Virus record (IMG/VR): IMGVR_UViG_3300028591_000148
Location: 29,239 to 93,238 of that record
Source of the DNA: a virus
Lineage: Duplodnaviria > Caudoviricetes
DNA: 64,000 nucleotides
Strand: one strand, 5' to 3'
Part shown: in pieces, positions 1-64,000 of the stretch
Position numbering within the stretch: the stretch's first letter is position 1
Layout of the letters: each line of letters begins with the position of its first letter
The notes under the pieces: model-generated
What the model saw: the letters and a program-made list of their open reading frames with translations, nothing else
Database searches by the model: none
What the model was told of the DNA's origin: nothing
Translations under genes and position numbers: made by a program

Positions 1-41
1 CAAGTTTGTTAGCCATTGTGTACCTCCTATGATTGTAAAAC

Positions 42-2474
42 TTATTTATTTTCGTTTAAGAACTTTCTTATATTAGAAACATTTTGAATCTTTTTAGGTT
101 GTCCATTATCAAACACAATTAGAGTCGGCGCTGATGTTATTCCATACATTTTTACAAGATCTGAATTTTCTTCAGCTAGAAGAACATCACAGTCGAATCC
201 AGCTTCTGAAATAAACTTTTTTGCCATTTTACAATTCGGACAAGTTGCTGTGGTGAATAATACCGGTTTTCTTGTTCCTGCTAAAATTGTTCTCACTGTT
301 TCTTCTATATTGACATCTTTTTCTTTCTGCTCCGGTAATTCTGTATAATCTGTTTTACAAGATTCACATTCATTATTAGTATCCGATAAAGACTCAGTGT
401 CTATTACATATTCTTTTCTGTCTGCAAATTCATGTGCTTTTCCATCATTAAAGTTTTGAACGGCTCTATAATAACCTGTTACTCTACTATACACTTCGGT
501 TGTCTTACCACATATAGGACAAGTCCATTCTTCTCCTTTAATATATCCGTGTTCTGGACAAATAGAATAAGTAGGTGAAAATGTAAAATAAGGTAGTTTA
601 TAGTTCTCTGCTATTTTTCTTGTTAGGTTCATAGCAGATTGCCAGTCTGGTAATTTCTCACCTAGGAAAGCATGGAATACGGTTCCAGATGTATATTTGG
701 TTTGTAAATCATCTTGGTGATCTAACGCTTCAAATATATCATCTGTATAACCTACTGGAAGGTGTGAACTATTTGTATAATATGGAGACCCATCTGTTTT
801 ATCTCCTGCTGTTATAATATTTGGATAATCTTCTTTATCGTGTTTGGCAAAACGGAATGCTGTGCTTTCAGCAGGAGTTGCTTCCAAATTAAATAACTCA
901 CCTTCGTACAGTTCTTGATAATCTGAAAGTTTATTTCTTATAAAGTCCAGTACTCGCTTTGTAAACTCGTATGAATTTTTATCGTCGATTCCTTTACCTA
1001 ACCAGGAGGCATTCATACAACATTCGTTCATACCTACTAATCCAATAGTAGAAAAATGATTATCAAATTTACCTAGGTATCTTTTTGTATATGGATATAG
1101 ATTTTGTTCTAGTAGCTGAGTTACCACGGTTCTCTTAATGTGTAAACTTCTAGCGGAAATGTCTAATAAATGTTTTAGTTTTGTAAAGAACTCTTCTTCT
1201 GTTTTACTAGTATATGCTAATCTAGGCATATTCAAAGTAACTACACCTATAGAGCCTGTACTTTCACCACTTCCAAAGAATCCTCCAGATTTACGTCTTA
1301 ACTCACGAAGATCTAAACGTAAACGACAACACATTGATCTAATGTCAGACGGATTAAGGTCACTGTTAATATAATTACTAAAATATGGGATACCATATTT
1401 AGCAGTCATTTCAAACAAAAGTTTATTATTGACAGATTCCGGATCCCAATCAAATTCTTTTGTGATAGAATAGGTAGGAATTGGATATTGGAAACCTCTA
1501 CCGTTAGCATCTCCTTCGATCATAACTTCCAGAAACGCTTTATTTATCATATCCATTTCACGTTTACAGTCTTTATATTTAATGTCTATTTCTTCTCCAC
1601 CTATGATGCAATTAAGTTCTGCTAAATCATCTGGTACTACCCAATCGAATGTAAAGTTAGTAAAAGGTGCTTGACATCCCCATCTAGACGGAATATTTAA
1701 TCCAAATACTAAAGACTGTATACATTGTTTTACTTCTTTATAAGAAAGATCATCCACTTTCACAAATGGTGCAAGATATGTGTCTACACTAGAAAATGCC
1801 TGCGCACCTGCCCATTCATTTTGAAGACAACCTAGGAAGTTTACCATTTGGTTGCACAACGTAAATAGGTGTTTGGCGGGTTTAGAGGTTATCTTACCGG
1901 GAACACCACCTAATCCTTCTTGAATAAGTTGTTTTAAGGACCAACCTGCACAGTAACCCGAAAGCATAGATAGATCGTGAATATGAATATCGCAATTTTT
2001 ATGAGCATTAGCAATTTCTTCATCGTATATTTCGGACAGCCAATAATTGGCAATAACAGCTCCAGAATTACCTAAAATGAGACCTCCTAAAGAGTAAGTA
2101 ACAGTTGAATTTTCTTTTACTCGCCAATCCGTATTCTGTGTATACTTTTCCACAGTTACCTTATAATCGAGTAAAGTTTCTTTTGCTTTTCTAGCATTCT
2201 CGTGTTGTTTTCTATATAGAATATAAGATTTAGCTACATCATCATAACCGAATGTCATTAGTGTTTTTTCTACTGCATTTTGGATATCTTCTACAGATAA
2301 GAGTCCTTCTTTAATTGTTTTTTCTGCTTCGGCTGTAGATCTTATTGTTATTAGTTCTATAATAGAATTCTGATATTCTCTATTACAGGATTTAAATGAT
2401 TTTACGATCCCTTCTGATATTTTTGATGTAGTGAATACATCAACATCTCCGCTTCTCTTTTTTACCTTATACAT
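42..2474 (-). CDS. nrdD: Anaerobic (class III) ribonucleoside-triphosphate reductase with N-terminal ATP-cone and C-terminal glutaredoxin-like domain
   Basis: VKKRSG ATP-cone; IHIHDL, GYC and SMCCRL catalytic regions; CPEHG..CPICG Zn site; YSRVTGY glycyl-radical motif; C-terminal CPNC..SAPTL thioredoxin fold. Confidence 0.93.
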   Translation of the reverse strand: MYKVKKRSGDVDVFTTSKISEGIVKSFKSCNREYQNSIIELITIRSTAEAEKTIKEGLLSVEDIQNAVEKTLMTFGYDDVAKSYILYRKQHENARKAKETLLDYKVTVEKYTQNTDWRVKENSTVTYSLGGLILGNSGAVIANYWLSEIYDEEIANAHKNCDIHIHDLSMLSGYCAGWSLKQLIQEGLGGVPGKITSKPAKHLFTLCNQMVNFLGCLQNEWAGAQAFSSVDTYLAPFVKVDDLSYKEVKQCIQSLVFGLNIPSRWGCQAPFTNFTFDWVVPDDLAELNCIIGGEEIDIKYKDCKREMDMINKAFLEVMIEGDANGRGFQYPIPTYSITKEFDWDPESVNNKLLFEMTAKYGIPYFSNYINSDLNPSDIRSMCCRLRLDLRELRRKSGGFFGSGESTGSIGVVTLNMPRLAYTSKTEEEFFTKLKHLLDISARSLHIKRTVVTQLLEQNLYPYTKRYLGKFDNHFSTIGLVGMNECCMNASWLGKGIDDKNSYEFTKRVLDFIRNKLSDYQELYEGELFNLEATPAESTAFRFAKHDKEDYPNIITAGDKTDGSPYYTNSSHLPVGYTDDIFEALDHQDDLQTKYTSGTVFHAFLGEKLPDWQSAMNLTRKIAENYKLPYFTFSPTYSICPEHGYIKGEEWTCPICGKTTEVYSRVTGYYRAVQNFNDGKAHEFADRKEYVIDTESLSDTNNECESCKTDYTELPEQKEKDVNIEETVRTILAGTRKPVLFTTATCPNCKMAKKFISEAGFDCDVLLAEENSDLVKMYGITSAPTLIVFDNGQPKKIQNVSNIRKFLNENK

Positions 2475-2514
2475 GGTAAATCAACTCCTCTTATATTTAT
2501 ATAAATAAAACAGA

Positions 2515-3279
2515 TCAGAATAATTTTCTTTTCTGTGTATTTACAACTTCTTCTATTCTTTCTTTTGCAATTCCAAAATAGTTAGTGTCTAATTCAATAC
2601 CTATAAAATTTCTATTGTTTTTTATACTAGCAATACCTGTGGTTCCAGAACCCATACAATTATCCAAGACAACATCATTTTCATCGGTATATGTTTTCAC
2701 AAGGTATTCTAATAAAGAAAGTGGTTTTTGTGTAGGGTGTAGTTTACCTTTTCTATTTGGAACAACATCAAATTCAAGCACATCGGAAGGATTAACAAAT
2801 TCTGGATCGTATTTTTTCTTATGTTTTTCTAATTCTACATGATTACTGTTACCACAATAATGATCGTAGTTGTAACAACTTTTTCCAATACCGACCCTAG
2901 GTTTTTTCTGTGGGTTGTATACTGGGTTTCCTTTTTGAAATACTAATATCTCTTCATAATATTTCATTGGTCTGTATTTCGCGCTAGTCATTCCTGTCGG
3001 AACATTTTTCTTCCAAATAAGTTTATATTTATAATCCTTCGGATTACTTTGATATGTTTTATATGTAAATAGTCCACTGGAGAATAAAATTATTCTAGAA
3101 TCTTGTTTTAAGATCCTATTGTATAGATTCCAAAGTTCTTCAAAAGGTATAATACTGTCCCAAGAACAACGTGTGGTTCCATAAGGTAGATCACAAATAA
3201 TGCAATCAATCACGTTATCAGGTATTTCTTTCATTATCTCTAAACAATCACCGTTGAACAATTTATAATCTTCTCTCAT
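2515..3279 (-). CDS. DNA N6-adenine/N4-cytosine methyltransferase (beta class)
   Basis: DLPY motif IV, HPTQKP, DNCMGSGTTG motif I. Confidence 0.9.
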   Translation of the reverse strand: MREDYKLFNGDCLEIMKEIPDNVIDCIICDLPYGTTRCSWDSIIPFEELWNLYNRILKQDSRIILFSSGLFTYKTYQSNPKDYKYKLIWKKNVPTGMTSAKYRPMKYYEEILVFQKGNPVYNPQKKPRVGIGKSCYNYDHYCGNSNHVELEKHKKKYDPEFVNPSDVLEFDVVPNRKGKLHPTQKPLSLLEYLVKTYTDENDVVLDNCMGSGTTGIASIKNNRNFIGIELDTNYFGIAKERIEEVVNTQKRKLF

Positions 3280-3516
3280 AATAACCTCCTCAACTCATTA
3301 AAGAGTTGTATTTTTTATTGTGTTGCTTATATAAATTGATAACACCTGAATTTGAATAAAATCAAGATCAATTTTTATTTCTACTTTTTATATAAAAATT
3401 GTTCTTCATGTTCTTACAATATTTTTTATTTTTGGTTTAGAAAATAACTATATATAGTAACTGTTATAAATTTATATTACTACATATTGTTTTAGGTGAC
3501 TATATTCTTCGTTTAT

Positions 3517-3546
3517 AGTATAACACAAAACCTCTACAAAAGTCAA
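3517..3546 (-). promoter_or_regulatory. Sigma-A-type promoter TTGACT-N18-TATACT, overlapped by a 16-bp inverted repeat (3529-3572)
   Basis: Minus strand TTGACTTTTGTAGAGGTTTTGTGTTATACT. Confidence 0.7.
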
Positions 3547-3609
3547 TAGGAAATCAGGACTTTTGTAGAGGTTCACATATATTATAATTTATTAACTTTT
3601 TCTGAGGGT

Positions 3610-3804
3610 TTACTTATAGTGAATAATCATTTTACCTTCCAAAAGACTGATAGTAGTTACGGTTCTATCCTTCTCCTCGTAGAAATAATCAGCATAATCA
3701 AACGATTCCGCTTTACGAATAGTACCTGTAACACCTTCCTGGAGAAATACAGGAATTTTAGAAGTTCCGTAATTAATCTTTTTCATGATATCCTTTACTT
3801 TCAT
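3610..3804 (-). CDS. Hypothetical protein
   Basis: 64 aa ORF with AAGGAGG RBS, directly after promoter 3846-3874. Confidence 0.7.
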   Translation of the reverse strand: MKVKDIMKKINYGTSKIPVFLQEGVTGTIRKAESFDYADYFYEEKDRTVTTISLLEGKMIIHYK

Positions 3805-3845
3805 ATTCGTAACCTCCTTTTATTATTGTGTTTTTTACTATATAT

Positions 3846-3874
3846 AGTATAACATATTTATAATGAAAAGTCAA
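3846..3874 (-). promoter_or_regulatory. Sigma-A-type promoter TTGACT-N17-TATACT
   Basis: Consensus match with TG extension. Confidence 0.75.
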
Positions 3875-3897
3875 GTGCTTTTGAAAAATTCATAATG

Positions 3898-3928
3898 AAA
3901 AACTCCACGAACTTATCGTGGAGTTTTT
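3898..3928. terminator. Intrinsic terminator
   Basis: aaaaactccacga-acttа-tcgtggagttttt hairpin with A/T tails, downstream of the MTase at 3960. Confidence 0.75.
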
Positions 3929-3959
3929 GTTTATATTACACGAAATACATATTACTATT

Positions 3960-4718
3960 TTAGAACAACTTTCTTTTTTCTTGTTTTCGAGTCGATTCAA
4001 TTCTATCCTTTGCAAGTCTAAAATACTCTTCATCGAGTTCAATACCAATAAAATGTCTATTCGTTTTCAAACAAGCTACTCCAGTACTGCCACTACCCAT
4101 AGTTATATCCAAAACCGTGTCATTCTCACTTGTATATGTTTTTATTAAATATTCTAGTAATTCTACAGGTTTTTGAGTTGGATGTATATGTGATGTTGGA
4201 GCATCCCTTTTAAATTCCAGAATTTCACAAGGATATCTTGTACCATCATCAACATAAGGTGTTACCTTAAGATTGTTACCGGATACGGATGTGGAAGAAC
4301 AACCTTTTGGACTATTTTTAACAGGTTTTCCATCGTATGGAACTTTTATAGGAGTATAGTTACATTGCTCTCCATAAAATACACAGATATTTTCAATATA
4401 TTTTCCAGGTCTTCTTTTCACTTGAAATATATTAGTAGGTCGTTCTTTTTTCCAGTACCAATCATATTTGTAGTTAGTAATATTACTTAATCTGAGTTTA
4501 CTGGCAAAGGGTTCCTGGGCAAAGACAACTATAGGACAATTTTTTAGACATACATCGTTCAGGTTAGTCCATAATTTTTCGAAATTCAAGGATTTATCCC
4601 ATTCTAATGGTGTTTGTCCATAGGGTGGATCAAATAAAACAAGATCTATTTTAGTACCTTTTAATCTAGGTAGAATGTTAAAGCAATCGTCATTGTATAG
4701 GGTTATTGTAGTTTCCAA
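3960..4718 (-). CDS. DNA N6-adenine/N4-cytosine methyltransferase (beta class), paralog of 2515..3279
   Basis: DPPY, HPTQKP, DITMGSGSTG motifs. Confidence 0.9.
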   Translation of the reverse strand: METTITLYNDDCFNILPRLKGTKIDLVLFDPPYGQTPLEWDKSLNFEKLWTNLNDVCLKNCPIVVFAQEPFASKLRLSNITNYKYDWYWKKERPTNIFQVKRRPGKYIENICVFYGEQCNYTPIKVPYDGKPVKNSPKGCSSTSVSGNNLKVTPYVDDGTRYPCEILEFKRDAPTSHIHPTQKPVELLEYLIKTYTSENDTVLDITMGSGSTGVACLKTNRHFIGIELDEEYFRLAKDRIESTRKQEKRKLF

Positions 4719-4786
4719 TAGTTATCAGCTCCGATCAGATTTTAACTAACTCGATTTGAGTAACTAACTAAGTGAATAATAAGTTC

Positions 4787-6988
4787 TTACTTGTTTTGAT
4801 TCTCATAGAACAGTTTTCTGTAATAAATAATATCTTTAGGCATATGTTCTCTTTCTTCTTTACTGTGTTCGCTATATAATTTCTTCATAAAATCGTAAAA
4901 CAAATTAGATTCAGGTGTTAGTAGTTGTCCGGTTTTATCGATATAACCTTTTCGTAATGTAATCATTGCTATTTTTCTCATATGTTTCCAATGATTGTAA
5001 TAATCGAGTTTAAGTTTTGTCATATAACCGACACTGTCCTCAATAACAAAACCTTCAATGACTCTACCACCAAAAGTATAATCAGGCTGTAAAACCTCAT
5101 TATACCAATCATAGAAATCAGACCAATTATTAATCACAAATGCTTTTGTTTTAACAGTTAATTCTAACTCTTTACCTACTTCTACTACTTCTTCGTAGTC
5201 GTGTTGTTTGAATTCAAGATCGTTATTGATAATGGAAAGTAGAAACAGCTCATTTTCTGGATATTCAATGATGTGTGGATCGTGTACTTGGTCTACACAT
5301 TCAAATACAAGAGTAACATTGTTTTCCTTACAATACTCTTTTACCCACTGTACCTTATCCTCTGACAATTTTTGGTAAAACATTATCTTTAACCATTCTG
5401 CATAGGAACCTACTGGACAGGACTTTGTGGTGATAAACAGATCATCTGTTTCTTCATTATATGAAACAAGACCCAGATATCCATTTTCCTTCACATAGCA
5501 GATAACTGGAAATTTAAGTTTGTATTGTAACATATCAAATTGAGTTTCCGGTCTTTCATTGATATTGAAAAACTTACTGTATCCACGACACATAACTTTC
5601 ATAGTATTTGTGTTAATGTATAATCCTCTTGCTACGATTGTTTGTTCATTCCAAATTTTATCATAAAAAGCATCTTTTGTAAAGTTAAAAGAGGAAATGT
5701 TACCATATTGTTTTTCCTGAATGTGTCTGTTCTTACGAAGTTTCATAACAGCATCTGCCATATCAGAATTGGTAATTGTTTTCTTTTCCTCGACCTCTTC
5801 AATAGGCTTGAATACTGTATTCTGAATAGTTACTTCATGGAACCCTTCTTTATCCAGTTCAACAATACGAAGACATCCACCGTGTTCTATCTTACCTTCG
5901 AGATTAAATGTTCTTTCCTCGATGCACATATCAGAGTATCTAATATTTCTGTGACCGTGAATTTGATACATATTAGATTCTGTATTTTCTTTCCAATATT
6001 TAGCAACGTCTTCATAATCTTTGTAATCACCTACACCACGAATCATTTGTTCAGTGGATATAAATGTCAGATTATCAGGCATTGTGGAAAGACCACCATG
6101 AGTTACTAGAACATCTTTCCCATCATATGTATACCAAGCACATTGACCGCATTTTCTGTAAAGTTGTCTAATGTCTTTCAAATCAATACCAGAATTTTGA
6201 AGTTGTTTTTTCGTTACAAATTCAAATTCTTTAGAATCAGCAATACCTTCATTGGCGTATATCCACAACCATCTTTCATGGTTACCCTCGAGAAGTAGTA
6301 CATTAGGTCGTTTTACAGCTTCGATAAAGAACTTTACAACTTCGGCATTCTCTAGTCCTCTATCAATAATGTCACCTACGAAGATATACATATAGTTATC
6401 GTTAAAACCATTTTTGAAGTATTCCATTAGGGCAGTATAACAACCATGAATATCTCCAATGTGTACGATCTTCTCATATTTATTCAAGTCGAACTTCTTC
6501 ATCCAAATAGTATCAAGTTCTTCCGGTTTAATAGCTTTAATACCTGCTGGAATTTTTTGAGTAGCGAATCTAGAATAAATATTCTCAAGTGCTGATTCTG
6601 GTACCCACTTGAACATAGGACGAAGTTTATTCCTTCTTTTACATTCTTCCAGTGGAACATCTGTCATATCAATACAATAGATTCTGTAACGATATGTTTC
6701 ACACATATCTTTATAACGGTTCATTTCTATTGTTTTACTATTTGTAGCATCAATGACAGTAAACTCACCGCGTTTCATTCTAGTTTCAAGGAGTTTGAAT
6801 AGCATAGACCATACATCTTTTTCATTTTTCTGACTAATTCCGTATGTTCCATTTACATTGAGTTGTGGTGTAGAACAAAGAACACGAATATCATCAGCAC
6901 AAAGAGTATACGGTTTAAGTCCATGTTCCTCAATAAATGTTGACTTACCACATCCAGGTGCTCCACGAAGTAAAAGTAGAACTCTCAT
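4787..6988 (-). CDS. Trifunctional RNA repair enzyme: polynucleotide kinase + metallophosphoesterase + RNA ligase
   Basis: GAPGCGKST P-loop with DATN; GDIHG/GDIIDRG/GNHE/HGH calcineurin-like motifs; KFFN, KENG, EGFV and K-x-K ligase motifs. Confidence 0.88.
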   Translation of the reverse strand: MRVLLLLRGAPGCGKSTFIEEHGLKPYTLCADDIRVLCSTPQLNVNGTYGISQKNEKDVWSMLFKLLETRMKRGEFTVIDATNSKTIEMNRYKDMCETYRYRIYCIDMTDVPLEECKRRNKLRPMFKWVPESALENIYSRFATQKIPAGIKAIKPEELDTIWMKKFDLNKYEKIVHIGDIHGCYTALMEYFKNGFNDNYMYIFVGDIIDRGLENAEVVKFFIEAVKRPNVLLLEGNHERWLWIYANEGIADSKEFEFVTKKQLQNSGIDLKDIRQLYRKCGQCAWYTYDGKDVLVTHGGLSTMPDNLTFISTEQMIRGVGDYKDYEDVAKYWKENTESNMYQIHGHRNIRYSDMCIEERTFNLEGKIEHGGCLRIVELDKEGFHEVTIQNTVFKPIEEVEEKKTITNSDMADAVMKLRKNRHIQEKQYGNISSFNFTKDAFYDKIWNEQTIVARGLYINTNTMKVMCRGYSKFFNINERPETQFDMLQYKLKFPVICYVKENGYLGLVSYNEETDDLFITTKSCPVGSYAEWLKIMFYQKLSEDKVQWVKEYCKENNVTLVFECVDQVHDPHIIEYPENELFLLSIINNDLEFKQHDYEEVVEVGKELELTVKTKAFVINNWSDFYDWYNEVLQPDYTFGGRVIEGFVIEDSVGYMTKLKLDYYNHWKHMRKIAMITLRKGYIDKTGQLLTPESNLFYDFMKKLYSEHSKEEREHMPKDIIYYRKLFYENQNK

Positions 6989-7143
6989 TTATTTTCCTCC
7001 TCTATTTTAATTCCGTGTGATTTAGCAAAATCATGAACCAGCTGTTCCAAAGATCTACTAGGTCCTCCTTTTTCTCTATCTTCGTATATCATATCAGTCA
7101 TAGTATCAGCATCCAATAAAGAAAGTACTTCTGAATATTTCAT
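6985..7143 (-). CDS. Small 52-aa protein missing from the ORF track (MKYSEVLSLLDADTMTDMIYEDREKGG...EEENK)
   Basis: AAGGAGG RBS, follows promoter 7178-7206, ATGA overlap with the RNA repair gene. Confidence 0.7.
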   Translation of the reverse strand: MKYSEVLSLLDADTMTDMIYEDREKGGPSRSLEQLVHDFAKSHGIKIEEENK

Positions 7144-7177
7144 AATTTATTCCTCCTTCCAGATATATTGTATATAT

Positions 7178-7206
7178 AGTATAACACAAAAAACACAAAA
7201 TGTCAA
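7178..7206 (-). promoter_or_regulatory. Sigma-A-type promoter TTGACA-N17-TATACT
   Basis: Consensus match with TG extension. Confidence 0.8.
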
Positions 7207-7228
7207 GTAGTCATTCATATTGTTAAAA

Positions 7229-7261
7229 TAAAAACTCCTATCTACTAGGATAGGAGTTTTT
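7229..7261. terminator. Intrinsic terminator
   Basis: aaaactcctat-ctactagg-ataggagtttt hairpin. Confidence 0.75.
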
Positions 7262-7268
7262 GTATAAT

Positions 7269-8531
7269 TTATACAAGTCTTGTTTGTGCTTTAATAGGTC
7301 CCCATATACAGGGTTCTTTACAGTGAATATTATTACATTTCATTTGCAATTCACCATCTCTAAAATGTCGTTTTAGTTGTCCTAGCATATAATTGGATTT
7401 ATCCCAATGTCTAGTAAATCTAAATAGATTATTTTTTATTGTTTCGAATGTTTCTAGCTGAACTCTTCCACATAACCTTTCATCACATTTACTCATAAAA
7501 TCACATATGTCACCTGTTTCTACAACATCTACCATTGTAGCAATAGGATATGTTTCTTTTACTTTATCCAAATCGTTTTTCCATTCTTGAATAACAGGTT
7601 CTGAATACTGTAAAATTTTAGGAACATAAAATTGTGGATTACTTGTTCCTTCGAAACACATATAATGATGTAAAGTTCTGTGTCTTTGTTGCTGTGCTAA
7701 ATCAGCAAAAGAAGATCTGTATTTAATAAGGTATACATCGTCATAATGTTCTTTAGCTTTATCTATACCGTAGCATGTTTGTTTGGCAAGAAATCTAAAG
7801 TTCCATCCTTTTTGTTCAACAATACATTCAGAATATAGATGTGCTTCTGTTATCTTATCGTATAATTCCTTTATACAGTCTAATATTTTACTATTAAAAG
7901 GTGTTCTCTTAAGGTCCAAACTAGCACCGTTATCGTCCCATACATCTATATAACTTTTACACCACTGTCTTATATAGCTCCACATTCTTAATGATGTTGT
8001 GTATGCCATAGTGGTTGTAGGTGCGAACACGCTTAAAACATATCTAGCATTTTCTAATGTTAATTTTTCTCTTAATTTATCATCAATAGGAATATTCCAT
8101 TTCTCGGCATATGTAGCAATAGCATCATTAAATATTTCTTTCCATTTTTCGTACAATTCATAATTCTTGAAATACTTCTTATGTGTTTCTTCGTCTCCGT
8201 TCATAACAGTATAACGACCACTTTTTTCTGACGTGTTGTAGAAACCAACACTATTAAGAATCATAGCTGTCATTTTAGGAATGTTCTCAAATAGAACTGT
8301 TACAAAGGCATGGTCACTTATACTATGATGACCTGTAGCAGCTACACGTTCAAATCTAGATAATGCTTTTTCATCATCTGTATATTTCGGGTCAAAATAA
8401 TTAGAGTTAAGATAACATATAGATGCCATGGAACCTGAAAACTTTCCTAGATCTTTAATGTTTTGTTCAGTTAAAGCAGTATAATTTGGATCAGTTACTT
8501 GATTCGGAGTTGCTAGAATTGTTAGTTTCAT
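7269..8531 (-). CDS. thyX: FAD-dependent thymidylate synthase (ThyX/Thy1), long tandem-domain type
   Basis: GHHSISDH, SEKSGRY, ENARYVL and QQQRHRT motifs; 420 aa. Confidence 0.75.
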   Translation of the reverse strand: MKLTILATPNQVTDPNYTALTEQNIKDLGKFSGSMASICYLNSNYFDPKYTDDEKALSRFERVAATGHHSISDHAFVTVLFENIPKMTAMILNSVGFYNTSEKSGRYTVMNGDEETHKKYFKNYELYEKWKEIFNDAIATYAEKWNIPIDDKLREKLTLENARYVLSVFAPTTTMAYTTSLRMWSYIRQWCKSYIDVWDDNGASLDLKRTPFNSKILDCIKELYDKITEAHLYSECIVEQKGWNFRFLAKQTCYGIDKAKEHYDDVYLIKYRSSFADLAQQQRHRTLHHYMCFEGTSNPQFYVPKILQYSEPVIQEWKNDLDKVKETYPIATMVDVVETGDICDFMSKCDERLCGRVQLETFETIKNNLFRFTRHWDKSNYMLGQLKRHFRDGELQMKCNNIHCKEPCIWGPIKAQTRLV

Positions 8532-8793
8532 TTGTTATTTCCTCCTGTTTATGAGATTCGCTATCTACTTTTATGTAAACATATTTAGAACAAAATGGGC
8601 ATTTTCTTCTATAAGTATTCACACCTTTTCCATTCACTATCGAATAATCAAAGAACTCGACATAGTCTTCATCCTTCTCTAAAGTAGCTTCAAAGACACA
8701 CCCACAAATTAAACATTCAAATCTATATGTATTCATATAAGATTTAGTGTTCTCTTGTAATTTATAAAGGGATCCATCTACGATGACTTTCAT
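8491..8793 (-). CDS. Zinc-ribbon protein
   Basis: CLICGC..CPFC; similar pattern to 14212..14424. Confidence 0.6.
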   Translation of the reverse strand: MKVIVDGSLYKLQENTKSYMNTYRFECLICGCVFEATLEKDEDYVEFFDYSIVNGKGVNTYRRKCPFCSKYVYIKVDSESHKQEEITNETNNSSNSESSN

Positions 8794-8797
8794 AAGC

Positions 8798-9043
8798 TTA
8801 CCTCACAAAATATTTAATATCCAAGATATGCTTTTCCACATTTTTAATATCTGCAAGATCGGACAAATCATAACTGACTCTTGCGTAGGCAACGAACATC
8901 GTGAATATAAAAGAACCTATTATCAATTCTTCGTAGTATTCTCCATCTGTCAACTCATTCGTTCTATATATAAATCGAATTATTTGTAGCATATAAAACA
9001 TCCAAAAAATGATACGAAGAATACAAATTCCTAATGCTATCAT
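8798..9043 (-). CDS. Small membrane protein
   Basis: Two hydrophobic segments; coupled to dcd. Confidence 0.55.
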   Translation of the reverse strand: MIALGICILRIIFWMFYMLQIIRFIYRTNELTDGEYYEELIIGSFIFTMFVAYARVSYDLSDLADIKNVEKHILDIKYFVR

Positions 9044-9576
9044 TTTTTATAATCCTCATATATTTTGGAACCTGTAGCACCTATCTGTCCTTGGTACTTT
9101 CCTCTATATGGATTGTCTGCAGGTTTATCCATACGGGCGAACACCAGTTGACCTACCCGTGTACCGGATTTGATGTTTATTGCCCAATTACTGGCGTTGA
9201 ATAATTCAAGTGTAATTTGTCCCTCAAATCCTGGATCTACCCAACCTGCATTCTGAATAAATAATCCTAATCTTCCAATAGAAGAACGGCCTTCTACAAA
9301 TGCAGTTAGGTCATTAGGAAGAACAAAGTACTCTTGAGTGGTAGCAAGAACAAATTGTTTCGGAAGTAGAAGATAGGATGTTTGTTTTGAAGTTGTATAT
9401 TGCAATGGTTCGTCTAGTTCTATAATACCACCATTAGGAACATCAGTTATTTTACTAAATGAATCTCCGATAGTGATGTCAACACTTGCCGGCTGAATAC
9501 TTTTATCGTCCGTTAGATTATGACATAGACCTTTATTCTCTATTAGATTCATTAGTGTATTATCAGAAAGTATCAA
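9040..9576 (-). CDS. dcd: dCTP deaminase
   Basis: QPASVD, EGRSSIGRLGL, AGWVDPGFEGQITLE, YRGKYQGQ. Confidence 0.93.
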   Translation of the reverse strand: MILSDNTLMNLIENKGLCHNLTDDKSIQPASVDITIGDSFSKITDVPNGGIIELDEPLQYTTSKQTSYLLLPKQFVLATTQEYFVLPNDLTAFVEGRSSIGRLGLFIQNAGWVDPGFEGQITLELFNASNWAINIKSGTRVGQLVFARMDKPADNPYRGKYQGQIGATGSKIYEDYKK

Positions 9577-10001
9577 AGTTTATCATCTCCTTCTGGATCT
9601 GCTAGCATTGAATGCCAATATACAATATCGAAACCATCGTAAGCTATTATTTTTTGACCTGTAGAGTTTTCTATCCAATCCCATGTTCTGCTATCTGAAT
9701 TAGGTTCTCTTCTTGCAATATAATGAGTTTTCTTTCCATCACAAGAAACCCCAATAGCATAAACATTCTGCCACAGTTCTGGAAGTTTATCCTCACACTT
9801 GTTCCATCTAGTATGATATAAGACCTCATCTTTACCGTCCACATAGCCAGATTGATATTGATTTCTATCGTAACTCAATGCTTTTAGTAATTCTTCTTTA
9901 CGAATGAAGAAACCAACTGACATAGAACATTCTTCGGTAAGTTTATCAATGAGTTGTGTTTCCATTTCAGTTCTGACAATATCAATAATTTCGTTGTACA
10001 T
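9573..10001 (-). CDS. Hypothetical protein with DUF551-like C-terminus
   Basis: WNKCEDKLPE...IVYWHSM pattern. Confidence 0.5.
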   Translation of the reverse strand: MYNEIIDIVRTEMETQLIDKLTEECSMSVGFFIRKEELLKALSYDRNQYQSGYVDGKDEVLYHTRWNKCEDKLPELWQNVYAIGVSCDGKKTHYIARREPNSDSRTWDWIENSTGQKIIAYDGFDIVYWHSMLADPEGDDKL

Positions 10002-10012
10002 ATTCCCTCCAA

Positions 10013-10399
10013 TTAAGCATCCAAAGTCGTAAATCCAAAGTTATTGTTCAGTTTCTCCATAGCATAACAGATAACATTTTCGAACATATCTTCTAGACAA
10101 TATTCCTCACATATGGGTAAATCTTCGTTCTCATATAAAACATACATTGGACAAGGTCCTTCTTTATTATCGACATATAATCTAAATAATTCTTGCTTCT
10201 CTAATGTAAAAACAAGAGTTAATATAAGTGAACTGTTATCTTTTGGAAATATTCCATCCACTTCCAAATTATCATAGTTTAATTCGTATTGTAGTGAATC
10301 TAAAAATCTTTGGTATTGTTCGTTTATTATTTGAAATAGTTGCCCCATTATTATAACTCCTTTCAAAGAGATAATATTTAATCGTCTACATATTCCCAT
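10013..10399 (-). CDS. Hypothetical protein (true start probably the internal MGQLF)
   Basis: ORF in the operon; AAAGGAG precedes the internal ATG. Confidence 0.55.
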   Translation of the reverse strand: MGICRRLNIISLKGVIIMGQLFQIINEQYQRFLDSLQYELNYDNLEVDGIFPKDNSSLILTLVFTLEKQELFRLYVDNKEGPCPMYVLYENEDLPICEEYCLEDMFENVICYAMEKLNNNFGFTTLDA

Positions 10400-10611
10400 C
10401 TATAACCGCCTGAACGATGATTTATTCCACTACACACACAACTAATGCCGGATATAGAAACACCGGTTACTTCATGCGCTTCTTTAATACTATTAAAAAT
10501 TCTTTCGTTTCCGTCGGGATCGATACATCTTACTTTCGTAGAACGATAATGAGTATGATAATTCAATCGTTTATTATGCTGTTCTTGTAATTTATCTAAT
10601 GTATCTCTCAT
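10378..10611 (-). CDS. Stand-alone NUMOD1-like DNA-binding domain protein
   Basis: FNSIKEAHEVTGVSISGISCVCSG...GGYRWEY, typical of homing-endonuclease C-termini; no nuclease domain. Confidence 0.7.
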   Translation of the reverse strand: MRDTLDKLQEQHNKRLNYHTHYRSTKVRCIDPDGNERIFNSIKEAHEVTGVSISGISCVCSGINHRSGGYRWEYVDD

Positions 10612-10853
10612 TCGAATACCTCACAATAAACATATCTTATATTTTCATTTTCCGAAAAGTTATTTTCGTAGAATCCAATATCAAGTAAAATTTCAGTAAT
10701 GTCGTCCCAAAGAAAACCGGAATTCATGTATTCAGTAACATCTATTTCAAATTCGGAAGTGGGTCTCATTCCTTGTTTACACAGCGATTCCCACTTTTCT
10801 AAAACTTCTCTTTCTAGTCGATGAACTAGTGCTTCATCCAACATAGTTGTCAT
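10608..10853 (-). CDS. Hypothetical protein
   Basis: Overlapping start/stop coupling with neighbours. Confidence 0.55.
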   Translation of the reverse strand: MTTMLDEALVHRLEREVLEKWESLCKQGMRPTSEFEIDVTEYMNSGFLWDDITEILLDIGFYENNFSENENIRYVYCEVFE

Positions 10854-11443
10854 CCTTTCGTCACAGAGATTAATTCTTTCGAATTTTCATTTCTTAACAT
10901 TTCTTCAAAAATATACGGAAACTCGTTCCAATCATTAAATCTTGTAAAGTTACATCTTGTTGTATTTTTATTCCATTGACAATTCTTCAACATAAATAAA
11001 CATTGTGGATTTACGTTTACTAAATTGTATAGACAATCGTCAATAACTACATCTGCCCACAGAAGTTCTTTCTGCTTTGTAAAAATTAGACACTCGTTAG
11101 CATCCAAGAAAGGAAAGAAAACCTCAATAAATTTTATTGTTGCAGGTAATACTTCATAATCTCTGGATGTCACAAATTTAATAATATTTCCGTCTTCGTG
11201 TAATCGTTGAATACAGTTCACAGAATTAAAAAGTGGGAGTAGACTATTGTAGAATTCATTATTGTGGAAAAACATTGTTTCTAGAGTTGCAGGTGTTATA
11301 TTGGTTACCTTACAAATATCGTAATCTGTAAAATCTTCTTCTGTGAAAACTTTAGAGCTACCTATTCTAAGATCATTTAGTTTAAGAAGAAAGTACGGCA
11401 AGAAGTTATTTAAGGTATTATCAATATCAATGTTGATTATCAT
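10850..11443 (-). CDS. 5'(3')-deoxyribonucleotidase (NT5C-like HAD)
   Basis: DIDNTL HAD motif I, VTSR, K..L.ADVVIDD. Confidence 0.8.
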   Translation of the reverse strand: MIINIDIDNTLNNFLPYFLLKLNDLRIGSSKVFTEEDFTDYDICKVTNITPATLETMFFHNNEFYNSLLPLFNSVNCIQRLHEDGNIIKFVTSRDYEVLPATIKFIEVFFPFLDANECLIFTKQKELLWADVVIDDCLYNLVNVNPQCLFMLKNCQWNKNTTRCNFTRFNDWNEFPYIFEEMLRNENSKELISVTKG

Positions 11444-11786
11444 TTTTTAACTCCTTTTTTAGCTCCTTTTCTAATTTCTGAACTAACTGTTCATAATTTG
11501 TTCGGTTCACATCCATATCATCTATTGTTATTCTGTCTGGATTTCTCCACTCGTAAATATTTAACATAGATGCGAATGTTATTTCTTTAGTTACTTTTTC
11601 AAAACCGTGTTTCTTTAGCCATTTATGTTTTTTATGGTCTTCCCACTTATCAAGGATGTAAGCTAATATTAAAAGTATCCCCATAGTTCCAAAAAACAAT
11701 AATGGTATTAAATAATCAAATATATATTTTACTGTGAAATATTTTTCAATCACTATCATCAATCCTCTCAAAAGTAAATGTTCCAT
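11427..11786 (-). CDS. Membrane-anchored hypothetical protein
   Basis: One transmembrane segment. Confidence 0.5.
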   Translation of the reverse strand: MEHLLLRGLMIVIEKYFTVKYIFDYLIPLLFFGTMGILLILAYILDKWEDHKKHKWLKKHGFEKVTKEITFASMLNIYEWRNPDRITIDDMDVNRTNYEQLVQKLEKELKKELKNDNQH

Positions 11787-12174
11787 TATTGTTTGTATAA
11801 TATACTTTATTTATACCAAAATCTTTTATTGCAGACATACAAACAGGACAAGGTCTAGCTAACCTAAACTCTCCATTCTTCTTTTTTGATATGATAACAA
11901 GTTCTATTTTATCCCAATTAGTAATAGAACTGTCTATTCTTTTTAAACAGTTTATCTCGGAATGTTCTTTGTCTACAAAATTCTCAATACTCTTTAAAGA
12001 AGTCCTTACTCTATAAAAATTCTGAAGTGGTGATGTCTTATCAGAATTTATACCAAAACTAATAACTTTTCCTTTATATACCAGAAAAGAAACTGTTTTT
12101 ACTCTTTTATATGGTTTATCGGTATATGTGTAATCATACATTCTGGAAAGTGTATTAAGAAGTTTGTTTTTCAT
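11746..12174 (-). CDS. Zinc-dependent cytidine/dCMP-deaminase-like protein
   Basis: HSE and RPCPVC motifs. Confidence 0.75.
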   Translation of the reverse strand: MKNKLLNTLSRMYDYTYTDKPYKRVKTVSFLVYKGKVISFGINSDKTSPLQNFYRVRTSLKSIENFVDKEHSEINCLKRIDSSITNWDKIELVIISKKKNGEFRLARPCPVCMSAIKDFGINKVYYTNNNGTFTFERIDDSD

Positions 12175-12442
12175 TTCTTTCTAACTCCTCTATGGACTTA
12201 TCTAAATACCAGCGAGCTTTCTTTAGATCTTCTAGACCATTTTTACCTTCGTAACGCCAACAATATTTAATAACATTTCCAATAGTGAATCCAATAAATT
12301 TATCACCTAGTGCTGCTTTGAGGGCATCTATACATTCAATACCGCCTTGATTATAATGATCTGGATGGTCTACATTATTAGATGGTTTGTCAGGTGTTGA
12401 AATACTATATGGATACATAAAAAATCCTCCAATCAAAATCAA
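12155..12442 (-). CDS. DUF3310 protein (SaV / T7 gp1.7-like)
   Basis: VDHPDHYNQGGIECID...GNVIKYCWRY..KNGLEDLKKARWYL. Confidence 0.85.
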   Translation of the reverse strand: MILIGGFFMYPYSISTPDKPSNNVDHPDHYNQGGIECIDALKAALGDKFIGFTIGNVIKYCWRYEGKNGLEDLKKARWYLDKSIEELERNEKQTS

Positions 12443-12637
12443 TTATTTCTTTAGTTTATCTACTAGTTCGTGATAGTAAATGTATAGTTCATCTGTAGGT
12501 TCTAGATGTTTTTCGGAAACTTGTTTACACAATTCTGCTAATTCTTCTATATCTAACCCATTTATAGAGTCATTAATTATTTTATTTACTTCTTGTTCCG
12601 TTCTCTTTTTAAGACCTTTCATCCTATACACCTCCAC
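12443..12637 (-). CDS. Hypothetical protein
   Basis: First ORF after promoter 12644-12672; GGAGG RBS precedes the internal MKGL. Confidence 0.55.
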   Translation of the reverse strand: MEVYRMKGLKKRTEQEVNKIINDSINGLDIEELAELCKQVSEKHLEPTDELYIYYHELVDKLKK

Positions 12638-12643
12638 ATTTAC

Positions 12644-12672
12644 AGTATAACATATAATAACACAAAAGTCAA
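12644..12672 (-). promoter_or_regulatory. Sigma-A-type promoter TTGACT-N17-TATACT
   Basis: Consensus match. Confidence 0.75.
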
Positions 12673-12685
12673 GTAAAAGAAATAA

Positions 12686-12715
12686 AAAAGTTGTTCAAAT
12701 AGATGAACAACTTTT
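12686..12715. terminator. Intrinsic terminator
   Basis: aaaagttgttca-aataga-tgaacaactttt hairpin. Confidence 0.7.
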
Positions 12716-12721
12716 AGTGAA

Positions 12722-13162
12722 TCAACTATAAAAATGAATGGTACAATTTGTAGGAAAACTATACGGACCATATACACAATCACTTGCAATAGTTACTTCT
12801 GTCAATTTTGTATTATAAAATGCATAAGGTCCTATATATTTAACCGTTTCCGGGATTGTTATTGACTCCAAATTTATCGCATTACAAAATGCTCCTTGAT
12901 TATCTATTGTCCCTACAAATGGATAGCCATAGTTTTTATCTGGTTTTATGTCCCAAAAGAATTTAACATCTGTCATATCAGGTTCAGGTGTATTTCCACC
13001 TGATATAACATAAGGATATCCTAGATTAAGGTTTGCGTTTATGCCCCAGCTAAATTTAACATTGCTCATATCTGGAGCTACTGGAGCACCACTATTTGTA
13101 ACATATGGATATCCTATATTCAAATCATCATTTTGTGACCACGCATCATAAGTCCAACTCAT
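12722..13162 (-). CDS. Protein with three W-x6-N-x-GYP repeats and a C-terminal BspA-type leucine-rich repeat
   Basis: NIGYPYV/NLGYPYV/NYGYPFV repeats; LESITIPETVKYIGPYAFYNT. Confidence 0.7.
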   Translation of the reverse strand: MSWTYDAWSQNDDLNIGYPYVTNSGAPVAPDMSNVKFSWGINANLNLGYPYVISGGNTPEPDMTDVKFFWDIKPDKNYGYPFVGTIDNQGAFCNAINLESITIPETVKYIGPYAFYNTKLTEVTIASDCVYGPYSFPTNCTIHFYS

Positions 13163-13176
13163 AACGGATCACCTCT

Positions 13177-14190
13177 TTATGGAAGGAATCCTATATCAAC
13201 TAAATAATTTTTATCTTTTATATTCGTAGTACTTATCTTCTTTATGTTATAAGATGTATCTATATAAACATTTTGAGTAGATGCTATAACGGTCATATTA
13301 TCTGTGGTATTTCTACTACAAGGATATACATCTGTAGACGACTGTGCAATAGTACAATTATCGAATATAATGGAACAACCCGATATTTGGGATGCAAAAG
13401 TACCCGTAGTAATGTAAATAACAGCAGGATCACGACTATAACAATTTATATGCCCATCGGTTATTACTAAAGATGTACTACTACCCTTAAATTGCCAATA
13501 AGTACCGTAATTAGTGTTTAAGGCATATAGTATCGCCGTTGTAGCATCTGAAGCCACATAGTCTAAATAAATACCATCTAATACGATATTACAATTTGTA
13601 AAATTACTATAACATCGAGGCTGTCTAGGTGTATTGGAATTTACTCGATCAGTACCTATTGTAATATAGTTTGTGGATTTCATCTTTATATAAAAAGAAC
13701 AATTATTATAATTAGTAGGATAATCAGAACCTCCCTCTGGACTAAAGAATAAACAACCATAATTTCCTCCAGAAACAACCAAGATGGAAAATTTACAATT
13801 ATTAATATTTGCCTGTTTAGTCGAACTGGGGGCAGAAGTACCCGATGTCCAGAAGTCAAAAACAGCAAAATTGTTAGCATTAACTTTAAGACAACAATTT
13901 TTAAAATATAAATTCTCTATGGTTTGTGAGTTTGTAAACTGTTTTATAAACCTTGTATGCTCTATAGTAAGACCTCTGATTTCTGTTAGAGAATCGGCAT
14001 ACAATTTTCCACCTTTTAACGATATGGTACTAGTTACTTTTCCAGTATACCAACTCTCTTGTGCAAAGTCTATAGTCTGTGTTACTTTTATATAAGCATT
14101 TTCATGCGAACCGTCACATAATTGTAATAAATCGTATCCGTTATCTACTAAATACGGATCTGCTTGAGTTCCACTACCTGTATATGCCAT
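13177..14190 (-). CDS. Beta-rich adhesin-like/virion-accessory protein
   Basis: N-terminal GSGTQADPYLV motif of GLUG/adhesin-type proteins; repeated F.NC.F/I beta-helix-like units. Confidence 0.55.
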   Translation of the reverse strand: MAYTGSGTQADPYLVDNGYDLLQLCDGSHENAYIKVTQTIDFAQESWYTGKVTSTISLKGGKLYADSLTEIRGLTIEHTRFIKQFTNSQTIENLYFKNCCLKVNANNFAVFDFWTSGTSAPSSTKQANINNCKFSILVVSGGNYGCLFFSPEGGSDYPTNYNNCSFYIKMKSTNYITIGTDRVNSNTPRQPRCYSNFTNCNIVLDGIYLDYVASDATTAILYALNTNYGTYWQFKGSSTSLVITDGHINCYSRDPAVIYITTGTFASQISGCSIIFDNCTIAQSSTDVYPCSRNTTDNMTVIASTQNVYIDTSYNIKKISTTNIKDKNYLVDIGFLP

Positions 14191-14211
14191 AGTAAATCAC
14201 ATCCTTAAAAA

Positions 14212-14424
14212 TCATATATCATAATATTCTACAACTTCTTTTGCTTGATATCCACATTGTGGACAATGACATCTATACGAGATCAAAAACTTTCTAAAAT
14301 ATTCGGTTTTGTTCGCTTCAAATTCACAACCACATTGATAACAAAAGAACTTTTTAGGTCTATTTAATTTTTGATCGATAACAATATCCATTCTTTCAGA
14401 AGAACCTTCTTTAATTACCTTCAT
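14212..14424 (-). CDS. Zinc-ribbon protein
   Basis: CYQCGCEFEA..CPQCG. Confidence 0.6.
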   Translation of the reverse strand: MKVIKEGSSERMDIVIDQKLNRPKKFFCYQCGCEFEANKTEYFRKFLISYRCHCPQCGYQAKEVVEYYDI

Positions 14425-14882
14425 AAAGATTCCTCCAATAGATCCATTGACTGATTAGCAAGTTTATCACATTTTTCGTTAAATTCGTGACCATTGTGTC
14501 CTTTTACCCATCTGAATGTAACATTGTGTCCTTCTAAAAGTCTAAGAAGCTCTTTCCAAAGTTCAACATTTTTCACGGCAGATTTATCAGACTTCTTCCA
14601 TCCATTTCTAATCCAGCTATCAATCCAATGTTTATTTATAGAATCGACTACATAGGAAGAATCTGTTACAACGGTTACATAGCATTTCTCTTTAAGGAGT
14701 CTGAACCCTTCGATAACTGCTGTTAGTTCCATTTTGTTATTCGTAGTAAATCTATCGTTACCGCAGATTTCTTTTGTGTGTAATTGTCCTTTAGAATCTG
14801 TATAGGATAAAATAGTTCCCCATCCACCTATCCCAGGATTTCCTCTACAACCACCGTCAGCATAAAGATAAACTCTTTTCAT
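14421..14882 (-). CDS. rnhA: Ribonuclease HI
   Basis: DGGCRGNPG, TNNKMEL, TDSSYV, VKNVELW, WVKGHNGHEFNEKCD. Confidence 0.95.
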   Translation of the reverse strand: MKRVYLYADGGCRGNPGIGGWGTILSYTDSKGQLHTKEICGNDRFTTNNKMELTAVIEGFRLLKEKCYVTVVTDSSYVVDSINKHWIDSWIRNGWKKSDKSAVKNVELWKELLRLLEGHNVTFRWVKGHNGHEFNEKCDKLANQSMDLLEESL

Positions 14883-15085
14883 TTTTTATTCTCCGTTTCA
14901 GGAATAGGTCTTGGAACATAACAAAAATAAGGTATAAACCTACCATTTTCATTTTTATCGCACTTTGGAAAATCTTTCCCATTATGATTATAAAAAGTAC
15001 ACTTTTTACAACAATAAGGGATTTCCATAGGATCCGAATAACCGTGAGTAATAGGTTTAAGTCCTGCCATGATAGTAAACCTCAC
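14879..15085 (-). CDS. Small Cys-rich hypothetical protein
   Basis: CCKKC..C..C; translationally coupled. Confidence 0.5.
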   Translation of the reverse strand: MRFTIMAGLKPITHGYSDPMEIPYCCKKCTFYNHNGKDFPKCDKNENGRFIPYFCYVPRPIPETENKK

Positions 15086-15486
15086 TTTTCGTAGATTTTT
15101 ATATACTGTTCATGAGTTGTGAACCCAAGAACCGGTAACCTATAGTATTCTAACAGCTGTATAGCTTTCTTTTCCCAACTGTCCTCGTGACTAAAATATG
15201 GAAACTGTATATTAGCAAGAACAACTGTTTTACCTACATCAAACTTACTTATTTTATCAGTTAATGGGTATTCCTTATATATAGCATCTAGTTCTGATTC
15301 AACTGTATGAAATGGATTTGAGAACATTAGTTTAACTTCTTTTTGAAATTCTATCTGAAGTCTAAATGCTATTTCATCTAATATTTCAAATTTTGTTCCT
15401 AGATCTAAACAAGGTGGACACAATAGACAAACTTGATTTAACCAACCGTTATCTAGCAAACTGTTAAAATAACTTAAATAATCCAT
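15082..15486 (-). CDS. Hypothetical protein (start reassigned to MDYLSY)
   Basis: The upstream extension overlaps promoter 15513-15541; AGGAG RBS precedes 15486. Confidence 0.55.
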   Translation of the reverse strand: MDYLSYFNSLLDNGWLNQVCLLCPPCLDLGTKFEILDEIAFRLQIEFQKEVKLMFSNPFHTVESELDAIYKEYPLTDKISKFDVGKTVVLANIQFPYFSHEDSWEKKAIQLLEYYRLPVLGFTTHEQYIKIYEK

Positions 15487-15512
15487 TTTGTATACTCCTG
15501 TTTTATGTTTAT

Positions 15513-15541
15513 AGTATAACACATTTTATTAGAAATGTCAA
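15513..15541 (-). promoter_or_regulatory. Sigma-A-type promoter TTGACA-N17-TATACT
   Basis: Consensus match. Confidence 0.8.
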
Positions 15542-15616
15542 TAGTTTTTCTTAAAATTATAAGATTCTATCAAACAGAACAAACCTATAAATTATAGTGT
15601 ATACGTTATATAGAAT

Positions 15617-15922
15617 TTATTCGTTTACTTCATTTGTTTCTTTGTCTATGTAATTATTTGCGTTCTTAATACATTCGTTCATATCTTTACATAGCGGTGT
15701 AGTATATGTACCTCCACCACAAGTTGTTAATTCAAAAAACCATTTATTTTCTTTTGTTATTGTACATTGAAAACCATTATATTTATGACTTAATTGTGAC
15801 CAGATAATCTCATTCAACCAGCTAGAGAACGAAACAAGTCGGCTTCCATCTAGTTTTTCTATATAATTCATAGCATTATCAAATGCTGATTTTACTATGT
15901 TTTCTTTTACACGACTTTGCAT
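15617..15922 (-). CDS. Hypothetical protein
   Basis: AAGGAG RBS; follows the Clp gene. Confidence 0.6.
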   Translation of the reverse strand: MQSRVKENIVKSAFDNAMNYIEKLDGSRLVSFSSWLNEIIWSQLSHKYNGFQCTITKENKWFFELTTCGGGTYTTPLCKDMNECIKNANNYIDKETNEVNE

Positions 15923-15933
15923 AAATAACTCCT

Positions 15934-18093
15934 TTACTCTATGTTAATCGTTTTTCTATTGTTACATACTTCTTCTAATACTATTGGATCTACTAACTGT
16001 TTTAGTTTTTTACGAATAAATCGTACACCGTCTTTTTTACTATAGCATTTTTCAAACAGCTCCTTTTTCTTACTGTCTGAAAATGTTATAGTTACTTCAC
16101 TATCCAAATAGCGATTAATATACATTCGAATTTCTTTTTCGAATATTCTATAAGCATCTTCTTCTCCGATAATATTAAAATAGATTACATCATCTAATCT
16201 GTTTAAAAATTCAGGCGAAAAGAAATTCTTTATTTCCTTTTGTATAGCATCTGAATTAGAATTGTTTTCGAAACCAATACTGTTTTTATTTAGCATTTCT
16301 TTACATCCAATATTGGATGTCATAATAATTAAGGTATTTCTGAAATCAACGGTTTCGCCTGTTGAATCTGTTAGTCTACCGTCATCCATAACCTGAAGTA
16401 GAATATTTATAACATCCTTATGAGCTTTTTCTATTTCATCTAATAGAATGACAGAGAAAGGATTATTTTTGACTTTATCTGTAATACATCCTCCTTGTGA
16501 ATATCCTACATATCCAGGAGGAGATCCTATTAGTTTTGAAACAGAGTGAGGTTCCATAAATTCTGACATATCGTATCTTAAAAAACTTTCAGGAGTAAAG
16601 AATTGATAAGCTATTTGTCTACATAATTCTGTTTTACCTGTTCCTGTAGGTCCTACAAATAATAGATTAGCAATGGGTTTTGTTGTATCCTGAATTCCCA
16701 TAATATATTTTTTAATAGGAATAAGGGCTGAACTAATTGCCTTATCTTGTCCTATTATATTTTCTTTTATATGTTTTTCTATATTTGGAAATTCTTTTAC
16801 ACTACTTTTATTTAAGTCTACTCCAATATAGCTGTTTATACCCTTGTCAATTTCTTCCTTTGTGAGTTCGGTACTGTGTTCTTTTCTACAAATAACACAA
16901 GAAGTATCTAGTACATCAAATGCTTTATCGGGGAAATACTTATTTCTTATAAAGGTATCACAACTTTCTACTAAATAAGTACATAGTTCGGGTTGTATTT
17001 TTATATTATGGAACTTCTCATAATCAGTTCTCTTATACTCTAACATACTGATAGTATCTTTTACAGATAGTTCATTCACATGAACTCTTGTAAATCTTCT
17101 TTCAAATGCCTTATCAGATTCTATTTGTTTATACTCTGCTTCTGTTGTGCACCCTATTATCTTGGAACCTTTAGATAAGTATGTTTTAAAACTTTCTGCA
17201 ATAGACGAGCTACCAGAATTACCTGCCTTGTTGAACATATTATGTATCTCGTCTATGAACACGATAACCTTATCGTATTCTTGTAAGGAAGCAATAACTG
17301 TTTCTATTCTAGCTTCGAGATCTCCTCTATAAGTAGTTCCACTTATCATAGAATTTATATTCAGTTCATATACATAATAGCCCTTTAACATATCTGGACA
17401 GTCTGTAGATTGTATTAGATTACAAAAACCATATACAACACTTGTTTTTCCTACACCTGGATTACCTACAAGAATAACATTGTTTTTTCTCATCCTACAT
17501 AAAACATCTACACATTGTTGTATCTCTTTTTCTCGTCCAAAGCAGTCATAATGCTCTCTTACAACAAGAGGGTCAGTTAGATACTCGCCGAACTCTAATA
17601 AATCTCCAGACATATTAGTATTTACACATTGATCAAGTATATTACAAAGCTCTGTCTGAACTTTTTCTTTCTCTTTTTGTTTTACATAGATTAGTTCGTC
17701 AAATAATTTTGAACTTTTTAATCTGGAGTCATATATCATTATATAAGATATATAGGCAGTTATTATATTTTGATCTAGTTTATTTCCGTATTGAGATTTG
17801 AAGAATATGTAATTCTTTATGAGAACTTCACACTCTTCAGATAATTCAAGTTCACTAAATTCGTGTAACTTCTTTTCTTTTTCTTTAGGTACTTTTAACT
17901 TATTCTCTACTATTCTATCAGCACATTCTTTAAGGTTCTCTATAACACATTTTTTAAGTAGACCTTGTTGAATGAATAGACACGCTAATAGTTCAGTATC
18001 GATATTTCCATATTTATGTGGAACTAGCATTTTTAATGTGAGTTGGGAGTGTTTAGGTAGTAACTCAAAAAATTCCAAATACTGTGTTTCCAT
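15934..18093 (-). CDS. ClpA/ClpC-like two-ring AAA+ chaperone
   Basis: GNPGVGKT/FIDEIH and GPTGTGKT/LLDEIEKAH; SKLIGSPPGYVGY; start moved to METQY because promoter 18131-18159 overlaps the ORF extension. Confidence 0.9.
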   Translation of the reverse strand: METQYLEFFELLPKHSQLTLKMLVPHKYGNIDTELLACLFIQQGLLKKCVIENLKECADRIVENKLKVPKEKEKKLHEFSELELSEECEVLIKNYIFFKSQYGNKLDQNIITAYISYIMIYDSRLKSSKLFDELIYVKQKEKEKVQTELCNILDQCVNTNMSGDLLEFGEYLTDPLVVREHYDCFGREKEIQQCVDVLCRMRKNNVILVGNPGVGKTSVVYGFCNLIQSTDCPDMLKGYYVYELNINSMISGTTYRGDLEARIETVIASLQEYDKVIVFIDEIHNMFNKAGNSGSSSIAESFKTYLSKGSKIIGCTTEAEYKQIESDKAFERRFTRVHVNELSVKDTISMLEYKRTDYEKFHNIKIQPELCTYLVESCDTFIRNKYFPDKAFDVLDTSCVICRKEHSTELTKEEIDKGINSYIGVDLNKSSVKEFPNIEKHIKENIIGQDKAISSALIPIKKYIMGIQDTTKPIANLLFVGPTGTGKTELCRQIAYQFFTPESFLRYDMSEFMEPHSVSKLIGSPPGYVGYSQGGCITDKVKNNPFSVILLDEIEKAHKDVINILLQVMDDGRLTDSTGETVDFRNTLIIMTSNIGCKEMLNKNSIGFENNSNSDAIQKEIKNFFSPEFLNRLDDVIYFNIIGEEDAYRIFEKEIRMYINRYLDSEVTITFSDSKKKELFEKCYSKKDGVRFIRKKLKQLVDPIVLEEVCNNRKTINIE

Positions 18094-18130
18094 TGTTATC
18101 ACTTCCTTGCATTCTAACTCCTCCAATTTT

Positions 18131-18159
18131 AGTGTAACATAAAAACACATAAAAGTCAA
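18131..18159 (-). promoter_or_regulatory. Sigma-A-type promoter TTGACT-N17-TACACT
   Basis: Near-consensus; same family as the others. Confidence 0.65.
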
Positions 18160-18170
18160 GTAGGTAAAAA

Positions 18171-18202
18171 TAAAAGCTACTCACATATTAGAGTAGCTTT
18201 TA
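18171..18202. terminator. Intrinsic terminator
   Basis: aaaagctactc-acatatta-gagtagctttt hairpin. Confidence 0.7.
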
Positions 18203-18214
18203 TTCTATATATAA

Positions 18215-19171
18215 TTAAGCTGCGTAGAAGTGATTTACCCAACCGTCTCCCCAGAAGGAGTTTAACGAAGTGCTATAAGAACTTCTATGATTAAAATAAT
18301 ACAATACAGCATCTTTGCAACTCTGTGTAGTTCTTCTCCAGTAATAAGAGTCTGGTACCCAACAAAACTGATTTCTCTGAAGGATTACAGATCTAATAGA
18401 ATTGGGAAAACGTGAGTCTCTAACTCTGTTCATAACAGTCATAACGACTTTACCTTTTTCGTGTAACGAAACCCAATCAGCACCATACTCATGTGCTACT
18501 AGATTGGCTAACATATAAAATTCTGCTTGAGTACAAGGTAGGTTAGACATTGTGTACACACCTGAACTAGAAGATGTTGTCTGTGTAACAGGAGGTTTAT
18601 ACTCTTTGACTAGTTTTACATCCGGTTTGCATTTAGAACAGATACGTCCTTCAATTTCATTAATGTCATAATCAAACACACAGGTATCGTCAAACCATTT
18701 ACAGGAAGTCATATGAAAATATTGTGTAGACGGTTTATATACTGTTTTTGCTTCGGTTGTCGTTGTGGTAGTTGTTACAACTTCTGTTTTATAGGTAGTT
18801 GTAAGGACTGCTTTTTTAGCAGGAGTAGGAGTTACAGAAACCGTTGTTGTAGTGGTTATTTCTTCTTTCACGGTGCTTGTCGTGGTTGTTTCTGTGGTGG
18901 TAGTAGTAGTCGTAGTAGTTGTCTCTGTTTCTTCTGTCTGTGTAGTAGTTGTTTCTGTTATGTCTTCAACAGTAGTATCTTCTTCCTTTGTGATATATTC
19001 TAGTTTATCACCAGAAAATGCTGTATCTTCTGTATCGGGTTCTTCGACAGAACTTTCAGACACAACACTTGATTCATCTTTATTAGATGTGGGAAGTAAA
19101 ATAACACCTAATGCTAGAATAGAAACAAATAATACACAAATAACACTTGCAATAATTTTAGTCTTTTTCAT
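18215..19171 (-). CDS. Membrane-anchored/secreted SleB-like (Hydrolase_2) cell-wall hydrolase
   Basis: N-terminal signal/TM, Thr-rich linker, LVAHE..VMNRVRDSRFPNSIRSVILQRNQF. Confidence 0.8.
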   Translation of the reverse strand: MKKTKIIASVICVLFVSILALGVILLPTSNKDESSVVSESSVEEPDTEDTAFSGDKLEYITKEEDTTVEDITETTTTQTEETETTTTTTTTTTETTTTSTVKEEITTTTTVSVTPTPAKKAVLTTTYKTEVVTTTTTTTEAKTVYKPSTQYFHMTSCKWFDDTCVFDYDINEIEGRICSKCKPDVKLVKEYKPPVTQTTSSSSGVYTMSNLPCTQAEFYMLANLVAHEYGADWVSLHEKGKVVMTVMNRVRDSRFPNSIRSVILQRNQFCWVPDSYYWRRTTQSCKDAVLYYFNHRSSYSTSLNSFWGDGWVNHFYAA

Positions 19172-19480
19172 TTTAATAACTCACCTTTCAATTTAATTAT
19201 TCATTAGCTTGTAAAGTGAGTTGACACCTAAAAATAAATTTGATTGAAAGTTCTCCTTACCTTCCAACATCAAATCTTTACAATCCCGTAGAGATTGCTT
19301 TCCTCCTTTAAGGATCTTCCTTAAACTAGGTTGTCAACTCTTTGGGAACATGATCAAAATTCTAGTTGTTATTCTAGGATAAATTCAATTTTCTCTGACA
19401 AAATAGAAATTTAGATTTTGATATGTTCCGGATTCAGAACAATCAAAAGCATCACGTCCTTCCAAAATTATACTTTTTAT

Positions 19481-19509
19481 AGTATAACACATTGTAAAAC
19501 AAAAGTCAA
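19481..19509 (-). promoter_or_regulatory. Sigma-A-type promoter TTGACT-N17-TATACT
   Basis: Consensus match; drives a ~300-nt leader. Confidence 0.75.
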
Positions 19510-19558
19510 GTGGAAAAATGTAAAAATTTCTCCACTTGATTTCTAAAAATGTGTGTAC

Positions 19559-20275
19559 TTAATATAAATTATCCGCCCATTGACTGATTTTTCCTCTATA
19601 ATTTTTAGTTAATTTACATACAGCAAAATTTGGGTCGTTAGTATCATTACAATATTTTATATATCGTTCAAATCCACAAGAAGTATCTTGTGTATCTTTT
19701 TGAAGTTGATGCCCTACTACAATTATTTTGCAGTTATCGTTAGCTCTTGTTAATGTCTTTTTAAGATCATCAAAACTATAATTCTGACTCTCATCTAGTA
19801 TGACAACAGAATCCTCAAAGTTAGTTCCTCTTAAATAGGTGTGAGTTAAACATTTTACATAACCACTACATTCCATCTTATCTGTTTTCGCGGTTAGTGA
19901 TTCGTTATATATAACCTTATCGGGAAACAAGTTACATTTTATAATTGCTTGATATATTGGTTCAAAATATACCTCAGATTTCTCTGTGATGTCTCCTGGA
20001 AGAAATCCTTGTTTACTTTCACCATATGGACTTACAACATAAATGATGTTTTTATACAATCCATATTCATATAGGAGGTTTGCTGTTGCAAATGAAATAA
20101 GTGTTTTACCTGTTCCAGCTTTGGCATCACAGAATATTAAACACTTGTTCTTATCCCAAATACAATCTCTAAAATAGGTCTGGTTCTCATCTAATTGAAA
20201 ACCATAGAAAGGATGTTCGGAAAGTGTTTCTGGAACATCATTAAGGTTTACAGGTTGTTTTCTAGGTCTGCCCAT
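19559..20275 (-). CDS. phoH: PhoH-family ATPase
   Basis: AKAGTGKT, GFLPGDITEK, YLRGTNF, ILDESQN. Confidence 0.9.
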   Translation of the reverse strand: MGRPRKQPVNLNDVPETLSEHPFYGFQLDENQTYFRDCIWDKNKCLIFCDAKAGTGKTLISFATANLLYEYGLYKNIIYVVSPYGESKQGFLPGDITEKSEVYFEPIYQAIIKCNLFPDKVIYNESLTAKTDKMECSGYVKCLTHTYLRGTNFEDSVVILDESQNYSFDDLKKTLTRANDNCKIIVVGHQLQKDTQDTSCGFERYIKYCNDTNDPNFAVCKLTKNYRGKISQWADNLY

Positions 20276-20290
20276 GTAAACAACTCCTCT

Positions 20291-20668
20291 TCAAAATAAT
20301 TTCTTTTTATTAGTAATGTATCGAGTTATTACTTTTTGTTCATTACTGGATTTAGGTTTCTTTGTTAATGGGTTTCCACTAACGGTTGTTGTTTCTACAA
20401 TTCTTACATTATGTCCATTCAAATTATCGAACCTACTACTTTGTGTAATAATAGGTTGATTTAATTTCATAACATGAAAATCAAAATCAACATAGCTATC
20501 GGAACTGTTTATACATTCACCCAACTTAAATCCATCCACATAATGCAAATAAAAAGTATTTTCTCTATGTATTAAAACATACCTTAAATGACTATCTACA
20601 ACATATAAACAGGTTAGATCATATCCTTTTGGAATTCTGGAAACAACATCAGCTAATAGGAAGTCCAT
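20291..20668 (-). CDS. Hypothetical protein ending in KKKLF
   Basis: ORF in the operon. Confidence 0.55.
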   Translation of the reverse strand: MDFLLADVVSRIPKGYDLTCLYVVDSHLRYVLIHRENTFYLHYVDGFKLGECINSSDSYVDFDFHVMKLNQPIITQSSRFDNLNGHNVRIVETTTVSGNPLTKKPKSSNEQKVITRYITNKKKLF

Positions 20669-21191
20669 TGTTCACGGTTCCTGTAGAAATAAGATCTATA
20701 ATAGGATATGTTTTAAATGGTTCACACCAACCCCATTCATCCTCAATGAAATTAGGAATATCCGAAACACGATAATCGTTTCTATCATTCTTAATCTGAA
20801 CAGAGGTAAATATAGCATAAGGTAGCTGTTTAAGGTCTCTATAATATTTGTAAACATACCTGTATCCAGAAGCATATAGACCCATTAGTATGTCTACGAC
20901 ATTATTAGAAAGAATGGTAGGTGGTGAAATTCTTACGTTAAACCCATAACTGTTTATAATGTTGATCATTTCGTCATCTGTAAATTTAGCATCTACTGGA
21001 ATTAATGTGGATTCTCCAATGTTTACAAATCCACTAAAATATTTTATATTAGTATTGTAATCAGCGATTGTAATCTGTGTACCTGTTAGATCTTCACCTG
21101 TATATTCTGTTACTAATATACGAAGATTATTATAATCCGATCTTGCTCCGGTTAATTGGTTCCAGGTACTTATCTCTAGTATGTTAGCCAA
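20649..21191 (-). CDS. Hypothetical protein
   Basis: 180 aa ORF with RBS. Confidence 0.6.
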   Translation of the reverse strand: MANILEISTWNQLTGARSDYNNLRILVTEYTGEDLTGTQITIADYNTNIKYFSGFVNIGESTLIPVDAKFTDDEMINIINSYGFNVRISPPTILSNNVVDILMGLYASGYRYVYKYYRDLKQLPYAIFTSVQIKNDRNDYRVSDIPNFIEDEWGWCEPFKTYPIIDLISTGTVNNGLPIS

Positions 21192-21207
21192 TATAGTTCA
21201 CTTCCTT

Positions 21208-22362
21208 TTAACTTACTGCCGAAATTATTTTATCTACAACAGAGTCAGTCTCGTAACCAGCCGTATTTTCTTTTGTTCCTGGATTATGTAATACGTCATA
21301 CCACAATGTGTTAGATGTAGAAGCATCTCCAACTTTTTCAAGTATTTTGTCTCTTGTCCATGCAATAGGAGAATCGGATTCTACAATAACACCTTTTTGT
21401 TTTGTACCAGCATTATGTAAAATATCATACCAAACAGTACCGCTAGTGCTACTATTCGAACCTAGTCTTGTAGCAATATTGTTTACAGTTGTAGCAACAG
21501 AACTGATAGAGGATCCACCGGAACCAACATTACTATTTATAGTGTTACTATATCCGAACAATGTAGAAGTTCCTGTGTCTCCGGAGGCACCTATTAATAT
21601 ATCTATTTTCTTCAGTTTACCATTTAAGGTTGCGGCAGATGCGGAATCTGTACTTTGACCTATTCTACCTTCTACATCACTAAATGAATTAGATATAGTA
21701 GTTGTTTGGTCTTTAACAGAGTGAGCTACACTATCATCGCTCGTAGTACTGTCACGAAGTGCTTTAGAAATCGTGTAAGTATCGTTATCAGCCTTAATGT
21801 TAGTAGCAACTTTTTCTATGGATGTTTTTAATGCAATAAGTGTACCGTCTGTACTATCATTAAAATTCTCATCCATAACGGTTATAGAATCAACAACATC
21901 GTCATTATAATCTTTCAATGTATTTGTCTTATCTATACTTGTCGCGATAGTATTATCAAAATAAGACGGAGGATTTCCGGTTGTTTTAGTGATATCATAA
22001 TGTAACTGCCAGCACAAGGTATCGATTGATTTAGTTACAGTATCACTAGAAGCGTTCTCCGCTAATGCGGTTTCTAGTTTATCTAACCATAATTTAGCTT
22101 CATTACTAATTGTACTCGCTGTCCATGATTGAACCTTAACACCGTTTGTACCTATTTTATTGCTGTCGCTAAACTTCTTTTCCATTATAGGTGTAGGTAT
22201 TCCGGAAACATAAATCATATAACCTTTATATTCAATACCCGTTTTTATCTTTGCATAGAAATGGGAATTACCTACTAACAAAGAGCATTCACTAACTCTT
22301 ACCACAAGTGGATCAGAAGCTTTCGCTACATAAGGATAATCGGATTTAGGAGTATACGGCAT
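21208..22362 (-). CDS. Ser/Thr-rich hypothetical protein, possibly virion-associated, with duplicated WYD(I/V)LHN.GTK
   Basis: 384 aa; IG.S.D...TL repeats; two WYDxLHNxGTK copies. Confidence 0.55.
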   Translation of the reverse strand: MPYTPKSDYPYVAKASDPLVVRVSECSLLVGNSHFYAKIKTGIEYKGYMIYVSGIPTPIMEKKFSDSNKIGTNGVKVQSWTASTISNEAKLWLDKLETALAENASSDTVTKSIDTLCWQLHYDITKTTGNPPSYFDNTIATSIDKTNTLKDYNDDVVDSITVMDENFNDSTDGTLIALKTSIEKVATNIKADNDTYTISKALRDSTTSDDSVAHSVKDQTTTISNSFSDVEGRIGQSTDSASAATLNGKLKKIDILIGASGDTGTSTLFGYSNTINSNVGSGGSSISSVATTVNNIATRLGSNSSTSGTVWYDILHNAGTKQKGVIVESDSPIAWTRDKILEKVGDASTSNTLWYDVLHNPGTKENTAGYETDSVVDKIISAVS

Positions 22363-22375
22363 ATAAAAACTCCTT

Positions 22376-22885
22376 TCACTTTATGATGAAAGAATTTCTT
22401 TCTTTTCTAAAAGTAACAACTTCTATTGTTTTTAGAAACTCTTTATAAAATGTGAGTATACCTGTGTTTGTTATATTCACGTCAGATTTATTAAACAGAC
22501 CGTATCTATCGTCCTTAAATAAATCGGGCTGATGAATTGGTTTTAAGTACCACGAATAGATAGTTTGATTGGAAATGTTTGTGTGCCAACCATAGTTTAA
22601 TTCATACTCGTCTATTTCATTTACTTTTAATTTCACAATATCTCCAGGAAGTAAAAACCCAATACCTAAAACATACAGACATTCTGTTGTATAAGTATAT
22701 TCATCCTTTAAATATGTGTATATTGTTCCATCTACCTCACGGGTGAGCACGTCAAACTCACCATTATCGTCAAATGCAACAGATATAGAACCTTGTAGTA
22801 AATTACCTTCCAAATCATAAAAAGAAAAGTAAGGTATACTATCACTTTTTCTATTATCGTGTAAATTGTTGAATGTGTCAAACAT
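22376..22885 (-). CDS. Hypothetical protein
   Basis: 169 aa ORF. Confidence 0.6.
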   Translation of the reverse strand: MFDTFNNLHDNRKSDSIPYFSFYDLEGNLLQGSISVAFDDNGEFDVLTREVDGTIYTYLKDEYTYTTECLYVLGIGFLLPGDIVKLKVNEIDEYELNYGWHTNISNQTIYSWYLKPIHQPDLFKDDRYGLFNKSDVNITNTGILTFYKEFLKTIEVVTFRKERNSFIIK

Positions 22886-22889
22886 TCAA

Positions 22890-23423
22890 TCACTCTCCCT
22901 GTTTATCACTAACTTCAGCTTCTATGACTTTCGATGTATCAAATTTAGATAATTGTGCTAACAGACTTGCTGCAAGATTTCTAACCTCATCCCTGGAATC
23001 AGGATCAATAACAGTGGCGGAACCTCCATCAGGTGTAATGATATTAGTGGTATTAATGACAATTTTCTGTAACCTATCATCTTTAAGAACCTGTGTTACC
23101 GTTAGATTAGCGTCTGTCAAACATTTGGATACAGTTTCCATCGCCAAAGATATCATAGATAGATTTGCTGGACCGTCATCTATTTGTTCTGTAACAGTAT
23201 CAATAAATTTATTCTCCAGTTTCTCCATGAAGGTTGTTAGCTTGATAATGCGTTTAAGACTGTTTCTTGCCTGAACTACCAAGAACAATTTAGTTCTATC
23301 TATAAGCTGTTCTCCATTTATGTCTATAACTGTATCCATATCGTCGTTAGCAAGTTGTTTCATCATAGACATGGAAGTAACTTCCGGATCACCTAATTCA
23401 AGTTTCACATCTTCTTGTTCCAT
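22890..23423 (-). CDS. Helical hypothetical protein
   Basis: 177 aa ORF in a tight operon. Confidence 0.6.
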   Translation of the reverse strand: MEQEDVKLELGDPEVTSMSMMKQLANDDMDTVIDINGEQLIDRTKLFLVVQARNSLKRIIKLTTFMEKLENKFIDTVTEQIDDGPANLSMISLAMETVSKCLTDANLTVTQVLKDDRLQKIVINTTNIITPDGGSATVIDPDSRDEVRNLAASLLAQLSKFDTSKVIEAEVSDKQGE

Positions 23424-23426
23424 CTA

Positions 23427-23858
23427 TTACCCCTCACTTTCTAATCTAGAATACAACTCTTTTAATCTATCACTATATAATGTAGCAAAAACTTTCGGAA
23501 GATCGGTTTCTCTATTTAAAAATGCTTTATATATATCTGTTTTAAATCCACTACATGGTTCGAATTCGAAATCTAAATGTAGGGAAGGTGCCTCTGTAAG
23601 TCTATGTTTTTCGTGAAATGTTCTAGGTTTTATTGTAACATTTCCTATAAGAGGTATTTCTGTTGTTACCTCCATTTCGTCTAGTGGGGTATCTAATGGA
23701 TAATTACATATACTCTCTGTTACTTTATAACAGATTAGTGTTTCTACTAATCTTAAAAAATCGAAATTATATTTATATGGACTTCCTTGAAGTTGTTGAA
23801 TTTCAACAGCAATTTGTTTTGAATCTTTCGTAGAGGTACTACCTTTTGTTCTGGACAT
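23427..23858 (-). CDS. Hypothetical protein
   Basis: 143 aa ORF, GGAGG RBS. Confidence 0.6.
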   Translation of the reverse strand: MSRTKGSTSTKDSKQIAVEIQQLQGSPYKYNFDFLRLVETLICYKVTESICNYPLDTPLDEMEVTTEIPLIGNVTIKPRTFHEKHRLTEAPSLHLDFEFEPCSGFKTDIYKAFLNRETDLPKVFATLYSDRLKELYSRLESEG

Positions 23859-24136
23859 TATTTGTACAACCTCCTCAATGTTTGAAGTAGTGTTTTACGA
23901 TTATAGGAAAGCAATCTTAATATTTTGGAAACACATACCTTGATTTGAGTTACAGAGTTATAATCTATATTCATTTCTAATTCGTCTAGTAGTTTATCAA
24001 AGGTATCCGTTTCCTGTGTATATACTTTTTCTAATTTTACTCTTGCACATCTATTAAATAGTTGACACGGTGTTTCTTCATTGTTAAATAGATTATTTAT
24101 ATCCGTATAACATTCTTGTATGATACTCATAATCAA
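23858..24136 (-). CDS. Hypothetical protein
   Basis: Coupled ORF. Confidence 0.55.
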   Translation of the reverse strand: MIMSIIQECYTDINNLFNNEETPCQLFNRCARVKLEKVYTQETDTFDKLLDELEMNIDYNSVTQIKVCVSKILRLLSYNRKTLLQTLRRLYK

Positions 24137-24522
24137 TACTTCCTGTTCCCAAAGTTATATTTTTCCATTGTTTCCTTTAACTTGTCTAACTTATTATGCA
24201 TTAACTTACCTTTGGATGTAGGTATATCACACATTGTTAGACAGTCTTTCCAAGGTCTCTTTTCGATCTCATAATATTGGAAAAGTAATAATACTTGCAT
24301 AGCGTCTGAGAATTCTTTCTTTGTAGGAACCTTAACTGTTTTACCTGCAAAATATTTAATAAAGTTCATAAAAGAATCTATATCTAATAAATAACATAAT
24401 TCGGATAAAGTTGTATACTCAGGTACCTTGTGTAGATCATATAAGAAACTACACAAAATAGAATAAACATCGGGTTTGCTTAAATTACTTATCACTTCTG
24501 ATAAGTTCGGAGTATTCTTCAT
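24133..24522 (-). CDS. Hypothetical protein, possible transcription regulator
   Basis: FIKYFAGKTVKVP recalls Mor-type activator N-termini (weak). Confidence 0.45.
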   Translation of the reverse strand: MKNTPNLSEVISNLSKPDVYSILCSFLYDLHKVPEYTTLSELCYLLDIDSFMNFIKYFAGKTVKVPTKKEFSDAMQVLLLFQYYEIEKRPWKDCLTMCDIPTSKGKLMHNKLDKLKETMEKYNFGNRKY

Positions 24523-25253
24523 CGTTTACTCTCCTTCTCCTTTGTGAACGATTCGTCAACTATTAACTGCATTTCTAAATCGGCATCTACGTTATCCATT
24601 ATAGATTCTGTAAAACCTGCATTTCTAAATTCTTTTTTAAACTGTTCCATAACTATTTCTACATAAGGTTCTATATTCGGTTCTATTCTAAAATAAAATG
24701 GCTTATCCTTATCTATCTCCCTTAACAGGTTTAGACAGACATTTGTGTATAAGGATAGCCACTCTTTTGTACCTTTTTTAAATTTTGTTTTAGACATGGT
24801 TTGTTCTATTAGTGAGGGTATGTTATCTAACAATATGTTTCTTTGCATTTTATCAAATTCTTCTGTACAAGACATTGACGAACTTGCACACATTCTTTTT
24901 ACTTTTTCTCTTAAATGTGGGTCTGTTTCTGTGTTTATTATTTCATGTTCTATTTTCTTTTGGTTTGGAACATATGATAATTTTATCATTTTTCCTATAT
25001 AATATATCCAGGCATATATTTTTCTTCCGTTTAGTACATTTATCCATGTATCTGCCGCTACATCATGACAGACATCTTCGACACCATTATAACCATAATA
25101 AAACTTATTTTGATTTATAAAAATGTATGCTAATTTTTTAAGTAGTACATACATTTCTTCATTTCTTGGATCATTTTCTGCGAGATAGGTTAATCTTTGT
25201 TCTATCTCCAATATTTTCTTATTTCGTGTTGGTTTGTCTTTCTTGTCTGTCAT
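24519..25253 (-). CDS. Hypothetical protein, possible sigma-factor-like
   Basis: LKKLAY..EDVCHDVAADTW resembles sigma region 2 (weak). Confidence 0.4.
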   Translation of the reverse strand: MTDKKDKPTRNKKILEIEQRLTYLAENDPRNEEMYVLLKKLAYIFINQNKFYYGYNGVEDVCHDVAADTWINVLNGRKIYAWIYYIGKMIKLSYVPNQKKIEHEIINTETDPHLREKVKRMCASSSMSCTEEFDKMQRNILLDNIPSLIEQTMSKTKFKKGTKEWLSLYTNVCLNLLREIDKDKPFYFRIEPNIEPYVEIVMEQFKKEFRNAGFTESIMDNVDADLEMQLIVDESFTKEKESKR

Positions 25254-25425
25254 TTATATTACCCTCTTTATCAAATAGCTGTATGCTCTGTAATCGTTCC
25301 TTCTTCCACATCTGATAACATACAGGACCGAAACCGATAGACTTGCTATGTTCTCCTCGAAGCAATTTACCACACCTCCGACACAATACTTGTTCCTCTT
25401 TTTCCACGTTCTCTTTGATATTCAT
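25219..25425 (-). CDS. DUF6011-like zinc-finger protein
   Basis: CRRCGKLL...SIGFGPVC. Confidence 0.65.
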   Translation of the reverse strand: MNIKENVEKEEQVLCRRCGKLLRGEHSKSIGFGPVCYQMWKKERLQSIQLFDKEGNINDRQERQTNTK

Positions 25426-25437
25426 GTTTCACACTCC

Positions 25438-26376
25438 TCACATGACGTTTACAATAAGATAATCCACAACATCTTCCGATGTAACAATACCTTGTTTTAC
25501 AGCTTTTTCGTAATATTTTAAATATTTCATGAATGTAACAAGTTCTTCTATTTTATATTTATTTACATACTCCATAGCTGTTTTGACTTGATAACCTGTT
25601 AAACCTGTTGATTCTGTTACGTTTTTAGTACCTGCTAGTGTTATTTGAAGTACAGCCTTTACATTGTTATGAAGTAAAGAAACAATCATTAAAGGATTAT
25701 CACCACGTTTTTTAGAATTTTCCATAAAAGAGTAGACGTGTTTATAATCTCTTTTCATAATACAATCTACTAATTCATACACTTCACCACTTATTTCAGA
25801 ATAAAAAACTCCATTCTGTTTACATATTCTAAAAGCATCGTTATCTGAAAGTCTTCTAGCTTTCTTTAGATTCTTAACTTTATCAACTTCTAAAAGTATT
25901 CTACCATAACTTTTACCACATAATTCGGCAAGGTACAAACAATCCTCTTCGGATATATCTAAATCTTTACGAATGTATTTACACAACATACTTTCAGACA
26001 AATATGTGAACTCTACAATATTATCTACAAACTTCTTACTAAATTTAGAACGTGAATCTATATTTCCGTATTTCATGATTACTGTGATATTTTTTGATTT
26101 GAGTTGTTTCTCAAGCCCTTCCCAGCTCTTTTCATCCGTTAAGAATGATTTATCATCACGAATAACATATATAGATTTACTACTCGCAAATAAAGACTTG
26201 GTATTCAGTGTTTTGATAATGTTTTGTATAGACTCAGATTTATAGGTTATTCCACCTATTTTCTCACATAATTTATTGATGTATATATTCAGTATTTGAA
26301 ATTCTTCCCCATAAAAGATATACAGATTTCTAAATGATCCTTCAGACATGGATTTTTTTAGTTCCATCAAGGTCAT
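25438..26376 (-). CDS. holA: DNA polymerase III delta-like clamp-loader subunit
   Basis: NLYIFYGEE, SLFAS, IDSRSKFSK; adjacent to holB/dnaX. Confidence 0.75.
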   Translation of the reverse strand: MTLMELKKSMSEGSFRNLYIFYGEEFQILNIYINKLCEKIGGITYKSESIQNIIKTLNTKSLFASSKSIYVIRDDKSFLTDEKSWEGLEKQLKSKNITVIMKYGNIDSRSKFSKKFVDNIVEFTYLSESMLCKYIRKDLDISEEDCLYLAELCGKSYGRILLEVDKVKNLKKARRLSDNDAFRICKQNGVFYSEISGEVYELVDCIMKRDYKHVYSFMENSKKRGDNPLMIVSLLHNNVKAVLQITLAGTKNVTESTGLTGYQVKTAMEYVNKYKIEELVTFMKYLKYYEKAVKQGIVTSEDVVDYLIVNVM

Positions 26377-27248
26377 TAGTACACACCTCCGGCAATATCA
26401 ATATGGGTATTTAGAATCCAGTTATCGATAATCATTTGTTTACTGCTACCCTTCATCTGTAACTCAGACAGATGTTTACTGGTGTTTTTAATTATTTTAC
26501 AGAATACTTCTGTATCTTCCTTGCTACAATTTTCTAATAGATAATTATTACAACATAACATGATACATCTTAAATACAGTATTGGGTCAAACTTTTCGGA
26601 ATCTTCATCTTTCTTTAAATTTAGAAAGGTAGCTATTTTGAATTCATTGGCAAGATTAGCAGAACCTATAAACTGAATAAACTTATCTGCTAGATTATAT
26701 AATTCTGTCACGTCTAGTTTGGAGCAGTTAAGAACATCCTGTGGTGTACTACATATACTCTTTACAATATTTAATTCTTTAGGTTTGAATTCTATCTTCT
26801 TTTCGTTTATGAAATCTTGTAAATCTGTTTGAGTATATGGGTCTAAATAAAACACAGTTCCTCTACTAACAATAGTCCCTAAAACAATATTGATATCTTG
26901 AACAGTCATAATGAAATATGAGTCATTAGGAGGTTCCTCTGTAACCTTAAGCAAAGCGTTTTTAGAGGTAACAGACATACCGTCACAATCAAAAAACATA
27001 TATAAAGTTTTTTCTGTGACTGTGTAAGAATTATATATTACTTCTCTAACACTATCAGCTTTGATGTCACAAGGAACAAAATTAGCTCCTAGCTGTTTAG
27101 AAATGTAATCAGATATTAGTTTTTTACCTGAACCCATATTACCCACAAGAATACTAAACCTAGGAAACCTTCCATGTTCAATTAAATGATTTATTCTATC
27201 CAGCAATTTTGTTTGACCACATATATACATAGTCATGCCTCCGAACAA
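26376..27248 (-). CDS. holB: DNA polymerase III delta-prime-like clamp-loader subunit
   Basis: GNMGSGKK, NALLKVTEEPP, TIVSRG. Confidence 0.75.
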   Translation of the reverse strand: MFGGMTMYICGQTKLLDRINHLIEHGRFPRFSILVGNMGSGKKLISDYISKQLGANFVPCDIKADSVREVIYNSYTVTEKTLYMFFDCDGMSVTSKNALLKVTEEPPNDSYFIMTVQDINIVLGTIVSRGTVFYLDPYTQTDLQDFINEKKIEFKPKELNIVKSICSTPQDVLNCSKLDVTELYNLADKFIQFIGSANLANEFKIATFLNLKKDEDSEKFDPILYLRCIMLCCNNYLLENCSKEDTEVFCKIIKNTSKHLSELQMKGSSKQMIIDNWILNTHIDIAGGVY

Positions 27249-28258
27249 AGTAGAATAAATGTAGACTCAATCATAGGTTTAGGTGTAGATTCCCATTTTA
27301 TACTATTGTTCAGGTTAATCATTTCATTAAGGAGTGTAATAAAGAACTTGAAATCCGAATTATTATATTTGGACATTCTATTATCATAAAGATTAGGTAT
27401 TTGAATAAATTCGAAAGATCTACAAATATCATATTTACAAAGATCTAACACAAATGCATTGTAATTCTTGATAAACTGCTTTAGGTCCATACCATCTCTA
27501 TAAATAGTTTCAATTATATTTATGACTGTTTTCTTATTCATCTTGCACAATGCGTCTGTAAGATCAAAAAGTGTATTATAGTCAACCGTTCCTAATGCTT
27601 TAACAACACTTTCCATGGTAACATCGTTAGAAAAACCTAATACTTTTTCCATAAGAGTAATAGCGTCACGCATACCGCCATCAGCGAGTTTTGCAATATA
27701 GCTAATTGCGTCTTCATTATATGTATAGGAACATCCTTCCTTATTTTCCATTTCCAATATATACTTCAGACGTTTTGTAATACCGCTGTGAGATATCTTC
27801 TTAAAATCATATCTTTGTACTCTTGATAGAATTGTATTAGGTATTTTTTGAGGATCTGTTGTTGCAAAAATAAATATACTTGTAGGTGTAGGTTCTTCAG
27901 TTGTCTTGAGTAAACATTGCCATGAGGTATTGCTCAGCGAGTGGGCCTCATCAATGATATACACCCGATAGTCACAACCAATAGGCTTAAACTTCGAATC
28001 ATCTATTAGTTTTCTAACATCCTCTACACCACTATGAGAAGCTGCGTCTAGCTCTACAATACCATTTCCATTATTGTTAATATACTTTGCAAATAGCCTG
28101 GCATCGGTTGTTTTACCAGTGCCCGCTGGTCCACAAAACAAATAAGAGTTTCGAATTGATTTAGTTTCAATCTGATTCTTCAATATTGCTTTGATAACAT
28201 CCTGTTCTACTACTTCTTCAAATGTAGCAGGTCTATACTTCACAGCTAATGTTGGCAT
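27233..28258 (-). CDS. dnaX: DNA polymerase III gamma/tau clamp-loader ATPase
   Basis: LAVKYRP, GPAGTGKTT, ELDAAS, IIDEAHSL, TILSR, GGMRDA. Confidence 0.93.
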   Translation of the reverse strand: MPTLAVKYRPATFEEVVEQDVIKAILKNQIETKSIRNSYLFCGPAGTGKTTDARLFAKYINNNGNGIVELDAASHSGVEDVRKLIDDSKFKPIGCDYRVYIIDEAHSLSNTSWQCLLKTTEEPTPTSIFIFATTDPQKIPNTILSRVQRYDFKKISHSGITKRLKYILEMENKEGCSYTYNEDAISYIAKLADGGMRDAITLMEKVLGFSNDVTMESVVKALGTVDYNTLFDLTDALCKMNKKTVINIIETIYRDGMDLKQFIKNYNAFVLDLCKYDICRSFEFIQIPNLYDNRMSKYNNSDFKFFITLLNEMINLNNSIKWESTPKPMIESTFILLCSEA

Positions 28259-28316
28259 AATAAGAGTTCCTCCTGATTATAAAATAGAAAAGTGTAGAAA
28301 ATATTTCTACAATTAC

Positions 28317-28345
28317 AGTATAACACATTTCCTAATAAAAGTCAA
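28317..28345 (-). promoter_or_regulatory. Sigma-A-type promoter TTGACT-N17-TATACT
   Basis: Consensus match. Confidence 0.75.
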
Positions 28346-28390
28346 TAGTTTATTAAAAATTTCTTACTTACTTTTTATATTTATAAATGT

Positions 28391-28421
28391 AAAAGCAGTA
28401 TGTTTGTCACATACTGCTTTT
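28391..28421. terminator. Intrinsic terminator
   Basis: aaaagcagtatgt-ttgtc-acatactgctttt hairpin. Confidence 0.75.
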
Positions 28422-28424
28422 ATT

Positions 28425-28757
28425 CTAACTTTCATTTAGATATTCGATGAACTTTTTCATAACACTTTCGGGTAAAACATAATAGTTTTCACCGTCTCCA
28501 AAGTCAAATGCTAGTATAGGATAACGTTTTCCCATAGCGTAGCATTGTTCATCCACTTTTTCTAACCATTCTTTTTTAATAGAGAACGACTTCTTTTCTG
28601 TAATGCAAGTCTTACATTCGATTAAACAAGTATCACTAACCACATCACCTTTTAGAAAATCACTAGATCCACTACTTGTTTGAACTTTTGCACCTAGTTT
28701 TTTAGCGGTTCGTTTTTCTTGTCTATCACTATAATATCTTGTAGGTTTCTTTTCCAT
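28425..28757 (-). CDS. PD-(D/E)XK nuclease, Holliday-junction-resolvase-like
   Basis: QEKR.A...SGS..KGDV..LIECK. Confidence 0.7.
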   Translation of the reverse strand: MEKKPTRYYSDRQEKRTAKKLGAKVQTSSGSSDFLKGDVVSDTCLIECKTCITEKKSFSIKKEWLEKVDEQCYAMGKRYPILAFDFGDGENYYVLPESVMKKFIEYLNES

Positions 28758-29134
28758 TATTGATCCTCAAGATAACTCTTAATAGAGTTTATAGATTCAT
28801 CTGCGAAATTATAGAGAATATCAAGTTCCTGTGCCAATGTGTCTAGCTGTCTCATTCTTAATTTTACAGCTTGTTTTACCATGGACATGAATCGTTTCAT
28901 AAGTTTCTTTCTGGCAATGCGCTCACCCATATCCTCATTATAAGCATCACCATTCTTGCAAATGGTTTTAGAAGTTATGATATAGATACCTTTATGTCTG
29001 TTAAGAAACAAATCTCCAAATTCGTACACAATAATTTCGGGTACGTTATCATAACATATTTTTGCCTGTGCTACGGTAATATCTCCGTAGTGCTTGAATG
29101 TAATGTCCAATGGGTCGCCTTTAAATTTTTTCAT
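28757..29134 (-). CDS. Hypothetical protein
   Basis: C...D.YN...G..IA motif; GGAGG RBS before MKKFKG. Confidence 0.55.
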   Translation of the reverse strand: MKKFKGDPLDITFKHYGDITVAQAKICYDNVPEIIVYEFGDLFLNRHKGIYIITSKTICKNGDAYNEDMGERIARKKLMKRFMSMVKQAVKLRMRQLDTLAQELDILYNFADESINSIKSYLEDQ

Positions 29135-29630
29135 GTGTGTTTTTCCTCCTACAATATTCTTCACAATCTTCTTGTGTTATATAAAAAACATCTGAGCAAG
29201 GTAATTCCAGATGTTCTTCACTAAATTTATCGTATATATTCGTTTCTCTAATGGATAAGAACGAATCATTATAAGTACAATCATAAAATATAACATTATT
29301 TTGAATAGACATATTAGTAACAATAATTTCTTCCGTTTTATAATTGGATTTATATTCTCTACAGCTACACAGTTTATAGGAAACAGAGAAAGAATTATCA
29401 ACTAATACTAATCCATCTTTATTACATTTATTACATTTCTTAGAACGTACATATTGTATCATGGGTCGATAAATAGTACACAGTCTAAACTTATTAAGAG
29501 ATGTACTAGGTTTATCTACCTCGGCAAGTTTATTCTTATAATCAGAAACTTCTTTTCTTAATGAGTCTATATAGTTTAGAATACCAATTTTTGTCTCAAT
29601 ATCCTCTTGTAAATAATCTCTTGGATTCAT
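29121..29630 (-). CDS. Hypothetical protein with CxxC..CxC
   Basis: 169 aa ORF. Confidence 0.55.
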   Translation of the reverse strand: MNPRDYLQEDIETKIGILNYIDSLRKEVSDYKNKLAEVDKPSTSLNKFRLCTIYRPMIQYVRSKKCNKCNKDGLVLVDNSFSVSYKLCSCREYKSNYKTEEIIVTNMSIQNNVIFYDCTYNDSFLSIRETNIYDKFSEEHLELPCSDVFYITQEDCEEYCRRKNTHEKI

Positions 29631-29655
29631 TCATTTCCCCTTCTTAACATAATTT

Positions 29656-29857
29656 TGGGAACCTCCCTCATATACGAAAAATATACAAGGGAGGCTGGAA
29701 CTTTCGTACCATTCACCGGAGGTGTTGTTCCCACAGGAAGTTCTAGGATAGGAGGTCGAGAACCCATGGACAAAAAATGGCATTCTTCTAGAATCTAAAC
29801 TTTTGAACTTCCAAGCGATCTAGATTCTACTCGACATGACCCAACAAAGCTGGGTGT
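29656..29857 (-). ncRNA. Candidate structured RNA downstream of tRNA-Phe
   Basis: Several helices plus an 8-bp loop-to-downstream pairing (29805-29812 with 29736-29743). Confidence 0.5.
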
Positions 29858-29933
29858 TGGTGTCCCGGAACAGAATCGAACTGTTGACACGGGGATTTTC
29901 AGTCCCCTGCTCTACCATCTGAGCTACCGAGAC
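29858..29933 (-). tRNA. tRNA-Phe(GAA), CCA encoded
   Basis: Cloverleaf; anticodon loop CT-GAA-AA. Confidence 0.93.
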
Positions 29934-29939
29934 AAATAA

Positions 29940-30023
29940 CGGAAGGAGAGGGACTCGAACCCTCGCACCTTACGGTCTAACGGTTTAGCAAACCGTCCCC
30001 TTCACCAGCTTGGGTATCCTTCC
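29940..30023 (-). tRNA. tRNA-Ser(GCT)
   Basis: Loop TT-GCT-AA, long variable arm. Confidence 0.92.
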
Positions 30024-30027
30024 TAAA

Positions 30028-30099
30028 AGTGGATGAAGGGAATTGAACCCTCATTACCTGCTTGGAAGGCAGGAGTCTTAACCATTCGACGACATCCAC
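30028..30099 (-). tRNA. tRNA-Gly(TCC)
   Basis: Loop CT-TCC-AA. Confidence 0.9.
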
Positions 30100-30103
30100 A
30101 AAG

Positions 30104-30177
30104 TCCTCACAGTAGGACTCGAACCTGCGACCTACCGCTTAGAAGGCGGTTGCTCTATCCAACTGAGCTATGTGAGG
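30104..30177 (-). tRNA. tRNA-Arg(TCT)
   Basis: Loop CT-TCT-AA. Confidence 0.92.
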
Positions 30178-30180
30178 AGA

Positions 30181-30591
30181 TTAACTACAATTATGACAAG
30201 TGTAATGACTACCATCGATAAATAATTGTCCAGACCAATTTGTATGAACATTAGGTAAATATAATCTAAATGTATCGATTATCATTTCTTTTATTATAGA
30301 TGTATTTATACACTTATCCATATAAACATTTGATTCGTATATAACTGTTCCATTCACTTGTTTATGGGGTAGTACCTCAACTCTTCCTCTCGGAAAATAG
30401 TCATAAGGAACAGATTTACCATTTACGATACATTCGTTTTTTAATGTTTCCCAAGATTTCTTGTGAAGTAAGTTTGTCATAAAATATGGATCATTAGGAT
30501 CAACTGGATCTGTTAATGCTACTAGTTCGTTATCTATAACCCAAAATATTCCTTCACAAGGAACTTGTAGACTTTCATAAACCATCATCAT
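30181..30591 (-). CDS. Hypothetical protein inserted in the tRNA array
   Basis: GIFWV..H...W..YDYFPRGRV..HYTCHNC. Confidence 0.65.
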   Translation of the reverse strand: MMMVYESLQVPCEGIFWVIDNELVALTDPVDPNDPYFMTNLLHKKSWETLKNECIVNGKSVPYDYFPRGRVEVLPHKQVNGTVIYESNVYMDKCINTSIIKEMIIDTFRLYLPNVHTNWSGQLFIDGSHYTCHNCS

Positions 30592-30668
30592 TTATCATCC
30601 TTATTCATAATACAGCAAGAATATAGAATTAATGTCATGAATACAGCTACAAATAAAATAACTTTCAT
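30588..30668 (-). CDS. 26-aa hydrophobic peptide MKVILFVAVFMTLILYSCCIMNKDDK
   Basis: AAGGAGG RBS; ATGA overlap with the next ORF; not in the ORF track. Confidence 0.6.
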   Translation of the reverse strand: MKVILFVAVFMTLILYSCCIMNKDDK

Positions 30669-30696
30669 ATATTATTCCTCCTTTATGGAGAAGAAA

Positions 30697-30780
30697 TGGA
30701 AGAGATTGGATTCGAACCAATGAAGCACATAGGCAACAGATTTACAGTCTGCCCCCTTTGACCAACTCGGGAACTCTTCC
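30697..30780 (-). tRNA. tRNA-Tyr(GTA)
   Basis: Loop CT-GTA-AA, long variable arm. Confidence 0.92.
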
Positions 30781-30793
30781 AAATTATATTTAA

Positions 30794-30926
30794 TGCCGGG
30801 TGAGTAGTTTCAACCTCACGCATTCCCGTCCAGAGTTACATAACCTTTTTAACGGAGTTGGTCCTCCGAATGTTCTGTCGTAGGGACTGTATTTTCTTTT
30901 CGACTTTTAATGCTTGTCTACCGACA
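30794..30926 (-). ncRNA. Candidate ~133-nt structured RNA with H-type pseudoknot
   Basis: TGTCGG/CCGGCA closing stem, GCATT/AATGC, GTGAG/CTCAC, CGGAG-GACCAA-CTCCG-TTAAAAA-GGTT. Confidence 0.55.
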
Positions 30927-30936
30927 ATAAATATAA

Positions 30937-31011
30937 TGACCCTAACGGGATTCGAACCCATGTTTTCAGAATGAAAATCTGACGTCCTAGACCAGACTAG
31001 ACGATAGGGCC
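30937..31011 (-). tRNA. tRNA-Glu(TTC)
   Basis: Loop TT-TTC-AT. Confidence 0.9.
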
Positions 31012-31013
31012 GG

Positions 31014-31101
31014 TGGTTGTCGTGGCTGGATTCGAACCAGCGTAAAGCACATACTGCTGGCGGAGTCAAAGTCCGCTGCCTTTCCACTTGGCGACACGAC
31101 A
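31014..31101 (-). tRNA. tRNA-Gln(TTG) with atypical long variable arm, CCA encoded
   Basis: Loop CT-TTG-AC; 18-nt variable region. Confidence 0.85.
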
Positions 31102-31109
31102 ATAACGAA

Positions 31110-31191
31110 TACTACCTGTGGGACTTGAACCCACATTCCTTTCGGAACTGGTTTTTGAGACCAGTGCGTATGCCAATTCCGCCAAGGTAGT
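31110..31191 (-). tRNA. tRNA-Leu(CAA)
   Basis: Loop CT-CAA-AA, variable arm. Confidence 0.9.
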
Positions 31192-31201
31192 AGTATAAGA
31201 A

Positions 31202-31276
31202 TCGGAATGACAGGATTTGAACCTGCGACATCCTGCTCCCAAAGCAGGTGATCTAGCCAAACTGATCTACATTCCG
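31202..31276 (-). tRNA. tRNA-Pro(TGG)
   Basis: Loop TT-TGG-GA. Confidence 0.92.
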
Positions 31277-31278
31277 AA

Positions 31279-31500
31279 ATGTCACTAAACATTTCTATTC
31301 AGTGACATCTAGACTACTTTTCTTATGTAGTCTACAGAACCCTTATTCAGCTTAAGAATATCCTATTAGGGTGTGTCCATCAACTAGTTGAACAAATCAA
31401 CTTTTTTAGTTTACTCTACTTTATGGACAAACAATCTTGGTTTTCGATTGCTACATCTAATCCTGATATTCTAGGATTTTGATGTATTTCAAGTAAACTA
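31279..31500 (-). ncRNA. Candidate multi-hairpin RNA
   Basis: Six or more adjacent inverted repeats plus a 9-bp long-range pairing 31407-31415/31492-31500; strand inferred from the operon. Confidence 0.45.
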
Positions 31501-31503
31501 TAA

Positions 31504-31587
31504 TGCTGCTGACCGGACTTGAACCGGTACGGTGTATCCACCGAGAGATTTTAAGTCTCTTGCGTCTGCCGATTTCGCCACAGCAGC
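31504..31587 (-). tRNA. tRNA-Leu(TAA)
   Basis: Loop CT-TAA-AA, variable arm. Confidence 0.92.
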
Positions 31588-31595
31588 AAATATTA

Positions 31596-31667
31596 AGACA
31601 AGGGTGAGATTCGAACTCACGATCGTGGTGTTGCAGACCACTGTCTTAACCTCTTGACTACCTTGTC
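31596..31667 (-). tRNA. tRNA-Cys(GCA)
   Basis: Loop CT-GCA-AC. Confidence 0.9.
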
Positions 31668-31668
31668 G

Positions 31669-31740
31669 TTATGTGAATCTGTTTTGTATGTACGCCGATA
31701 ATCGTTCTTTCAAAATTATTCGTGTAACAGATTCACATAA
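31669..31740. repeat. Perfect 15-bp inverted repeat filling a tRNA spacer
   Basis: ttatgtgaatctgtt (31669-31683) / aacagattcacataa (31726-31740). Confidence 0.8.
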
Positions 31741-31742
31741 AA

Positions 31743-31815
31743 TGGGATTGGACAGGATTCGAACCTGCGATCTGGGCTTTGTGTGCCCTTGCCTTACCCA
31801 CTTGGCTACAATCCC
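31743..31815 (-). tRNA. tRNA-like gene with non-canonical anticodon loop ACACAAA (nominal anticodon ACA)
   Basis: Intact acceptor (GGGATTG/CAATCCC), D and T arms; lacks U33. Confidence 0.75.
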
Positions 31816-31818
31816 TAG

Positions 31819-32029
31819 TGGAACACCAGTACCTCTCCCTTTCGACCGATGTATTAACGAACTCCACCTAAATCCGTCCTGTAAGACCTAGTACAGGAAA
31901 TATCATTTAAATATAACAGGCGTCCCTGCTTCCTATTTAACCCATAAGTGGAGTAAGGTTTTACTGCTTACCTTCAAACATCGTCATCTAGGTCCGGATC
32001 CTAAATGATTCCAGGTAACTAGGATTACC
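31819..32029 (-). ncRNA. Candidate ~210-nt multi-branched RNA
   Basis: TGGAA/TTCCA, TCATTTAGG/CCTAGATGA, CGATGT/ACATCG, ACTCCACTTA/TAGGTGGAGT, TCCTGTA/TACAGGA; G-U pairs form only on the minus strand. Confidence 0.55.
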
Positions 32030-32034
32030 CTTGA

Positions 32035-32107
32035 AGCTGGATGACGGACTCGAACCCCCGACCTGCTGATTACAAATCAGCTGCTCTACCAACTGAGCTA
32101 ATCCAGC
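32035..32107 (-). tRNA. tRNA-Thr(TGT)
   Basis: Loop TT-TGT-AA. Confidence 0.92.
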
Positions 32108-32110
32108 AAA

Positions 32111-32297
32111 GTGTCTGTCTATCCAGACTGTCATAAGGCACTGCCACTTATGTTACCGTCTACCGTAAGCCTTATTCCCCTCTCGACGACCATTAACGGA
32201 GTGGTCCATTCCGGATGTCTTGTTAAGGTACAAACTCTTAAACCTTACTTTCTCAAGGTTATTTTATAGAACCGTTTGATATAAGTAATAAACCTTT
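32111..32297 (-). ncRNA. Candidate structured RNA with a pseudoknot related to the one at 30842-30876
   Basis: CGGA-ATGGACCAC-TCCG-TTAA-TGGTC; ATAAGGC/GCCTTAT; terminal GTCTG-GATAGA-CAGAC. Confidence 0.5.
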
Positions 32298-32306
32298 CAG
32301 TTCTTT

Positions 32307-32382
32307 TGGCTCCCGTAGACAGACTCGAACTGCCGACTTGATCATTAACAGTGACCCGTTCTACCAACTGAACTATACGGGA
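32307..32382 (-). tRNA. tRNA-Asn(GTT), CCA encoded
   Basis: Loop CT-GTT-AA. Confidence 0.9.
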
Positions 32383-32386
32383 ATGA

Positions 32387-32463
32387 TAGGAACCCGGGGA
32401 CTCGAACCCCGACAAAGACATGGCTTATAAGGCCACCGCTCTCACCGGTTGAGCTAGGCTCCC
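32387..32463 (-). tRNA. tRNA-Ile(TAT)
   Basis: GTGGC-CT-TAT-AA-GCCAT anticodon arm. Confidence 0.88.
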
Positions 32464-32485
32464 ATATAATATGTGTTATATTTAT

Positions 32486-32514
32486 ATAATAACACATATT
32501 GCATTAAAAGTCAA
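32486..32514 (-). promoter_or_regulatory. Promoter of the tRNA array, TTGACT-N17-TATTAT
   Basis: Same family as the others; -10 lies inside the inverted repeat aatatgtgttat/ataacacatatt. Confidence 0.65.
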
Positions 32515-32527
32515 GTAGTTTATAAAA

Positions 32528-32901
32528 GATTATGATTACAAAGCAGCCACGAGGAAACCTATACGGTCATGAGATTAACCCGTAAACCTTTTACCGTGGA
32601 TTTTGTAAAACCTTATACTTTTCTCTTTACGTTTTAACCTTTATATGTAACTAATATTTGATGTTTAAGGTTTTAACTTTGAGCTATAATCTTTAAACTT
32701 TCTAGCTGAATGAAGTGGATTCGAACCACGACTGGATTGGTAGTCCAGTGCTTTCCAAATTATATAACTCTCAACCAAAGAAAGTTTGAAAGTTCTTTAA
32801 AATCTCAATTATTGGCGAGATCTTCAAGAATATATAGCTCTCTATTAACGCTTAGAGAATAACGAATCTCAATTTATAGTTTTCGCTTTGCAATCACAAC
32901 C
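32528..32901 (-). ncRNA. Candidate ~375-nt ncRNA with 17-bp closing helix, heptamer array and embedded tRNA-like element
   Basis: GGTTGTGATTGCAAAGC pairs with GCTTTGTAATCATAATC (14 WC + 3 G-U); 12 AAAGnTT-like heptamers. Confidence 0.7.
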
Positions 32902-32911
32902 CCAAACTCAA

Positions 32912-33562
32912 TTAACACTCAAACTCAATTATAGTTACCGCGTTAGATGTAGAAAGTGCTGCATCAACTTTCGTATTATAGAAATCAAGTTCGTTTTTGA
33001 GTTCTTCAATCTTTTCTTTAAGATTGTTAGGATCAAGCAAGTCCGTTGTGTTAGCGGCAATATAAGCATCCCTGCTTGTCTTAACAATGGTACCATCAAT
33101 ACCTTCCTTATTACCAAACAGACTTGTGACATATCTGTCAGCAAGGTCTTCAATGGCACTATTGTTATTATTCACTCTGTTAATAGCAGTTTTAAATTGA
33201 TTAGCGAGTGTTTTTACTAACTTCTCAACAAATGTAAGACCGACATTCTTGTACTCAATAAGTTCGGCAACTGTCATAGTAATGGTAGTTCCGTTTTCTT
33301 TAGTAAGTGTAACAGGTGTTACAGCATTACTCTTTGTGATAGCCTTCTTAATGGCATTTCTGCGTTTAATAAGGTCTTCAACCTTTTGCAATGCGGACTT
33401 CATGGACTGGTTATATTCCTCAATACTTTTACCCTCAATCTTTGTGTTTGCGTGTTTGTTACAATTAATAAACACATTGGAGTCCAATTCCTTTTCAATT
33501 CTTTCCGCCAGAACTTTAAGTTCAGCCAGACCTTCGTGAACGGTCATTGAATACTTTGTCAT
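32912..33562 (-). CDS. Coiled-coil protein with two-fold internal repeat (possibly DIP1984/DUF6847-like)
   Basis: MTVHEGLAELK..SNAVTPV and MTVAELIEYK..SNAVTII halves; GGAGG RBS; family resemblance is from memory. Confidence 0.7.
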   Translation of the reverse strand: MTKYSMTVHEGLAELKVLAERIEKELDSNVFINCNKHANTKIEGKSIEEYNQSMKSALQKVEDLIKRRNAIKKAITKSNAVTPVTLTKENGTTITMTVAELIEYKNVGLTFVEKLVKTLANQFKTAINRVNNNNSAIEDLADRYVTSLFGNKEGIDGTIVKTSRDAYIAANTTDLLDPNNLKEKIEELKNELDFYNTKVDAALSTSNAVTIIEFEC

Positions 33563-33606
33563 AATAGTCTTCCTCCATGAAATTTAAGATTTTATATTAA
33601 TTGATA

Positions 33607-33679
33607 TGGGCATTAGCGGATTCGAACCGCTGACTTTCTCCTTAAAAGGGAGTTACTCTACCAACTGAGTTAAATGCCC
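33607..33679 (-). tRNA. tRNA-Lys(TTT)
   Basis: Loop CT-TTT-AA. Confidence 0.9.
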
Positions 33680-33805
33680 CTATACAACCTTTAAAACCCT
33701 ACATCGTAGGTAAAACTTGGTTGAATTTAGTTTTATTAAAGGAGAATGGAATGAGATGGACAGTCGTTTTTTATTTCCTTTATCACTATCCGTGTTTACA
33801 AACAT

Positions 33806-33834
33806 ATTATAACACATTATTCAGATATTGTCAA
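33806..33834 (-). promoter_or_regulatory. Perfect sigma-A promoter TTGACA-N17-TATAAT
   Basis: Exact consensus with TG extension. Confidence 0.85.
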
Positions 33835-33867
33835 GTACTTTTTGAAATTTTCTTTTTATTTTTATAT

Positions 33868-34290
33868 TTAATTTTTAACTACTCTTTTCACTTCTGTTTC
33901 TGGAGAAAGTATAACTGGATCCCCTGTGTTAGGGAATGCGATAACAAAATCACCTTTTGTTGTTTCGTGCACTTTATAACAGTTGAATTTATAAAAGAAC
34001 TGCTCACCTTGCTTCAGTTCTCCGAGTTTCACAGAGAAATTTGGAATAGGAATTCTTTTATATCTTGCCCAGGCAATAGCAATACCTGTTTTTGGATTAT
34101 ATTTGTCAGTTTCTTTGCATTTAACAGAAGCTGTTTTTCCAGTCTTACTATTCATAATAAAAACTGTGGTACTTTTATCTGAATTAATAAAAACATCCTG
34201 GTGAAGATTAACTGTTTTTATAGTTTCCTTTATATAATCCATCCACATTGAATAACACCATTCATCGAATGTTTTGCAGTTTTTTCTCAT
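33868..34290 (-). CDS. Hypothetical protein
   Basis: C...DKYNPKTGIAIAWARY; GAGG RBS. Confidence 0.6.
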   Translation of the reverse strand: MRKNCKTFDEWCYSMWMDYIKETIKTVNLHQDVFINSDKSTTVFIMNSKTGKTASVKCKETDKYNPKTGIAIAWARYKRIPIPNFSVKLGELKQGEQFFYKFNCYKVHETTKGDFVIAFPNTGDPVILSPETEVKRVVKN

Positions 34291-34351
34291 GATAACACCT
34301 CAATAATAGACTTTTTTACCTTTCTGTCACATAATTTCTGTTTACAATAAT

Positions 34352-34380
34352 AGTATAACATATTTTTAGTATTTTGTCAA
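34352..34380 (-). promoter_or_regulatory. Sigma-A-type promoter TTGACA-N17-TATACT
   Basis: Consensus match. Confidence 0.8.
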
Positions 34381-34401
34381 GTAGTTTTTGAAAAATGAAT
34401 A

Positions 34402-34434
34402 TAAAAAGTCCTCCTAGTAACAGGAGGACTTTTT
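34402..34434. terminator. Intrinsic terminator
   Basis: aaaaagtcctcct-agtaac-aggaggacttttt. Confidence 0.8.
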
Positions 34435-34452
34435 GTGAAATATACACAACAC

Positions 34453-35094
34453 TTATCCTAATTTACCTTTTAGGTTTTCATTTTCCCAAACATAAGTTGC
34501 CATCATGTCTGCTCTATGTAATGCAAATGCTAAAGTATTTTTAGCAAAGGACTCACTTAAATTACCAACTGTACTGTATTGAGATAAGTCATAAGCTCCC
34601 ATATGCCAATATATTGCTTGTGCTTCTTCGTCTGTTAATTTAATGAATTTTTGAATCCTATATACAGATAATGCCCCGTGACCCATCTGGAAAGAATCTG
34701 TATTGTAATTATAGCAATCTACTGTATCCCATCTACCTGTTTCTGGATCTTTTACATTTTTAGTTCCTTTTACATATTTACCAGCTTTGCAAACATCATG
34801 AAGTAGACTGACAATAGTTGCAGATTCTAAAGAATGATATTGTTGCCACTTATCTTTACCACCATAAATAAAGGAGAGTTCATCTAGCATAGAGTAATAA
34901 ACATTCATGGAGTGGTCACATAAACCACCTTCATAGCTCCCATGATATTTAGTGCTTGCAGGTGATGTATAAAAACCCACTTCTTCTAGATATACAAATA
35001 AATCAGGTACGCCTGGTCTATTTATGTTATCACTCATTGTTTTAATAAATGCACTCTTACTGCTTTCCATCTGTATTAAACTCCTTCCATTCAT
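34453..35094 (-). CDS. HD-domain phosphohydrolase
   Basis: PASTKYHGSYEGGLCDHS, LLHDVCK, GHG, WHMG, HRAD. Confidence 0.85.
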   Translation of the reverse strand: MNGRSLIQMESSKSAFIKTMSDNINRPGVPDLFVYLEEVGFYTSPASTKYHGSYEGGLCDHSMNVYYSMLDELSFIYGGKDKWQQYHSLESATIVSLLHDVCKAGKYVKGTKNVKDPETGRWDTVDCYNYNTDSFQMGHGALSVYRIQKFIKLTDEEAQAIYWHMGAYDLSQYSTVGNLSESFAKNTLAFALHRADMMATYVWENENLKGKLG

Positions 35095-35668
35095 TCATAT
35101 AATTTAACATACGAAGATAACCAAATATTAACTTGAAAAATTCCAATGCTTCAAAAGTTCCATCCTTCATGTCATAAAAAGGAAAGGCTTTCTTGATGGC
35201 ATTTATATATGTCATTATATCCTTTTTGAATATTGTAGCAAACTCTTTATTCTTTGTTACATCATGAAAAATAATGTATTTAATAGGAGCACGATGTTCT
35301 TGTAATTTATCAATATCATAATAAGTGTTAAACAAAATGGAAGCCATGGAAATGTAAAGGTCTTTCTTTTGTTTAACATACATATCAAATAGTTTACTAA
35401 CATTTTTGAACGCTAGTTTGTTACTTTGTTCAATCATTTGTTTTTGCTGGGTATCAAGTGTTTTCTCCTTGACAATTTCTTTGTTCTTCTCCAACTGTGG
35501 AAAATATCGTTTAAGTATATCCGAATATTTTCCTCCTTTATTAGAGTCTAGTTCTTCTTTAGCTTTCTTGCAGATTCTTTCAAAATCATTAAAGAAAACA
35601 ACATCGAAAAAGTCATCGTACAGATTTGTGCTCAGCATATATGATCCTCCTTTATATAAATATAACAC
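35057..35668 (-). CDS. Hypothetical protein
   Basis: ORF; GGAGG RBS before MLSTN. Confidence 0.55.
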   Translation of the reverse strand: MLYLYKGGSYMLSTNLYDDFFDVVFFNDFERICKKAKEELDSNKGGKYSDILKRYFPQLEKNKEIVKEKTLDTQQKQMIEQSNKLAFKNVSKLFDMYVKQKKDLYISMASILFNTYYDIDKLQEHRAPIKYIIFHDVTKNKEFATIFKKDIMTYINAIKKAFPFYDMKDGTFEALEFFKLIFGYLRMLNYMNEWKEFNTDGKQ

Positions 35669-36917
35669 ACCTGTTCTTGGCGCGTGTTATTCCAACATAA
35701 AATACCTTTATCTCTTCTGAATTATCCATATTTTTTATAGGAAATTTACCGTAAAGTGCTACATTTTCACATTCCAGTCCTTTAGAGGCATGAACAGTAA
35801 GTACCTTTATACACGGTTTCTCTGTTATCTCTTTTAGTTTCTTCTGTGAAATTGTAGACTGTTTAAAACAATAATGATTTATGTTGTGCTGCTTCAATAG
35901 GTCGTCTATCATTACCATTTCTTTGTTACTTCGTGTAAGTAAGAACCAATCTTCATTTTCGTTTAATTTTGACAAGAACTTCTCAAGTTGTGATTTTGCT
36001 ACAAATTCCAAACTACCTTGATTTGGGTTCATACATACAACATCTTTCTTTATAATATCAGATGCCTTTTGGATAACAGCATTTGCATACATAAGAATAG
36101 ATTTAGCGGTTCTATAATTTTCCGTTAAATAAAATACTTTCCAATCTGGATTCTTCATTAACGATAGAAATATGTTTACATCTCCACCTTTGAAACCGAA
36201 GATTGCCTGAAAGTCGTCTCCTATGTAAAAATTATTTTTTGCTTTTAACGAACGTAAAAAGTTATACTCCAAATACCCAATATCTTGAAGTTCGTCTACA
36301 AATAGATACTCAAGATCCAGTTTATTCTCTTTGAAATATTTAGTAGTTAGTTCAATTAATTCGTCGAATGTAATTATATTATTTAGTTTACACAAGGTAG
36401 TTACCGTCTCTCTATAGTAGTAACTATATTCTCTACCTAATAGTTGCATAATCTCTGTATATACTTGTTCACTAGGAAACTTATACTTTATATCGTTTTT
36501 TGACATTCTACCAGCTGATACAAGACGGTCATAGACAACAAACTGTTCATAATCTTGTAATGTACAATATCTAGCATATTTAGGAATTAGAATTTTCATA
36601 AATTCTGTTTGATACTCTTCCGAAAATATTTCAAAATCGTATCCAGTCTGTTTCAATAACATATTCGCATATGAATGTATAGTTCCAATAAAACAGTATT
36701 TGCTAGAAGGTGTATCGGATAAACGTAGGTATAACTCGTCGGCTGCCCTATTTGTGAATGTGATAATAACAATAGATCTGGCATCTACACCTGTATTTAA
36801 TAAATGTTTGACACGTTCTACAAGTGTTCTTGTCTTACCTGATCCAGAACCGGCATCTACAATAATATTTTTATCTGAGCATAGTACAATTTCTTTTTGT
36901 TGCTTACTCAACTCCAT
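35652..36917 (-). CDS. Compact UvrD/Rep-like SF1 helicase
   Basis: AGSGSGKT, TFTNRAA, VDELQD, GDDFQAIFGF, ENYRT, TVHASKGLE, YVGITRAK. Confidence 0.9.
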   Translation of the reverse strand: MELSKQQKEIVLCSDKNIIVDAGSGSGKTRTLVERVKHLLNTGVDARSIVIITFTNRAADELYLRLSDTPSSKYCFIGTIHSYANMLLKQTGYDFEIFSEEYQTEFMKILIPKYARYCTLQDYEQFVVYDRLVSAGRMSKNDIKYKFPSEQVYTEIMQLLGREYSYYYRETVTTLCKLNNIITFDELIELTTKYFKENKLDLEYLFVDELQDIGYLEYNFLRSLKAKNNFYIGDDFQAIFGFKGGDVNIFLSLMKNPDWKVFYLTENYRTAKSILMYANAVIQKASDIIKKDVVCMNPNQGSLEFVAKSQLEKFLSKLNENEDWFLLTRSNKEMVMIDDLLKQHNINHYCFKQSTISQKKLKEITEKPCIKVLTVHASKGLECENVALYGKFPIKNMDNSEEIKVFYVGITRAKNRCVIFI

Positions 36918-37296
36918 CTGTCTTATCCTCCGTTCTGTTTAGAAATCTTTGTCGGACTGCCTCTTTTTGTTCATCTGACATTTCACGTTTCTTGAACGGA
37001 TCAATGATGGAAACACCCTTTTTGGAACCTTTGAATGTTTTGCTACAAATAGTTCCATCTTTATAATACTGTGTTTTTATACATATCCAGTTCTTCTTTT
37101 CCAGTTTTCTCCAATATTTGGGTATACTTGTATCAGCATACCACACACCTTCAGCTTCATTGTAAAGAAGAACTATTTCTCGTTCGTCTTTGGTGAGTTT
37201 TTCTAATACAACTTCTTCAGATTCGGATTCTGCGGTATTTCTGATATTTTCTACATAATCCTTCTCTTTCTGAGTCATGTTTGTGTCCTCCGTCAT
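36904..37296 (-). CDS. Hypothetical protein
   Basis: ERE.V..YN...W...T; KREMSDEQKEA tail typical of small phage proteins. Confidence 0.6.
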   Translation of the reverse strand: MTEDTNMTQKEKDYVENIRNTAESESEEVVLEKLTKDEREIVLLYNEAEGVWYADTSIPKYWRKLEKKNWICIKTQYYKDGTICSKTFKGSKKGVSIIDPFKKREMSDEQKEAVRQRFLNRTEDKTDGVE

Positions 37297-38447
37297 CCAT
37301 AAATTTCTTTATTTATATGATTTACAATTTTATCGTACACATCCTTATTTTCTGGATCTTTAAGAAATGGAATGAGTTTGGCTTGACCATTTATCTTAAT
37401 GTCTACCTTATTTCCATCTTCGTCTGTTCTGGAAAGTAGTTCACCTGTTTCCGGATCCAAAAACGTAAACCATGCACCTGCTTTATTTATAATACCACTT
37501 TTAATTCCTAGATCAATGTAATCAATAAGTGGTTCAATACCGTGATCATATGTTAAGGTATATGAGCCTAACTTTCTATCTGGCTTACATACCTTTGTCT
37601 TTGCAATACTCATCATTACTTTATGTCCATATGGACTTTCGTGACTCTTTTTAACCTCATCGAACTTCTCATCGAAAGGTGTACCTTGTCTAAACATAGC
37701 ACGAACGGAACAGACGTGTTTCCAACATTTACCACCTGGAGTTGTAAATGTAGGTCCACCATAACCGGCATTAAGGTTATCTCTTACTTGATTTATACCT
37801 ATTAAGGCACAGTTTCTTTTAGAACATATAAGTTCTACTTTTTTAGAGAATTTAGTTAAAGCTCTGGATATACCACCATATGTAGAATCTTCAATGTCCT
37901 TATCCATTTCCTGCTGGGATACCATCATTCCAAGACTATCTATAACAGCTAGTCCAATTTCACCGGCATCAATAAGTTGATAGACCATATCAAATATTTC
38001 TTCAGCGCTCTGTGATTCTGGAGACATCATATAAAGGTCATCTACACAAACACCTAGTTTTTCTGCCCACTCATCATCAAAAGTATTTTCACAATCAATC
38101 CACAATACTTTTCTAGGACCAGTTTCACGAAGTTCGAGTAAGTAACCGGATTCTTCTTTATTCAGTTTCTCTTTGTTTTCCAATTTATGGATTTTCTCTT
38201 CCCATTCCTCCTGGAATAGCTTTTGGGCATTTCCAGCAATATCGAGTGCTGTGGTTGTTTTACCCGAACTCTCTTCACCAAAAAACTCAACAATACGTCC
38301 TCTTGGAATACCACCATATAACATACGGTTTGCATTAGGACTACTAAATGGAATTCTAGCACAATTATGAATAATAGTACCTTTTGTGAAAAGTTCCATT
38401 TTGTACTTCTTGTTAAACTCCTTAAATAGTGTTTCTGACTTGGTCAT
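37293..38447 (-). CDS. recA: RecA recombinase
   Basis: GGIPRGRIVEFFGEESSGKTT, IDCE, VIDSL, INQVR, TPGG. Confidence 0.93.
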   Translation of the reverse strand: MTKSETLFKEFNKKYKMELFTKGTIIHNCARIPFSSPNANRMLYGGIPRGRIVEFFGEESSGKTTTALDIAGNAQKLFQEEWEEKIHKLENKEKLNKEESGYLLELRETGPRKVLWIDCENTFDDEWAEKLGVCVDDLYMMSPESQSAEEIFDMVYQLIDAGEIGLAVIDSLGMMVSQQEMDKDIEDSTYGGISRALTKFSKKVELICSKRNCALIGINQVRDNLNAGYGGPTFTTPGGKCWKHVCSVRAMFRQGTPFDEKFDEVKKSHESPYGHKVMMSIAKTKVCKPDRKLGSYTLTYDHGIEPLIDYIDLGIKSGIINKAGAWFTFLDPETGELLSRTDEDGNKVDIKINGQAKLIPFLKDPENKDVYDKIVNHINKEIYG

Positions 38448-38458
38448 ATCATTACCCC

Positions 38459-38977
38459 TTAATTCGTTTTTGTAGGAGCTACCTTGGATAACTCCAATTC
38501 AGCCATTCTTCTGGATACTACCTTTTTAGCACTTTGTAGAAGTTCTGTAGCATAGGATACTTTTTGTTTGATTATATCATAAGCACTTCCATATATAGTA
38601 GAGACCAATGTTTTATTCATAACAGCATTTGTTGCTACAGCTTTTCTATAACCTTCTGTACCTGCTGTTTCTGTATAAATATCATTATAGTCTGTTGTTT
38701 TGGAAACATCAGACATATCCTGTTTAAGACCTAATAACTCTTGTTGTGTTCCACAGAAATACAAAAGAGCTGGTATTGTCATAATAATATCGTCTAATTC
38801 AGCATCCGTTATGTTGTTACTTCCGCCATCCAATAATTCAAATACATACTGTACATACTGGTCTAACTTATCACAACATTGATGAACTAGAGAGTCCACA
38901 ATACTTCTTGCATACTCTGTATTAACATCTAATGTTTCCAATAGCTTTTCAAGTTCATCATTTGTTAATTTTGCCAT
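38459..38977 (-). CDS. Helical hypothetical protein (possible recombination mediator)
   Basis: Between recU and recA; start reassigned to MAKLT. Confidence 0.55.
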   Translation of the reverse strand: MAKLTNDELEKLLETLDVNTEYARSIVDSLVHQCCDKLDQYVQYVFELLDGGSNNITDAELDDIIMTIPALLYFCGTQQELLGLKQDMSDVSKTTDYNDIYTETAGTEGYRKAVATNAVMNKTLVSTIYGSAYDIIKQKVSYATELLQSAKKVVSRRMAELELSKVAPTKTN

Positions 38978-39497
38978 CGTACTCACTCCATATCTTATCA
39001 GATTCTTGGTGAAGTTTGTGTAAGAACCTATCACCGAAATAGTCAAACATAACACGTTTCTTCATACCATCAATTAAGATATGTGGAATAAAATCTTCAT
39101 TAGACGAATCTGTAACTAGGTTTGTAATGTTTAGTGATTTAGCACCACTATTACGATGTCTCTGTAGATCTTTAATATTCACAAATGCTGTAACATCGTG
39201 GTCCATAAACCAAACACACACACCGGCTACACAACGGTATATTTGACTTTTTTCGTACATACCAATCCATTGATTCTTTGTAATATCCCCGGCATAGTTC
39301 AGTGTATTACCATATTTACTTTTACACTCCAAATAAAACATATCCGGAGAACTAAACATTGTAAAATCACAAATATTACGAACACCTGAATAACCTGCCA
39401 TAGGGTCTATAAGTCTATCAAATGATACATTAGGTAGATTTTCTAGACTTTTCTTTATAGCACCCTCAAAGTCTTTACCTCTATTTACTGCTTTCAT
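38958..39497 (-). CDS. recU: RecU-like Holliday junction resolvase
   Basis: NRGKDFE, CDF..FYLECKS, ITKNQ. Confidence 0.8.
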   Translation of the reverse strand: MKAVNRGKDFEGAIKKSLENLPNVSFDRLIDPMAGYSGVRNICDFTMFSSPDMFYLECKSKYGNTLNYAGDITKNQWIGMYEKSQIYRCVAGVCVWFMDHDVTAFVNIKDLQRHRNSGAKSLNITNLVTDSSNEDFIPHILIDGMKKRVMFDYFGDRFLHKLHQESDKIWSEYDGKINK

Positions 39498-40483
39498 TTA
39501 TTATCAACCTTACATACAGTTTTATAATCGCAATACTGACATATGTGCTTTGTTATATCCGTTTCTATAGGAGGAGGTGTTTTTTTATCTACATAACTCT
39601 GACAAATAGCAATTCTGTTATCAATATATTGTCTGTTTTCATCCGTCACTTCTACTAGAAATGATTTTTTAGTACAGAAATCTCTATTTTCATAAATAAA
39701 AATAACTTTATCGATTCCAAATTCTAGTGAGTATGTGTACGCTTGTATCCTATGTTCTGGATCCATTGCTTTTCTGTCCATCCATTTATAGGATGATTCT
39801 GTTTTGATTTCTATAATATAATATGTATTCTTATACTTTATAATTCCATCACACAAGAATACAATATTTCTTCTTTCGTCGTACAGTTTTACTTCATAGT
39901 CTTTCTTACTTTGAATTGTTAAAGGTAAATTATGTTCTTTAACAAACTCAACGACATCGACAAATTCACAGTCAACACCATATTCCTTCATTTTAGAAAT
40001 AGCGTTTTGAATACGTTCGTGTCTATCCGTTCCACTATCACAAATACCGTAAAAATCAGATGTTTTACTGGATTGTTTATCCTGGTCAGCACCTATTACC
40101 TGATAGTACATATTACGAATACACTTCATCGAAGAAGGTTTATACGTTCTGGAAGGCTTTCCGTCCGAATACATACACACATAATAATCATCATTTGCAT
40201 GATAAACAATATGAGAATTATCATAGCAGTTTTCCTTATTAGGTTCAGGTAATTCTGTTACACAAACAATATCAACTCTTCTATACGTTTCGGAACCTTC
40301 TTGTTTGGTGTCGAGATATTTATCCTTGTTATCGGTTATCTTTTTGAAATAATAACCTACTTTGTACTCATTCATTTTACGAATAGTGTAATCCAGATCC
40401 AAAAGAAAGGATGCTTCCGGAGAAACATCCTTCCCAGAATCTGCTACTAACCTATTCAGATTAAATAGTGGTTTCTGTGCCAT
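39494..40483 (-). CDS. Cas4-like PD-(D/E)XK exonuclease
   Basis: PSSMKCIR, GTDRHE, CDGII..IIEIKT, Q..Y, CQYCDYKTVC (4-Cys Fe-S pattern). Confidence 0.8.
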   Translation of the reverse strand: MAQKPLFNLNRLVADSGKDVSPEASFLLDLDYTIRKMNEYKVGYYFKKITDNKDKYLDTKQEGSETYRRVDIVCVTELPEPNKENCYDNSHIVYHANDDYYVCMYSDGKPSRTYKPSSMKCIRNMYYQVIGADQDKQSSKTSDFYGICDSGTDRHERIQNAISKMKEYGVDCEFVDVVEFVKEHNLPLTIQSKKDYEVKLYDERRNIVFLCDGIIKYKNTYYIIEIKTESSYKWMDRKAMDPEHRIQAYTYSLEFGIDKVIFIYENRDFCTKKSFLVEVTDENRQYIDNRIAICQSYVDKKTPPPIETDITKHICQYCDYKTVCKVDNK

Positions 40484-40485
40484 AT

Positions 40486-41574
40486 TTATGACTCCATTCT
40501 TGGGTCGTCCAATAGTGAAATAATCTGAATTACATTATCCTCTTCAATACGGAATGTAGAAGGTTCACCGTAATAAAGATGTACAGTTTCACCAACTCTA
40601 GCATTGAGTTGCTTCTTCAAGGATTCCACACCTACAAAACAGGTGAAGTCTTTGAAGTTGTTACTACCCTGATACGGTACCGTTTCAATACCGTCATCAT
40701 GTGCAGACTCTACCTTAACACCTGCTTGAGTAAATGTCATGTACAATCCATTCTGATCATTATCACTAATAAACAGAGACAATCTATCAATAATATTAAG
40801 AAGAGCTGTTTTTGGAAGTATGCAATCAGAACCGTATTCTCTTTCCAAAATAGCATCGATAGTTGATACCGGATATTCTTCAATACCTTCTGGAAGTACA
40901 GCAAACAGTTTCATCTTCTCGGTCTTAAACAAAATATTATTCTGATAAATTTTATATGTAATGTCTTCTTCAGATGTCATACTTAAAAGTTCGAATACAT
41001 TTGGTGGAATAAGTACGTCCTTATCAAATGTAGGTAACTGTGTAATGCAAATATTAAATGTATCCGCAGAAATAACTCTGTTCTTCAAACACAGATAATT
41101 TACCAGGTACGGTGCCTCCAATGTCAGTGCCAAAGAGGGCTTATTATGAAGAATAAGTGTTTTAATAACAGATGTTTTGATAGTTCCACTGTATTCCGGA
41201 TTATTGATCTCGTGTACTGGATACTTAATAGGTGTACCATCTACATCAAGCTGAATTGGAATCTTATAAGTACCATTACCTGTAACAGAAATAAAACTAT
41301 CTGTAACATCAATCTTGATATTCTCTACACTTGTTTTCATAATCAGTTTAGAGAATGTATCTACATTAACTGTAAATGTTACAGGATCTCCATTAAGAAT
41401 TTTGTCAGTTACAGTAAAATAGTTATTAGAATCTGTTGTTGTAATAGAGAAGTTACCGCTGTCTACAACAAAATTCATCAAACTTGTAATAGCGCTGAAC
41501 TTACTGTTTCCTGCACCTTTAATTGCCTTATTAATAGCTGTTTGAAGTACCTGAGTATTGATAGTAAATGCCAT
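40486..41574 (-). CDS. dnaN: DNA polymerase III beta sliding clamp
   Basis: 362 aa, three-domain beta-clamp pattern (TTTDSN, SADTF, EEYP, LLNIIDRLSL); cognate clamp loader in the window. Confidence 0.75.
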   Translation of the reverse strand: MAFTINTQVLQTAINKAIKGAGNSKFSAITSLMNFVVDSGNFSITTTDSNNYFTVTDKILNGDPVTFTVNVDTFSKLIMKTSVENIKIDVTDSFISVTGNGTYKIPIQLDVDGTPIKYPVHEINNPEYSGTIKTSVIKTLILHNKPSLALTLEAPYLVNYLCLKNRVISADTFNICITQLPTFDKDVLIPPNVFELLSMTSEEDITYKIYQNNILFKTEKMKLFAVLPEGIEEYPVSTIDAILEREYGSDCILPKTALLNIIDRLSLFISDNDQNGLYMTFTQAGVKVESAHDDGIETVPYQGSNNFKDFTCFVGVESLKKQLNARVGETVHLYYGEPSTFRIEEDNVIQIISLLDDPRMES

Positions 41575-41589
41575 AATCTAAATCCTCCA

Positions 41590-42180
41590 TCAATGTTTAG
41601 TTGTGATATTTGAATAAAGTTCCTGTCTCAAAGAAGCATTGGAACGGAACTCACCACCTAAAGCACAGGTCCTAGTAATACTAGGTTTCTTAATACCTCT
41701 TGCGGACATACAACTATGTCTACCTTGAATAATAACAGCAACACTATCCGTATTAAGAATTTTCTGAAGTATTTCCATGATGTCACTTCCAATACGTTCT
41801 TGAAGCTGTAAACGCTTACCTACCATATCAGCAATTCTTGCAATCTTGGAAAGACCTATAACTCTACCATTCGGAATATATGCTACAGATACAGTCATAT
41901 CAAACATAAGTGCGATATGGTGTTCGCAGTAACTATAAATAGGAATTTCGTCTACAATTACAAGGTCTCCCATTGTAGTGTCCTCGAAACACTTATCAAA
42001 CATTGTAGCGATTTCATCATTAGTATAACACATACCTTCAAATACTTCTTCATACATCTTTGCTACTCGTCTAGGAGTATCTAAAAGTCCTTCTCTATCT
42101 GGATTGTCTCCGAGAGCAATAAGAATATTACGAATGGACTGTTCAATAAGTTCTTTATTGATCTTTTTAGACATTCTCAC
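41590..42180 (-). CDS. folE: GTP cyclohydrolase I
   Basis: [41 protein letters not shown]. Confidence 0.95.
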
Positions 42181-42598
42181 ACACTTCCTTCTTATCCTTT
42201 TTAAGATTTATTGGATTAAGGTCAATGTTCAATAATTGTGCTCTTAATTCCAATAAGTACAGATATCTGGTCATAGCTTCTTCTTGGTCTCTCATAATTT
42301 GATTTAAGGCATATTTTTCACTTCTACGTCTTTCATCGTCTTTAGTGTAACAGATTTCGTTGCTATAGCCTCTATCCATCACACGGCATTCTGCTTCTTC
42401 TCTAACATTATGAACATGAAGTTTATTCAGTCTAATTCTTGTCTGCCAATATTCAGCAAGAAATCTATCTCTAAAATCATCAGAAACAGAGGCTGAAATA
42501 GTATCTCCCATCTTAACTTCAACAATATCTAACATATTAAACTCCTCTCGCATTAAAATCCCAGATATACTTGTGAATTTGCAGTTGCATACGGACAT
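42167..42598 (-). CDS. Hypothetical coiled-coil protein inside the que operon (crAss001_48-like pattern; true start likely MLDIV)
   Basis: [16 protein letters not shown]...Q..AM..YL..LELRA. Confidence 0.55.
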
Positions 42599-43241
42599 CG
42601 AACATATTGTTATTCTTTATATATTCGACAATATCGGAGGGTTCTATACTTCCAAAAACAGGACTTACAAAAATATGGGGTAGATCTTCTGAAGAATAGG
42701 ATTCTTTAATAAGGTCTACTACACGTTTCATATCATCCAGATCTTCATTAGTACCTACTACGAATTTAACTACATCCCAGCTATCCAAACTCTCTGTGAA
42801 GTTAGATACAATCATTTGATGATTAGCTCCGCTTGAAATAGACTTATAATCAACTGTAAATATAAGTTTATCCCATAAATAGGATGCTTCACTTGTGAAC
42901 AATGCTTTCTTAAACAGTCCGATATCTACAGCACCACTTGTTTCTACATTAACTTCGAAACCTTCGTCTAGAAGCTCCTCGATAAGCTGTAACATTTCAG
43001 GTTGAACAAGTGGTTCGCCACCTGTAAGAGTTACATAAGGTGTTCCTTGTTCTTTACAATAGTCTACGATTTCGGAAACAGTAAGGTCTTTTATCTCAAC
43101 ACCTGCTGTAACTTCATTAGAATACATACTATCACAAAAAACGCAACGACAAGGACACCCAAAGGTTCTAATAAAAGTTGCGATTCGACCTGTACGAATA
43201 CCTTCACCTTCAATGGATTTAAACATTTCGGTTATCTTCAT
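42537..43241 (-). CDS. queE: 7-carboxy-7-deazaguanine synthase (radical SAM)
   Basis: SIEGEG, CPCRCVFCD, TGGEPL, ETSG, QLQIHK; start at MKITEMF. Confidence 0.92.
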   Translation of the reverse strand: MKITEMFKSIEGEGIRTGRIATFIRTFGCPCRCVFCDSMYSNEVTAGVEIKDLTVSEIVDYCKEQGTPYVTLTGGEPLVQPEMLQLIEELLDEGFEVNVETSGAVDIGLFKKALFTSEASYLWDKLIFTVDYKSISSGANHQMIVSNFTESLDSWDVVKFVVGTNEDLDDMKRVVDLIKESYSSEDLPHIFVSPVFGSIEPSDIVEYIKNNNMFDVRMQLQIHKYIWDFNARGV

Positions 43242-43245
43242 ATTA

Positions 43246-43704
43246 TTACCCTCTTCTCCATGTAGCATGAGAATTAGTAGTTTCCCAAAGTTTAATTTCG
43301 TCCACAGTACATTCCATCCCTGGATAAGTAATATCCAAAAGTTTCTGAATGTCTTTCGCAAAAACTTTTGTCATATTTTCTGCAGAAGGAGCTTTATCCA
43401 TTTCAAAAACTCTCATATTATTCTGTTTAAGAATACCTACGATTTGCCCTTCTACTGTATCCTTACCGTTAGATACATTAGTAATAAAACTATGATCGGG
43501 TACATAGTCTTTAAGAAGTTGATTTAACTTACTAAAATCTACTACGAAGTTAAACTTATTTTGATTTCTTTCGTACTCTGGACAACTAATTGTAACTTCC
43601 AGTTTATAGGAGTGTCCATGTAGGTTACCACAGAGTCCTTCGTAACCATAAAGAAGATGTGCTGCCTCAAACTCTACATGACGAGTAACACTAATACGAT
43701 CCAA
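43246..43704 (-). CDS. queD: 6-carboxy-5,6,7,8-tetrahydropterin synthase
   Basis: FEAAH..CGNLHGHSY, DF, DH, SAEN, WET. Confidence 0.92.
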   Translation of the reverse strand: MDRISVTRHVEFEAAHLLYGYEGLCGNLHGHSYKLEVTISCPEYERNQNKFNFVVDFSKLNQLLKDYVPDHSFITNVSNGKDTVEGQIVGILKQNNMRVFEMDKAPSAENMTKVFAKDIQKLLDITYPGMECTVDEIKLWETTNSHATWRRG

Positions 43705-43782
43705 AATAAAAACCTCCTCTTTTTAATAGTTCACATCAGCATATTGGAGTTATAAAATTTCTCTTATAACACCTACATCTAT

Positions 43783-43812
43783 AATATAACACTTTTTTTA
43801 TTCGTTTGTCAA
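43783..43812 (-). promoter_or_regulatory. Promoter TTGACA-N18-TATATT upstream of queD
   Basis: Same promoter family. Confidence 0.6.
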
Positions 43813-43816
43813 TAGT

Positions 43817-44692
43817 TTAGAACAACTTTATGGCATTATTATTTTTTGTGGTATACCTTGGTTTTAAATTATCTGGTATTGTTATAGGTGTTTTTCTTGG
43901 AACTAAAACAGCATTATCTTTATATTTTTTATTAAGTTTTCCATTTATAAATAGGTCTGTATTCTTATACCTCTCAACAACCAGTTCATTATTTGAAGAA
44001 TGAACTGACATTCGATACTCGTAATCCTTAAAAATTGTCGAACTTTCGGTATAATTGTAAGAAGAAGATATGAAAGTTGCTAATACATGAGTTTTAATAT
44101 TATTCAACTTTAGAATGCAACAAAAATCTTTATCTTCATAACCTTCACCGTTCTCTGCTTTCAGATCATTATAATACAATTCTTTATTATAATATTTTTT
44201 AAAATTTCGAATAAGTGCGATACCTGTATCACCAATAGTTTGAACGTCCTCAAACACATAATTTGTTAAATTTAAAGGGTTTTCATAAACTAACTTCTTA
44301 AAAGGTAACTTATTTGCACTATGAGTTCGTATATAATCTAATTCAATAAACTTTTTTGAGTTGTTTATAATTTCGTTGAAAAATGTAAAAATGTCATAAT
44401 AGTCATAAAAGTATCTATCATCATCACATAATAACATCCAATCGTCTTCACTGTCATAAAACTGTTTAAGAAGTTCATTTCTTGCATTTGCAGGACCAAT
44501 ACCTTTTTCATGTTTAATATAGTGAATAACATCATTTTCTACAAAATCTGAATCTTGGTAACCCTGTGACAATATATAAATAGAGCAATTTAATTTATAC
44601 ATAAGTGTTAATTGTTTATGATGGGCTTTAATTCTATCTTGTCGAACTTTCTCATCATTTGGAAGATAACTAATAATTCCAATTCTCAACAT
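43817..44692 (-). CDS. GT-A fold glycosyltransferase-like protein
   Basis: IGIISY, GPANARNELL, WMLLCDDD (DxD), GYEDKDF; ends IKLF. Confidence 0.7.
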   Translation of the reverse strand: MLRIGIISYLPNDEKVRQDRIKAHHKQLTLMYKLNCSIYILSQGYQDSDFVENDVIHYIKHEKGIGPANARNELLKQFYDSEDDWMLLCDDDRYFYDYYDIFTFFNEIINNSKKFIELDYIRTHSANKLPFKKLVYENPLNLTNYVFEDVQTIGDTGIALIRNFKKYYNKELYYNDLKAENGEGYEDKDFCCILKLNNIKTHVLATFISSSYNYTESSTIFKDYEYRMSVHSSNNELVVERYKNTDLFINGKLNKKYKDNAVLVPRKTPITIPDNLKPRYTTKNNNAIKLF

Positions 44693-44710
44693 ATTAAAAA
44701 CCTCCTCTAT

Positions 44711-45433
44711 TTATTCAAGATAATTTGAATATTTAGATACGATATTTTTAATATCAGTTTCTTCCTGTTCACCCCGACCGTAAGTACCTTTTAGAATATC
44801 CGGCATAATTTCTTTATTAATGTAATTAACTGCTGTTTTAATTTGGCTATCATTAAATTTATAACCATTTAGATCAAATGATACGAACTTTCTAAAGCAT
44901 GGTTTGCACTTCCAACATTCATGCCCATCTATAGGATTATAACAACTAAAAGATTTCGTGAACGCTTCTTTAATGTCTCCACCGTTATCAACAAACATTT
45001 TAATTAGATCTTTCTTTGTCTTATCTTTAAAGTCGATATTAACCCTTACTTTTTTTCCTTTTGGAATCCAATGTTGTGGCTGATATAAAAAATTAAGGAG
45101 ATCATTTGTCTTTTTTACAAACTCATAAGATTTATCTAAAACACGATCTCCCTTTGTTGCACCTAGGCAAATTTCAACATCCTCATCACCTGTAATGTTA
45201 CATGCAACCATAACTAAATATAAATTCCTAAGTGGAATAATCGCATCAGGTCTTTCCCACATTCCAAGAGGAAAATCTACAAGTTCAACATCCCCACCGT
45301 CTGAAACTATTTTTTTAATTTCATTCTCTGAATACCTTGTATGCATATTTACATACAATTTAATATCCGGCTTCCAAATCTTATCAATAAGCCAACTATC
45401 CATCCCGCCGCTGTAAAGCAATACTTTTTTCAT
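44711..45433 (-). CDS. queC: 7-cyano-7-deazaguanine synthase-like PP-loop ATPase
   Basis: SGGMDS, IPLRNL, SCY..CWKCKPCFRK Zn site. Confidence 0.85.
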   Translation of the reverse strand: MKKVLLYSGGMDSWLIDKIWKPDIKLYVNMHTRYSENEIKKIVSDGGDVELVDFPLGMWERPDAIIPLRNLYLVMVACNITGDEDVEICLGATKGDRVLDKSYEFVKKTNDLLNFLYQPQHWIPKGKKVRVNIDFKDKTKKDLIKMFVDNGGDIKEAFTKSFSCYNPIDGHECWKCKPCFRKFVSFDLNGYKFNDSQIKTAVNYINKEIMPDILKGTYGRGEQEETDIKNIVSKYSNYLE

Positions 45434-45444
45434 CTTAAAACTCC

Positions 45445-46365
45445 TTAAAATAATCTATTGGATTTAAGTGATCGTCCATCATAAGAAGTAGACTGACTCT
45501 TCTCATACAGATAATAAATATTCAACAACATTCGATATCTATAACTTTCTTGAGCCTGTTCCAATTTAATACCATGCTTTTCACAATAATTTGAAATAGA
45601 ATCTTTTATCTCTTTTGAGCAATGCGTGATATTATCTTTATCGGAAACAGATTCTTTGCTTACCTTTAAAACTCCCCAATCCGTAAGAATTCCACCATTT
45701 GCACCTGTCATAATCCAAGAAGTTGCATCCATACTTGTGACAGGAAACTTCTTTGCGTTAGATAAAGTAGCACTTCCTAGAAAATGGGTTTTTACATTTG
45801 GATTATTACTTTTCTTTATAATATCGAAGCACTTTAGATAAAAGTCTTCTCTTTGTTTATTGGTAATCTCTTTATTTCCAGAAATACAAATATATTTTAC
45901 ATATTCACCACTAATTTTATGGTTTATAATTTGTTCTAAATACTTGTAATTCTCACCTTGGTGAAATACAGGGAGTAATTTTTGAGGACTTTTGCATCTT
46001 TCAATCATATATAGATAATTTTTCCAGGTGTTTATTGGAGATTCTTTTACCTGTTCATATGTCTTTACTTCTCCCCATTTTCCAGGGATATAATCAAGAG
46101 CAATCGCATAATCAATATATTCGTCATTCTCATTTAACCAATCAATATATTTGTCAATATCAAGCTCTCCACCCTGTCTATGAACAGTGAAAGCACCATT
46201 ATCAATAAGGAGCTTTCCTTTCCAACCTTGCTTTTTATATTCAAACCAATTTAGAATAGAACTCATGTCATTCACAAATGATTTAAGAACATTTGCATTT
46301 AGATCTCGTATAAGATCAGTTGTTTCTTGACATTGTGATCCAGCAAAATAAAAATCGAAACTCAA
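45445..46365 (-). CDS. dpdA: DpdA-like deazaguanine DNA transglycosylase (TGT fold)
   Basis: IDNGAFT, ALDYIPG, PVFHQGE, HFLG, SMDATSW; context of que genes and DNA polymerase; ends NRLF. Confidence 0.8.
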   Translation of the reverse strand: MSFDFYFAGSQCQETTDLIRDLNANVLKSFVNDMSSILNWFEYKKQGWKGKLLIDNGAFTVHRQGGELDIDKYIDWLNENDEYIDYAIALDYIPGKWGEVKTYEQVKESPINTWKNYLYMIERCKSPQKLLPVFHQGENYKYLEQIINHKISGEYVKYICISGNKEITNKQREDFYLKCFDIIKKSNNPNVKTHFLGSATLSNAKKFPVTSMDATSWIMTGANGGILTDWGVLKVSKESVSDKDNITHCSKEIKDSISNYCEKHGIKLEQAQESYRYRMLLNIYYLYEKSQSTSYDGRSLKSNRLF

Positions 46366-46398
46366 TATACATCATTCCTTTCATAGAGTCCTTATTTG

Positions 46399-48747
46399 TT
46401 ATAAGGACTCTATATCAACAGGTTCACCGTACCAACTATAGAACAATTCAACATCACAAGTGAGTGGAACACAAAGATCACGTCCTGCATTTATCATACA
46501 TTGACTCATCAATTCGGCACACCGTTTAGCATTTTCTACAGGACACTCTGCTATAATTTCATCATGTACAGGAATTAACATTCTGAAACCTAGTTCTTTT
46601 AGCTCCTTATTATTAAACAATTCTATTTGAGCTAATTTTGTGAGGTCCGCAGAACTACCTTGAACACGACTGTTTACGACCTCTCGTTTAGCCTTTGCAA
46701 TATGTCCACTGTTATCTTTAATGTTAATACCGGATTGACGAATCTTTTCCTTTATCTTTTCCCTATCCTTATAGTTACATTTAAGAAGTTTATTTGTAAG
46801 ACGTCTAACTTCTTCTTCTGGAACTTCTGTAGAGTAATTTGTCTCTTCATCCGAAAGTGGATCGAAATCAGGTGTCATACCGTTCTTATAGGTAAATTCG
46901 TAGTAAGGAAGTTGCATATCAGGTAACTGTCTTCGTCTTCCCCAAACAGTAGTAACATATCCGTATTTTCTTGCCATTTCCTCTGATTCTTCCAAGAACA
47001 TAGCAAGACCTGGGAACTTTGATAGAACCTTATCGTAAATTGCCTGTGCTTCTTTACGATTTTTATGAAGTTGTTCACCTATAGATGCTGTACCTCTTCC
47101 ATAAAGAATTCCGAGAACAACTGGTTTTGCGGTAGCTCTTCGTTCTTTACCTTCTTTACTAGTTGTTCCATCAGGACGCTTTTCACAACACTCTTCGTAT
47201 AGAACATTAAAAATGATAGAAGCTATTTCAGAGTAGACGTCTTTTCCATCCTTATAAGCCTGAATCATCTTTTCATCCTGACTCAAATGTGCTGTAACAC
47301 GAACTTCCTGTCCAGAATAGTCACATGATAACATAATGTATCCTGGAGATGCTGTAAACAACTGTCTTACATCATGCCCTGAATCTATTTCTGTTCCATC
47401 CTTTAACTTGAATGAACGGGAAGGGATATTCTGCAAATTCGGAGAGTCACTACTGACACGACCTGTTTCAGCGCCATACTGATTGAATTTACAGTGAATT
47501 CTTTTATCCGGATATTTGGATGCTTCTTCTGGCATCTTATCGATATAAGTGGAAACAACTTTTTTGAACTTTCGTACATCAGATATAGCATTACACAGAG
47601 GATGATCTAACTGTTCTAGTATTTCCTTGTCGGTTCCTCTAGGTTTTTCCTTATCTGGAGATTTTAGACCTAGTATATCATATAGAACGATAGCAAGTTG
47701 TTGAGTACTTCCTAGATTAATTGGATCAGATAACTTACATCCAGGATGACTTCTTCTATACTCGTCTATTTGTCCCATATAATCCTCTAGAACATTATCT
47801 AGATTCTGTTGCATTGTATCTGTGAGCTTATGATATTTCTCTTGTATCTTTTTGGCATGCTCGTAATCTATTGCTGTACCTAAATTCTCCATAGCAATAA
47901 AGCTCGGCATGGATTTCATTTCGATGTTGAAAAATACATTAGACACACCTTGCATATTGTGTGATTCATAATAAATACCAGTCGGTTCCAGATACTGTGC
48001 TTGAAAATCAGCTAATTCATCGGTATAAATAGCATCATGAGCCGCGTATAAATAAGCAACATCAATAGGAATCAAGTTAAATGGTATTCCGTCAAATAAC
48101 TTTCCAAAGGTTAATACTTCACCTTTTCCATCGTTGCAATATTTATTACGAAGATCCTTTAAGCTCTTTTCGCCTTTTTTTTCATCACTATTAAGACACA
48201 TAGCAGCGATGTAACAATCCCAATAAGGAGTAAACCACACACCTACGTGATTTCCAAGAATTTTAATATCAAAAGGCGCGTTAAACCAGTATGTTTTTAC
48301 ATTGGCATCGACCAATCGCTGAAACTGTTCCCTTATAAATTCAACAGGTAACTGATCATTACATTTTACATTAGTTATATAACTGACATGGTTAATAGGA
48401 ATATAGGCAGGTTTAAGACCTTCTGTATGAATACAAATACCAACAATATCATCCAGTATTGTATTTAATCCTGTGGTTTCTGTATCAATACTTATCCTAT
48501 TATTTTCAATAGCTTTATCTATGTAATCTATAAGAGCTTGTTCTTCTCTTATGAGTAGTAATGAATCCTCTTTACCTTCGAATTTAGATTTCACAAAGGA
48601 ACAGGCTGCTTGAATTCTGTCAATTAGTTTTCCAGAACCTTTGAGTTTGATATTATTATCCTGTTTTGGCTGTGTAGCTTTTTTAAGTAGTTGTTGATCC
48701 TTCTTGGTAGTTGCACGACTGCTAGGTAAATTAAAGAACCCAGCCAT
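46399..48747 (-). CDS. polA: Family A DNA polymerase with 3'-5' exonuclease, no 5'-3' exonuclease
   Basis: DTETTG, NAPFD, YAAHD; TGRVSSDSPNLQNIP, DYSGQE, RATAKPVVLGILYG, VHDE. Confidence 0.95.
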   Translation of the reverse strand: MAGFFNLPSSRATTKKDQQLLKKATQPKQDNNIKLKGSGKLIDRIQAACSFVKSKFEGKEDSLLLIREEQALIDYIDKAIENNRISIDTETTGLNTILDDIVGICIHTEGLKPAYIPINHVSYITNVKCNDQLPVEFIREQFQRLVDANVKTYWFNAPFDIKILGNHVGVWFTPYWDCYIAAMCLNSDEKKGEKSLKDLRNKYCNDGKGEVLTFGKLFDGIPFNLIPIDVAYLYAAHDAIYTDELADFQAQYLEPTGIYYESHNMQGVSNVFFNIEMKSMPSFIAMENLGTAIDYEHAKKIQEKYHKLTDTMQQNLDNVLEDYMGQIDEYRRSHPGCKLSDPINLGSTQQLAIVLYDILGLKSPDKEKPRGTDKEILEQLDHPLCNAISDVRKFKKVVSTYIDKMPEEASKYPDKRIHCKFNQYGAETGRVSSDSPNLQNIPSRSFKLKDGTEIDSGHDVRQLFTASPGYIMLSCDYSGQEVRVTAHLSQDEKMIQAYKDGKDVYSEIASIIFNVLYEECCEKRPDGTTSKEGKERRATAKPVVLGILYGRGTASIGEQLHKNRKEAQAIYDKVLSKFPGLAMFLEESEEMARKYGYVTTVWGRRRQLPDMQLPYYEFTYKNGMTPDFDPLSDEETNYSTEVPEEEVRRLTNKLLKCNYKDREKIKEKIRQSGINIKDNSGHIAKAKREVVNSRVQGSSADLTKLAQIELFNNKELKELGFRMLIPVHDEIIAECPVENAKRCAELMSQCMINAGRDLCVPLTCDVELFYSWYGEPVDIESL

Positions 48748-48753
48748 AAACTA

Positions 48754-49431
48754 TTACACCATATTAGGTCTTATTCCGCGTCTTACCGTAGGTTCTTCTT
48801 CGGAGTCTCTGGAACCTCTACGATAAACACCCTCATCTTCAGAAGTAGACTCTTCAGAGGAATTGTTAAGAGTTCTGTTCTTAATGAATTCCTTCATAGT
48901 ATCGAAATCCATATCCTGAACATAAACACCATCTGGACTAGGAATCATATCGAAATCGTCGAGTGTTGTATCATCACTACTTTCGAAAGTTATCTCATAT
49001 CTTGTATCCTGGTCACCTGCTTTACCACGTCTAGTAATAGTGAAGACATTTGCACAGAATGGTTCACCCTTCTGTACCATAAGAGGATAAATACATTTCT
49101 TAAAGAATGCTGTACTCCTATCCCAAAGTGCTGCTTCAGATTCGTCTACCTTATAGAGTGGAATCCATGTTTTTTTCTCTGTCTTTCTATCCTCTAGAAT
49201 AGGAGAAGAACAAAGTGGACACATTTCCTGTGGGTCATTATAACCTCTAAGACAATTAATACTTGTGAATTTACCATCCTTTGTTCTTACTCTGTGACAG
49301 CAATAACCGTTAAAGTCACGAATGCTTTCGTACATAAAACGGACGTTGCAACTGTCCCCATCATCCTTCAGCCCGAAAAAGCCTGCCGATTGTGACGCAT
49401 AATTATCAATGTCATCAAATCCAAATTTCAT
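48754..49431 (-). CDS. Putative single-stranded DNA-binding protein (gp32-like)
   Basis: FFGLKDDGD, H..C..CPLC Zn site, ITRRGKAGDQDTRY, acidic tail; between primase and polymerase. Confidence 0.65.
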   Translation of the reverse strand: MKFGFDDIDNYASQSAGFFGLKDDGDSCNVRFMYESIRDFNGYCCHRVRTKDGKFTSINCLRGYNDPQEMCPLCSSPILEDRKTEKKTWIPLYKVDESEAALWDRSTAFFKKCIYPLMVQKGEPFCANVFTITRRGKAGDQDTRYEITFESSDDTTLDDFDMIPSPDGVYVQDMDFDTMKEFIKNRTLNNSSEESTSEDEGVYRRGSRDSEEEPTVRRGIRPNMV

Positions 49432-49705
49432 AATACATAATCCTTTCTTACTATAAAAAATTTATATAGTCAGCATTTGCTGAATATATTAGTAAAAAAT
49501 TAAGGACTTATCTAGTATACGATAAGTCCTATCCTCCATATATAAAACAGATTCCAGACTTATGTTTCTCATATATGTAATAGTTGAAACTAGTATGTCA
49601 ACTATGGTAGAGATTTCATATATAGTCTAGTCTGTTTCATTTATAATCACTCTGCTTTCTGTTTTGCATTATTATAAGTTTTTTACTTTTTTATTTCCTA
49701 ATTAA

Positions 49706-49734
49706 AGTGTAACATAAAAACTAACAAAAGTCAA
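49706..49734 (-). promoter_or_regulatory. Promoter TTGACT-N17-TACACT
   Basis: Same promoter family; long leader to SSB. Confidence 0.65.
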
Positions 49735-49759
49735 GTACTTTTTGAAAATATTTTTATTT

Positions 49760-50782
49760 TTACAAAATGGTTTCTTGTAGATTTTCTATTTCTTCCCATG
49801 TACATTCGTTTATATCCTTACGACCTTCTGGAAGAATATATTCTGTCAACATTCTTGTTTTTAACTTTCTTTTTATCTTTTCTCTGGCATCCATACCTGC
49901 TTTATCTGAGTCGGTAGCAATTATGAATTTTCGTATTGGAAGTTTTAGTAATTGTCCGAACTGATAATCAGTACCTAATCCATTAAGTGCAACAGCATAT
50001 TTTTTGTGTGTCCATAAAGTTAGACAATCTATAATAGATTCACAGATGCACAATTCTTTTGGATATTCAGATAGTTTAGATAATTCGTATAATCCATATA
50101 CTGGTTTTAAAACACCTTGAGGATAGTGGAACATTTTAGTTTCTACACTTCTTCTGGCAATAAAAAGTGTACCACCTGTTTCATCTCGAACCGGAAAAGT
50201 TATACATTTACAATGATATTTCTTTCCTGCTTTAGACGTTAATACGAAATCTTTATCATAACCTACATCAAACAATTCTATTATTTCATCAGTTAGTTTT
50301 CTTGTATACATATATGGATGAACATATCTATAAGAATCTAACTCTTCCTCAGAAACATAATTTATGGTGGTATTGTTATTCTTTTTTCCTCTAGATGTAT
50401 CTAGTACTAATTCAGGTCTATTTTCATACTCCACAGTCAGAAAGTTTTTCCGTAACCACTCTGAACCGAATATACCAAAGTCGTCTCTATCAAAAACATA
50501 ACTTATCATTTCTTCAAGAGAACATACCATACCACAAGTAAAGCAATGAACAGTACCTGCTTTGACTAATTTGCCACCTTGATAAATATCCTTTTTAGTT
50601 ATACCACAAGAAGGTTTTAACTCCTGTCCACCTTTATGAAATGGGCAGCTAAATTGTATATGGTCCGTGGTAGGTATAAAAGTATGAAAATAATGTTTAC
50701 CATTAAGTTCAAGTTGATTTCTTAATTCCTGCAATATAGCAAGTTCGTCCTCCAATATTGGACGACCCATTACTGTAAACAT
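49760..50782 (-). CDS. dnaG: DNA primase (CHC2 zinc finger + TOPRIM)
   Basis: CPFH..HCFTC, CESIID, DSDKAG, KDINE. Confidence 0.9.
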   Translation of the reverse strand: MFTVMGRPILEDELAILQELRNQLELNGKHYFHTFIPTTDHIQFSCPFHKGGQELKPSCGITKKDIYQGGKLVKAGTVHCFTCGMVCSLEEMISYVFDRDDFGIFGSEWLRKNFLTVEYENRPELVLDTSRGKKNNNTTINYVSEEELDSYRYVHPYMYTRKLTDEIIELFDVGYDKDFVLTSKAGKKYHCKCITFPVRDETGGTLFIARRSVETKMFHYPQGVLKPVYGLYELSKLSEYPKELCICESIIDCLTLWTHKKYAVALNGLGTDYQFGQLLKLPIRKFIIATDSDKAGMDAREKIKRKLKTRMLTEYILPEGRKDINECTWEEIENLQETIL

Positions 50783-50791
50783 AGTATCACC

Positions 50792-51061
50792 TTAAAATTC
50801 AATAGTGATTTCTTTACTGTAATCATTATTATATAAATGTACCTGTGGAAATAAAGAATAGATAGAAGATATATAAGATAGTTCACTATAAGGTCTAATT
50901 CCGTCACCTAGTTTAAATCTTAAAATAGGATTATCAGGTTCTCCGTTTTCTTCCTTTTCCACCACAAGTTCTCTATCTCTAAATACATAGGAACCGTGTT
51001 CTTTTAGATATTCTCGTGTAAAAGATTTCGGAACTATGGTTGTGTTAATCAAACTATCCAT
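50792..51061 (-). CDS. Hypothetical protein
   Basis: RFKLGDGIRPYSELSY; AGGAG RBS. Confidence 0.55.
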   Translation of the reverse strand: MDSLINTTIVPKSFTREYLKEHGSYVFRDRELVVEKEENGEPDNPILRFKLGDGIRPYSELSYISSIYSLFPQVHLYNNDYSKEITIEF

Positions 51062-51074
51062 TTAAATCTCTCCT

Positions 51075-52403
51075 TTAGAATGGTGTTTGTGCCCCACCGC
51101 GTCTTGGCATTATGGGTTGTTTATTTTCTACCTCACGCTGTCTTGTATTTTCTGTACGTCTATATCTGGATTCAGTTTCTTCTGTATCTGTAAATTCATC
51201 CGGATTTGCATTATAGGAAAACTCACCTGTATCGATATGCCAATCATAGGAAAGTTTAATACCTACCTTACCGTTTCTATTCTTCGGTACTTCTATATTA
51301 AGTTTATTATTTCTTTGTCTAATAGAAAGTACCTTTGTAGCATTTTGTGCAATGCCGTCAGAATCTCTAATACTTTCAAGAGCTGGAGCACTTCCATCTT
51401 CATTTATACCTTCTCGATTAGCCTGAACGACTACAAGAATAGGTATTTTTAACTCACAACTTAAACTCATTAAATCCTCACTAATGTTAGTGAGTGATGT
51501 AGTTTTGTTATCACCCTTTTTGTATCTTTCATCGGTGAGATAGGTAATACCGTCTATACCCAATACATCTAGATTGTTTTTGATACAGAACTTTCTTAAT
51601 TTGGATACAGTTATCTTTTTATTAAAGTCGATAGGTGTTGCTACAATAAACGAATTTTTAGCATTTTCTTCAAGATCTTTTATATACTGTTCGTAGTCAC
51701 CATCAAGGTCTCTACCTGTATACAGATTAAAATTGGAGAAGTGTTCATTCAATGTATCAAATCTATAACCTATCTGGTCATCGCTCATCTCCGGAGATAT
51801 ATAACCTATATTACCCCCGACCTTCCAGTTATGTTCTAATATCTTACATAATATCCACGATTTACCTTGGTTTGTTCTAGCTACAATAACAACATATTCT
51901 TCTCCAGGAGCTAGTCCACCTATAATCTCGTCTAATTCCTGGAAACCTGTTGTTCTCATCCAAGGTTCTGTGGAATTTTTCTTTTTAAGATATACTTCGT
52001 AACGCTTTCTGGCATTTTTTATAATATCTACACCTACATCACCACCTATCACTTCCTGTGATTTAAGCTGTGCCTTTAAATATTCTAAAGCCTCTTCTGA
52101 ATTATCCTTTATTAGTTCAGCTGCTTTGTTAAGAATAGGTACTAATGTACTATATAGATATTCTTCACCTATTTGGTCTACTAAATAATCATCACTTTCG
52201 TGTACTTCTGTGATTTCAAATTCATTAAAATGATCAAGAAATGTAAGAGTATCCGGAACATTACCGTATCTCTTATAATGATCCATAATAAATGTAAATT
52301 CAGCAGAATAAGGTGCAAAGTGTTCCGCAGTAAGATCGTTTTCAAAGACAATATCTACGGATTTAGATTTTAGTATCTTATTAAGTATCTGAATCTGTAC
52401 CAT
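51075..52403 (-). CDS. dnaB: DnaB-like replicative helicase
   Basis: TTGFQELD, ARTNQGKS, SPEM, IDG, QANR, SDGIAQNA, KNRNG. Confidence 0.9.
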   Translation of the reverse strand: MVQIQILNKILKSKSVDIVFENDLTAEHFAPYSAEFTFIMDHYKRYGNVPDTLTFLDHFNEFEITEVHESDDYLVDQIGEEYLYSTLVPILNKAAELIKDNSEEALEYLKAQLKSQEVIGGDVGVDIIKNARKRYEVYLKKKNSTEPWMRTTGFQELDEIIGGLAPGEEYVVIVARTNQGKSWILCKILEHNWKVGGNIGYISPEMSDDQIGYRFDTLNEHFSNFNLYTGRDLDGDYEQYIKDLEENAKNSFIVATPIDFNKKITVSKLRKFCIKNNLDVLGIDGITYLTDERYKKGDNKTTSLTNISEDLMSLSCELKIPILVVVQANREGINEDGSAPALESIRDSDGIAQNATKVLSIRQRNNKLNIEVPKNRNGKVGIKLSYDWHIDTGEFSYNANPDEFTDTEETESRYRRTENTRQREVENKQPIMPRRGGAQTPF

Positions 52404-53133
52404 CGTCAATGACCTCACTATTCATAAAATTAGTGTAGGTATTCTTATACCTCATATCCATTCCAGTAATATGTAAACAATCTGATCCTTCACACGCTCT
52501 GGAATATATTCGTGCATCTAACCTTTCTAGTTGTTCCGGTGATAGGTTACTCGTAAATATATTACACTTTTTGGCAAACATTCTCTCATTTATATAAGAG
52601 TATAACCATTGTGATTCGTATTTTGTTGGGTCCGTTTGTCCTATATCATCCCATATTACAATATCACATTTTTGAATTGTGTGTAATAGTTCTAAATAAT
52701 TTTCTGACTTATATGTCATATACAATTTAGCATCTCTTAAAAAGGACGGGACATTTATATACAATCCTCTAGGTGTAAAATCGTTTACTTCTGCTATTTG
52801 TGCAAAATAGTTACTCATAATCTTTACAGCCCACGATGTTTTACCTACACCTGTTTCTCCATACAGATATAAATTAAATCCTCTCTTTACAAAAAACTCA
52901 ACATCACCTATTATAGTCTGTAATACTTCTGCTACATCAGGTTCCAGAGAATCTTTTTCCAAATGAATGTATTTCCACATACTTTTAGGTAAATTACTTA
53001 ATTGAAATAAATAGTCTGTTTGTGTGAATCGTTTACAGGTATGAACACATTCAGGAGTTTCCCATTTATCACAGAAGTTCTTATACCAACATTTGCTAGT
53101 ATCTTCTAGGTGAGTGTACAGATCATCCCTCAC
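52381..53133 (-). CDS. DnaC/IstB-like helicase loader ATPase
   Basis: GETGVGKT, IWDDIG, INER, FTSN, RIYSR. Confidence 0.85.
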   Translation of the reverse strand: MRDDLYTHLEDTSKCWYKNFCDKWETPECVHTCKRFTQTDYLFQLSNLPKSMWKYIHLEKDSLEPDVAEVLQTIIGDVEFFVKRGFNLYLYGETGVGKTSWAVKIMSNYFAQIAEVNDFTPRGLYINVPSFLRDAKLYMTYKSENYLELLHTIQKCDIVIWDDIGQTDPTKYESQWLYSYINERMFAKKCNIFTSNLSPEQLERLDARIYSRACEGSDCLHITGMDMRYKNTYTNFMNSEVIDDGTDSDT

Positions 53134-53146
53134 TACAAATCACCTC

Positions 53147-54781
53147 TTAAAATGTTATGTTTTTTAATTTCTCGTCATTTGGGTGCAAATTCTTTGCTTT
53201 CATAACTTTGGCTTTTCTAGATCTATCCAAACTGGATGCTTTGTGCTCACGGGTTTCTAACTTCTGTTTTAACTGTGCCGTTTCAACATAATCTTCCGTA
53301 GCAAGTTTATTAGAGTTATTCTGTATAGCAAGTTTTACTTTCGTTACCTTTTCGGAATCATCCAAACAGAGCAATCGTAGATTATCTAGTATGATGCAGA
53401 AGTTAGTATATGTCATAGAACTTCCAGCTTCTGTCTCTGTTACATAAGTAATCAGAGCTTCTTCCAATCCTTCACAAAGTTGATAATAACCTTCTTTTAT
53501 GAATGTATGAATCTTTTCGATTTTTTTATCTGTATCAATAGCATTACTTGATTGTGCTTGTTGAATTGTTTTACCGTATAGATTAGTTCCGTTCGGATAA
53601 GCTAATGCAGCATAACCGTTAGCATAAGAAAGTTCAACACTCTCTATCTTTTGTTGTAATTCTGGATAAATAGTAGAAAGACGTTTTAATGCTAATGTGA
53701 ACTGTTTAAGTGTAAAACTTTTCCCTTTCTGTGTGTCTGTAACATAAGAGTATAACAAGTCTTTAAGTTCTGAACTTCCTTCGCACTCATCCTCTATATA
53801 TCTGTCAATAGCATCTAGTTTCTGTCTCATATCAACTTCTGTCTTATCCTGTATATAAAGGGAACGATAATTATTCATGAAGGTAAATTTAACACCTTCG
53901 ATCATTCGTTCCACTGTTCTTCCATATTTATATAGATTCTCTAGCTGCTGTTCCCATTGAGCAGGAGTATAACTTCTACCATTATCTGTATCAAGGAAGT
54001 TATTGATAACTTTCAATAACTCGTCATTTCCACCAACTCTCATATAAACGAAGTTGTGTGTCATCTCACGTTTTGCTACATCCCATTCGTTATGAAGAGC
54101 TTTCTTAGACTTTCGTTTAGGCTCATCGAACAACTTCTTTTGTACTGTTTCTGAAGTTGCATCGTTATTTGATTTCTGTATATATTCCTTTTCTGGATTC
54201 TTTTTTGGTTGTTTTTCCTTTTGTATGTGTTCCAGCATATCTGTTATAGACGAACTGTCTATCTTTGTATTATTGTGTATGAGCTTTGCTAGTTCACCTA
54301 CTGTAATACATATCTCTATATCCTTGTTATCGTGGTATTCCATTAAGTTATTAAGATAGGTATCAATAGTTTCTCCGTCTTCTGGGAACCTTTGCTTTAA
54401 CAAATAACCATATGAATCCAGAAAATTCTTATAATCGGAACTGTTAGCTTGTTCACATAATTGGGTGATATATTCTATGTTGACTTGATAACTGTTCTTT
54501 TTAATTATTGGGTTGTTTGGATTTTGTTTGCATTCCTTTATTATATAGTTTTTACAAACTAAATTATCTACATTTCGTGATATTGTTTGTCTAGCATTTC
54601 CAAACCACATCTCCAATTCGGACATTGTGGAATAACATTTATGCACGTTATCAAATGTTTGTGTGAATATATAAGCAAATAAGAACAGTTCATTACCGCT
54701 TAATTTTAGAATAGTTCTCATCCAATACCAAATAATTATATTCGGTGCTGTTTGAGTATCGTTGAGTCTCAAAGAAATCAC
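53147..54781 (-). CDS. Putative replication initiator: N-terminal winged HTH plus three tandem helical repeats
   Basis: LKLSGNELFLFAYI..RQTISRNVDNL; upstream of DnaC/DnaB-like genes. Confidence 0.6.
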   Translation of the reverse strand: MISLRLNDTQTAPNIIIWYWMRTILKLSGNELFLFAYIFTQTFDNVHKCYSTMSELEMWFGNARQTISRNVDNLVCKNYIIKECKQNPNNPIIKKNSYQVNIEYITQLCEQANSSDYKNFLDSYGYLLKQRFPEDGETIDTYLNNLMEYHDNKDIEICITVGELAKLIHNNTKIDSSSITDMLEHIQKEKQPKKNPEKEYIQKSNNDATSETVQKKLFDEPKRKSKKALHNEWDVAKREMTHNFVYMRVGGNDELLKVINNFLDTDNGRSYTPAQWEQQLENLYKYGRTVERMIEGVKFTFMNNYRSLYIQDKTEVDMRQKLDAIDRYIEDECEGSSELKDLLYSYVTDTQKGKSFTLKQFTLALKRLSTIYPELQQKIESVELSYANGYAALAYPNGTNLYGKTIQQAQSSNAIDTDKKIEKIHTFIKEGYYQLCEGLEEALITYVTETEAGSSMTYTNFCIILDNLRLLCLDDSEKVTKVKLAIQNNSNKLATEDYVETAQLKQKLETREHKASSLDRSRKAKVMKAKNLHPNDEKLKNITF

Positions 54782-54799
54782 CCTTTTCTTTATATAATA

Positions 54800-55327
54800 T
54801 TATGTCCAAATATCCATTTTATATAAATTCAGAATCGTATGGACATAAGGAACATTTACAAAGTAACCTAGATTTCTTTTATGACCATAACAATACTCTG
54901 GATCTAGTACATGACTTTTAATTAGATTTTTTCTTACAAGTCGTTTAAGAGCGTTATGTGCTTCCTCTACACTACATTTGCACCAGTTTTCAATATTGCC
55001 ACTACACTCAATATATCCGGTAGGGTTATCACAATTAGTAAAGTGAATGACATGAGCCATGGCTACTTTTTCTATATCGTCTAATTCAAAATCTGGATTG
55101 TGTGGATATTTACGAAACATCCAAGCTGGTATTCTTACAGGACTAGGAATAAGACCTAATGGAAATAGATGAATTCGTTTATTAAATTCTTCTGTACCAC
55201 CTATCTTTAACTGTTCCAACAATGCTTTTTGCCGTTCTGTTTCTTCCTCTATATATTTTTTCTCCCACTCCATTTTAGTTTCTGTACGACTTTCTTGTCT
55301 CATCTTGTTATATAAACCTGTCGGCAC
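54800..55327 (-). CDS. Winged-HTH hypothetical protein
   Basis: IENWCKCSVEEAHNALKRLVRKNLI. Confidence 0.5.
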   Translation of the reverse strand: MPTGLYNKMRQESRTETKMEWEKKYIEEETERQKALLEQLKIGGTEEFNKRIHLFPLGLIPSPVRIPAWMFRKYPHNPDFELDDIEKVAMAHVIHFTNCDNPTGYIECSGNIENWCKCSVEEAHNALKRLVRKNLIKSHVLDPEYCYGHKRNLGYFVNVPYVHTILNLYKMDIWT

Positions 55328-55354
55328 TGTAAAACACCCCCAAAAAAGATGAAT

Positions 55355-55395
55355 AAAAAACTAGGCTAAAGGTCCCAGTCACTTTAGCCTAGTTT
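55355..55395 (-). terminator. Terminator/attenuator hairpin in the leader of the replication operon
   Basis: AAACTAGGCTAAAG-TGACTGGGAC-CTTTAGCCTAGTTTTTT. Confidence 0.7.
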
Positions 55396-55486
55396 CATAT
55401 ATTAAAAATAGATATGATAAATCATAATCTATTTTAATACCTTTGTTTGGACAACGACTGGGATCGTTTTTCCTTTCCTCAATTAT

Positions 55487-55515
55487 AGAATAACACAAAT
55501 CCCAGTAAATGTCAA
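55487..55515 (-). promoter_or_regulatory. Promoter TTGACA-N17-TATTCT
   Basis: Same promoter family. Confidence 0.65.
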
Positions 55516-55554
55516 TAGGTATTTCAAAGTTTTATGTTTCGTACAAAATATTCT

Positions 55555-55971
55555 TTATTCTTTCAACGGTTTTTTATATGTGGTTCGTAATGTTTCCGTA
55601 TCAGGCTTCACAATCTGGAACGGTTTAAGCTGTTCCGCTGTGACTTTTTTATTGTATACTAAAGATTCCAAAACTTCCATATCTACATAACTTTTAGTTT
55701 TAATTAATCCTGGAATTTTAAGGGTTTTACAGAACTCTATAAGTTCCTCTTCCTTCCAGGAAATGTTAGGTCTACTGGAAAGAGCTAAACTAACTCCATT
55801 TTCAGAAACAAAACGTGTTACACCAAATTCATTCATCAGATTCTTAAGAATAAGATTAAGTGATTTCTTTTTTGCTTCTGCTGATGTGAATTCCTGTGAT
55901 GCTTCATCGTACTGTTCAGTAAGCATCTCCAACTGTTTTTTCTGTTCACTAGTAAGTAAAATCTCTTCCAT
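55555..55971 (-). CDS. Hypothetical protein (coiled coil plus KTKSYVDMEVL; Gam/Gp157-like, weak)
   Basis: GGAGG RBS before MEEILL. Confidence 0.5.
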   Translation of the reverse strand: MEEILLTSEQKKQLEMLTEQYDEASQEFTSAEAKKKSLNLILKNLMNEFGVTRFVSENGVSLALSSRPNISWKEEELIEFCKTLKIPGLIKTKSYVDMEVLESLVYNKKVTAEQLKPFQIVKPDTETLRTTYKKPLKE

Positions 55972-56003
55972 AGTAGTTACCTCCAAATTGTTTTTTTTGT
56001 TTT

Positions 56004-56321
56004 TTACTTGTTTTCGGTTTCCTTTGTTTGTTTTTCTGTTACTTTTTTGCTCCAATACTGTCTACTGATAGCACCCATAACACCATTTCTACCATGTGGC
56101 AACCATTCCTGAAATTTCTTAAGCTGCTTAATATCCTCGTCTGTCCAATATCTAGGACCTCTCACAGATTCCTGAATAAAATCTGGAAGTGCTGGAAAAT
56201 CCTCCGGTTTTTCAATACTGGAATCTTGATACCATCTATACCAATTATTTAGTGTTTTAGTTGAAATATTGAGTTTATTTGCCACATAACTAGCTGAATA
56301 TCGCTTAATATTTTCCTCCAT
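56004..56321 (-). CDS. MerR-type HTH DNA-binding protein
   Basis: YSASYVANKLNISTKTLNNW..RYWTDEDIKQL. Confidence 0.75.
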   Translation of the reverse strand: MEENIKRYSASYVANKLNISTKTLNNWYRWYQDSSIEKPEDFPALPDFIQESVRGPRYWTDEDIKQLKKFQEWLPHGRNGVMGAISRQYWSKKVTEKQTKETENK

Positions 56322-56336
56322 AATACTTCTTCCTCC

Positions 56337-58118
56337 TCATTTTACATCAAGTAGATAATTTATAATGTTTGGATTCTTTAGTATATCTTCTTCCTTATCT
56401 ATAAGGATATCTGACATTTTACCTTTTTTGTAAACAATATCATTTATTCGTTCGTCAATAGTTCCTTTACACATTATTGTAATAATGTTAGGACTTTCTT
56501 TAGTACCTATTCTATGTACTCTGTCTTCGCATTGTGTTTTAGCTGCTCTACTCCAAGGTTCATCTAAAAATATAACTGTATTAGCTTCTGTAAGAGTAAA
56601 TCCAACTCCAATAGAATCCATAGTACCTAATAGAACTTTACATTTTTCATCTTTACAAAATCGTTCTCTTTCCTGTTCTCTGTCTTTCTTGTTTTGTCCT
56701 GTATATACGGCTGGTTGATATCCTAGCTTCTGAAGTAGTTCATAGGCGGGAAATATAATATTTGTCCAATTACTGAATATTAAACATTTTCCTCCATTAT
56801 CTACAACATCATCAACTAACTGAACCATTCTATCAAATTTTGGGTTATCCTTTATTTGCGAACTAATTATATTTGGATTTCCTGTTACTTGTCTTAATCT
56901 AATGAGAGTTGTTAGTGGATTAGGACTGATATTAACTTTGTCTATAACATCTGTTAGTATTTGTTCTCTTATCTGTTCATATAGTTTTATTTGTTCCTTT
57001 GTCATTTCTACATAATCATTTATATAGATTTTTTCAGGTAAATCTTTTAGAACATCTGTTTTAAGACGTCTTATCATACATTTATCTAGTACTGAAACTA
57101 GCTCTGGTAGATTCTTATATCCGATTATTTGGTGATCCCCAAAACCACCTTTGATACTGTAATGTCTTTCAAACTGGTAATAAGAGTGTTCTTCAAAACC
57201 TAACCATTTCAAAGGTATATAAGCATCTAACGGTTTATTTACAACCGGAGTTCCTGTTAATGCTACTTGATAATCACAACTTAATGAAAGCAATGCCTCA
57301 CCTTGTATAGAAGCACTGTTTTTAACTCTGTGTGACTCATCAACTACCATCATAGAAATATCACCATCTTTTATAGCTTTTTGTAAAGCCTCTACCATGA
57401 GAAAGATGGTTCTTTTTCTAAACCTTTGAACTCCGTTCTTTTTCGTTTTAAGAGGTTCCTGAACTCTTTTTACATAACGAAGTGTTTCAATATTCGTTAT
57501 TAAGTAAAAACAGTCTTTTGCAGGTCCTGTGTTTATATTCACAATATCATTTAATTTATCCTCATTAGATCCTATGGAAGCATTACCACGTTTACTGATT
57601 CTAGTACCTAAAATAAAGGCTTTATCTCCTGTGTGTTTATATACCTCGTCATACCAGTTATATTTCAAACTGTTTACACAGGTAACAATCAAAACGTGTT
57701 TTATTCCATGTTGTTTCTTGAGTATTTGTGATAAATCAAGTATTTGCTTTGTTTTACCTAAACCCGGTTCATCTGCAAGTAGGAACTTTGGATGTGACAA
57801 TCCATAGTTTATACCATCTACTTGATACGGATAAGGTTGCAACTTATATTCGTACCAATCTGGTATAAGATTTTCACAAGTAAATATTTTACTAGGTTCT
57901 TCATTAGTTACAGCTTGTTTTACTTCATCATAGGATATGTTATATTCATATCCTTGCAGAACCTGTAACAGTGCCGCTAACTCTGTTTCCGGTATTTGCC
58001 ATTCTCTATTTTCCTTATCCCAAAACCGTTTAGCTCTACTTCGCATGAATTTGAGTATATTCTGGTCGTATTGGGAGTTTAGAAATATAGTACCTTTACT
58101 TACTTTAATATTTACCAA
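56337..58118 (-). CDS. SNF2-family helicase with HARP-like N-terminus
   Basis: YQVDG, LADEPGLGKT, VDESH, LTGTP, RRLK, GFTLTEA, QCEDRVHRIG. Confidence 0.92.
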   Translation of the reverse strand: MVNIKVSKGTIFLNSQYDQNILKFMRSRAKRFWDKENREWQIPETELAALLQVLQGYEYNISYDEVKQAVTNEEPSKIFTCENLIPDWYEYKLQPYPYQVDGINYGLSHPKFLLADEPGLGKTKQILDLSQILKKQHGIKHVLIVTCVNSLKYNWYDEVYKHTGDKAFILGTRISKRGNASIGSNEDKLNDIVNINTGPAKDCFYLITNIETLRYVKRVQEPLKTKKNGVQRFRKRTIFLMVEALQKAIKDGDISMMVVDESHRVKNSASIQGEALLSLSCDYQVALTGTPVVNKPLDAYIPLKWLGFEEHSYYQFERHYSIKGGFGDHQIIGYKNLPELVSVLDKCMIRRLKTDVLKDLPEKIYINDYVEMTKEQIKLYEQIREQILTDVIDKVNISPNPLTTLIRLRQVTGNPNIISSQIKDNPKFDRMVQLVDDVVDNGGKCLIFSNWTNIIFPAYELLQKLGYQPAVYTGQNKKDREQERERFCKDEKCKVLLGTMDSIGVGFTLTEANTVIFLDEPWSRAAKTQCEDRVHRIGTKESPNIITIMCKGTIDERINDIVYKKGKMSDILIDKEEDILKNPNIINYLLDVK

Positions 58119-58167
58119 CTAATCACCTAACCTCGGTAGAGTTTATGTTATAACATCTTTCAAATAT

Positions 58168-58196
58168 AATATAACACAAACTCTACCAAAAGTCAA
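58168..58196 (-). promoter_or_regulatory. Promoter TTGACT-N17-TATATT inside an imperfect inverted repeat
   Basis: ggtagagtttatgttata (58135-58152) vs tataacacaaactctacc (58170-58187). Confidence 0.65.
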
Positions 58197-58247
58197 GTGT
58201 TTTTTACCGAAATCGTTTATTTAACTAAAATTGTAACTTTTTTGTAA

Positions 58248-59165
58248 TTAAACAAACTCTCTTACAACTTCCAGGAAGTTATTAGTGTTGACGCTGTCAA
58301 ATGTTGCTTCCATGAAAGCACCCTCATTGGCTGTCAGTGTCTTCTTACGCTGTCTGTGAGTGGTGTAATCCGTAAAAGCATTAACCAATCCCCAAACAGT
58401 TCCTCTGAAATTGGAGTTGTCTTCACTACGATAACAGTCAATGAAGAACTCCTTCTGAGCTTCAATTCTCTTCATCTGACGTTCCGTAGCTTCCTTCTGC
58501 TTACGGAGTTCACGGTCTTCCTTTACTTTGTCGAAGAACTTATCCAGGATCTGGTGAACCGTATCCATATTGGTAACTTTAATTGCCGCCAGTTCTTCAG
58601 CGGTATCGTTAAAGGATTCCATATATGCTGCGGTTTCAGTAAGGAGTGTATGTGCCTGAGCAATCTTTGTAGGAAGTCTTCTGGAGTGTCTGATATCCAC
58701 AGTATTTCTCATTTTCTTAAAACTTACTGCGAACTGGTTCTGACATACAAATCTCAACGGGCAAATTGTTGCTCTAACATTGTACAGTCCATTGTGGCTT
58801 GTCTGGAAGATAATGTAAGGATTGAACGTATCTCCAAGAATCTGTGTTTCCGGAAGTTTACCGATGATGTACACAAGCCCTCTAGAAGTTTCACCAGCTT
58901 TTTCAAAGGTCACATTAGGAATCTCATTGATAAATCCAAATGCGTCCTGATTCTGGTAAATTTCATAAGTGTCAGACACTACACCAATATACTCATTAGT
59001 TCCTTCCTTGATCGTTGCCTTCTTTTTAGGAATCACAAAACCGTTCGGCAACTGGATATCCTGTTTAACAACATTATAGTCCAGATTAGCCTTGGTAAGG
59101 ATCTCATTGACGTCGGTCATTCCTCTAACATCAGTACCCATATTAATCCATGTTGCTTCTCTCAT
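58248..59165 (-). CDS. DUF932-family protein
   Basis: ANLDYNV, IGVVSDTYEIYQNQDAF, TSHNG, PLRFVCQN, RHS, GTVWGLVNAFTDY. Confidence 0.85.
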   Translation of the reverse strand: MREATWINMGTDVRGMTDVNEILTKANLDYNVVKQDIQLPNGFVIPKKKATIKEGTNEYIGVVSDTYEIYQNQDAFGFINEIPNVTFEKAGETSRGLVYIIGKLPETQILGDTFNPYIIFQTSHNGLYNVRATICPLRFVCQNQFAVSFKKMRNTVDIRHSRRLPTKIAQAHTLLTETAAYMESFNDTAEELAAIKVTNMDTVHQILDKFFDKVKEDRELRKQKEATERQMKRIEAQKEFFIDCYRSEDNSNFRGTVWGLVNAFTDYTTHRQRKKTLTANEGAFMEATFDSVNTNNFLEVVREFV

Positions 59166-59219
59166 TTTACTTTCCTCCTGTTTGTTTGTGTTTTTGTGTG
59201 GTTTAACTTTTGTAATTAT

Positions 59220-59248
59220 AGTATAACACATTTAGACTCAAATGTCAA
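59220..59248 (-). promoter_or_regulatory. Sigma-A-type promoter TTGACA-N17-TATACT
   Basis: Consensus match; first promoter of the early/replication block. Confidence 0.8.
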
Positions 59249-59254
59249 GGGTTT

Positions 59255-59640
59255 TTAAGAAAATAATCTAAAATAAATTGTAAACATTTTATGTATAAGT
59301 TATTAATTTTAACAAAGCCCTATATTAATAAATATTTCTATTTTTCTATTTGTTTTACTAAAACAATAGTCTATATAGTACATATTATATATTATAATTT
59401 ATTAGTAAATAAATATTAAAGTAATAATAAAGTAAATAATAATTATTAAGTAATATTATTAGTTTATTAAGTAATTAGTATTTTTAGTGTTTTATTTTTT
59501 GGTCTTTATTATTTATTATATATTATTATGTAATCTTTTGTAACCCTTGAAATCATGATATCTTGGAATCACAGGGTTACAAAATGTTACTATATTCTTG
59601 TAATATTTTATTGTAATTATACTATGTGTATATAAAATCA
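59255..59640. other. Very AT-rich non-coding region, candidate replication origin
   Basis: Long A/T-only runs 59330-59530; recurring TTGTAA/TTACAA; inverted repeat tttgtaaccct/agggttacaaa. Confidence 0.4.
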
Positions 59641-59645
59641 GAATA

Positions 59646-59683
59646 AAAAATAAGGGCAACAAACAAAATGTTACCCTTATTTT
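59646..59683 (-). terminator. Intrinsic terminator ending the virion module
   Basis: aaaataagggcaaca..tgttacccttatttt. Confidence 0.65.
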
Positions 59684-59725
59684 GTAAACTATTTCTTATA
59701 CTTTAATGTATAGTGGACCGTTACC

Positions 59726-62700
59726 TCAACCTCCGAATGTGTATGGAACATCGTATTCATTTCCATCCCATTCAATCCATAAATGACCTGGATTATTAGG
59801 ATCTTCCAGTATACAAGAACTTGTATCTATGCTACCTCCGGATAATACTGGAACACCAAGAAACTCAATCATTAATTCTGCAATATTGTTAGAGTCTATA
59901 GTATCACCGTAATTATAGATTCTAATACCTACTACTCTATCTAGACTTGTAGTGCTAGGTACATCAAAATACCATTTATATTCTAACTTATTTAAGAACT
60001 GTGTTTGATAGTAGCTAGTGCTTGCATCTGCACTGCCGACTAATTGTTGTATTTCGATATGAGATCCTTTATTAATATTAACATAATCTGGATTCATATG
60101 TACGATTAATTCTATATATTTATTTGCTGATAGTGATGTTAGTGCTTTTACATTGGAACCTGGTGCATCCGGTTGTCCTATCCAAACAATAATTCTTCCA
60201 TTAGGCCATCTAATTATACTGTTCTGTTTAAGATAATTCATCAGACTTCTTAAATCATCCACATTTACTTCTTGTTTTATAATATCTTGAATTGTGGTGT
60301 AGTTAGGACCGTAGATCTTATTGATATGGAATATTGCTTCTCGTCTGCGTTTAATATATTTAGAATTAATGTCGATATTTGTATTGGGTTTTTCTTTGTC
60401 ATTGGTACCTGTAGTTAGATCCGTTGAAACCTCTAGATTATATAAATAACAGGTATTGTTATCTACGTCACTCGGTAATGTGTAGGAAAGTTCCAGTCCG
60501 GCATAATTATTAGGTTGATCAAAATCTTTTCCTCTTAAATAATTGTGACTATCCTTTTTAATGGTAGCTGTGCATGGAATATAGGTTATCCAGTTTGCTT
60601 CGTTCCAATCATAACACATACCGTTTATTATAGAATTAGAACTACCGGTACCGTTTAAGGATTTTATATTGTGTGTTCCAAACATTGCCGGAAGTGTATC
60701 ATAGGCGAATCGATTATTTGTCCAGGAAGGTCTTGTAGGCATTAGATACTGGTCTATTAATAGATATGATACATGACCTAATATGACCGGAGTATCTACA
60801 TATGCTACCTTCTTATTAACATATTGCATACTGAATGTATTTCCAGTGTAATCAATTCTCTGAACAACTACATCTGAAACAATAGCATTTTTATTTCCTA
60901 ATGGTACATAATTATCTGTTAATGCACATTGTCTATAATAGTTTATTGGGTCATCAAACTGAATTGCATAGTTTGTTTCAGTATTAGCTAATGCACGAAC
61001 ATAGTAAGAGAATGTAAGAGGATTGTTCCCAGTGTCTTTCCAGACCTCATCGGTTGTGAAATTAGTAATTTTTGCTGTATCTGAATTTACGTTTTTGTTA
61101 TAGTGTATTTCTTTAATAACTGTACTAGGTGTAAATGTGTTATTGTCACTATCATAATTATATTCGGTGCCATTGTATTGTTGAATAGTATCAAAATCAG
61201 TAGAAACACCATAACCGGATGCTGCTAACTGAACACCACAACCAATAGATTTCATACTCTCATAATCATATGTAGGAGAACTTCCACTATTATTGTATCC
61301 ATATGCTACATTATCCATTAAACTACAATAGCACAGATGAATGTACATTGAAATATAAGGTAAAATGTATGTTTGGTAATTTGTTTTGAAGTTACCGTAT
61401 GTTGCATCAGAGGTTGTCCAAAAACAAAGCTGCTGCACTGTCACACTTGAAATATTATTTTCAGTAGGTTCTTCTCCATTTGTTGCTTTCCAGTAAAGTC
61501 TTTTTATAAAGTGTAAATATCCTTCTACTGGATAAGTGTTACAAGTTGAAGTATTATTTACCAAAAATCCGTTAGGTGTTAAACTTCCTTCGGATGTCAT
61601 AAAAGAAACCGGAATATAAATTGTTTCATTGTTAGGTCCGACATATGATTTCTTCAATGTGTCTGGAATACCCTTGATACAAAAATAATCTAGGTTTGTT
61701 TCTACTTTTGCAATGTTTGCAGGATTACCTAACGGAACATAATTTGTAAGTAATTCAGATGTAGTCTTTTTATCAAATAACGTCTCTAACATTGTAGAAT
61801 AGCTTGGAAAGTCTGTCGCTGTATAAGTAACAGTATCATTTACAGTATATCTGACTGAATCATTATCGTACAATTCTTCGAAATTATACAGATACTTTGG
61901 ATAAGTAGCAAGCTTACAATTATTAAAAGGTAACTCTGATAAAAGTGTATTACCACCTAGATTAACATCTGTATTTTGAGTTGCTGGATAACAGTTAGAA
62001 CTTGTTATAGTATTATCATAAAAGAATGTAAGACCAAATATGTCTACAAATTCAATTCTTTGTGATGTTTTGTATTCATTAATAGTTGTATTCCATGTTT
62101 CATGATCTTTAAAGAACATTCCATAGTAAATGTCGATATCCGAAGCAGAGTTTACAACTGCAAAATTATCACCTTTTTTCCAACCTACTTCACTATCTTT
62201 TAGTTTAGCCCATATTTGATCAGGTGTATCCGTAGGTAAGATTGGATTATTTATCGGGTCTACTAATACTTGCGATTCTAATCTAATATCGGTGTTCTTA
62301 TACTTGATTATTGCAGTCGAAACGGTTAGTTCATCTGCGTAAGAACCTGTATATTTAAATTTTAAGTATCCTATACAAGTCTTATTGGTGTATGCAGATT
62401 TCCATTTATTGATAAGTTGTGACTTTGTAGATGTTGAATAATTATTTGGATTATAATCAGAAAGAAGTACCTTTTCGAGGTTAGTTGTAAGAACATTTGC
62501 TGTACCTTGATTTACTAGACCTTCTACAAATCTTTGTGCATATCTAGAGTCCATAGGAATAAAAGTTCCGCCAGTTTCATCGTCAAATGAAATGTGTGCA
62601 GGATCTCCGAGTTTGAATGTATATCCGTCAATACTGAACATACCAGCATTAATAATATCATTACCATCTTCGTCTGTGGTAGCACTAAATGCAGCACTTA

Positions 62701-62875
62701 ATCCAGCTTCTGTATCTCCAATAATAAAAGGTTTGGAGACTAACTTTTTAGTCAGCCATCTTAAATTTTCTTCATTATTGAAACCACCATCATTAGGTGA
62801 ATTTTCAGAAGGTGCCGCTTTTACATCAGACAAGGGTATTTTGTTTAATGAGGTGTTAGTTAAATCATCAAACAT
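59726..62875 (-). CDS. Large putative virion (tail/baseplate) protein
   Basis: 1049 aa, N/T/Y-rich, N-terminal NNEENL..INAGMFSIDGYTF; follows a tail-type gene. Confidence 0.5.
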   Translation of the reverse strand: MFDDLTNTSLNKIPLSDVKAAPSENSPNDGGFNNEENLRWLTKKLVSKPFIIGDTEAGLSAAFSATTDEDGNDIINAGMFSIDGYTFKLGDPAHISFDDETGGTFIPMDSRYAQRFVEGLVNQGTANVLTTNLEKVLLSDYNPNNYSTSTKSQLINKWKSAYTNKTCIGYLKFKYTGSYADELTVSTAIIKYKNTDIRLESQVLVDPINNPILPTDTPDQIWAKLKDSEVGWKKGDNFAVVNSASDIDIYYGMFFKDHETWNTTINEYKTSQRIEFVDIFGLTFFYDNTITSSNCYPATQNTDVNLGGNTLLSELPFNNCKLATYPKYLYNFEELYDNDSVRYTVNDTVTYTATDFPSYSTMLETLFDKKTTSELLTNYVPLGNPANIAKVETNLDYFCIKGIPDTLKKSYVGPNNETIYIPVSFMTSEGSLTPNGFLVNNTSTCNTYPVEGYLHFIKRLYWKATNGEEPTENNISSVTVQQLCFWTTSDATYGNFKTNYQTYILPYISMYIHLCYCSLMDNVAYGYNNSGSSPTYDYESMKSIGCGVQLAASGYGVSTDFDTIQQYNGTEYNYDSDNNTFTPSTVIKEIHYNKNVNSDTAKITNFTTDEVWKDTGNNPLTFSYYVRALANTETNYAIQFDDPINYYRQCALTDNYVPLGNKNAIVSDVVVQRIDYTGNTFSMQYVNKKVAYVDTPVILGHVSYLLIDQYLMPTRPSWTNNRFAYDTLPAMFGTHNIKSLNGTGSSNSIINGMCYDWNEANWITYIPCTATIKKDSHNYLRGKDFDQPNNYAGLELSYTLPSDVDNNTCYLYNLEVSTDLTTGTNDKEKPNTNIDINSKYIKRRREAIFHINKIYGPNYTTIQDIIKQEVNVDDLRSLMNYLKQNSIIRWPNGRIIVWIGQPDAPGSNVKALTSLSANKYIELIVHMNPDYVNINKGSHIEIQQLVGSADASTSYYQTQFLNKLEYKWYFDVPSTTSLDRVVGIRIYNYGDTIDSNNIAELMIEFLGVPVLSGGSIDTSSCILEDPNNPGHLWIEWDGNEYDVPYTFGG

Positions 62876-62946
62876 AGGAAAACCTCCTCTTTTTATTGTG
62901 TTACTGTATTTCCTATAATCATTTCAGGTTCTGGTGTAGGTGTAGG

Positions 62947-63783
62947 TCATGGGTCAATGTCGTTCTCCACTTCAAATACGCCTAACGTAGGAATTTCTTG
63001 AATAGTGGTTGTTATAATATCACCATTTTCGTCCAAGACATTTGCTGTAAGCATTGTATCTTTACCTACAGCGGCAATGGTAATAACCCATCTTATAACA
63101 ACTGTATCATCAGGTCTAACATAAAGAGTATTCGTTTTTTCTTCTTCGTCTTCTGTGTAATTACCTAATTTTATATAAGCTAATAGATCTTCTGTTCCTG
63201 GAACAGGTGTCGCAAATAAACCAATCTCTGATATAAACAGTGGATTATTGTTATAGTACATATTTAACTCTCCAGGTCGTATTTCACAATAAAAATAAAT
63301 ACTATCCATATCAGCGGTAGATTCATCTTCTAGTGTTAGAGTTGCTTTTCTTATTTGAGATCTAGTACCGCTAATACCTTCACCTTCTTCTTTTCCAGTG
63401 AAGAATTCTCTTACAAACTTTTTAGCATTGTAATCGACATATTCATTCCAGTCAGATTCTAATTCTGGTACTCTTGGGTTCTCGTCCGAAGGTTTTGGCA
63501 CTATCTGCCCGTCACTGTTTTCGTAAAGAACAACACCTCCGTCACCACATCCTAAAAAACAAGGTATATACTTCTCTGTATTTGAATACTGTGGATTAGG
63601 TTGTAAAAATGTTTTATTAAAGTCACCATTTAAAAATCTTAAAAGACCTGTTACCATTTGTCTAGTTGCTTTATTGTGTGTTTGAATGTGTTTTGTTATA
63701 ATATTACTTCGGGTATCTACAACAGAAATTTCTACGTTATTACAAATTGTAAAACCCATGCTAGAGGAAGTAATGTTTCCCAT
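62947..63783 (-). CDS. Putative baseplate/tail-fibre attachment protein
   Basis: HNKAT..LRFL, FLGCGDG, ISEIGLFA..LLAY..VIRWVITI pattern. Confidence 0.55.
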   Translation of the reverse strand: MGNITSSSMGFTICNNVEISVVDTRSNIITKHIQTHNKATRQMVTGLLRFLNGDFNKTFLQPNPQYSNTEKYIPCFLGCGDGGVVLYENSDGQIVPKPSDENPRVPELESDWNEYVDYNAKKFVREFFTGKEEGEGISGTRSQIRKATLTLEDESTADMDSIYFYCEIRPGELNMYYNNNPLFISEIGLFATPVPGTEDLLAYIKLGNYTEDEEEKTNTLYVRPDDTVVIRWVITIAAVGKDTMLTANVLDENGDIITTTIQEIPTLGVFEVENDIDP

Positions 63784-63794
63784 ATTGTCACCTC

Positions 63795-64000
63795 TTAATC
63801 ATTTAGATTTATTGTAGAATCTTCTGAAAACTGTTCCATCCATTTTGGATCTGTTGTTGCGGAAAAGTTTACAAAAGAACGGTTGACAAATGTATTTATC
63901 TCCGGTTGATATGTTTCGACCGTATTATCTGTAGCAGCGTATATCATCAAAGCATCCGTATTAATATTATGCCCTATAATAGAACGTAACTCTACTCTCA
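63795..64000 (-). CDS. 3' end of an ORF truncated by the window edge
   Basis: Reading frame ending in TAA at 63795 just before the GAGG RBS of the next gene. Confidence 0.4.
   Translation of the reverse strand, partial: RVELRSIIGHNINTDALMIYAATDNTVETYQPEINTFVNRSFVNFSATTDPKWMEQFSEDSTINLND

Follow-up and report, generated by a model that had tools for sequence, protein, structure and literature searches.

DNA-modifying enzymes of a phage share a C-terminal Leu-Phe tail that is probably a sliding-clamp hook

The presence of a common C-terminal tail, [KR]LF, on DNA-modifying enzymes of the uncultured phage studied here was confirmed as a real observation. The tail is probably a form of the bacterial clamp-binding motif specific to this lineage, docking on the phage clamp and coupling modification to replication; we infer the clamp as the partner, the use of the phage's own clamp in place of the host's, and the coupling as the result. 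Since comparisons with many related phages point to a clamp hook, the phage probably marks its DNA directly behind the replication fork. The source was IMG/VR record IMGVR_UViG_3300028591_000148, whose whole genome has 93,238 bp. The window, namely the whole stretch of DNA analysed (64,000 nucleotides), comprised positions 29,239-93,238, and coordinates below refer to the window unless the genome is named.

Five tailed proteins were encoded on the minus strand of the window. N6/N4 DNA methyltransferase 1 (254 aa, 2515..3279; PF01555 E 2.2e-30; phrog_67) ended in QKRKLF (2518-2535), and N6/N4 DNA methyltransferase 2 (252 aa, 3960..4718; PF01555 E 4.2e-28) ended in EKRKLF (3963-3980). The two were paralogs with 42% identity over residues 7-252, up to the very end, so their tails are not independent cases. 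The third was an orphan ORF product of 125 aa (20291..20668) with the tail NKKKLF (20294-20311), for which the Pfam and PHROG searches gave no family match and the Atlas search no usable match. Its one relative found, at 82076-82462 of the related genome G001 (38% identity by blastp, 40% by genome search), ended in NKNKTKLF. The fourth was a glycosyltransferase of 291 aa (43817..44692) with the tail NAIKLF (43820-43837), whose gene sits within the 7-deazaguanine gene cluster. Its match to Pfam GT2 was weak (E 0.006), and its AlphaFold model (pLDDT 87) gave Foldseek matches to AvpGT, TarP, TarS and SpsA (E 8e-8 to 2e-6); by this model, the enzyme has a GT-A fold. The fifth, a DpdA-type DNA guanine transglycosylase (306 aa, 45445..46365; phrog_887 E 5e-43), ended in KSNRLF (45448-45465).

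These termini, and the use of different codons and stops in them, had been pointed out in a sequence-only reading of the window, and both points were borne out by the sequence and the codon comparison. In the whole 93,238-bp genome, [KR]LF C-termini were found in 5 of the 137 minus-strand ORFs of at least 50 aa, against 0.092 expected from the internal tripeptide frequency of 18/26,829 (binomial P 4.7e-8). The LF C-termini of any kind were the same five (0.51 expected, P 1.7e-4), and none of the other minus-strand ORFs among the 137 had an LF end. Chance or composition, with AT-rich codons (AAA TTA TTT TAA) before stops, or a DNA-level signal might be considered, as the genome has a G+C of 32% and the codons for K, L and F are AT-rich. 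However, the codons of the tails varied (AAA/AAG/AGA, TTA/TTG, TTC/TTT; stops TGA/TAA), indicating that the likeness is at the protein level, and homologs with as little as 25% identity kept the tail at that level, genomes of other composition included. Contradicted by the enrichment, the codon variation and the conservation, this explanation has a negligible probability. The sequence-only reading had also assigned the tail to all DNA-modifying enzymes, which was true only of those that it could see, because a third N6_N4 methylase (493 aa, genome 27773-29254), of which only the last 16 bases fall inside the window, ended in EEECGDEG without a tail. This tail-less methylase counts against docking on a clamp.

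The tail behaves as a flexible short linear motif, disordered in the models and placed behind a variable linker. The final 10 residues of the glycosyltransferase model (282-291) had pLDDT below 50, and the DpdA fold closed with a helix (275-292) followed by coil (293-306), with pLDDT 58 in the final block. Among 120 unselected DpdA homologs (46-100% identity), the C-terminus was LF in 106; L occupied position -2 in 115 of them, and F occupied position -1 in 106. The K/R share at -3 to -6 was 50-65% compared with 13% background, Q was nearly missing at -4 and -5, and the linker ahead of the tail varied. For the 18 close glycosyltransferase homologs, the end was LF in 10, KKSLFDLI in 5 and TIFDIIGGA in 1, and some glycosyltransferase homologs ended in SDTLF, NNTLF or KGTLF. 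Most of the best 120 methylase homologs terminated shortly after AKERIE, and 15 bore an added extension of 8-12 residues with an LF end; two extensions read KQLNLFD, the canonical QLxLF. The sequence-only reading had staked its proposal on conservation in homologs from clamp-encoding phages, and the tails were conserved there.

The enrichment of K/R at -3 to -6, and the restriction of the tail to DNA-acting families, would also suit a basic tail that binds DNA itself, as a non-specific electrostatic anchor or a one-dimensional sled raising the DNA affinity of the enzymes; the pVIc peptide of adenovirus is the model for such a DNA-sliding tail. However, the constant part was Leu-Phe-COOH and not the charge, the neighbours were acidic or neutral in the three glycosyltransferase variants above and in QMELF/QELF of proteobacterial DpdAs, and hydrophobic pairs placed strictly at a terminus typically bind in a pocket. 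DNA binding by the tail is therefore improbable.

The distribution of the tail was compared across 80 IMG/VR DpdA loci with 1865 ORFs, 105 of which ended in LF compared with 7.3 expected (61 DpdA and 44 others). Of the families represented by 3 or more distinct members (94 in all), six had LF in at least half of their members: SAM methylase (7/7), DUF5591 of the ArcS2 type (3/3), a 175-aa unknown (3/3), DUF6884 (6/7), DpdA (54/71) and CxxCxxCC (5/9). The LF end was absent from 84 of the 94, and the counts were zero for QueE (0/35), GTP cyclohydrolase (0/29), PolA (0/68), DnaN (0/50) and RecA (0/45). LF tails were restricted to families acting, or proposed to act, on DNA. The count for PolA, the enzyme most in need of a clamp, is counter-evidence to clamp docking, as the polymerase would need its N-terminus.

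The proposed partner is a beta-type sliding clamp, DnaN (362 aa, 40486..41574, minus strand; phrog_947 E 1.7e-25), which had 809 relatives in the representative library and scored slightly below the cut-off against PF00712 (E 6.9e-5, 23.4 bits; cut-off 24.4). The clamp-loader subunits delta (HolA, 25438-26376; C-terminal domain PF21694 E 1e-12), delta' (26376-27248) and DnaX (27233-28258) were encoded on the same strand, with PF13177, PF12169 and PF22608 across the delta' and DnaX genes. In a MAFFT alignment of five deltas, the phage TKSLFAS lay opposite E. coli AMSLFAS, placing KSLF at residues 60-63 of the N-terminal domain (26188..26199), where the E. coli MSLF stretch is presumably the clamp-binding element of delta. 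Moreover, the NAD-dependent ligase of G001 (688 aa) ended in KKSGKLF behind its BRCT domain. The sequence-only reading had noted similar pairs near other termini, and two of these were N-terminal, whereas QSIQLFD of ORF 25219-25425 was internal (residues 46-52 of 68) and not C-terminal. The family-A DNA polymerase PolA (46399-48747, minus strand; PF00476 E 1e-89) began with MAGFFNL (48727..48747), a candidate polymerase clamp hook, and its relatives had MSGLFNL, MALFNL, MAGLLKSL, QKSLFGNL and QKGLFANL. The Cas4/RecB-like nuclease (39494-40483, minus strand; PF01930 E 1.8e-4) began with MAQKPLFNL (40457..40483) and its G001 ortholog with MPKMKSLFNV, and LF was missing at the N-terminus of the Flasso and Dp-1 orthologs.

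The clamp and DpdA genes were often paired. Of 78 loci, 54 had DnaN no more than 10 kb from DpdA, and among the 59 loci having at least 6.5 kb downstream the count was 51. Among isolated phages, 16 had the phrog_947 clamp and 3 had none. In the clamp-bearing phages, LF was found at the DpdA end in 13 of 16 (11 ending in LF and 2 with LF within the final 4 residues), often with the clamp gene adjacent; of the remaining phages, 2 had DpdAs ending in LW or FF and 1 was LF-less. None of the 3 clamp-less phages had an LF-ending DpdA (Fisher one-sided P 0.02, which overstates independence because the phages form related groups). Furthermore, proteobacterial phage DpdAs ended in EQMELF, RIQELF, RVQELF, IQGLF and RLQDLFDE. 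Cellulophaga phage phiSM had a clamp, yet its DpdA ended in TTWNK, and in loci L143 and L145 DnaN adjoined a DpdA without a tail; these three are further counter-evidence. A further point against clamp docking is that the methylase tails were not tied to a phage clamp gene. Among IMG/VR records, a clamp was present in 1 of the 11 whose methylase homologs ended in LF, MF or LL and in 2 of the 19 whose homologs did not (Fisher P 1.0). Three records, 30-46 kb long and all rated 100% complete, had the methylase tail and no clamp.

The clamp-tail modelling proposed in the sequence-only reading was run with the DpdA tail, using a DnaN dimer and DpdA residues 262-306. The score of 0.52 (runs 0.49, 0.52 and 0.53; best of 3 controls 0.28) was above the pass mark, which had been reached by 58 of the 80 solved complexes and by 2 of the 110 mismatched pairs. 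The pass was weak, since only 7 of the 80 solved complexes passed with a score of 0.60 or lower, as did both of the passing mismatches. At least 31% of the contacts agreed between runs, the pLDDT of the partner was at least 38, and the prediction yielded no interface. As clamp-peptide complexes have already been solved, the pass may reflect likeness only.

The tail might instead dock on another shared hub, such as the polymerase, the helicase, SSB or a mutual complex of the modification enzymes. The comparative data confine the motif to DNA-acting enzymes without naming the partner, and the weak prediction and the tailed methylases in clamp-less phages would agree with this. Nevertheless, such a hub is unlikely, considering the KSLF at the clamp-contacting position of delta, the tail on ligase, a classic clamp client, the adjoining DpdA and clamp genes in very distant phages, the absence of the tail where the clamp is absent, and the proteobacterial tails close to the canonical motif. 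A further alternative is that an AAA+ unfoldase or protease, either a phage ClpB/C-like enzyme or host ClpXP, recognises the tail as a tag, which would limit enzyme lifetime. The basic C-terminal tag of the MuA type is the model for it, and the tail has likewise a basic cluster and two terminal hydrophobic residues. The phage encodes a ClpB/ClpC-like double AAA+ ATPase (15934..18159, minus strand; PF07724 E 9e-63, PF00004, PF10431), as does G001 (52% identity), and the orphan gene lies about 2 kb from the ATPase gene. However, PF07724 was absent from all five complete phages with a tailed DpdA and from Flasso, while all six possess a clamp, which disfavours the phage-Clp degron, the main alternative of the sequence-only reading. 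A degron would also leave the DNA-acting restriction, the ligase tail and the delta match unexplained. The host ClpXP version remains compatible with the sequence data, and a tag of either kind is highly improbable.

Docking on a sliding clamp was the best-supported reading, because of the delta KSLF, the ligase tail in the relative, the DpdA-clamp gene pairing, the tail-less DpdAs of clamp-less actinophages, the QxELF proteobacterial tails and the weak prediction pass. Selectivity for the phage clamp over the host clamp, which had been part of the same proposal, was unsupported because tailed methylase homologs occurred in complete phages of small size that lack a clamp. In the proposed mechanism, the tail, in which two to four Lys/Arg precede Leu-Phe-COOH, optionally with a small residue in between, would insert its Leu-Phe pair in the hydrophobic cleft of the phage clamp. 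DnaX, delta and delta' would load that clamp, and clamps remaining on the new duplex DNA would recruit DpdA for 7-deazaguanine insertion, together with the two adenine/cytosine-N methylases, the GT-A glycosyltransferase and the 125-aa protein. In this way, modification after replication would be focused on newly made phage DNA.

Eukaryotic DNMT1 is tethered to PCNA through a PIP box. As in the system proposed here, a DNA methyltransferase sits on a replication clamp, so that DNA receives its mark shortly after being made. The clamp family, the motif and its position within the protein are different, and DNMT1 carries out maintenance methylation at hemimethylated sites, which is not anti-restriction hypermodification. 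Like T4/RB69 gp45 and its clients (gp43, gp33, gp55), the present system has a phage clamp and several unrelated proteins with a hydrophobic C-terminal tail, but its clamp is DnaN-like (phrog_947) and not gp45, and its polymerase has no C-terminal tail. As far as the parts consulted of these sources report, the polymerase C-termini of T4-like phages have clamp-binding motifs (PMC3201878), and a T4 glucosyltransferase riding the clamp was an earlier proposal, cited in a 2025 preprint (bioRxiv 10.64898/2025.12.06.692756), in which the T4 alpha-glucosyltransferase-gp45 contact was not reproduced with C-terminally His-tagged enzymes. This unreproduced claim counts against clamp docking here.

In the parts consulted of PMC6884629 and PMC10516641, 7-deazaguanine insertion in phage DNA was concluded to be post-replicative, and the word "clamp" does not occur in the main texts of these two papers or of PMC10484667 and PMC7544227. 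With the phage 7-deazaguanine systems described in such main texts (DpdA, DpdM, ArcS2 and others), the present phage shares the enzymes and the cluster FolE, QueD, QueE, QueC and DpdA. Those main texts mention neither the tail nor the pairing of the DpdA and clamp genes.

For bacterial clients (Pol II, Pol IV, UmuC, delta, Hda and MutS), the clamp-binding consensus is reportedly QL[SD]LF or QLxLxL, a definition said to go back to Dalrymple et al. 2001 and later work. Like these clients, the phage enzymes have a short disordered, usually terminal peptide with a constant Leu-Phe pair, and the phage has a three-domain beta-type clamp with its own loader, including a delta with xSLF. Variants in homologs approach or reach the canonical form (KQLNLFD in methylases, QKSLF at PolA N-termini and QMELF in proteobacterial DpdAs). 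In this clade, however, a Lys/Arg run replaces the Gln anchor, and the lack of this anchor in the window tails is counter-evidence to clamp docking. In addition, unlike in the bacterial systems, the proposed clients modify DNA (DpdA, methylases and the glycosyltransferase) and are not polymerases or repair factors, and the clamp is encoded by the phage.

The virus record is a single contig of 93,238 bp, of which the window forms the right-hand 64 kb, with a G+C content of 32% and nearly all genes on the minus strand. The sequence-only reading had stated that five minus-strand ORFs end in [KR]LF, and all five were found in the sequence: methylase 1 (2515-3279, QKRKLF), methylase 2 (3960-4718, EKRKLF), an orphan of 125 aa (20291-20668, NKKKLF), the glycosyltransferase GT (43817-44692, NAIKLF) and DpdA (45445-46365, KSNRLF). 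ORFs were greedy longest-ORF calls of our own, with a minimum length of 50 aa and up to 60 nt of overlap allowed, made with no gene finder. The proposed count against expectation bore the observation out: the whole genome has 137 minus-strand ORFs of this length, and five of them ended in [KR]LF, with 0.092 expected from the internal tripeptide frequency (P 4.7e-8), and no further ORF ended in LF (5 seen, 0.51 expected, P 1.7e-4). The C-terminal tail is confirmed as an observation. The codons and stops are not the same across the five tails, so the likeness lies at the protein level, as had been claimed, and a DNA-level motif was rejected. Methylases 1 and 2 are paralogs, 42% identical and alignable through the last residue. 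The claim that all the predicted DNA-modifying enzymes are tailed held for the four that were named but not for a third N6_N4 methylase (493 aa, minus strand, genome 27773-29254, an interval of which only the last 16 bases lie within the window, at 1-16). This protein has an acidic end, EEECGDEG, about 170 residues past its methylase domain. Similar LF pairs had also been pointed out near other termini; those of PolA and the Cas4-like protein are present, but N-terminal, and that of the ORF at 25219-25425 is internal (residues 46-52 of 68). The latter ORF (minus strand) encodes a 68-aa DUF6011 protein (E 5e-9) directly after the clamp-loader genes. LQSIQLFD occupies residues 45-52 of this protein and makes it a candidate for a small clamp binder.

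The replication gene set of the window is complete. It comprises a family-A polymerase (PolA, 46399-48747), a beta-type clamp DnaN of 362 aa (40486-41574; phrog_947, E 1.7e-25; N-terminal domain PF00712), DnaX (27233-28258), delta' (26376-27248) and delta (25438-26376), together with DnaB helicase, primase, RecA, a UvrD-type helicase and a Cas4-like nuclease. Further genes encode a Pnkp-RNA ligase fusion, a ThyX-like protein, a ClpB/C-like double AAA+ ATPase and an anaerobic ribonucleotide reductase, NrdD (42-2474, minus strand), in which a glutaredoxin/thioredoxin-like domain lies C-terminally at residues about 738-797. The kinase-phosphatase-RNA ligase fusion (Pnkp/Rnl1-type, 733 aa, 4787-6988, minus strand) has RKLF 6 residues from its end (4808-4819), and no homolog of it was found in the IMG/VR relative G001 or in the isolated phage Flasso. 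Moreover, 16 tRNA genes lie on the minus strand at 29858-33679: Phe, Ser, Gly, Arg, Tyr, Glu, Gln, two Leu, Pro, two Cys (one with the anticodon ACA), Thr, Asn, Ile(TAT) and Lys. The 7-deazaguanine cluster consists of GTP cyclohydrolase I, QueE, PTPS/QueD, a GT-like gene, QueC and DpdA. DpdA matched phrog_887 (E 5e-43), its model had a pLDDT of 94.5 with a TGT-like fold, and the preQ0 synthesis genes (QueC, PTPS/QueD, QueE, GTP cyclohydrolase I) adjoin it. By fold, family match and gene setting, it is predicted to be a member of the DNA 7-deazaguanine transglycosylase family. A 7-kb piece of the window had no megablast match in the phage collection, and relatives were therefore sought by protein search.

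In the DpdA model, the last fold element is a helix at residues 275-292, followed by coil at 293-306, the final block having a pLDDT of 58. The GT model had a pLDDT of 87, with values below 50 over the last ten residues (282-291). Taken with the homologs, the models place the tail outside the folded domain as a predicted short linear motif. Among the best 120 DpdA homologs (46-100% identity, unselected), LF was terminal in 106 and L stood at -2 in 115, while the linker ahead of the tail was variable in sequence and length. An alignment of 100 of these 120 matches omitted near-duplicates, one truncated protein and 14 non-LF ends (P0045, P0059, P0064, P0081, P0082, P0092, P0094, P0097, P0100, P0103, P0107, P0110, P0113 and P0118); L305 and F306 are invariant there because of this row selection, and the count of 106 covers all matches. 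Lysine or arginine made up 50-65% at positions -3 to -6 of the 120 homologs, compared with a background of 13%. This charge would fit a tail that serves as a DNA-binding "sled", but such a role leaves the invariance of the terminal Leu-Phe unexplained, and the tails of other clades are acidic or neutral. Six DpdA homologs of 522-540 aa (L103, L106, L109, L111, L114 and L115) carried a C-terminal extension of ~220 residues and ended in KAGF, KGGF or GFNS, not in basic-LF.

For the methylase family, 54 of 56 loci were read; L075 and L079 were set aside as partial matches, and L032 and L059 had broken frames. Most of the best 120 methylase homologs stop a few residues past AKERIE, and 15 of them possessed an extra extension of 8-12 residues ending in LF, 3 ended in LW and 2 read KQLNLFD. 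The methylase 1 homolog of G001, the closest relative (100144-100524; L004/L010), covers the N-terminal 126 aa only, with 74% identity over residues 1-122, and is split or truncated. Of the 18 close GT homologs, 10 ended in LF, 5 in KKSLFDLI and 1 in TIFDIIGGA. The orphan gave no Pfam, PHROG or Atlas lead, and its sole relative found was in G001 (201,895 bp), with 38% identity by blastp (about 40% by a second genome search) and the end NKNKTKLF.

The distribution of the tail was counted in 80 IMG/VR loci, each centred on a DpdA homolog (33-69% identity) with at most 10 kb per side, in which 1865 ORFs were called. LF ends were present in 105 of the 1865, with 7.3 expected; 61 were DpdA and 44 were other proteins. 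When the ORFs were clustered, 94 families contained three or more distinct sequences, and in 6 of these LF ended at least half of the members: the class-I SAM methylase just after dpdA (7/7), DUF5591 (3/3), a 175-aa family with no assigned function (3/3), DUF6884 (6/7), DpdA (54/71) and a CxxCxxCC protein (5/9). DUF5591 is named as the ArcS2 core in PMC10516641. A PAPS-reductase-like protein, an N6_N4 methylase, a protein with a ligase N-terminal domain and GT paralogs are among the lone tailed members in the 80 loci. The LF end was absent from 84 of the 94 families in these loci, among them QueE (0/35) and GTP cyclohydrolase (0/29), which act in free-base synthesis, as well as PolA (0/68), DnaN (0/50) and RecA (0/45). 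Judged from the sequences, the tail lies on steps acting, or proposed to act, on DNA and on none of the small-molecule steps, and this division inside a single pathway is the strongest internal control. The primases of the relatives (loci L086-L165) ended in ENLQELF, QEVF or KIIF and their DnaB proteins in TEVF or SEVF; the DnaB of the window ended in GGAQTPF and that of G001 in GGSQTPF, the primase and DnaB genes of the window lying at 49760-50782 and 51075-52418. These acidic aromatic ends appear as a second, distinct class of terminal motif.

The window tails resemble TKSLFAS, the stretch by which the phage's own delta would contact the clamp. The match of KSLF with MSLF rests on a five-sequence MAFFT alignment, because phmmer of delta against PDB sequences aligned its C-terminal domain only; TKSLFAS stands there opposite E. 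coli AMSLFAS, which we take to be the beta-contacting element, and the same position holds KDMF in G001, KGLF in Flasso and KGLV in the isolated phage Dp-1. The DnaN of G001 is 64% identical to that of the window, and only 3 of 278 plus-strand ORFs of this relative ended in LF: the orphan homolog, DpdA (KKSLF) and an NAD-dependent DNA ligase of 688 aa with the end KKSGKLF beyond its BRCT domain. DNA ligase is a classic clamp client. In addition, the PolA N-termini (window 48727-48747; loci L086-L165) showed the conserved pattern M-(A/S)-G-[LF]-[FL]-N-[LV], with QKSLFGNL and QKGLFANL in two loci, and this N-terminus is likely the clamp hook of a family-A replicative polymerase.

Gene setting pointed in the same direction. 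In 54 of 78 loci, DnaN and dpdA were no more than 10 kb apart, and where the downstream sequence suffices this was so for 51 of 59 loci. Among isolated phages, 16 had a phrog_947 clamp, its gene often next to dpdA (9g, PaMx25, a Stenotrophomonas phage). As the clamp-docking idea had led one to expect, the tail was conserved in homologs from clamp-encoding phages: the DpdAs of these 16 ended in LF in 11 cases, had LF within the last four residues in 2 (9g RLQDLFDE, BcepGomr QQGLFV), LW or FF in 2 and none in 1 (phiSM). Three actinophages without a clamp match had DpdAs ending in ENGQ, GVTA and HGQA. The association of clamp and tail in isolates had a one-sided Fisher P of 0.02, uncorrected for relatedness. 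The DpdA tails of proteobacterial phages were EQMELF, RIQELF, RVQELF and IQGLF, and the Firmicutes-type clade had basic-LF. Complex prediction with the DnaN dimer and DpdA residues 262-306 was rated as weak support, with a score of 0.52 (best control 0.28) and no interface, and the score may reflect likeness only because the PDB holds clamp-peptide complexes. Of 80 solved complexes, 58 reach the mark, as do 2 of 110 mismatches; among those that pass, scores of 0.60 or below belong to only 7 of the 80 and to both mismatches. The runs agreed in at least 31% of contacts, with a partner pLDDT of at least 38.

The main alternative, that the tail is a degron for the phage Clp ATPase, is disfavoured: the AAA_2 domain PF07724 was absent from five of five complete phages with a tailed DpdA and from Flasso, all of them clamp-bearing. 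The tail may instead be a degron for host ClpXP, and docking on a hub other than the clamp is possible. Overall, we consider it fairly probable that the clamp is the partner of the tail. This part of the original idea is favoured by the KSLF of delta, the ligase tail and the DpdA-clamp pairing, whereas selectivity for the phage's own clamp found no support. A profile of the window-type DnaN, built from that protein and 102 representatives out of a list of 150 (six that had long extensions and the final 42 being omitted), proved too restrictive as a clamp detector and was rejected: among 30 methylase records it detected one clamp, among 6 isolated phages two, and it missed depositor-annotated clamps. 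In hhalign, Rhizobium and Pseudomonas clamp proteins matched it with probabilities of 2.6% and 1.5%; phrog_947 matched them at E 4e-49 and 2e-76, and the searches were repeated with phrog_947. In the 30 of 56 methylase loci covered, the methylase tail was not associated with a phage clamp (1 of 11 tailed and 2 of 19 untailed records). Three complete phages of 30-46 kb had a tailed methylase and no clamp found, so the host clamp must serve there if a clamp is the partner.

The GT (minus strand) has a GT-A fold, with AvpGT, TarP, TarS and SpsA as Foldseek matches (E 8e-8 to 2e-6). Its gene sits between queC and queD/queE, it has an invariant DDD, and its top PDB match is the nucleoside glycosyltransferase AvpGT; from these features, glycosylated 7-deazaguanine in DNA is a possible product. 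One locus (L123) carried two tailed GT paralogs, one on each side of dpdA. The terminal LF tail would bring DNA-modifying enzymes to the clamp on newly replicated DNA. If so, hypermodification (7-deazaguanine insertion, its methylation or amidation, base methylation and glycosylation) would be physically coupled to replication, which would explain the high, fast self-DNA modification in some phages, the dpdA-clamp adjacency in many unrelated phages and the confinement of the tail to DNA-acting steps, with none on free-base biosynthesis. The clamp gene is kept beside dpdA in phages that range from the Dp-1-like and Flasso-like ones of Firmicutes to Queuovirinae of Proteobacteria. Docking on the clamp, if it occurs, would also supply an inexpensive rule by which DNA-modifying enzymes of undescribed type could be spotted in phage sequences. 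A broader reading, which we offer tentatively and with more doubt than confidence, is that the Leu-Phe hook is a general label on every enzyme acting on freshly replicated DNA in beta-type-clamp phages, the clamp beside dpdA being at least as much a hypermodification landing pad as a polymerase processivity factor. By their tail alone, the 125-aa orphan, the GT-A glycosyltransferase, DUF6884, the CxxCxxCC protein and the 175-aa family would then be predicted to be new enzymes of DNA modification.

In the main texts of the 7-deazaguanine phage papers PMC6884629, PMC10516641, PMC10484667 and PMC7544227, the word "clamp" is absent, and in the main text of the Dp-1 interactome study (PMC4840434) neither DnaN nor gp7 (the TGT) nor a clamp is named. 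A literature search of main texts found nothing linking DpdA, phage methyltransferases or hypermodification to a clamp or clamp-binding motif, and PMC3201878 gives clamp motifs for viral polymerases only. A contact of T4 alpha-glucosyltransferase with gp45 was proposed, and a 2025 preprint using C-terminal His tags failed to reproduce it (bioRxiv 10.64898/2025.12.06.692756). C-terminal tags may mask a tail interaction, which bears on this contested case. Clamp-binding motifs are textbook knowledge, as is the tool-belt idea, and DNMT1-PCNA is a eukaryotic parallel. Unlike the T4/RB69 gp45 clients, the enzymes here would have as partner a DnaN-like clamp of 362 aa, not a gp45-type trimeric two-domain clamp, and unlike Clp degradation tags, the tail occurs without a co-occurring phage unfoldase in the five complete phages and Flasso. 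The consensus of the clamp-binding motif is the pentapeptide Q-L-[SD]-L-F or the hexapeptide QLxLxL, and such peptides occupy a hydrophobic cleft of the clamp between its domains II and III. The window tails KRKLF, KKKLF, AIKLF and SNRLF depart from this consensus and share its LF core only; they have no Gln anchor, Q being nearly absent at -4 and -5 in the best 120 DpdA homologs. Canonical forms occur in some homologs, and the proteobacterial QxELF-type tails are near canonical QL[SD]LF. As in clients with such motifs, the motif of the window lies in a disordered terminus, the methylase tail extends past the usual homolog end, and a beta-type clamp and clamp-loader genes are present in the same genome.

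What the first reader, a model, noticed from the sequence alone, without database searches (positions are those of the whole stretch)
32528..33562. Coiled-coil protein followed by a ~375-nt closed ncRNA with a 7-nt periodic repeat array: candidate undescribed ribonucleoprotein system
Seen: 10 nt after the stop codon of the 216-aa gene, the minus strand reads GGTTGTGATTGCAAAGC (32901-32885). It pairs over 17 bp with GCTTTGTAATCATAATC (32544-32528). Three pairs are G-U, so the helix is complete only in minus-strand RNA, which argues for selection on RNA rather than a DNA palindrome. The helix continues as GAAAACTATA/TATAGGTTTC (9 of 10). Other helices are CCACG/CGTGG and TACGG/CCGTA, whose loop ATCTCA is complementary to an upstream TGAGAT that occurs twice. 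Between them is an apparently unpaired array in 7-nt register: AAAGTTT AAAGATT ATAGCTC AAAGTTA AAACCTT AAACATC AAATATT, a 10-nt spacer, then AAAGGTT AAAACGT AAAGAGA AAAGTAT AAGGTTT (about 32701-32608). The protein is itself a two-fold repeat (MTV.E..E.K...SNAVT, twice) of long heptad helices. Inference: the protein oligomerises on the heptamer array, one unit per repeat, to form an RNP that could be a defence/anti-defence or toxin-antitoxin-like module. The unit lies downstream of the only perfect TTGACA/TATAAT promoter in the window (33806-33834), with tRNA-Lys in between.
Basis: partly seen in the sequence, partly recalled or inferred. Interest (0 to 1): 0.88.

Follow-up and report, generated by a model that had tools for sequence, protein, structure and literature searches.

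The report
Phage heptamer-repeat RNA with partner protein
Right behind a small helical-protein gene in this sheep-gut phage's tRNA cluster lies a real, knotted 374-base non-coding RNA that displays twelve evenly spaced 7-base units; the same gene-plus-RNA pair occurs in many large phages including T5, and its job is still unknown.

Summary
Window 32528-32901 (minus strand) is a 374-nt structured RNA. It is closed by a 17-bp helix and contains 7+5 heptamer units.

It is a divergent member of a widespread phage RNA class. A covariance model built without the window hits it at E 3e-11. On 28 sequences, 84% of cells in 57 pairs are paired (35-42% in slid controls), and 49 pairs change on both sides.

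Only the first 86 nt of the class are catalogued, as the orphan Rfam motif RAGATH-27. The window itself does not reach that model.

The RNA always follows the 216-aa gene (phrog_1491, mislabelled "tail fiber"; T5.085 in phage T5). That protein is predicted to form a homodimer.

Two additions here:
- Metatranscriptome contigs from two studies lie inside the RNA's bounds.
- A sister clade has swapped the A-rich units for UUAUU-type units, and in that clade both conserved SNAxT protein motifs change.

Binding, function and any defence role are untested. This scan reported the same pair on other genomes at least eight times before.

The parts
33806..33834 (-). Promoter-like site TTGACA-17-TATAAT with TG extension. 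It is the likely start of the unit tRNA-Lys, gene, RNA.
   Evidence: This is a consensus match only.
33607..33679 (-). tRNA-Lys(UUU), first gene of the unit.
   Evidence: ARAGORN; Rfam, 71.3 bits.
32912..33562 (-). Partner gene, 216 aa. The protein is a helical two-fold repeat with an SNAVT motif at 78-82 and STSNAVT at 204-210. It belongs to phrog_1491, whose phage T5 homolog is T5.085.
   Evidence: E 1.9e-47; AF2 pLDDT 81, pTM 0.72; homodimer 0.69 against 0.00; record note naming T5.085.
32528..32901 (-). Full-length structured RNA, 374 nt.
   Evidence: RNA-library contigs cover 32579-32893, 32564-32887 and 32597-32748.
32885..32901 (-). P1 5' strand, GGTTGTGATTGCAAAGC.
   Evidence: The helix is 88% paired over 28 sequences, and 15 of 17 pairs change on both sides.
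32528..32544 (-). P1 3' strand, GCTTTGTAATCATAATC. It starts right after the conserved GGCT.
32875..32884 (-). P2 5' strand (conserved GAAAAC, core AAACT at 32882-32878). It forms a pseudoknot with 32555-32559.
   Evidence: covarying variants such as AACCTA/TAGGTT and AAATCT/AGATTT; 80% paired.
32554..32563 (-). P2 3' strand (core GGTTT at 32559-32555). It lies inside P4.
32865..32871 (-). PK2 5' strand TGAGATT. It pairs with the P5 loop.
   Evidence: 95% paired, and 7 of 7 pairs change on both sides.
32838..32859 (-). P3 hairpin TTCTCTA/TAGAGAG with loop AGCGTTAA. The loop GCGTTAA is shared with the near relatives L238 and L239.
32801..32822 (-). Hairpin specific to this subclade, GATCTC/GAGATT with loop GCCAATAATT. 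Its stem covaries in L238, L239 and L240.
   Evidence: read by eye.
32707..32770 (-). tRNA-like module in the variable region. It has an anticodon-arm-like hairpin and a T arm GTGG-TTCGAAT-CCAC, but no D arm.
   Evidence: tRNA model 17.9 bits, below the 29-bit cut-off; ARAGORN is silent. Relatives L238 and L240 keep the T arm. L021 has a full tRNA-Ile(GAU) at this site.
32653..32701 (-). Heptamer array block 1, 7 units: AAAGTTT AAAGATT ATAGCTC AAAGTTA AAACCTT AAACATC AAATATT.
32608..32642 (-). Heptamer array block 2, 5 units: AAAGGTT AAAACGT AAAGAGA AAAGTAT AAGGTTT. It follows a 10-nt spacer.
32547..32599 (-). 3' domain. P4a is CCACG/CGTGG, P4b is AGG/CCT, and P5 is TACGG/CCGTA with the loop that holds AATCTCA (32576-70).
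   Evidence: P4a 100% paired, P4b 89%, P5 83%.
32486..32514 (-). Next promoter-like site, TTGACT-17-TATTAT. It starts 14 nt after the RNA's end and heads the following tRNA genes.
   Evidence: T5 has the same order, gene then gap then annotated promoter.

Best explanation
Window 32528-32901(-) encodes a stable, doubly pseudoknotted RNA. It is the full-length form of the class whose 5' end Rfam lists as RAGATH-27.

Transcription (inferred): the RNA is transcribed behind tRNA-Lys and the 216-aa gene from the promoter at 33834.

Fold (shown by covariation):
- P1 joins the two ends.
- The conserved 5' single strand is tied to the 3' domain by P2 (GAAAAC region with GGUU) and by PK2 (TGAGAUU with the P5 loop).
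- This core holds out a roughly 100-nt unpaired track of 7+5 units (YAAAGNU).

Mechanism (inferred): the track is the docking site for dimers of the co-encoded protein, read through its two SNAxT motifs. This would give a defined ribonucleoprotein particle made early in infection. What the particle acts on is unknown. The tRNA-island setting and the tRNA-like insert suggest tRNA or translation.

My odds: real homologous RNA 0.97; functional link to the gene 0.85; direct protein-array binding about 0.5.
For: RNA reality and structure:
- MFE z = -5.18.
- An unbiased search put the P1 partner directly after ..GCT in 47 of 50 anchored sequences. L025 and L061 were fixed once re-anchored, and L004 has only a weak helix there.
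- On 28 of the 55 distinct sequences (the rest were near-duplicates or unanchored), 57 pairs are 84.0% paired, against 64.0% when shuffled (0 of 500 shuffles reach it) and 35-42% when slid. The covariation score is 0.614 against 0.242.
- Model R1, built without the window, hits it at E 3.1e-11. There is one copy in the 93-kb virus record.

Expression:
- Contigs from RNA libraries of two studies lie within the RNA: 315 nt at depth 8.7, 324 nt, and 154 nt. Contigs over the gene are fewer and shallower.

Link to the gene:
- See the locus counts.
- The same gene followed by a 360-550-nt unannotated gap occurs in Pontus, phiPsa374, BCP78, PVP-SE1, C. difficile phage AR1086-1, phiL47 and T5.

Protein:
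- Homodimer ipSAE 0.69 (three runs, at least 97% of contacts shared, pLDDT 90), best of 3 controls 0.00. The tool's calibration for this mark is 20 of 30 solved pairs and 1 of 23 single chains.

Co-variation of protein and array:
- Among 122 distinct loci, 106 have S..T/S..T motifs. Of these, 103 have A-type arrays, 3 have weaker ones, and none has a U-type array.
- All 7 loci of one clade have 12 contiguous UUAUUNR units and the changes S78Y, T82Q, S204Q, S206A and T210H/N.
- Seven equally distant cultured-phage homologs with A-type or weakened A-type arrays all keep S78, N79, A80, T82, N207 and T210; six keep S204.
Against: - No binding assay exists.
- The protein is slightly acidic and gives no significant match to any solved fold (Foldseek: none at E<=0.001; VIA Z<=9, within noise for helical models).
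- The co-variation rests on one clade, which is one evolutionary event, and that clade differs at 20 of 56 conserved positions anyway.
- The array could equally bind a host factor.
- Contigs cannot show RNA ends or strand, and DNA carry-over in RNA libraries is not excluded.
- Some relatives (BCP78, C. difficile phage, L004) have a terminator-like hairpin between the gene and the RNA (by eye).
- R1 gives only weak hits in Pontus (E 0.089) and T5 (E 0.13), and none in phiPsa374 or PVP-SE1. The RNA there was recognised by eye.
Confidence: 0.5

Rival explanations
1. The RNA works without the neighbouring protein. It could be an RNA-only particle, or a decoy or sponge whose unpaired track binds a host factor (ribosome or S1, Hfq, a single-strand RNase, or a tRNA-directed defence nuclease). 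On this reading the upstream gene is only a co-transcribed helper in the same pathway.
For: - ROOL and GOLLD are large phage RNAs near tRNA islands. They have no known protein partner and assemble from RNA alone, and GOLLD sometimes carries tRNAs in a linker (passages of 10.1101/2024.12.08.627333; PMC5737381).
- This RNA also sits in tRNA islands and carries a tRNA-like insert or a whole tRNA in L021.
- The protein is acidic and has no RNA-binding fold.
Against: - Synteny with one protein family is strict across phages of Firmicutes and Proteobacteria at about 29-37% protein identity. ROOL and GOLLD are not reported to have such a partner.
- The array-type switch coincides with changes in the protein's most conserved motifs.
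Confidence: 0.3
2. The RNA is a cis-acting 3' element of the upstream mRNA or of the tRNA operon. P1 would be an RNase III or processing stem, or a stabiliser, that sets transcript ends and separates the gene from the next promoter or tRNA. It would have no function in trans.
For: - The RNA starts 10 nt after the stop codon and ends 14 nt before the next promoter-like site.
- In L001, L003, L021 and L031 a tRNA begins 2-8 nt after P1, so RNase P would cut there.
- No terminator-like site lies between the gene and the RNA in the window.
Against: - A processing stem does not need about 300 nt of conserved pseudoknots and a fixed count of about 12 heptamers. The unpaired track is 105-111 nt in 18 of 28 sequences.
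- RNA-library contigs cover the RNA better than the gene, which fits a stable separate species.
Confidence: 0.1
3. The pair is a toxin-antitoxin-like or defence/anti-defence module. The repeat RNA would neutralise or be processed by the protein, as in type III systems.
For: There is only the general shape, a protein gene next to a repeat-bearing RNA in a phage. In the first 120 loci listed, a PADLOC scan was not run. NCBIfam gives one weak coiled-coil-type hit to alpha-xenorhabdolysin subunit A (E 2.7e-4, 20 bits against a cut-off of 125).
Against: - The units are 7 nt and are not tandem 34-36-nt pseudoknot repeats.
- The RNA lies downstream of the gene, not upstream.
- There is no nuclease or toxin family hit.
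- The pair is a core, vertically conserved feature of lytic phages such as T5. It is not a sporadic island.
Confidence: 0.05
4. There is no function. The stretch would be decayed tRNA genes and chance complementarity in an AT-rich spacer.
For: A weak tRNA-model hit lies inside it (17.9 bits).
Against: Covariation in eight helices, E 3.1e-11 with an independent model, and conservation from gut phages to T5.
Confidence: 0.01

Closest known systems
RAGATH-27 RNA motif (Rfam RF03100; orphan candidate sRNA, 86 positions, one annotated helix)
   Same: It hits the first 84-88 nt of this RNA class in L001 (Dulem virus 39), L031, L036 and L055, starting about 11-35 nt after the partner gene's stop. Its 'unpaired' consensus holds the 5' strands of P1, P2 and PK2, and its one helix is PK1.
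   Different: - The Rfam model covers about a quarter of the RNA. It lacks P1, P2, PK2, the heptamer array and the 3' domain.
- The window does not reach it: no hit at E<=10 in a 5-kb search and none at the gathering score.
- PK1 is weak or absent in the window.
- No paper in the library mentions RAGATH-27. Its source survey and the meaning of the acronym are recalled, not seen. The supplements of PMC5737381 were closed and may describe it.
GOLLD and ROOL large phage RNAs
   Same: They are large, pseudoknotted RNAs of unknown function in phages and prophages, often in tRNA islands. GOLLD sometimes has tRNAs in a linker (passages).
   Different: There is no Rfam hit to either family here. They have no heptamer track, and they have no conserved neighbouring protein gene. 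They are reported to assemble from RNA alone.
Ring or oligomeric proteins that read short repeats at fixed spacing on single-stranded RNA (TRAP with GAG/UAG repeats; HutP with NAG repeats spaced about 7 nt). These are recalled from memory, not from a call.
   Same: They use many copies of a 3-4-nt motif at regular spacing on unpaired RNA, with one motif per protein site. HutP also uses two blocks of sites.
   Different: There is no sequence or fold relation to the protein here. Those proteins regulate host operon leaders. Here the repeats sit in a stand-alone knotted RNA of a phage.
Type III toxin-antitoxin systems (ToxIN type; recalled)
   Same: A protein gene lies beside a repeat RNA, and the setting is phage-related.
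   Different: Those repeats are about 34-36 nt, each folding as a pseudoknot, and they lie upstream of the toxin. The toxin is an endoRNase. None of this is met here.
OLE ribonucleoprotein (large RNA with dedicated partner proteins)
   Same: It is a large conserved RNA with genetically linked protein partners (passages).
   Different: It is a different RNA and different proteins, found in bacterial chromosomes of extremophiles rather than phages.

Membership tests
RAGATH-27 (Rfam RF03100) | Reaches the family's gathering score (76.1 bits) with the Rfam covariance model | tested here: not met
   There is no RF03100 hit in window 29500-34500 at E<=10, nor in the whole window at the gathering score. 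Relatives L055, L036, L031 and L001 score 94.7, 90.3, 88.0 and 77.2 bits.
RAGATH-27 (Rfam RF03100) | Conserved 5' sequence around CGAAAACYUNNAAAY | tested here: met
   The window reads GCGAAAACTATAAAT at 32886-32872, aligned with that block in A2.
RAGATH-27 (Rfam RF03100) | The annotated 7-bp helix (hairpin-loop bases pairing downstream; called PK1 here) | tested here: inconclusive
   The best window pairing is only 4 bp. A run of 7-10 bp is found in 19 of the 27 other sequences. In MAFFT register the helix is 48% paired.
Full-length heptamer-array RNA class (uncatalogued; defined here and in earlier reports of this scan) | P1 closing helix whose 3' strand starts right after a conserved RRGCU | tested here: met
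   17 bp in the window. The best partner lies after ..GCT in 47 of 50 anchored sequences, and the helix is 88% paired.
Full-length heptamer-array RNA class (uncatalogued; defined here and in earlier reports of this scan) | Two long-range pseudoknots (P2 and PK2) linking the 5' strand to the 3' domain | tested here: met
   Window AAACT/GGTTT and TGAGATT/AATCTCA. P2 is 80% paired and PK2 95% paired.
Full-length heptamer-array RNA class (uncatalogued; defined here and in earlier reports of this scan) | 3' domain (P4a, P4b, P5) recognised by a model built from other members | tested here: met
   R1 gives 67 bits, E 3.1e-11, at 32528-32617(-).
Full-length heptamer-array RNA class (uncatalogued; defined here and in earlier reports of this scan) | About 12 heptamer units in register, unpaired | tested here: met
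   7+5 units in the window. Autocorrelation is highest at lag 7 in 28 of 28 sequences. RNAalifold leaves the array unpaired.
Full-length heptamer-array RNA class (uncatalogued; defined here and in earlier reports of this scan) | Lies directly downstream of a phrog_1491 gene on the same strand | tested here: met
phrog_1491 protein family (annotated 'tail fiber protein') | Full-length profile match | tested here: met
   E 1.9e-47, residues 5-215 on profile positions 4-210 of 211.
phrog_1491 protein family (annotated 'tail fiber protein') | Being a tail fibre (virion structural role) | not testable with these tools
   The gene sits among tRNA and early-type genes, not in a structural module. The fold is a helical bundle with no fibre-like match. 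The label looks inherited, but no virion proteome was seen.
   The family is not among the 9 families listed at E<=10 for the window protein. None of the 25 family members matches it at E<=0.01.
   Foldseek places 3kdq_C at rank 13, E 0.31, TM 0.24/0.33. The Atlas lists a DUF6847-bearing cluster at score 0.86, which is a lead only.
Type III toxin-antitoxin | Tandem repeats of about 34-36 nt upstream of an endoRNase toxin gene | tested here: not met
   The units are 7 nt and the RNA is downstream. There is no nuclease family hit.
GOLLD / ROOL | Rfam model match | tested here: not met
   No hit.

The most novel reading that the evidence does not exclude
The pair is a new kind of phage ribonucleoprotein. 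In it, a knotted RNA scaffold presents a 12-site, 7-nt-spaced single-stranded track that is read by a dimeric helical protein through two short SNAxT-type motifs. The unit sequence and the motif residues co-evolve (AAAG with S..T; UUAUU with Y..Q / Q..H). That would amount to a simple, re-settable protein-RNA recognition rule. The particle would be made early by T5-like and many other large phages, probably to act on tRNA or translation.
Probability: 0.4. Interest if true: 0.9.

Novelty: new variant of a known kind. Interest (0 to 1): 0.8.

Why it matters
- **Breadth.** The gene occurs in 265 phage GenBank records, 232 IMG/VR stretches and 262 protein clusters. These include the model phage T5, Salmonella PVP-SE1, Pseudomonas phiPsa374, Bacillus BCP78, Lactococcus 949-type phages and a C. 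difficile phage.
- **Annotation gap.** The RNA behind the gene is left unannotated in all 7 of those records that I opened. T5's record names eight other 'stable RNAs of unknown function' in the stretch I listed, but not this one.
- **Open question.** Why large phages keep ornate RNAs in their tRNA islands is still unanswered, as it is for GOLLD and ROOL. This class is the one with an obvious protein partner and a culturable E. coli system, so the question becomes directly testable.
- **A ready experiment.** The array swap with matching motif changes gives a concrete specificity experiment.
- **Annotation consequences.** The 'tail fiber protein' label of phrog_1491 is probably wrong. Rfam RF03100 describes only a quarter of the molecule.

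Tried and rejected
**Searches that found nothing**
- The single-protein scan of viral contigs found no relatives, so I used alignment A1 instead.
- The single-protein scan of metagenome contigs also found none, so I used alignment A4.
- The DNA search of the phage collection with 1.6 kb of the window matched only tRNA genes.

**Protein family and fold**
- Pfam, NCBIfam and PDB sequence searches gave only weak coiled-coil-type matches.
- Foldseek against PDB gave nothing at E<=0.001.
- VIA wide search gave a top Z of 9.0 (syntaxin-type bundles), within the tool's stated noise for helical models.
- BFVD returned only uncharacterised phage proteins.
- The Atlas returned unnamed clusters.

**Heptamer track**
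- I considered pairing between the two heptamer blocks and rejected it. RNAalifold leaves them unpaired, and the units would give at most 4 A-U pairs in 7 (my reading).
- I considered the units as RNase E-type sites, Hfq ARN triplets or Shine-Dalgarno mimics. None fits the GC-richer members (L006, L072). These ideas were not tested further.

**Automatic array typing**
- Typing by A against T content mislabelled 11 A-type, weakened or degenerate arrays as 'U'.
- I replaced it with motif counts.

**Weak or missing model hits**
- Per-sequence shuffles of the PK2 pairing are not significant on their own. Only the covariation across sequences is.
- R1 found nothing in phiPsa374 or PVP-SE1 and was weak in T5 and Pontus. 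The RNA there rests on reading by eye.

**RNA libraries**
- Parts of the window without cover in the RNA runs are not evidence of silence.

**Literature**
- Searches for 'RAGATH-27' and 'T5.085' returned 0 papers.
- 'RAGATH' returned 48 papers, and none of the 25 listed concerns this motif.
- The T5 transcriptome and stable-RNA searches gave nothing relevant in their listings.
- Supplements were closed. Those of PMC5737381 may describe RAGATH-27.

**Not done**
- The search of protein representatives, a PADLOC scan and an R-scape-type test were not run.
Full report
**Setting.** The window belongs to a 93-kb linear IMG/VR virus record, with CheckV completeness 65%. The best DNA holders among public runs are sheep and bovine gut metagenomes, and the top one may be the record's own source. 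Positions 29.8-33.7 kb carry 16 tRNA genes on the minus strand. The finding lies in this tRNA island. Its order is: promoter-like site 33834-33806 (12 of 12 consensus positions), tRNA-Lys, a 216-aa ORF (33562-32912), a 374-nt gap, then a second promoter-like site (32514-32486) heading the next tRNAs.

**The observation.** The stretch folds far better than shuffles (z = -5.18, 0 of 100 shuffles as good), and the 17-bp end-to-end helix is part of the minimum-energy fold.

**Relatives.**
- The protein matches no Pfam family but matches phrog_1491 over its full length (E 1.9e-47).
- tblastn finds it in 265 phage records, and the word-index search finds 262 protein clusters.
- An alignment of 25 members (A1) retrieved 232 IMG/VR stretches, of which the best 80 were kept.
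- With Dulem virus 39, Vibrio phage Pontus and the window, these gave 55 distinct downstream sequences.
- 50 of the 55 show a GAAAAC-type anchor within 120 nt of the stop.

**The closing helix is found without prior assumption.**
- For each anchored sequence I searched every position from 120 nt downstream for the best partner of the 20 nt before the anchor.
- In 47 of 50 the partner lay directly after a conserved ..GCT.
- L025 and L061 had been mis-anchored and fitted once corrected. L004 has only a weak helix.

**Known part.** Rfam's RF03100 (RAGATH-27, 86 positions) hits the first 84-88 nt of this downstream RNA in 4 of 20 loci scanned: L055, L036, L031 and L001. Its first 46 positions are annotated as unpaired. 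The window does not reach that model at any threshold tried.

**Structure.**
- I aligned 28 of the 55 distinct sequences (A2). The other 27 were near-duplicates or lacked the simple anchor.
- RNAalifold on its own predicted P1, P3 and P4, with 25 of 30 pairs changing on both sides, and it left the array unpaired.
- Reading the alignment added three more elements: P2, PK2 and PK1.
- P2 pairs the GAAAAC region with GGUU inside P4. PK2 pairs the 5' single strand with the P5 loop. PK1 pairs the P3 loop with downstream bases and is Rfam's one annotated helix.
- Counted on A2, the 57 pairs in 8 helices are 84.0% paired. Shuffles give 64.0% (0 of 500 reach the observed value) and slid controls give 35-42%.
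- 49 pairs change on both sides, and the covariation score is 0.614 against 0.242.
- Caveat: I derived P2, PK2, PK1 and P5 from members of this same alignment, which favours the unslid structure. In addition, related sequences inflate the shuffle control. The size of the gap and the many pair types per column still make the structure secure.
- PK1 is only 48% paired in MAFFT register and is not evident in the window.

**The array.**
- A-to-A autocorrelation is highest at lag 7 in all 28 sequences.
- In most members block 1 is seven units of GNUYAAA in perfect register, followed by a 10-14-nt spacer and about five more units.
- The unpaired track is 105-111 nt long in 18 of 28 sequences.

**Independent membership test.**
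- Model R1 (3' domain, 91 positions, 12 pairs) was built from the 27 non-window sequences.
- It gives one hit in the 64-kb window, at 32528-32617(-), 67 bits, E 3.1e-11.
- It also hits the five unanchored IMG/VR loci (L004, L024, L026, L029, L033; E 1e-9 to 4e-7).
- It hits 26 of 29 loci from bacterial assemblies. These are mostly Clostridia MAG contigs, plus isolates such as Flavonifractor, Ruminococcus and Flintibacter. The 3 misses are truncated contigs or partial genes.
- It hits 27 of 38 metagenome loci at E<=0.01. The 11 misses are 4 truncated contigs and the 7 loci of the variant clade described below.

**Does the RNA occur without the gene?**
- 19 of them have the gene 187-311 nt upstream and show a real array.
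- One more real array (L181) is cut by the locus start.
- The other 100 show neither the gene nor the 7-unit register. The 12 I read by eye were unrelated, mostly coding-looking sequence.

**Cultured phages.**
- In all seven records opened, the gene is followed by a 360-550-nt unannotated gap.
- By eye that gap holds P1, the array and the 3' domain. The seven are Pontus, phiPsa374, BCP78, PVP-SE1, C. difficile phage AR1086-1, Lactococcus phiL47 and T5.
- In T5 the gene is T5.085. The gap runs to an annotated promoter, and P1 is 17 of 17 paired.
- R1 support is E 5e-6 for the C. difficile phage and 7e-4 for BCP78 and phiL47. It is only 0.089 for Pontus and 0.13 for T5, both at the expected place, and there is no hit in phiPsa374 or PVP-SE1.

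**Expression.**
- Three RNA-library runs from two studies hold parts of the stretch.
- Laid on the window, their contigs are 32579-32893 (315 nt, depth 8.7), 32564-32887 (324 nt, depth 6.4, same sample) and 32597-32748 (154 nt, size-fractionated library of another study).
- The gene is covered only by two shorter contigs at depth 2.7-3.3 in one run.
- Contigs show neither ends nor strand, and DNA carry-over is possible. This is a hint of a stable RNA, not proof.

**The protein.**
- AlphaFold2 gives long helical hairpins, twice, with small strands (pLDDT 81, pTM 0.72).
- No solved fold matches convincingly.
- All 25 members are mildly acidic.
- Two copies are predicted to form a symmetric dimer: ipSAE 0.69, best of 3 controls 0.00, at least 97% of contacts shared between runs, partner pLDDT 90. 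The mark was reached by 20 of 30 solved homomers and 1 of 23 single chains in the tool's calibration, which holds only roughly with my own alignment.
- S78, N79, T82 and 204-210 are not among the interface residues listed. The tool notes that an unlisted residue is merely uncertain.

**A variant clade.**
- Seven metagenome loci (L265-L271, protein 32-36% identical to the window's) keep P1, P2, PK2, P3, PK1 and P4 by eye.
- In place of the A-rich track they carry 12 contiguous UUAUUNR heptamers (about 50% T; lag-7 z 3.5-4.9).
- Their proteins change both copies of the family's signature: S78Y, T82Q, S204Q, S206A and T210H/N, with N79, A80, N207 and A208 kept.
- Seven cultured-phage homologs at similar or greater distance have A-type or weakened A-type arrays. 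All keep S78, N79, A80, T82, N207 and T210, and six keep S204.
- Those same homologs have lost many residues that are invariant in the gut clade, for example H9, H37 and K41.
- Over 122 distinct loci with at least 300 nt downstream, the S..T/S..T motif goes with 103 A-type arrays, 3 weaker arrays and no U-type array.
- The Y..Q/Q..H(N) motif goes with 7 U-type arrays and no A-type array.
- Nine loci with single changes or alignment gaps have 7 A-type and 2 weak arrays.
- This is one clade and therefore one event. It is suggestive, not statistical.

**Window-specific features.**
- The window, L003, L021 and the closer relatives L238-L241 form a subclade. It has a P3 loop GCGTTAA (in the window, L238 and L239), an extra covarying hairpin (window 32822-32801), and a tRNA-like two-hairpin module with a canonical T loop just before the array.
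- In L021 that site holds a complete tRNA-Ile(GAU), at 2273-2346 inside the RNA at 2166-2592.
- The window's copy scores 17.9 bits and lacks a D arm.

**Comparison and verdict.**
- The RNA is real and is homologous to a class of which Rfam knows only the 5' quarter.
- Its full architecture, the heptamer track and the partner gene are not in any paper I could search.
- It shares setting and complexity with GOLLD and ROOL but is unrelated to them and, unlike them, has a fixed protein neighbour.
- The RNP reading is the best-supported mechanism, at about even odds.
- Earlier reports of this scan reached the same reading on other genomes. I had already reached it before reading them.

Noticed in passing
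L265-L271 (e.g. L265:2099-2182): A sister clade of the RNA keeps the knotted core but carries 12 contiguous UUAUUNR heptamers instead of YAAAGNU units. In that clade both SNAxT motifs of the partner protein are changed (Y..Q and Q..H/N).
   Followed up: yes
L208:13143-13505 (minus); phage T5 record about 43,142-43,504: Phage T5 has the same RNA behind T5.085, with a 17 of 17 closing helix. It is not annotated, although the record lists eight other 'stable RNAs of unknown function' in the stretch shown.
   Followed up: partly
L021:2273-2346: A complete tRNA-Ile(GAU) (Rfam 53.8 bits) sits inside the RNA's variable region. If RNase P and RNase Z process it, the RNA would be split into two halves still held together by P1, P2 and PK2.
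   Followed up: partly
window 31743-31815 (-): A tRNA called Cys with anticodon ACA has the lowest tRNA score of the island (41.7 bits). It lies next to a normal tRNA-Cys(GCA) at 31596-31667.
   Followed up: no
window 31014-31101 (-): This tRNA-Gln(UUG) is 88 nt long, which is unusually long for a Gln tRNA.
   Followed up: no
window 30782-30936, 31278-31502, 31816-32034, 32108-32306 (-): Further spacers of 150-225 nt between tRNA genes have no Rfam hit at the gathering score. First-stage notes propose small structured RNAs there.
   Followed up: no
L001:483-547 and L006:428-555: A type II hammerhead ribozyme lies in Dulem virus 39 about 3.5 kb upstream of the pair. A RAGATH-36 RNA (103 bits) lies about 1 kb upstream of the pair in L006.
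   Followed up: no
L031:1326-1397: ARAGORN calls a suppressor-type tRNA (anticodon UUA) just upstream of the partner gene in this IMG/VR phage.
   Followed up: no
L204:630-650, L206:2118-2145, L004 downstream start: Terminator-like hairpins with a T run lie between the partner gene and the RNA in Bacillus phage BCP78, the C. difficile phage and L004. The RNA level may therefore be set separately from the mRNA level there.
   Followed up: no
L217:2862-2950: In this locus the 3' domain lies about 725 nt after the gene's end, so the RNA is roughly twice the usual length. It may carry a large insert.
   Followed up: no
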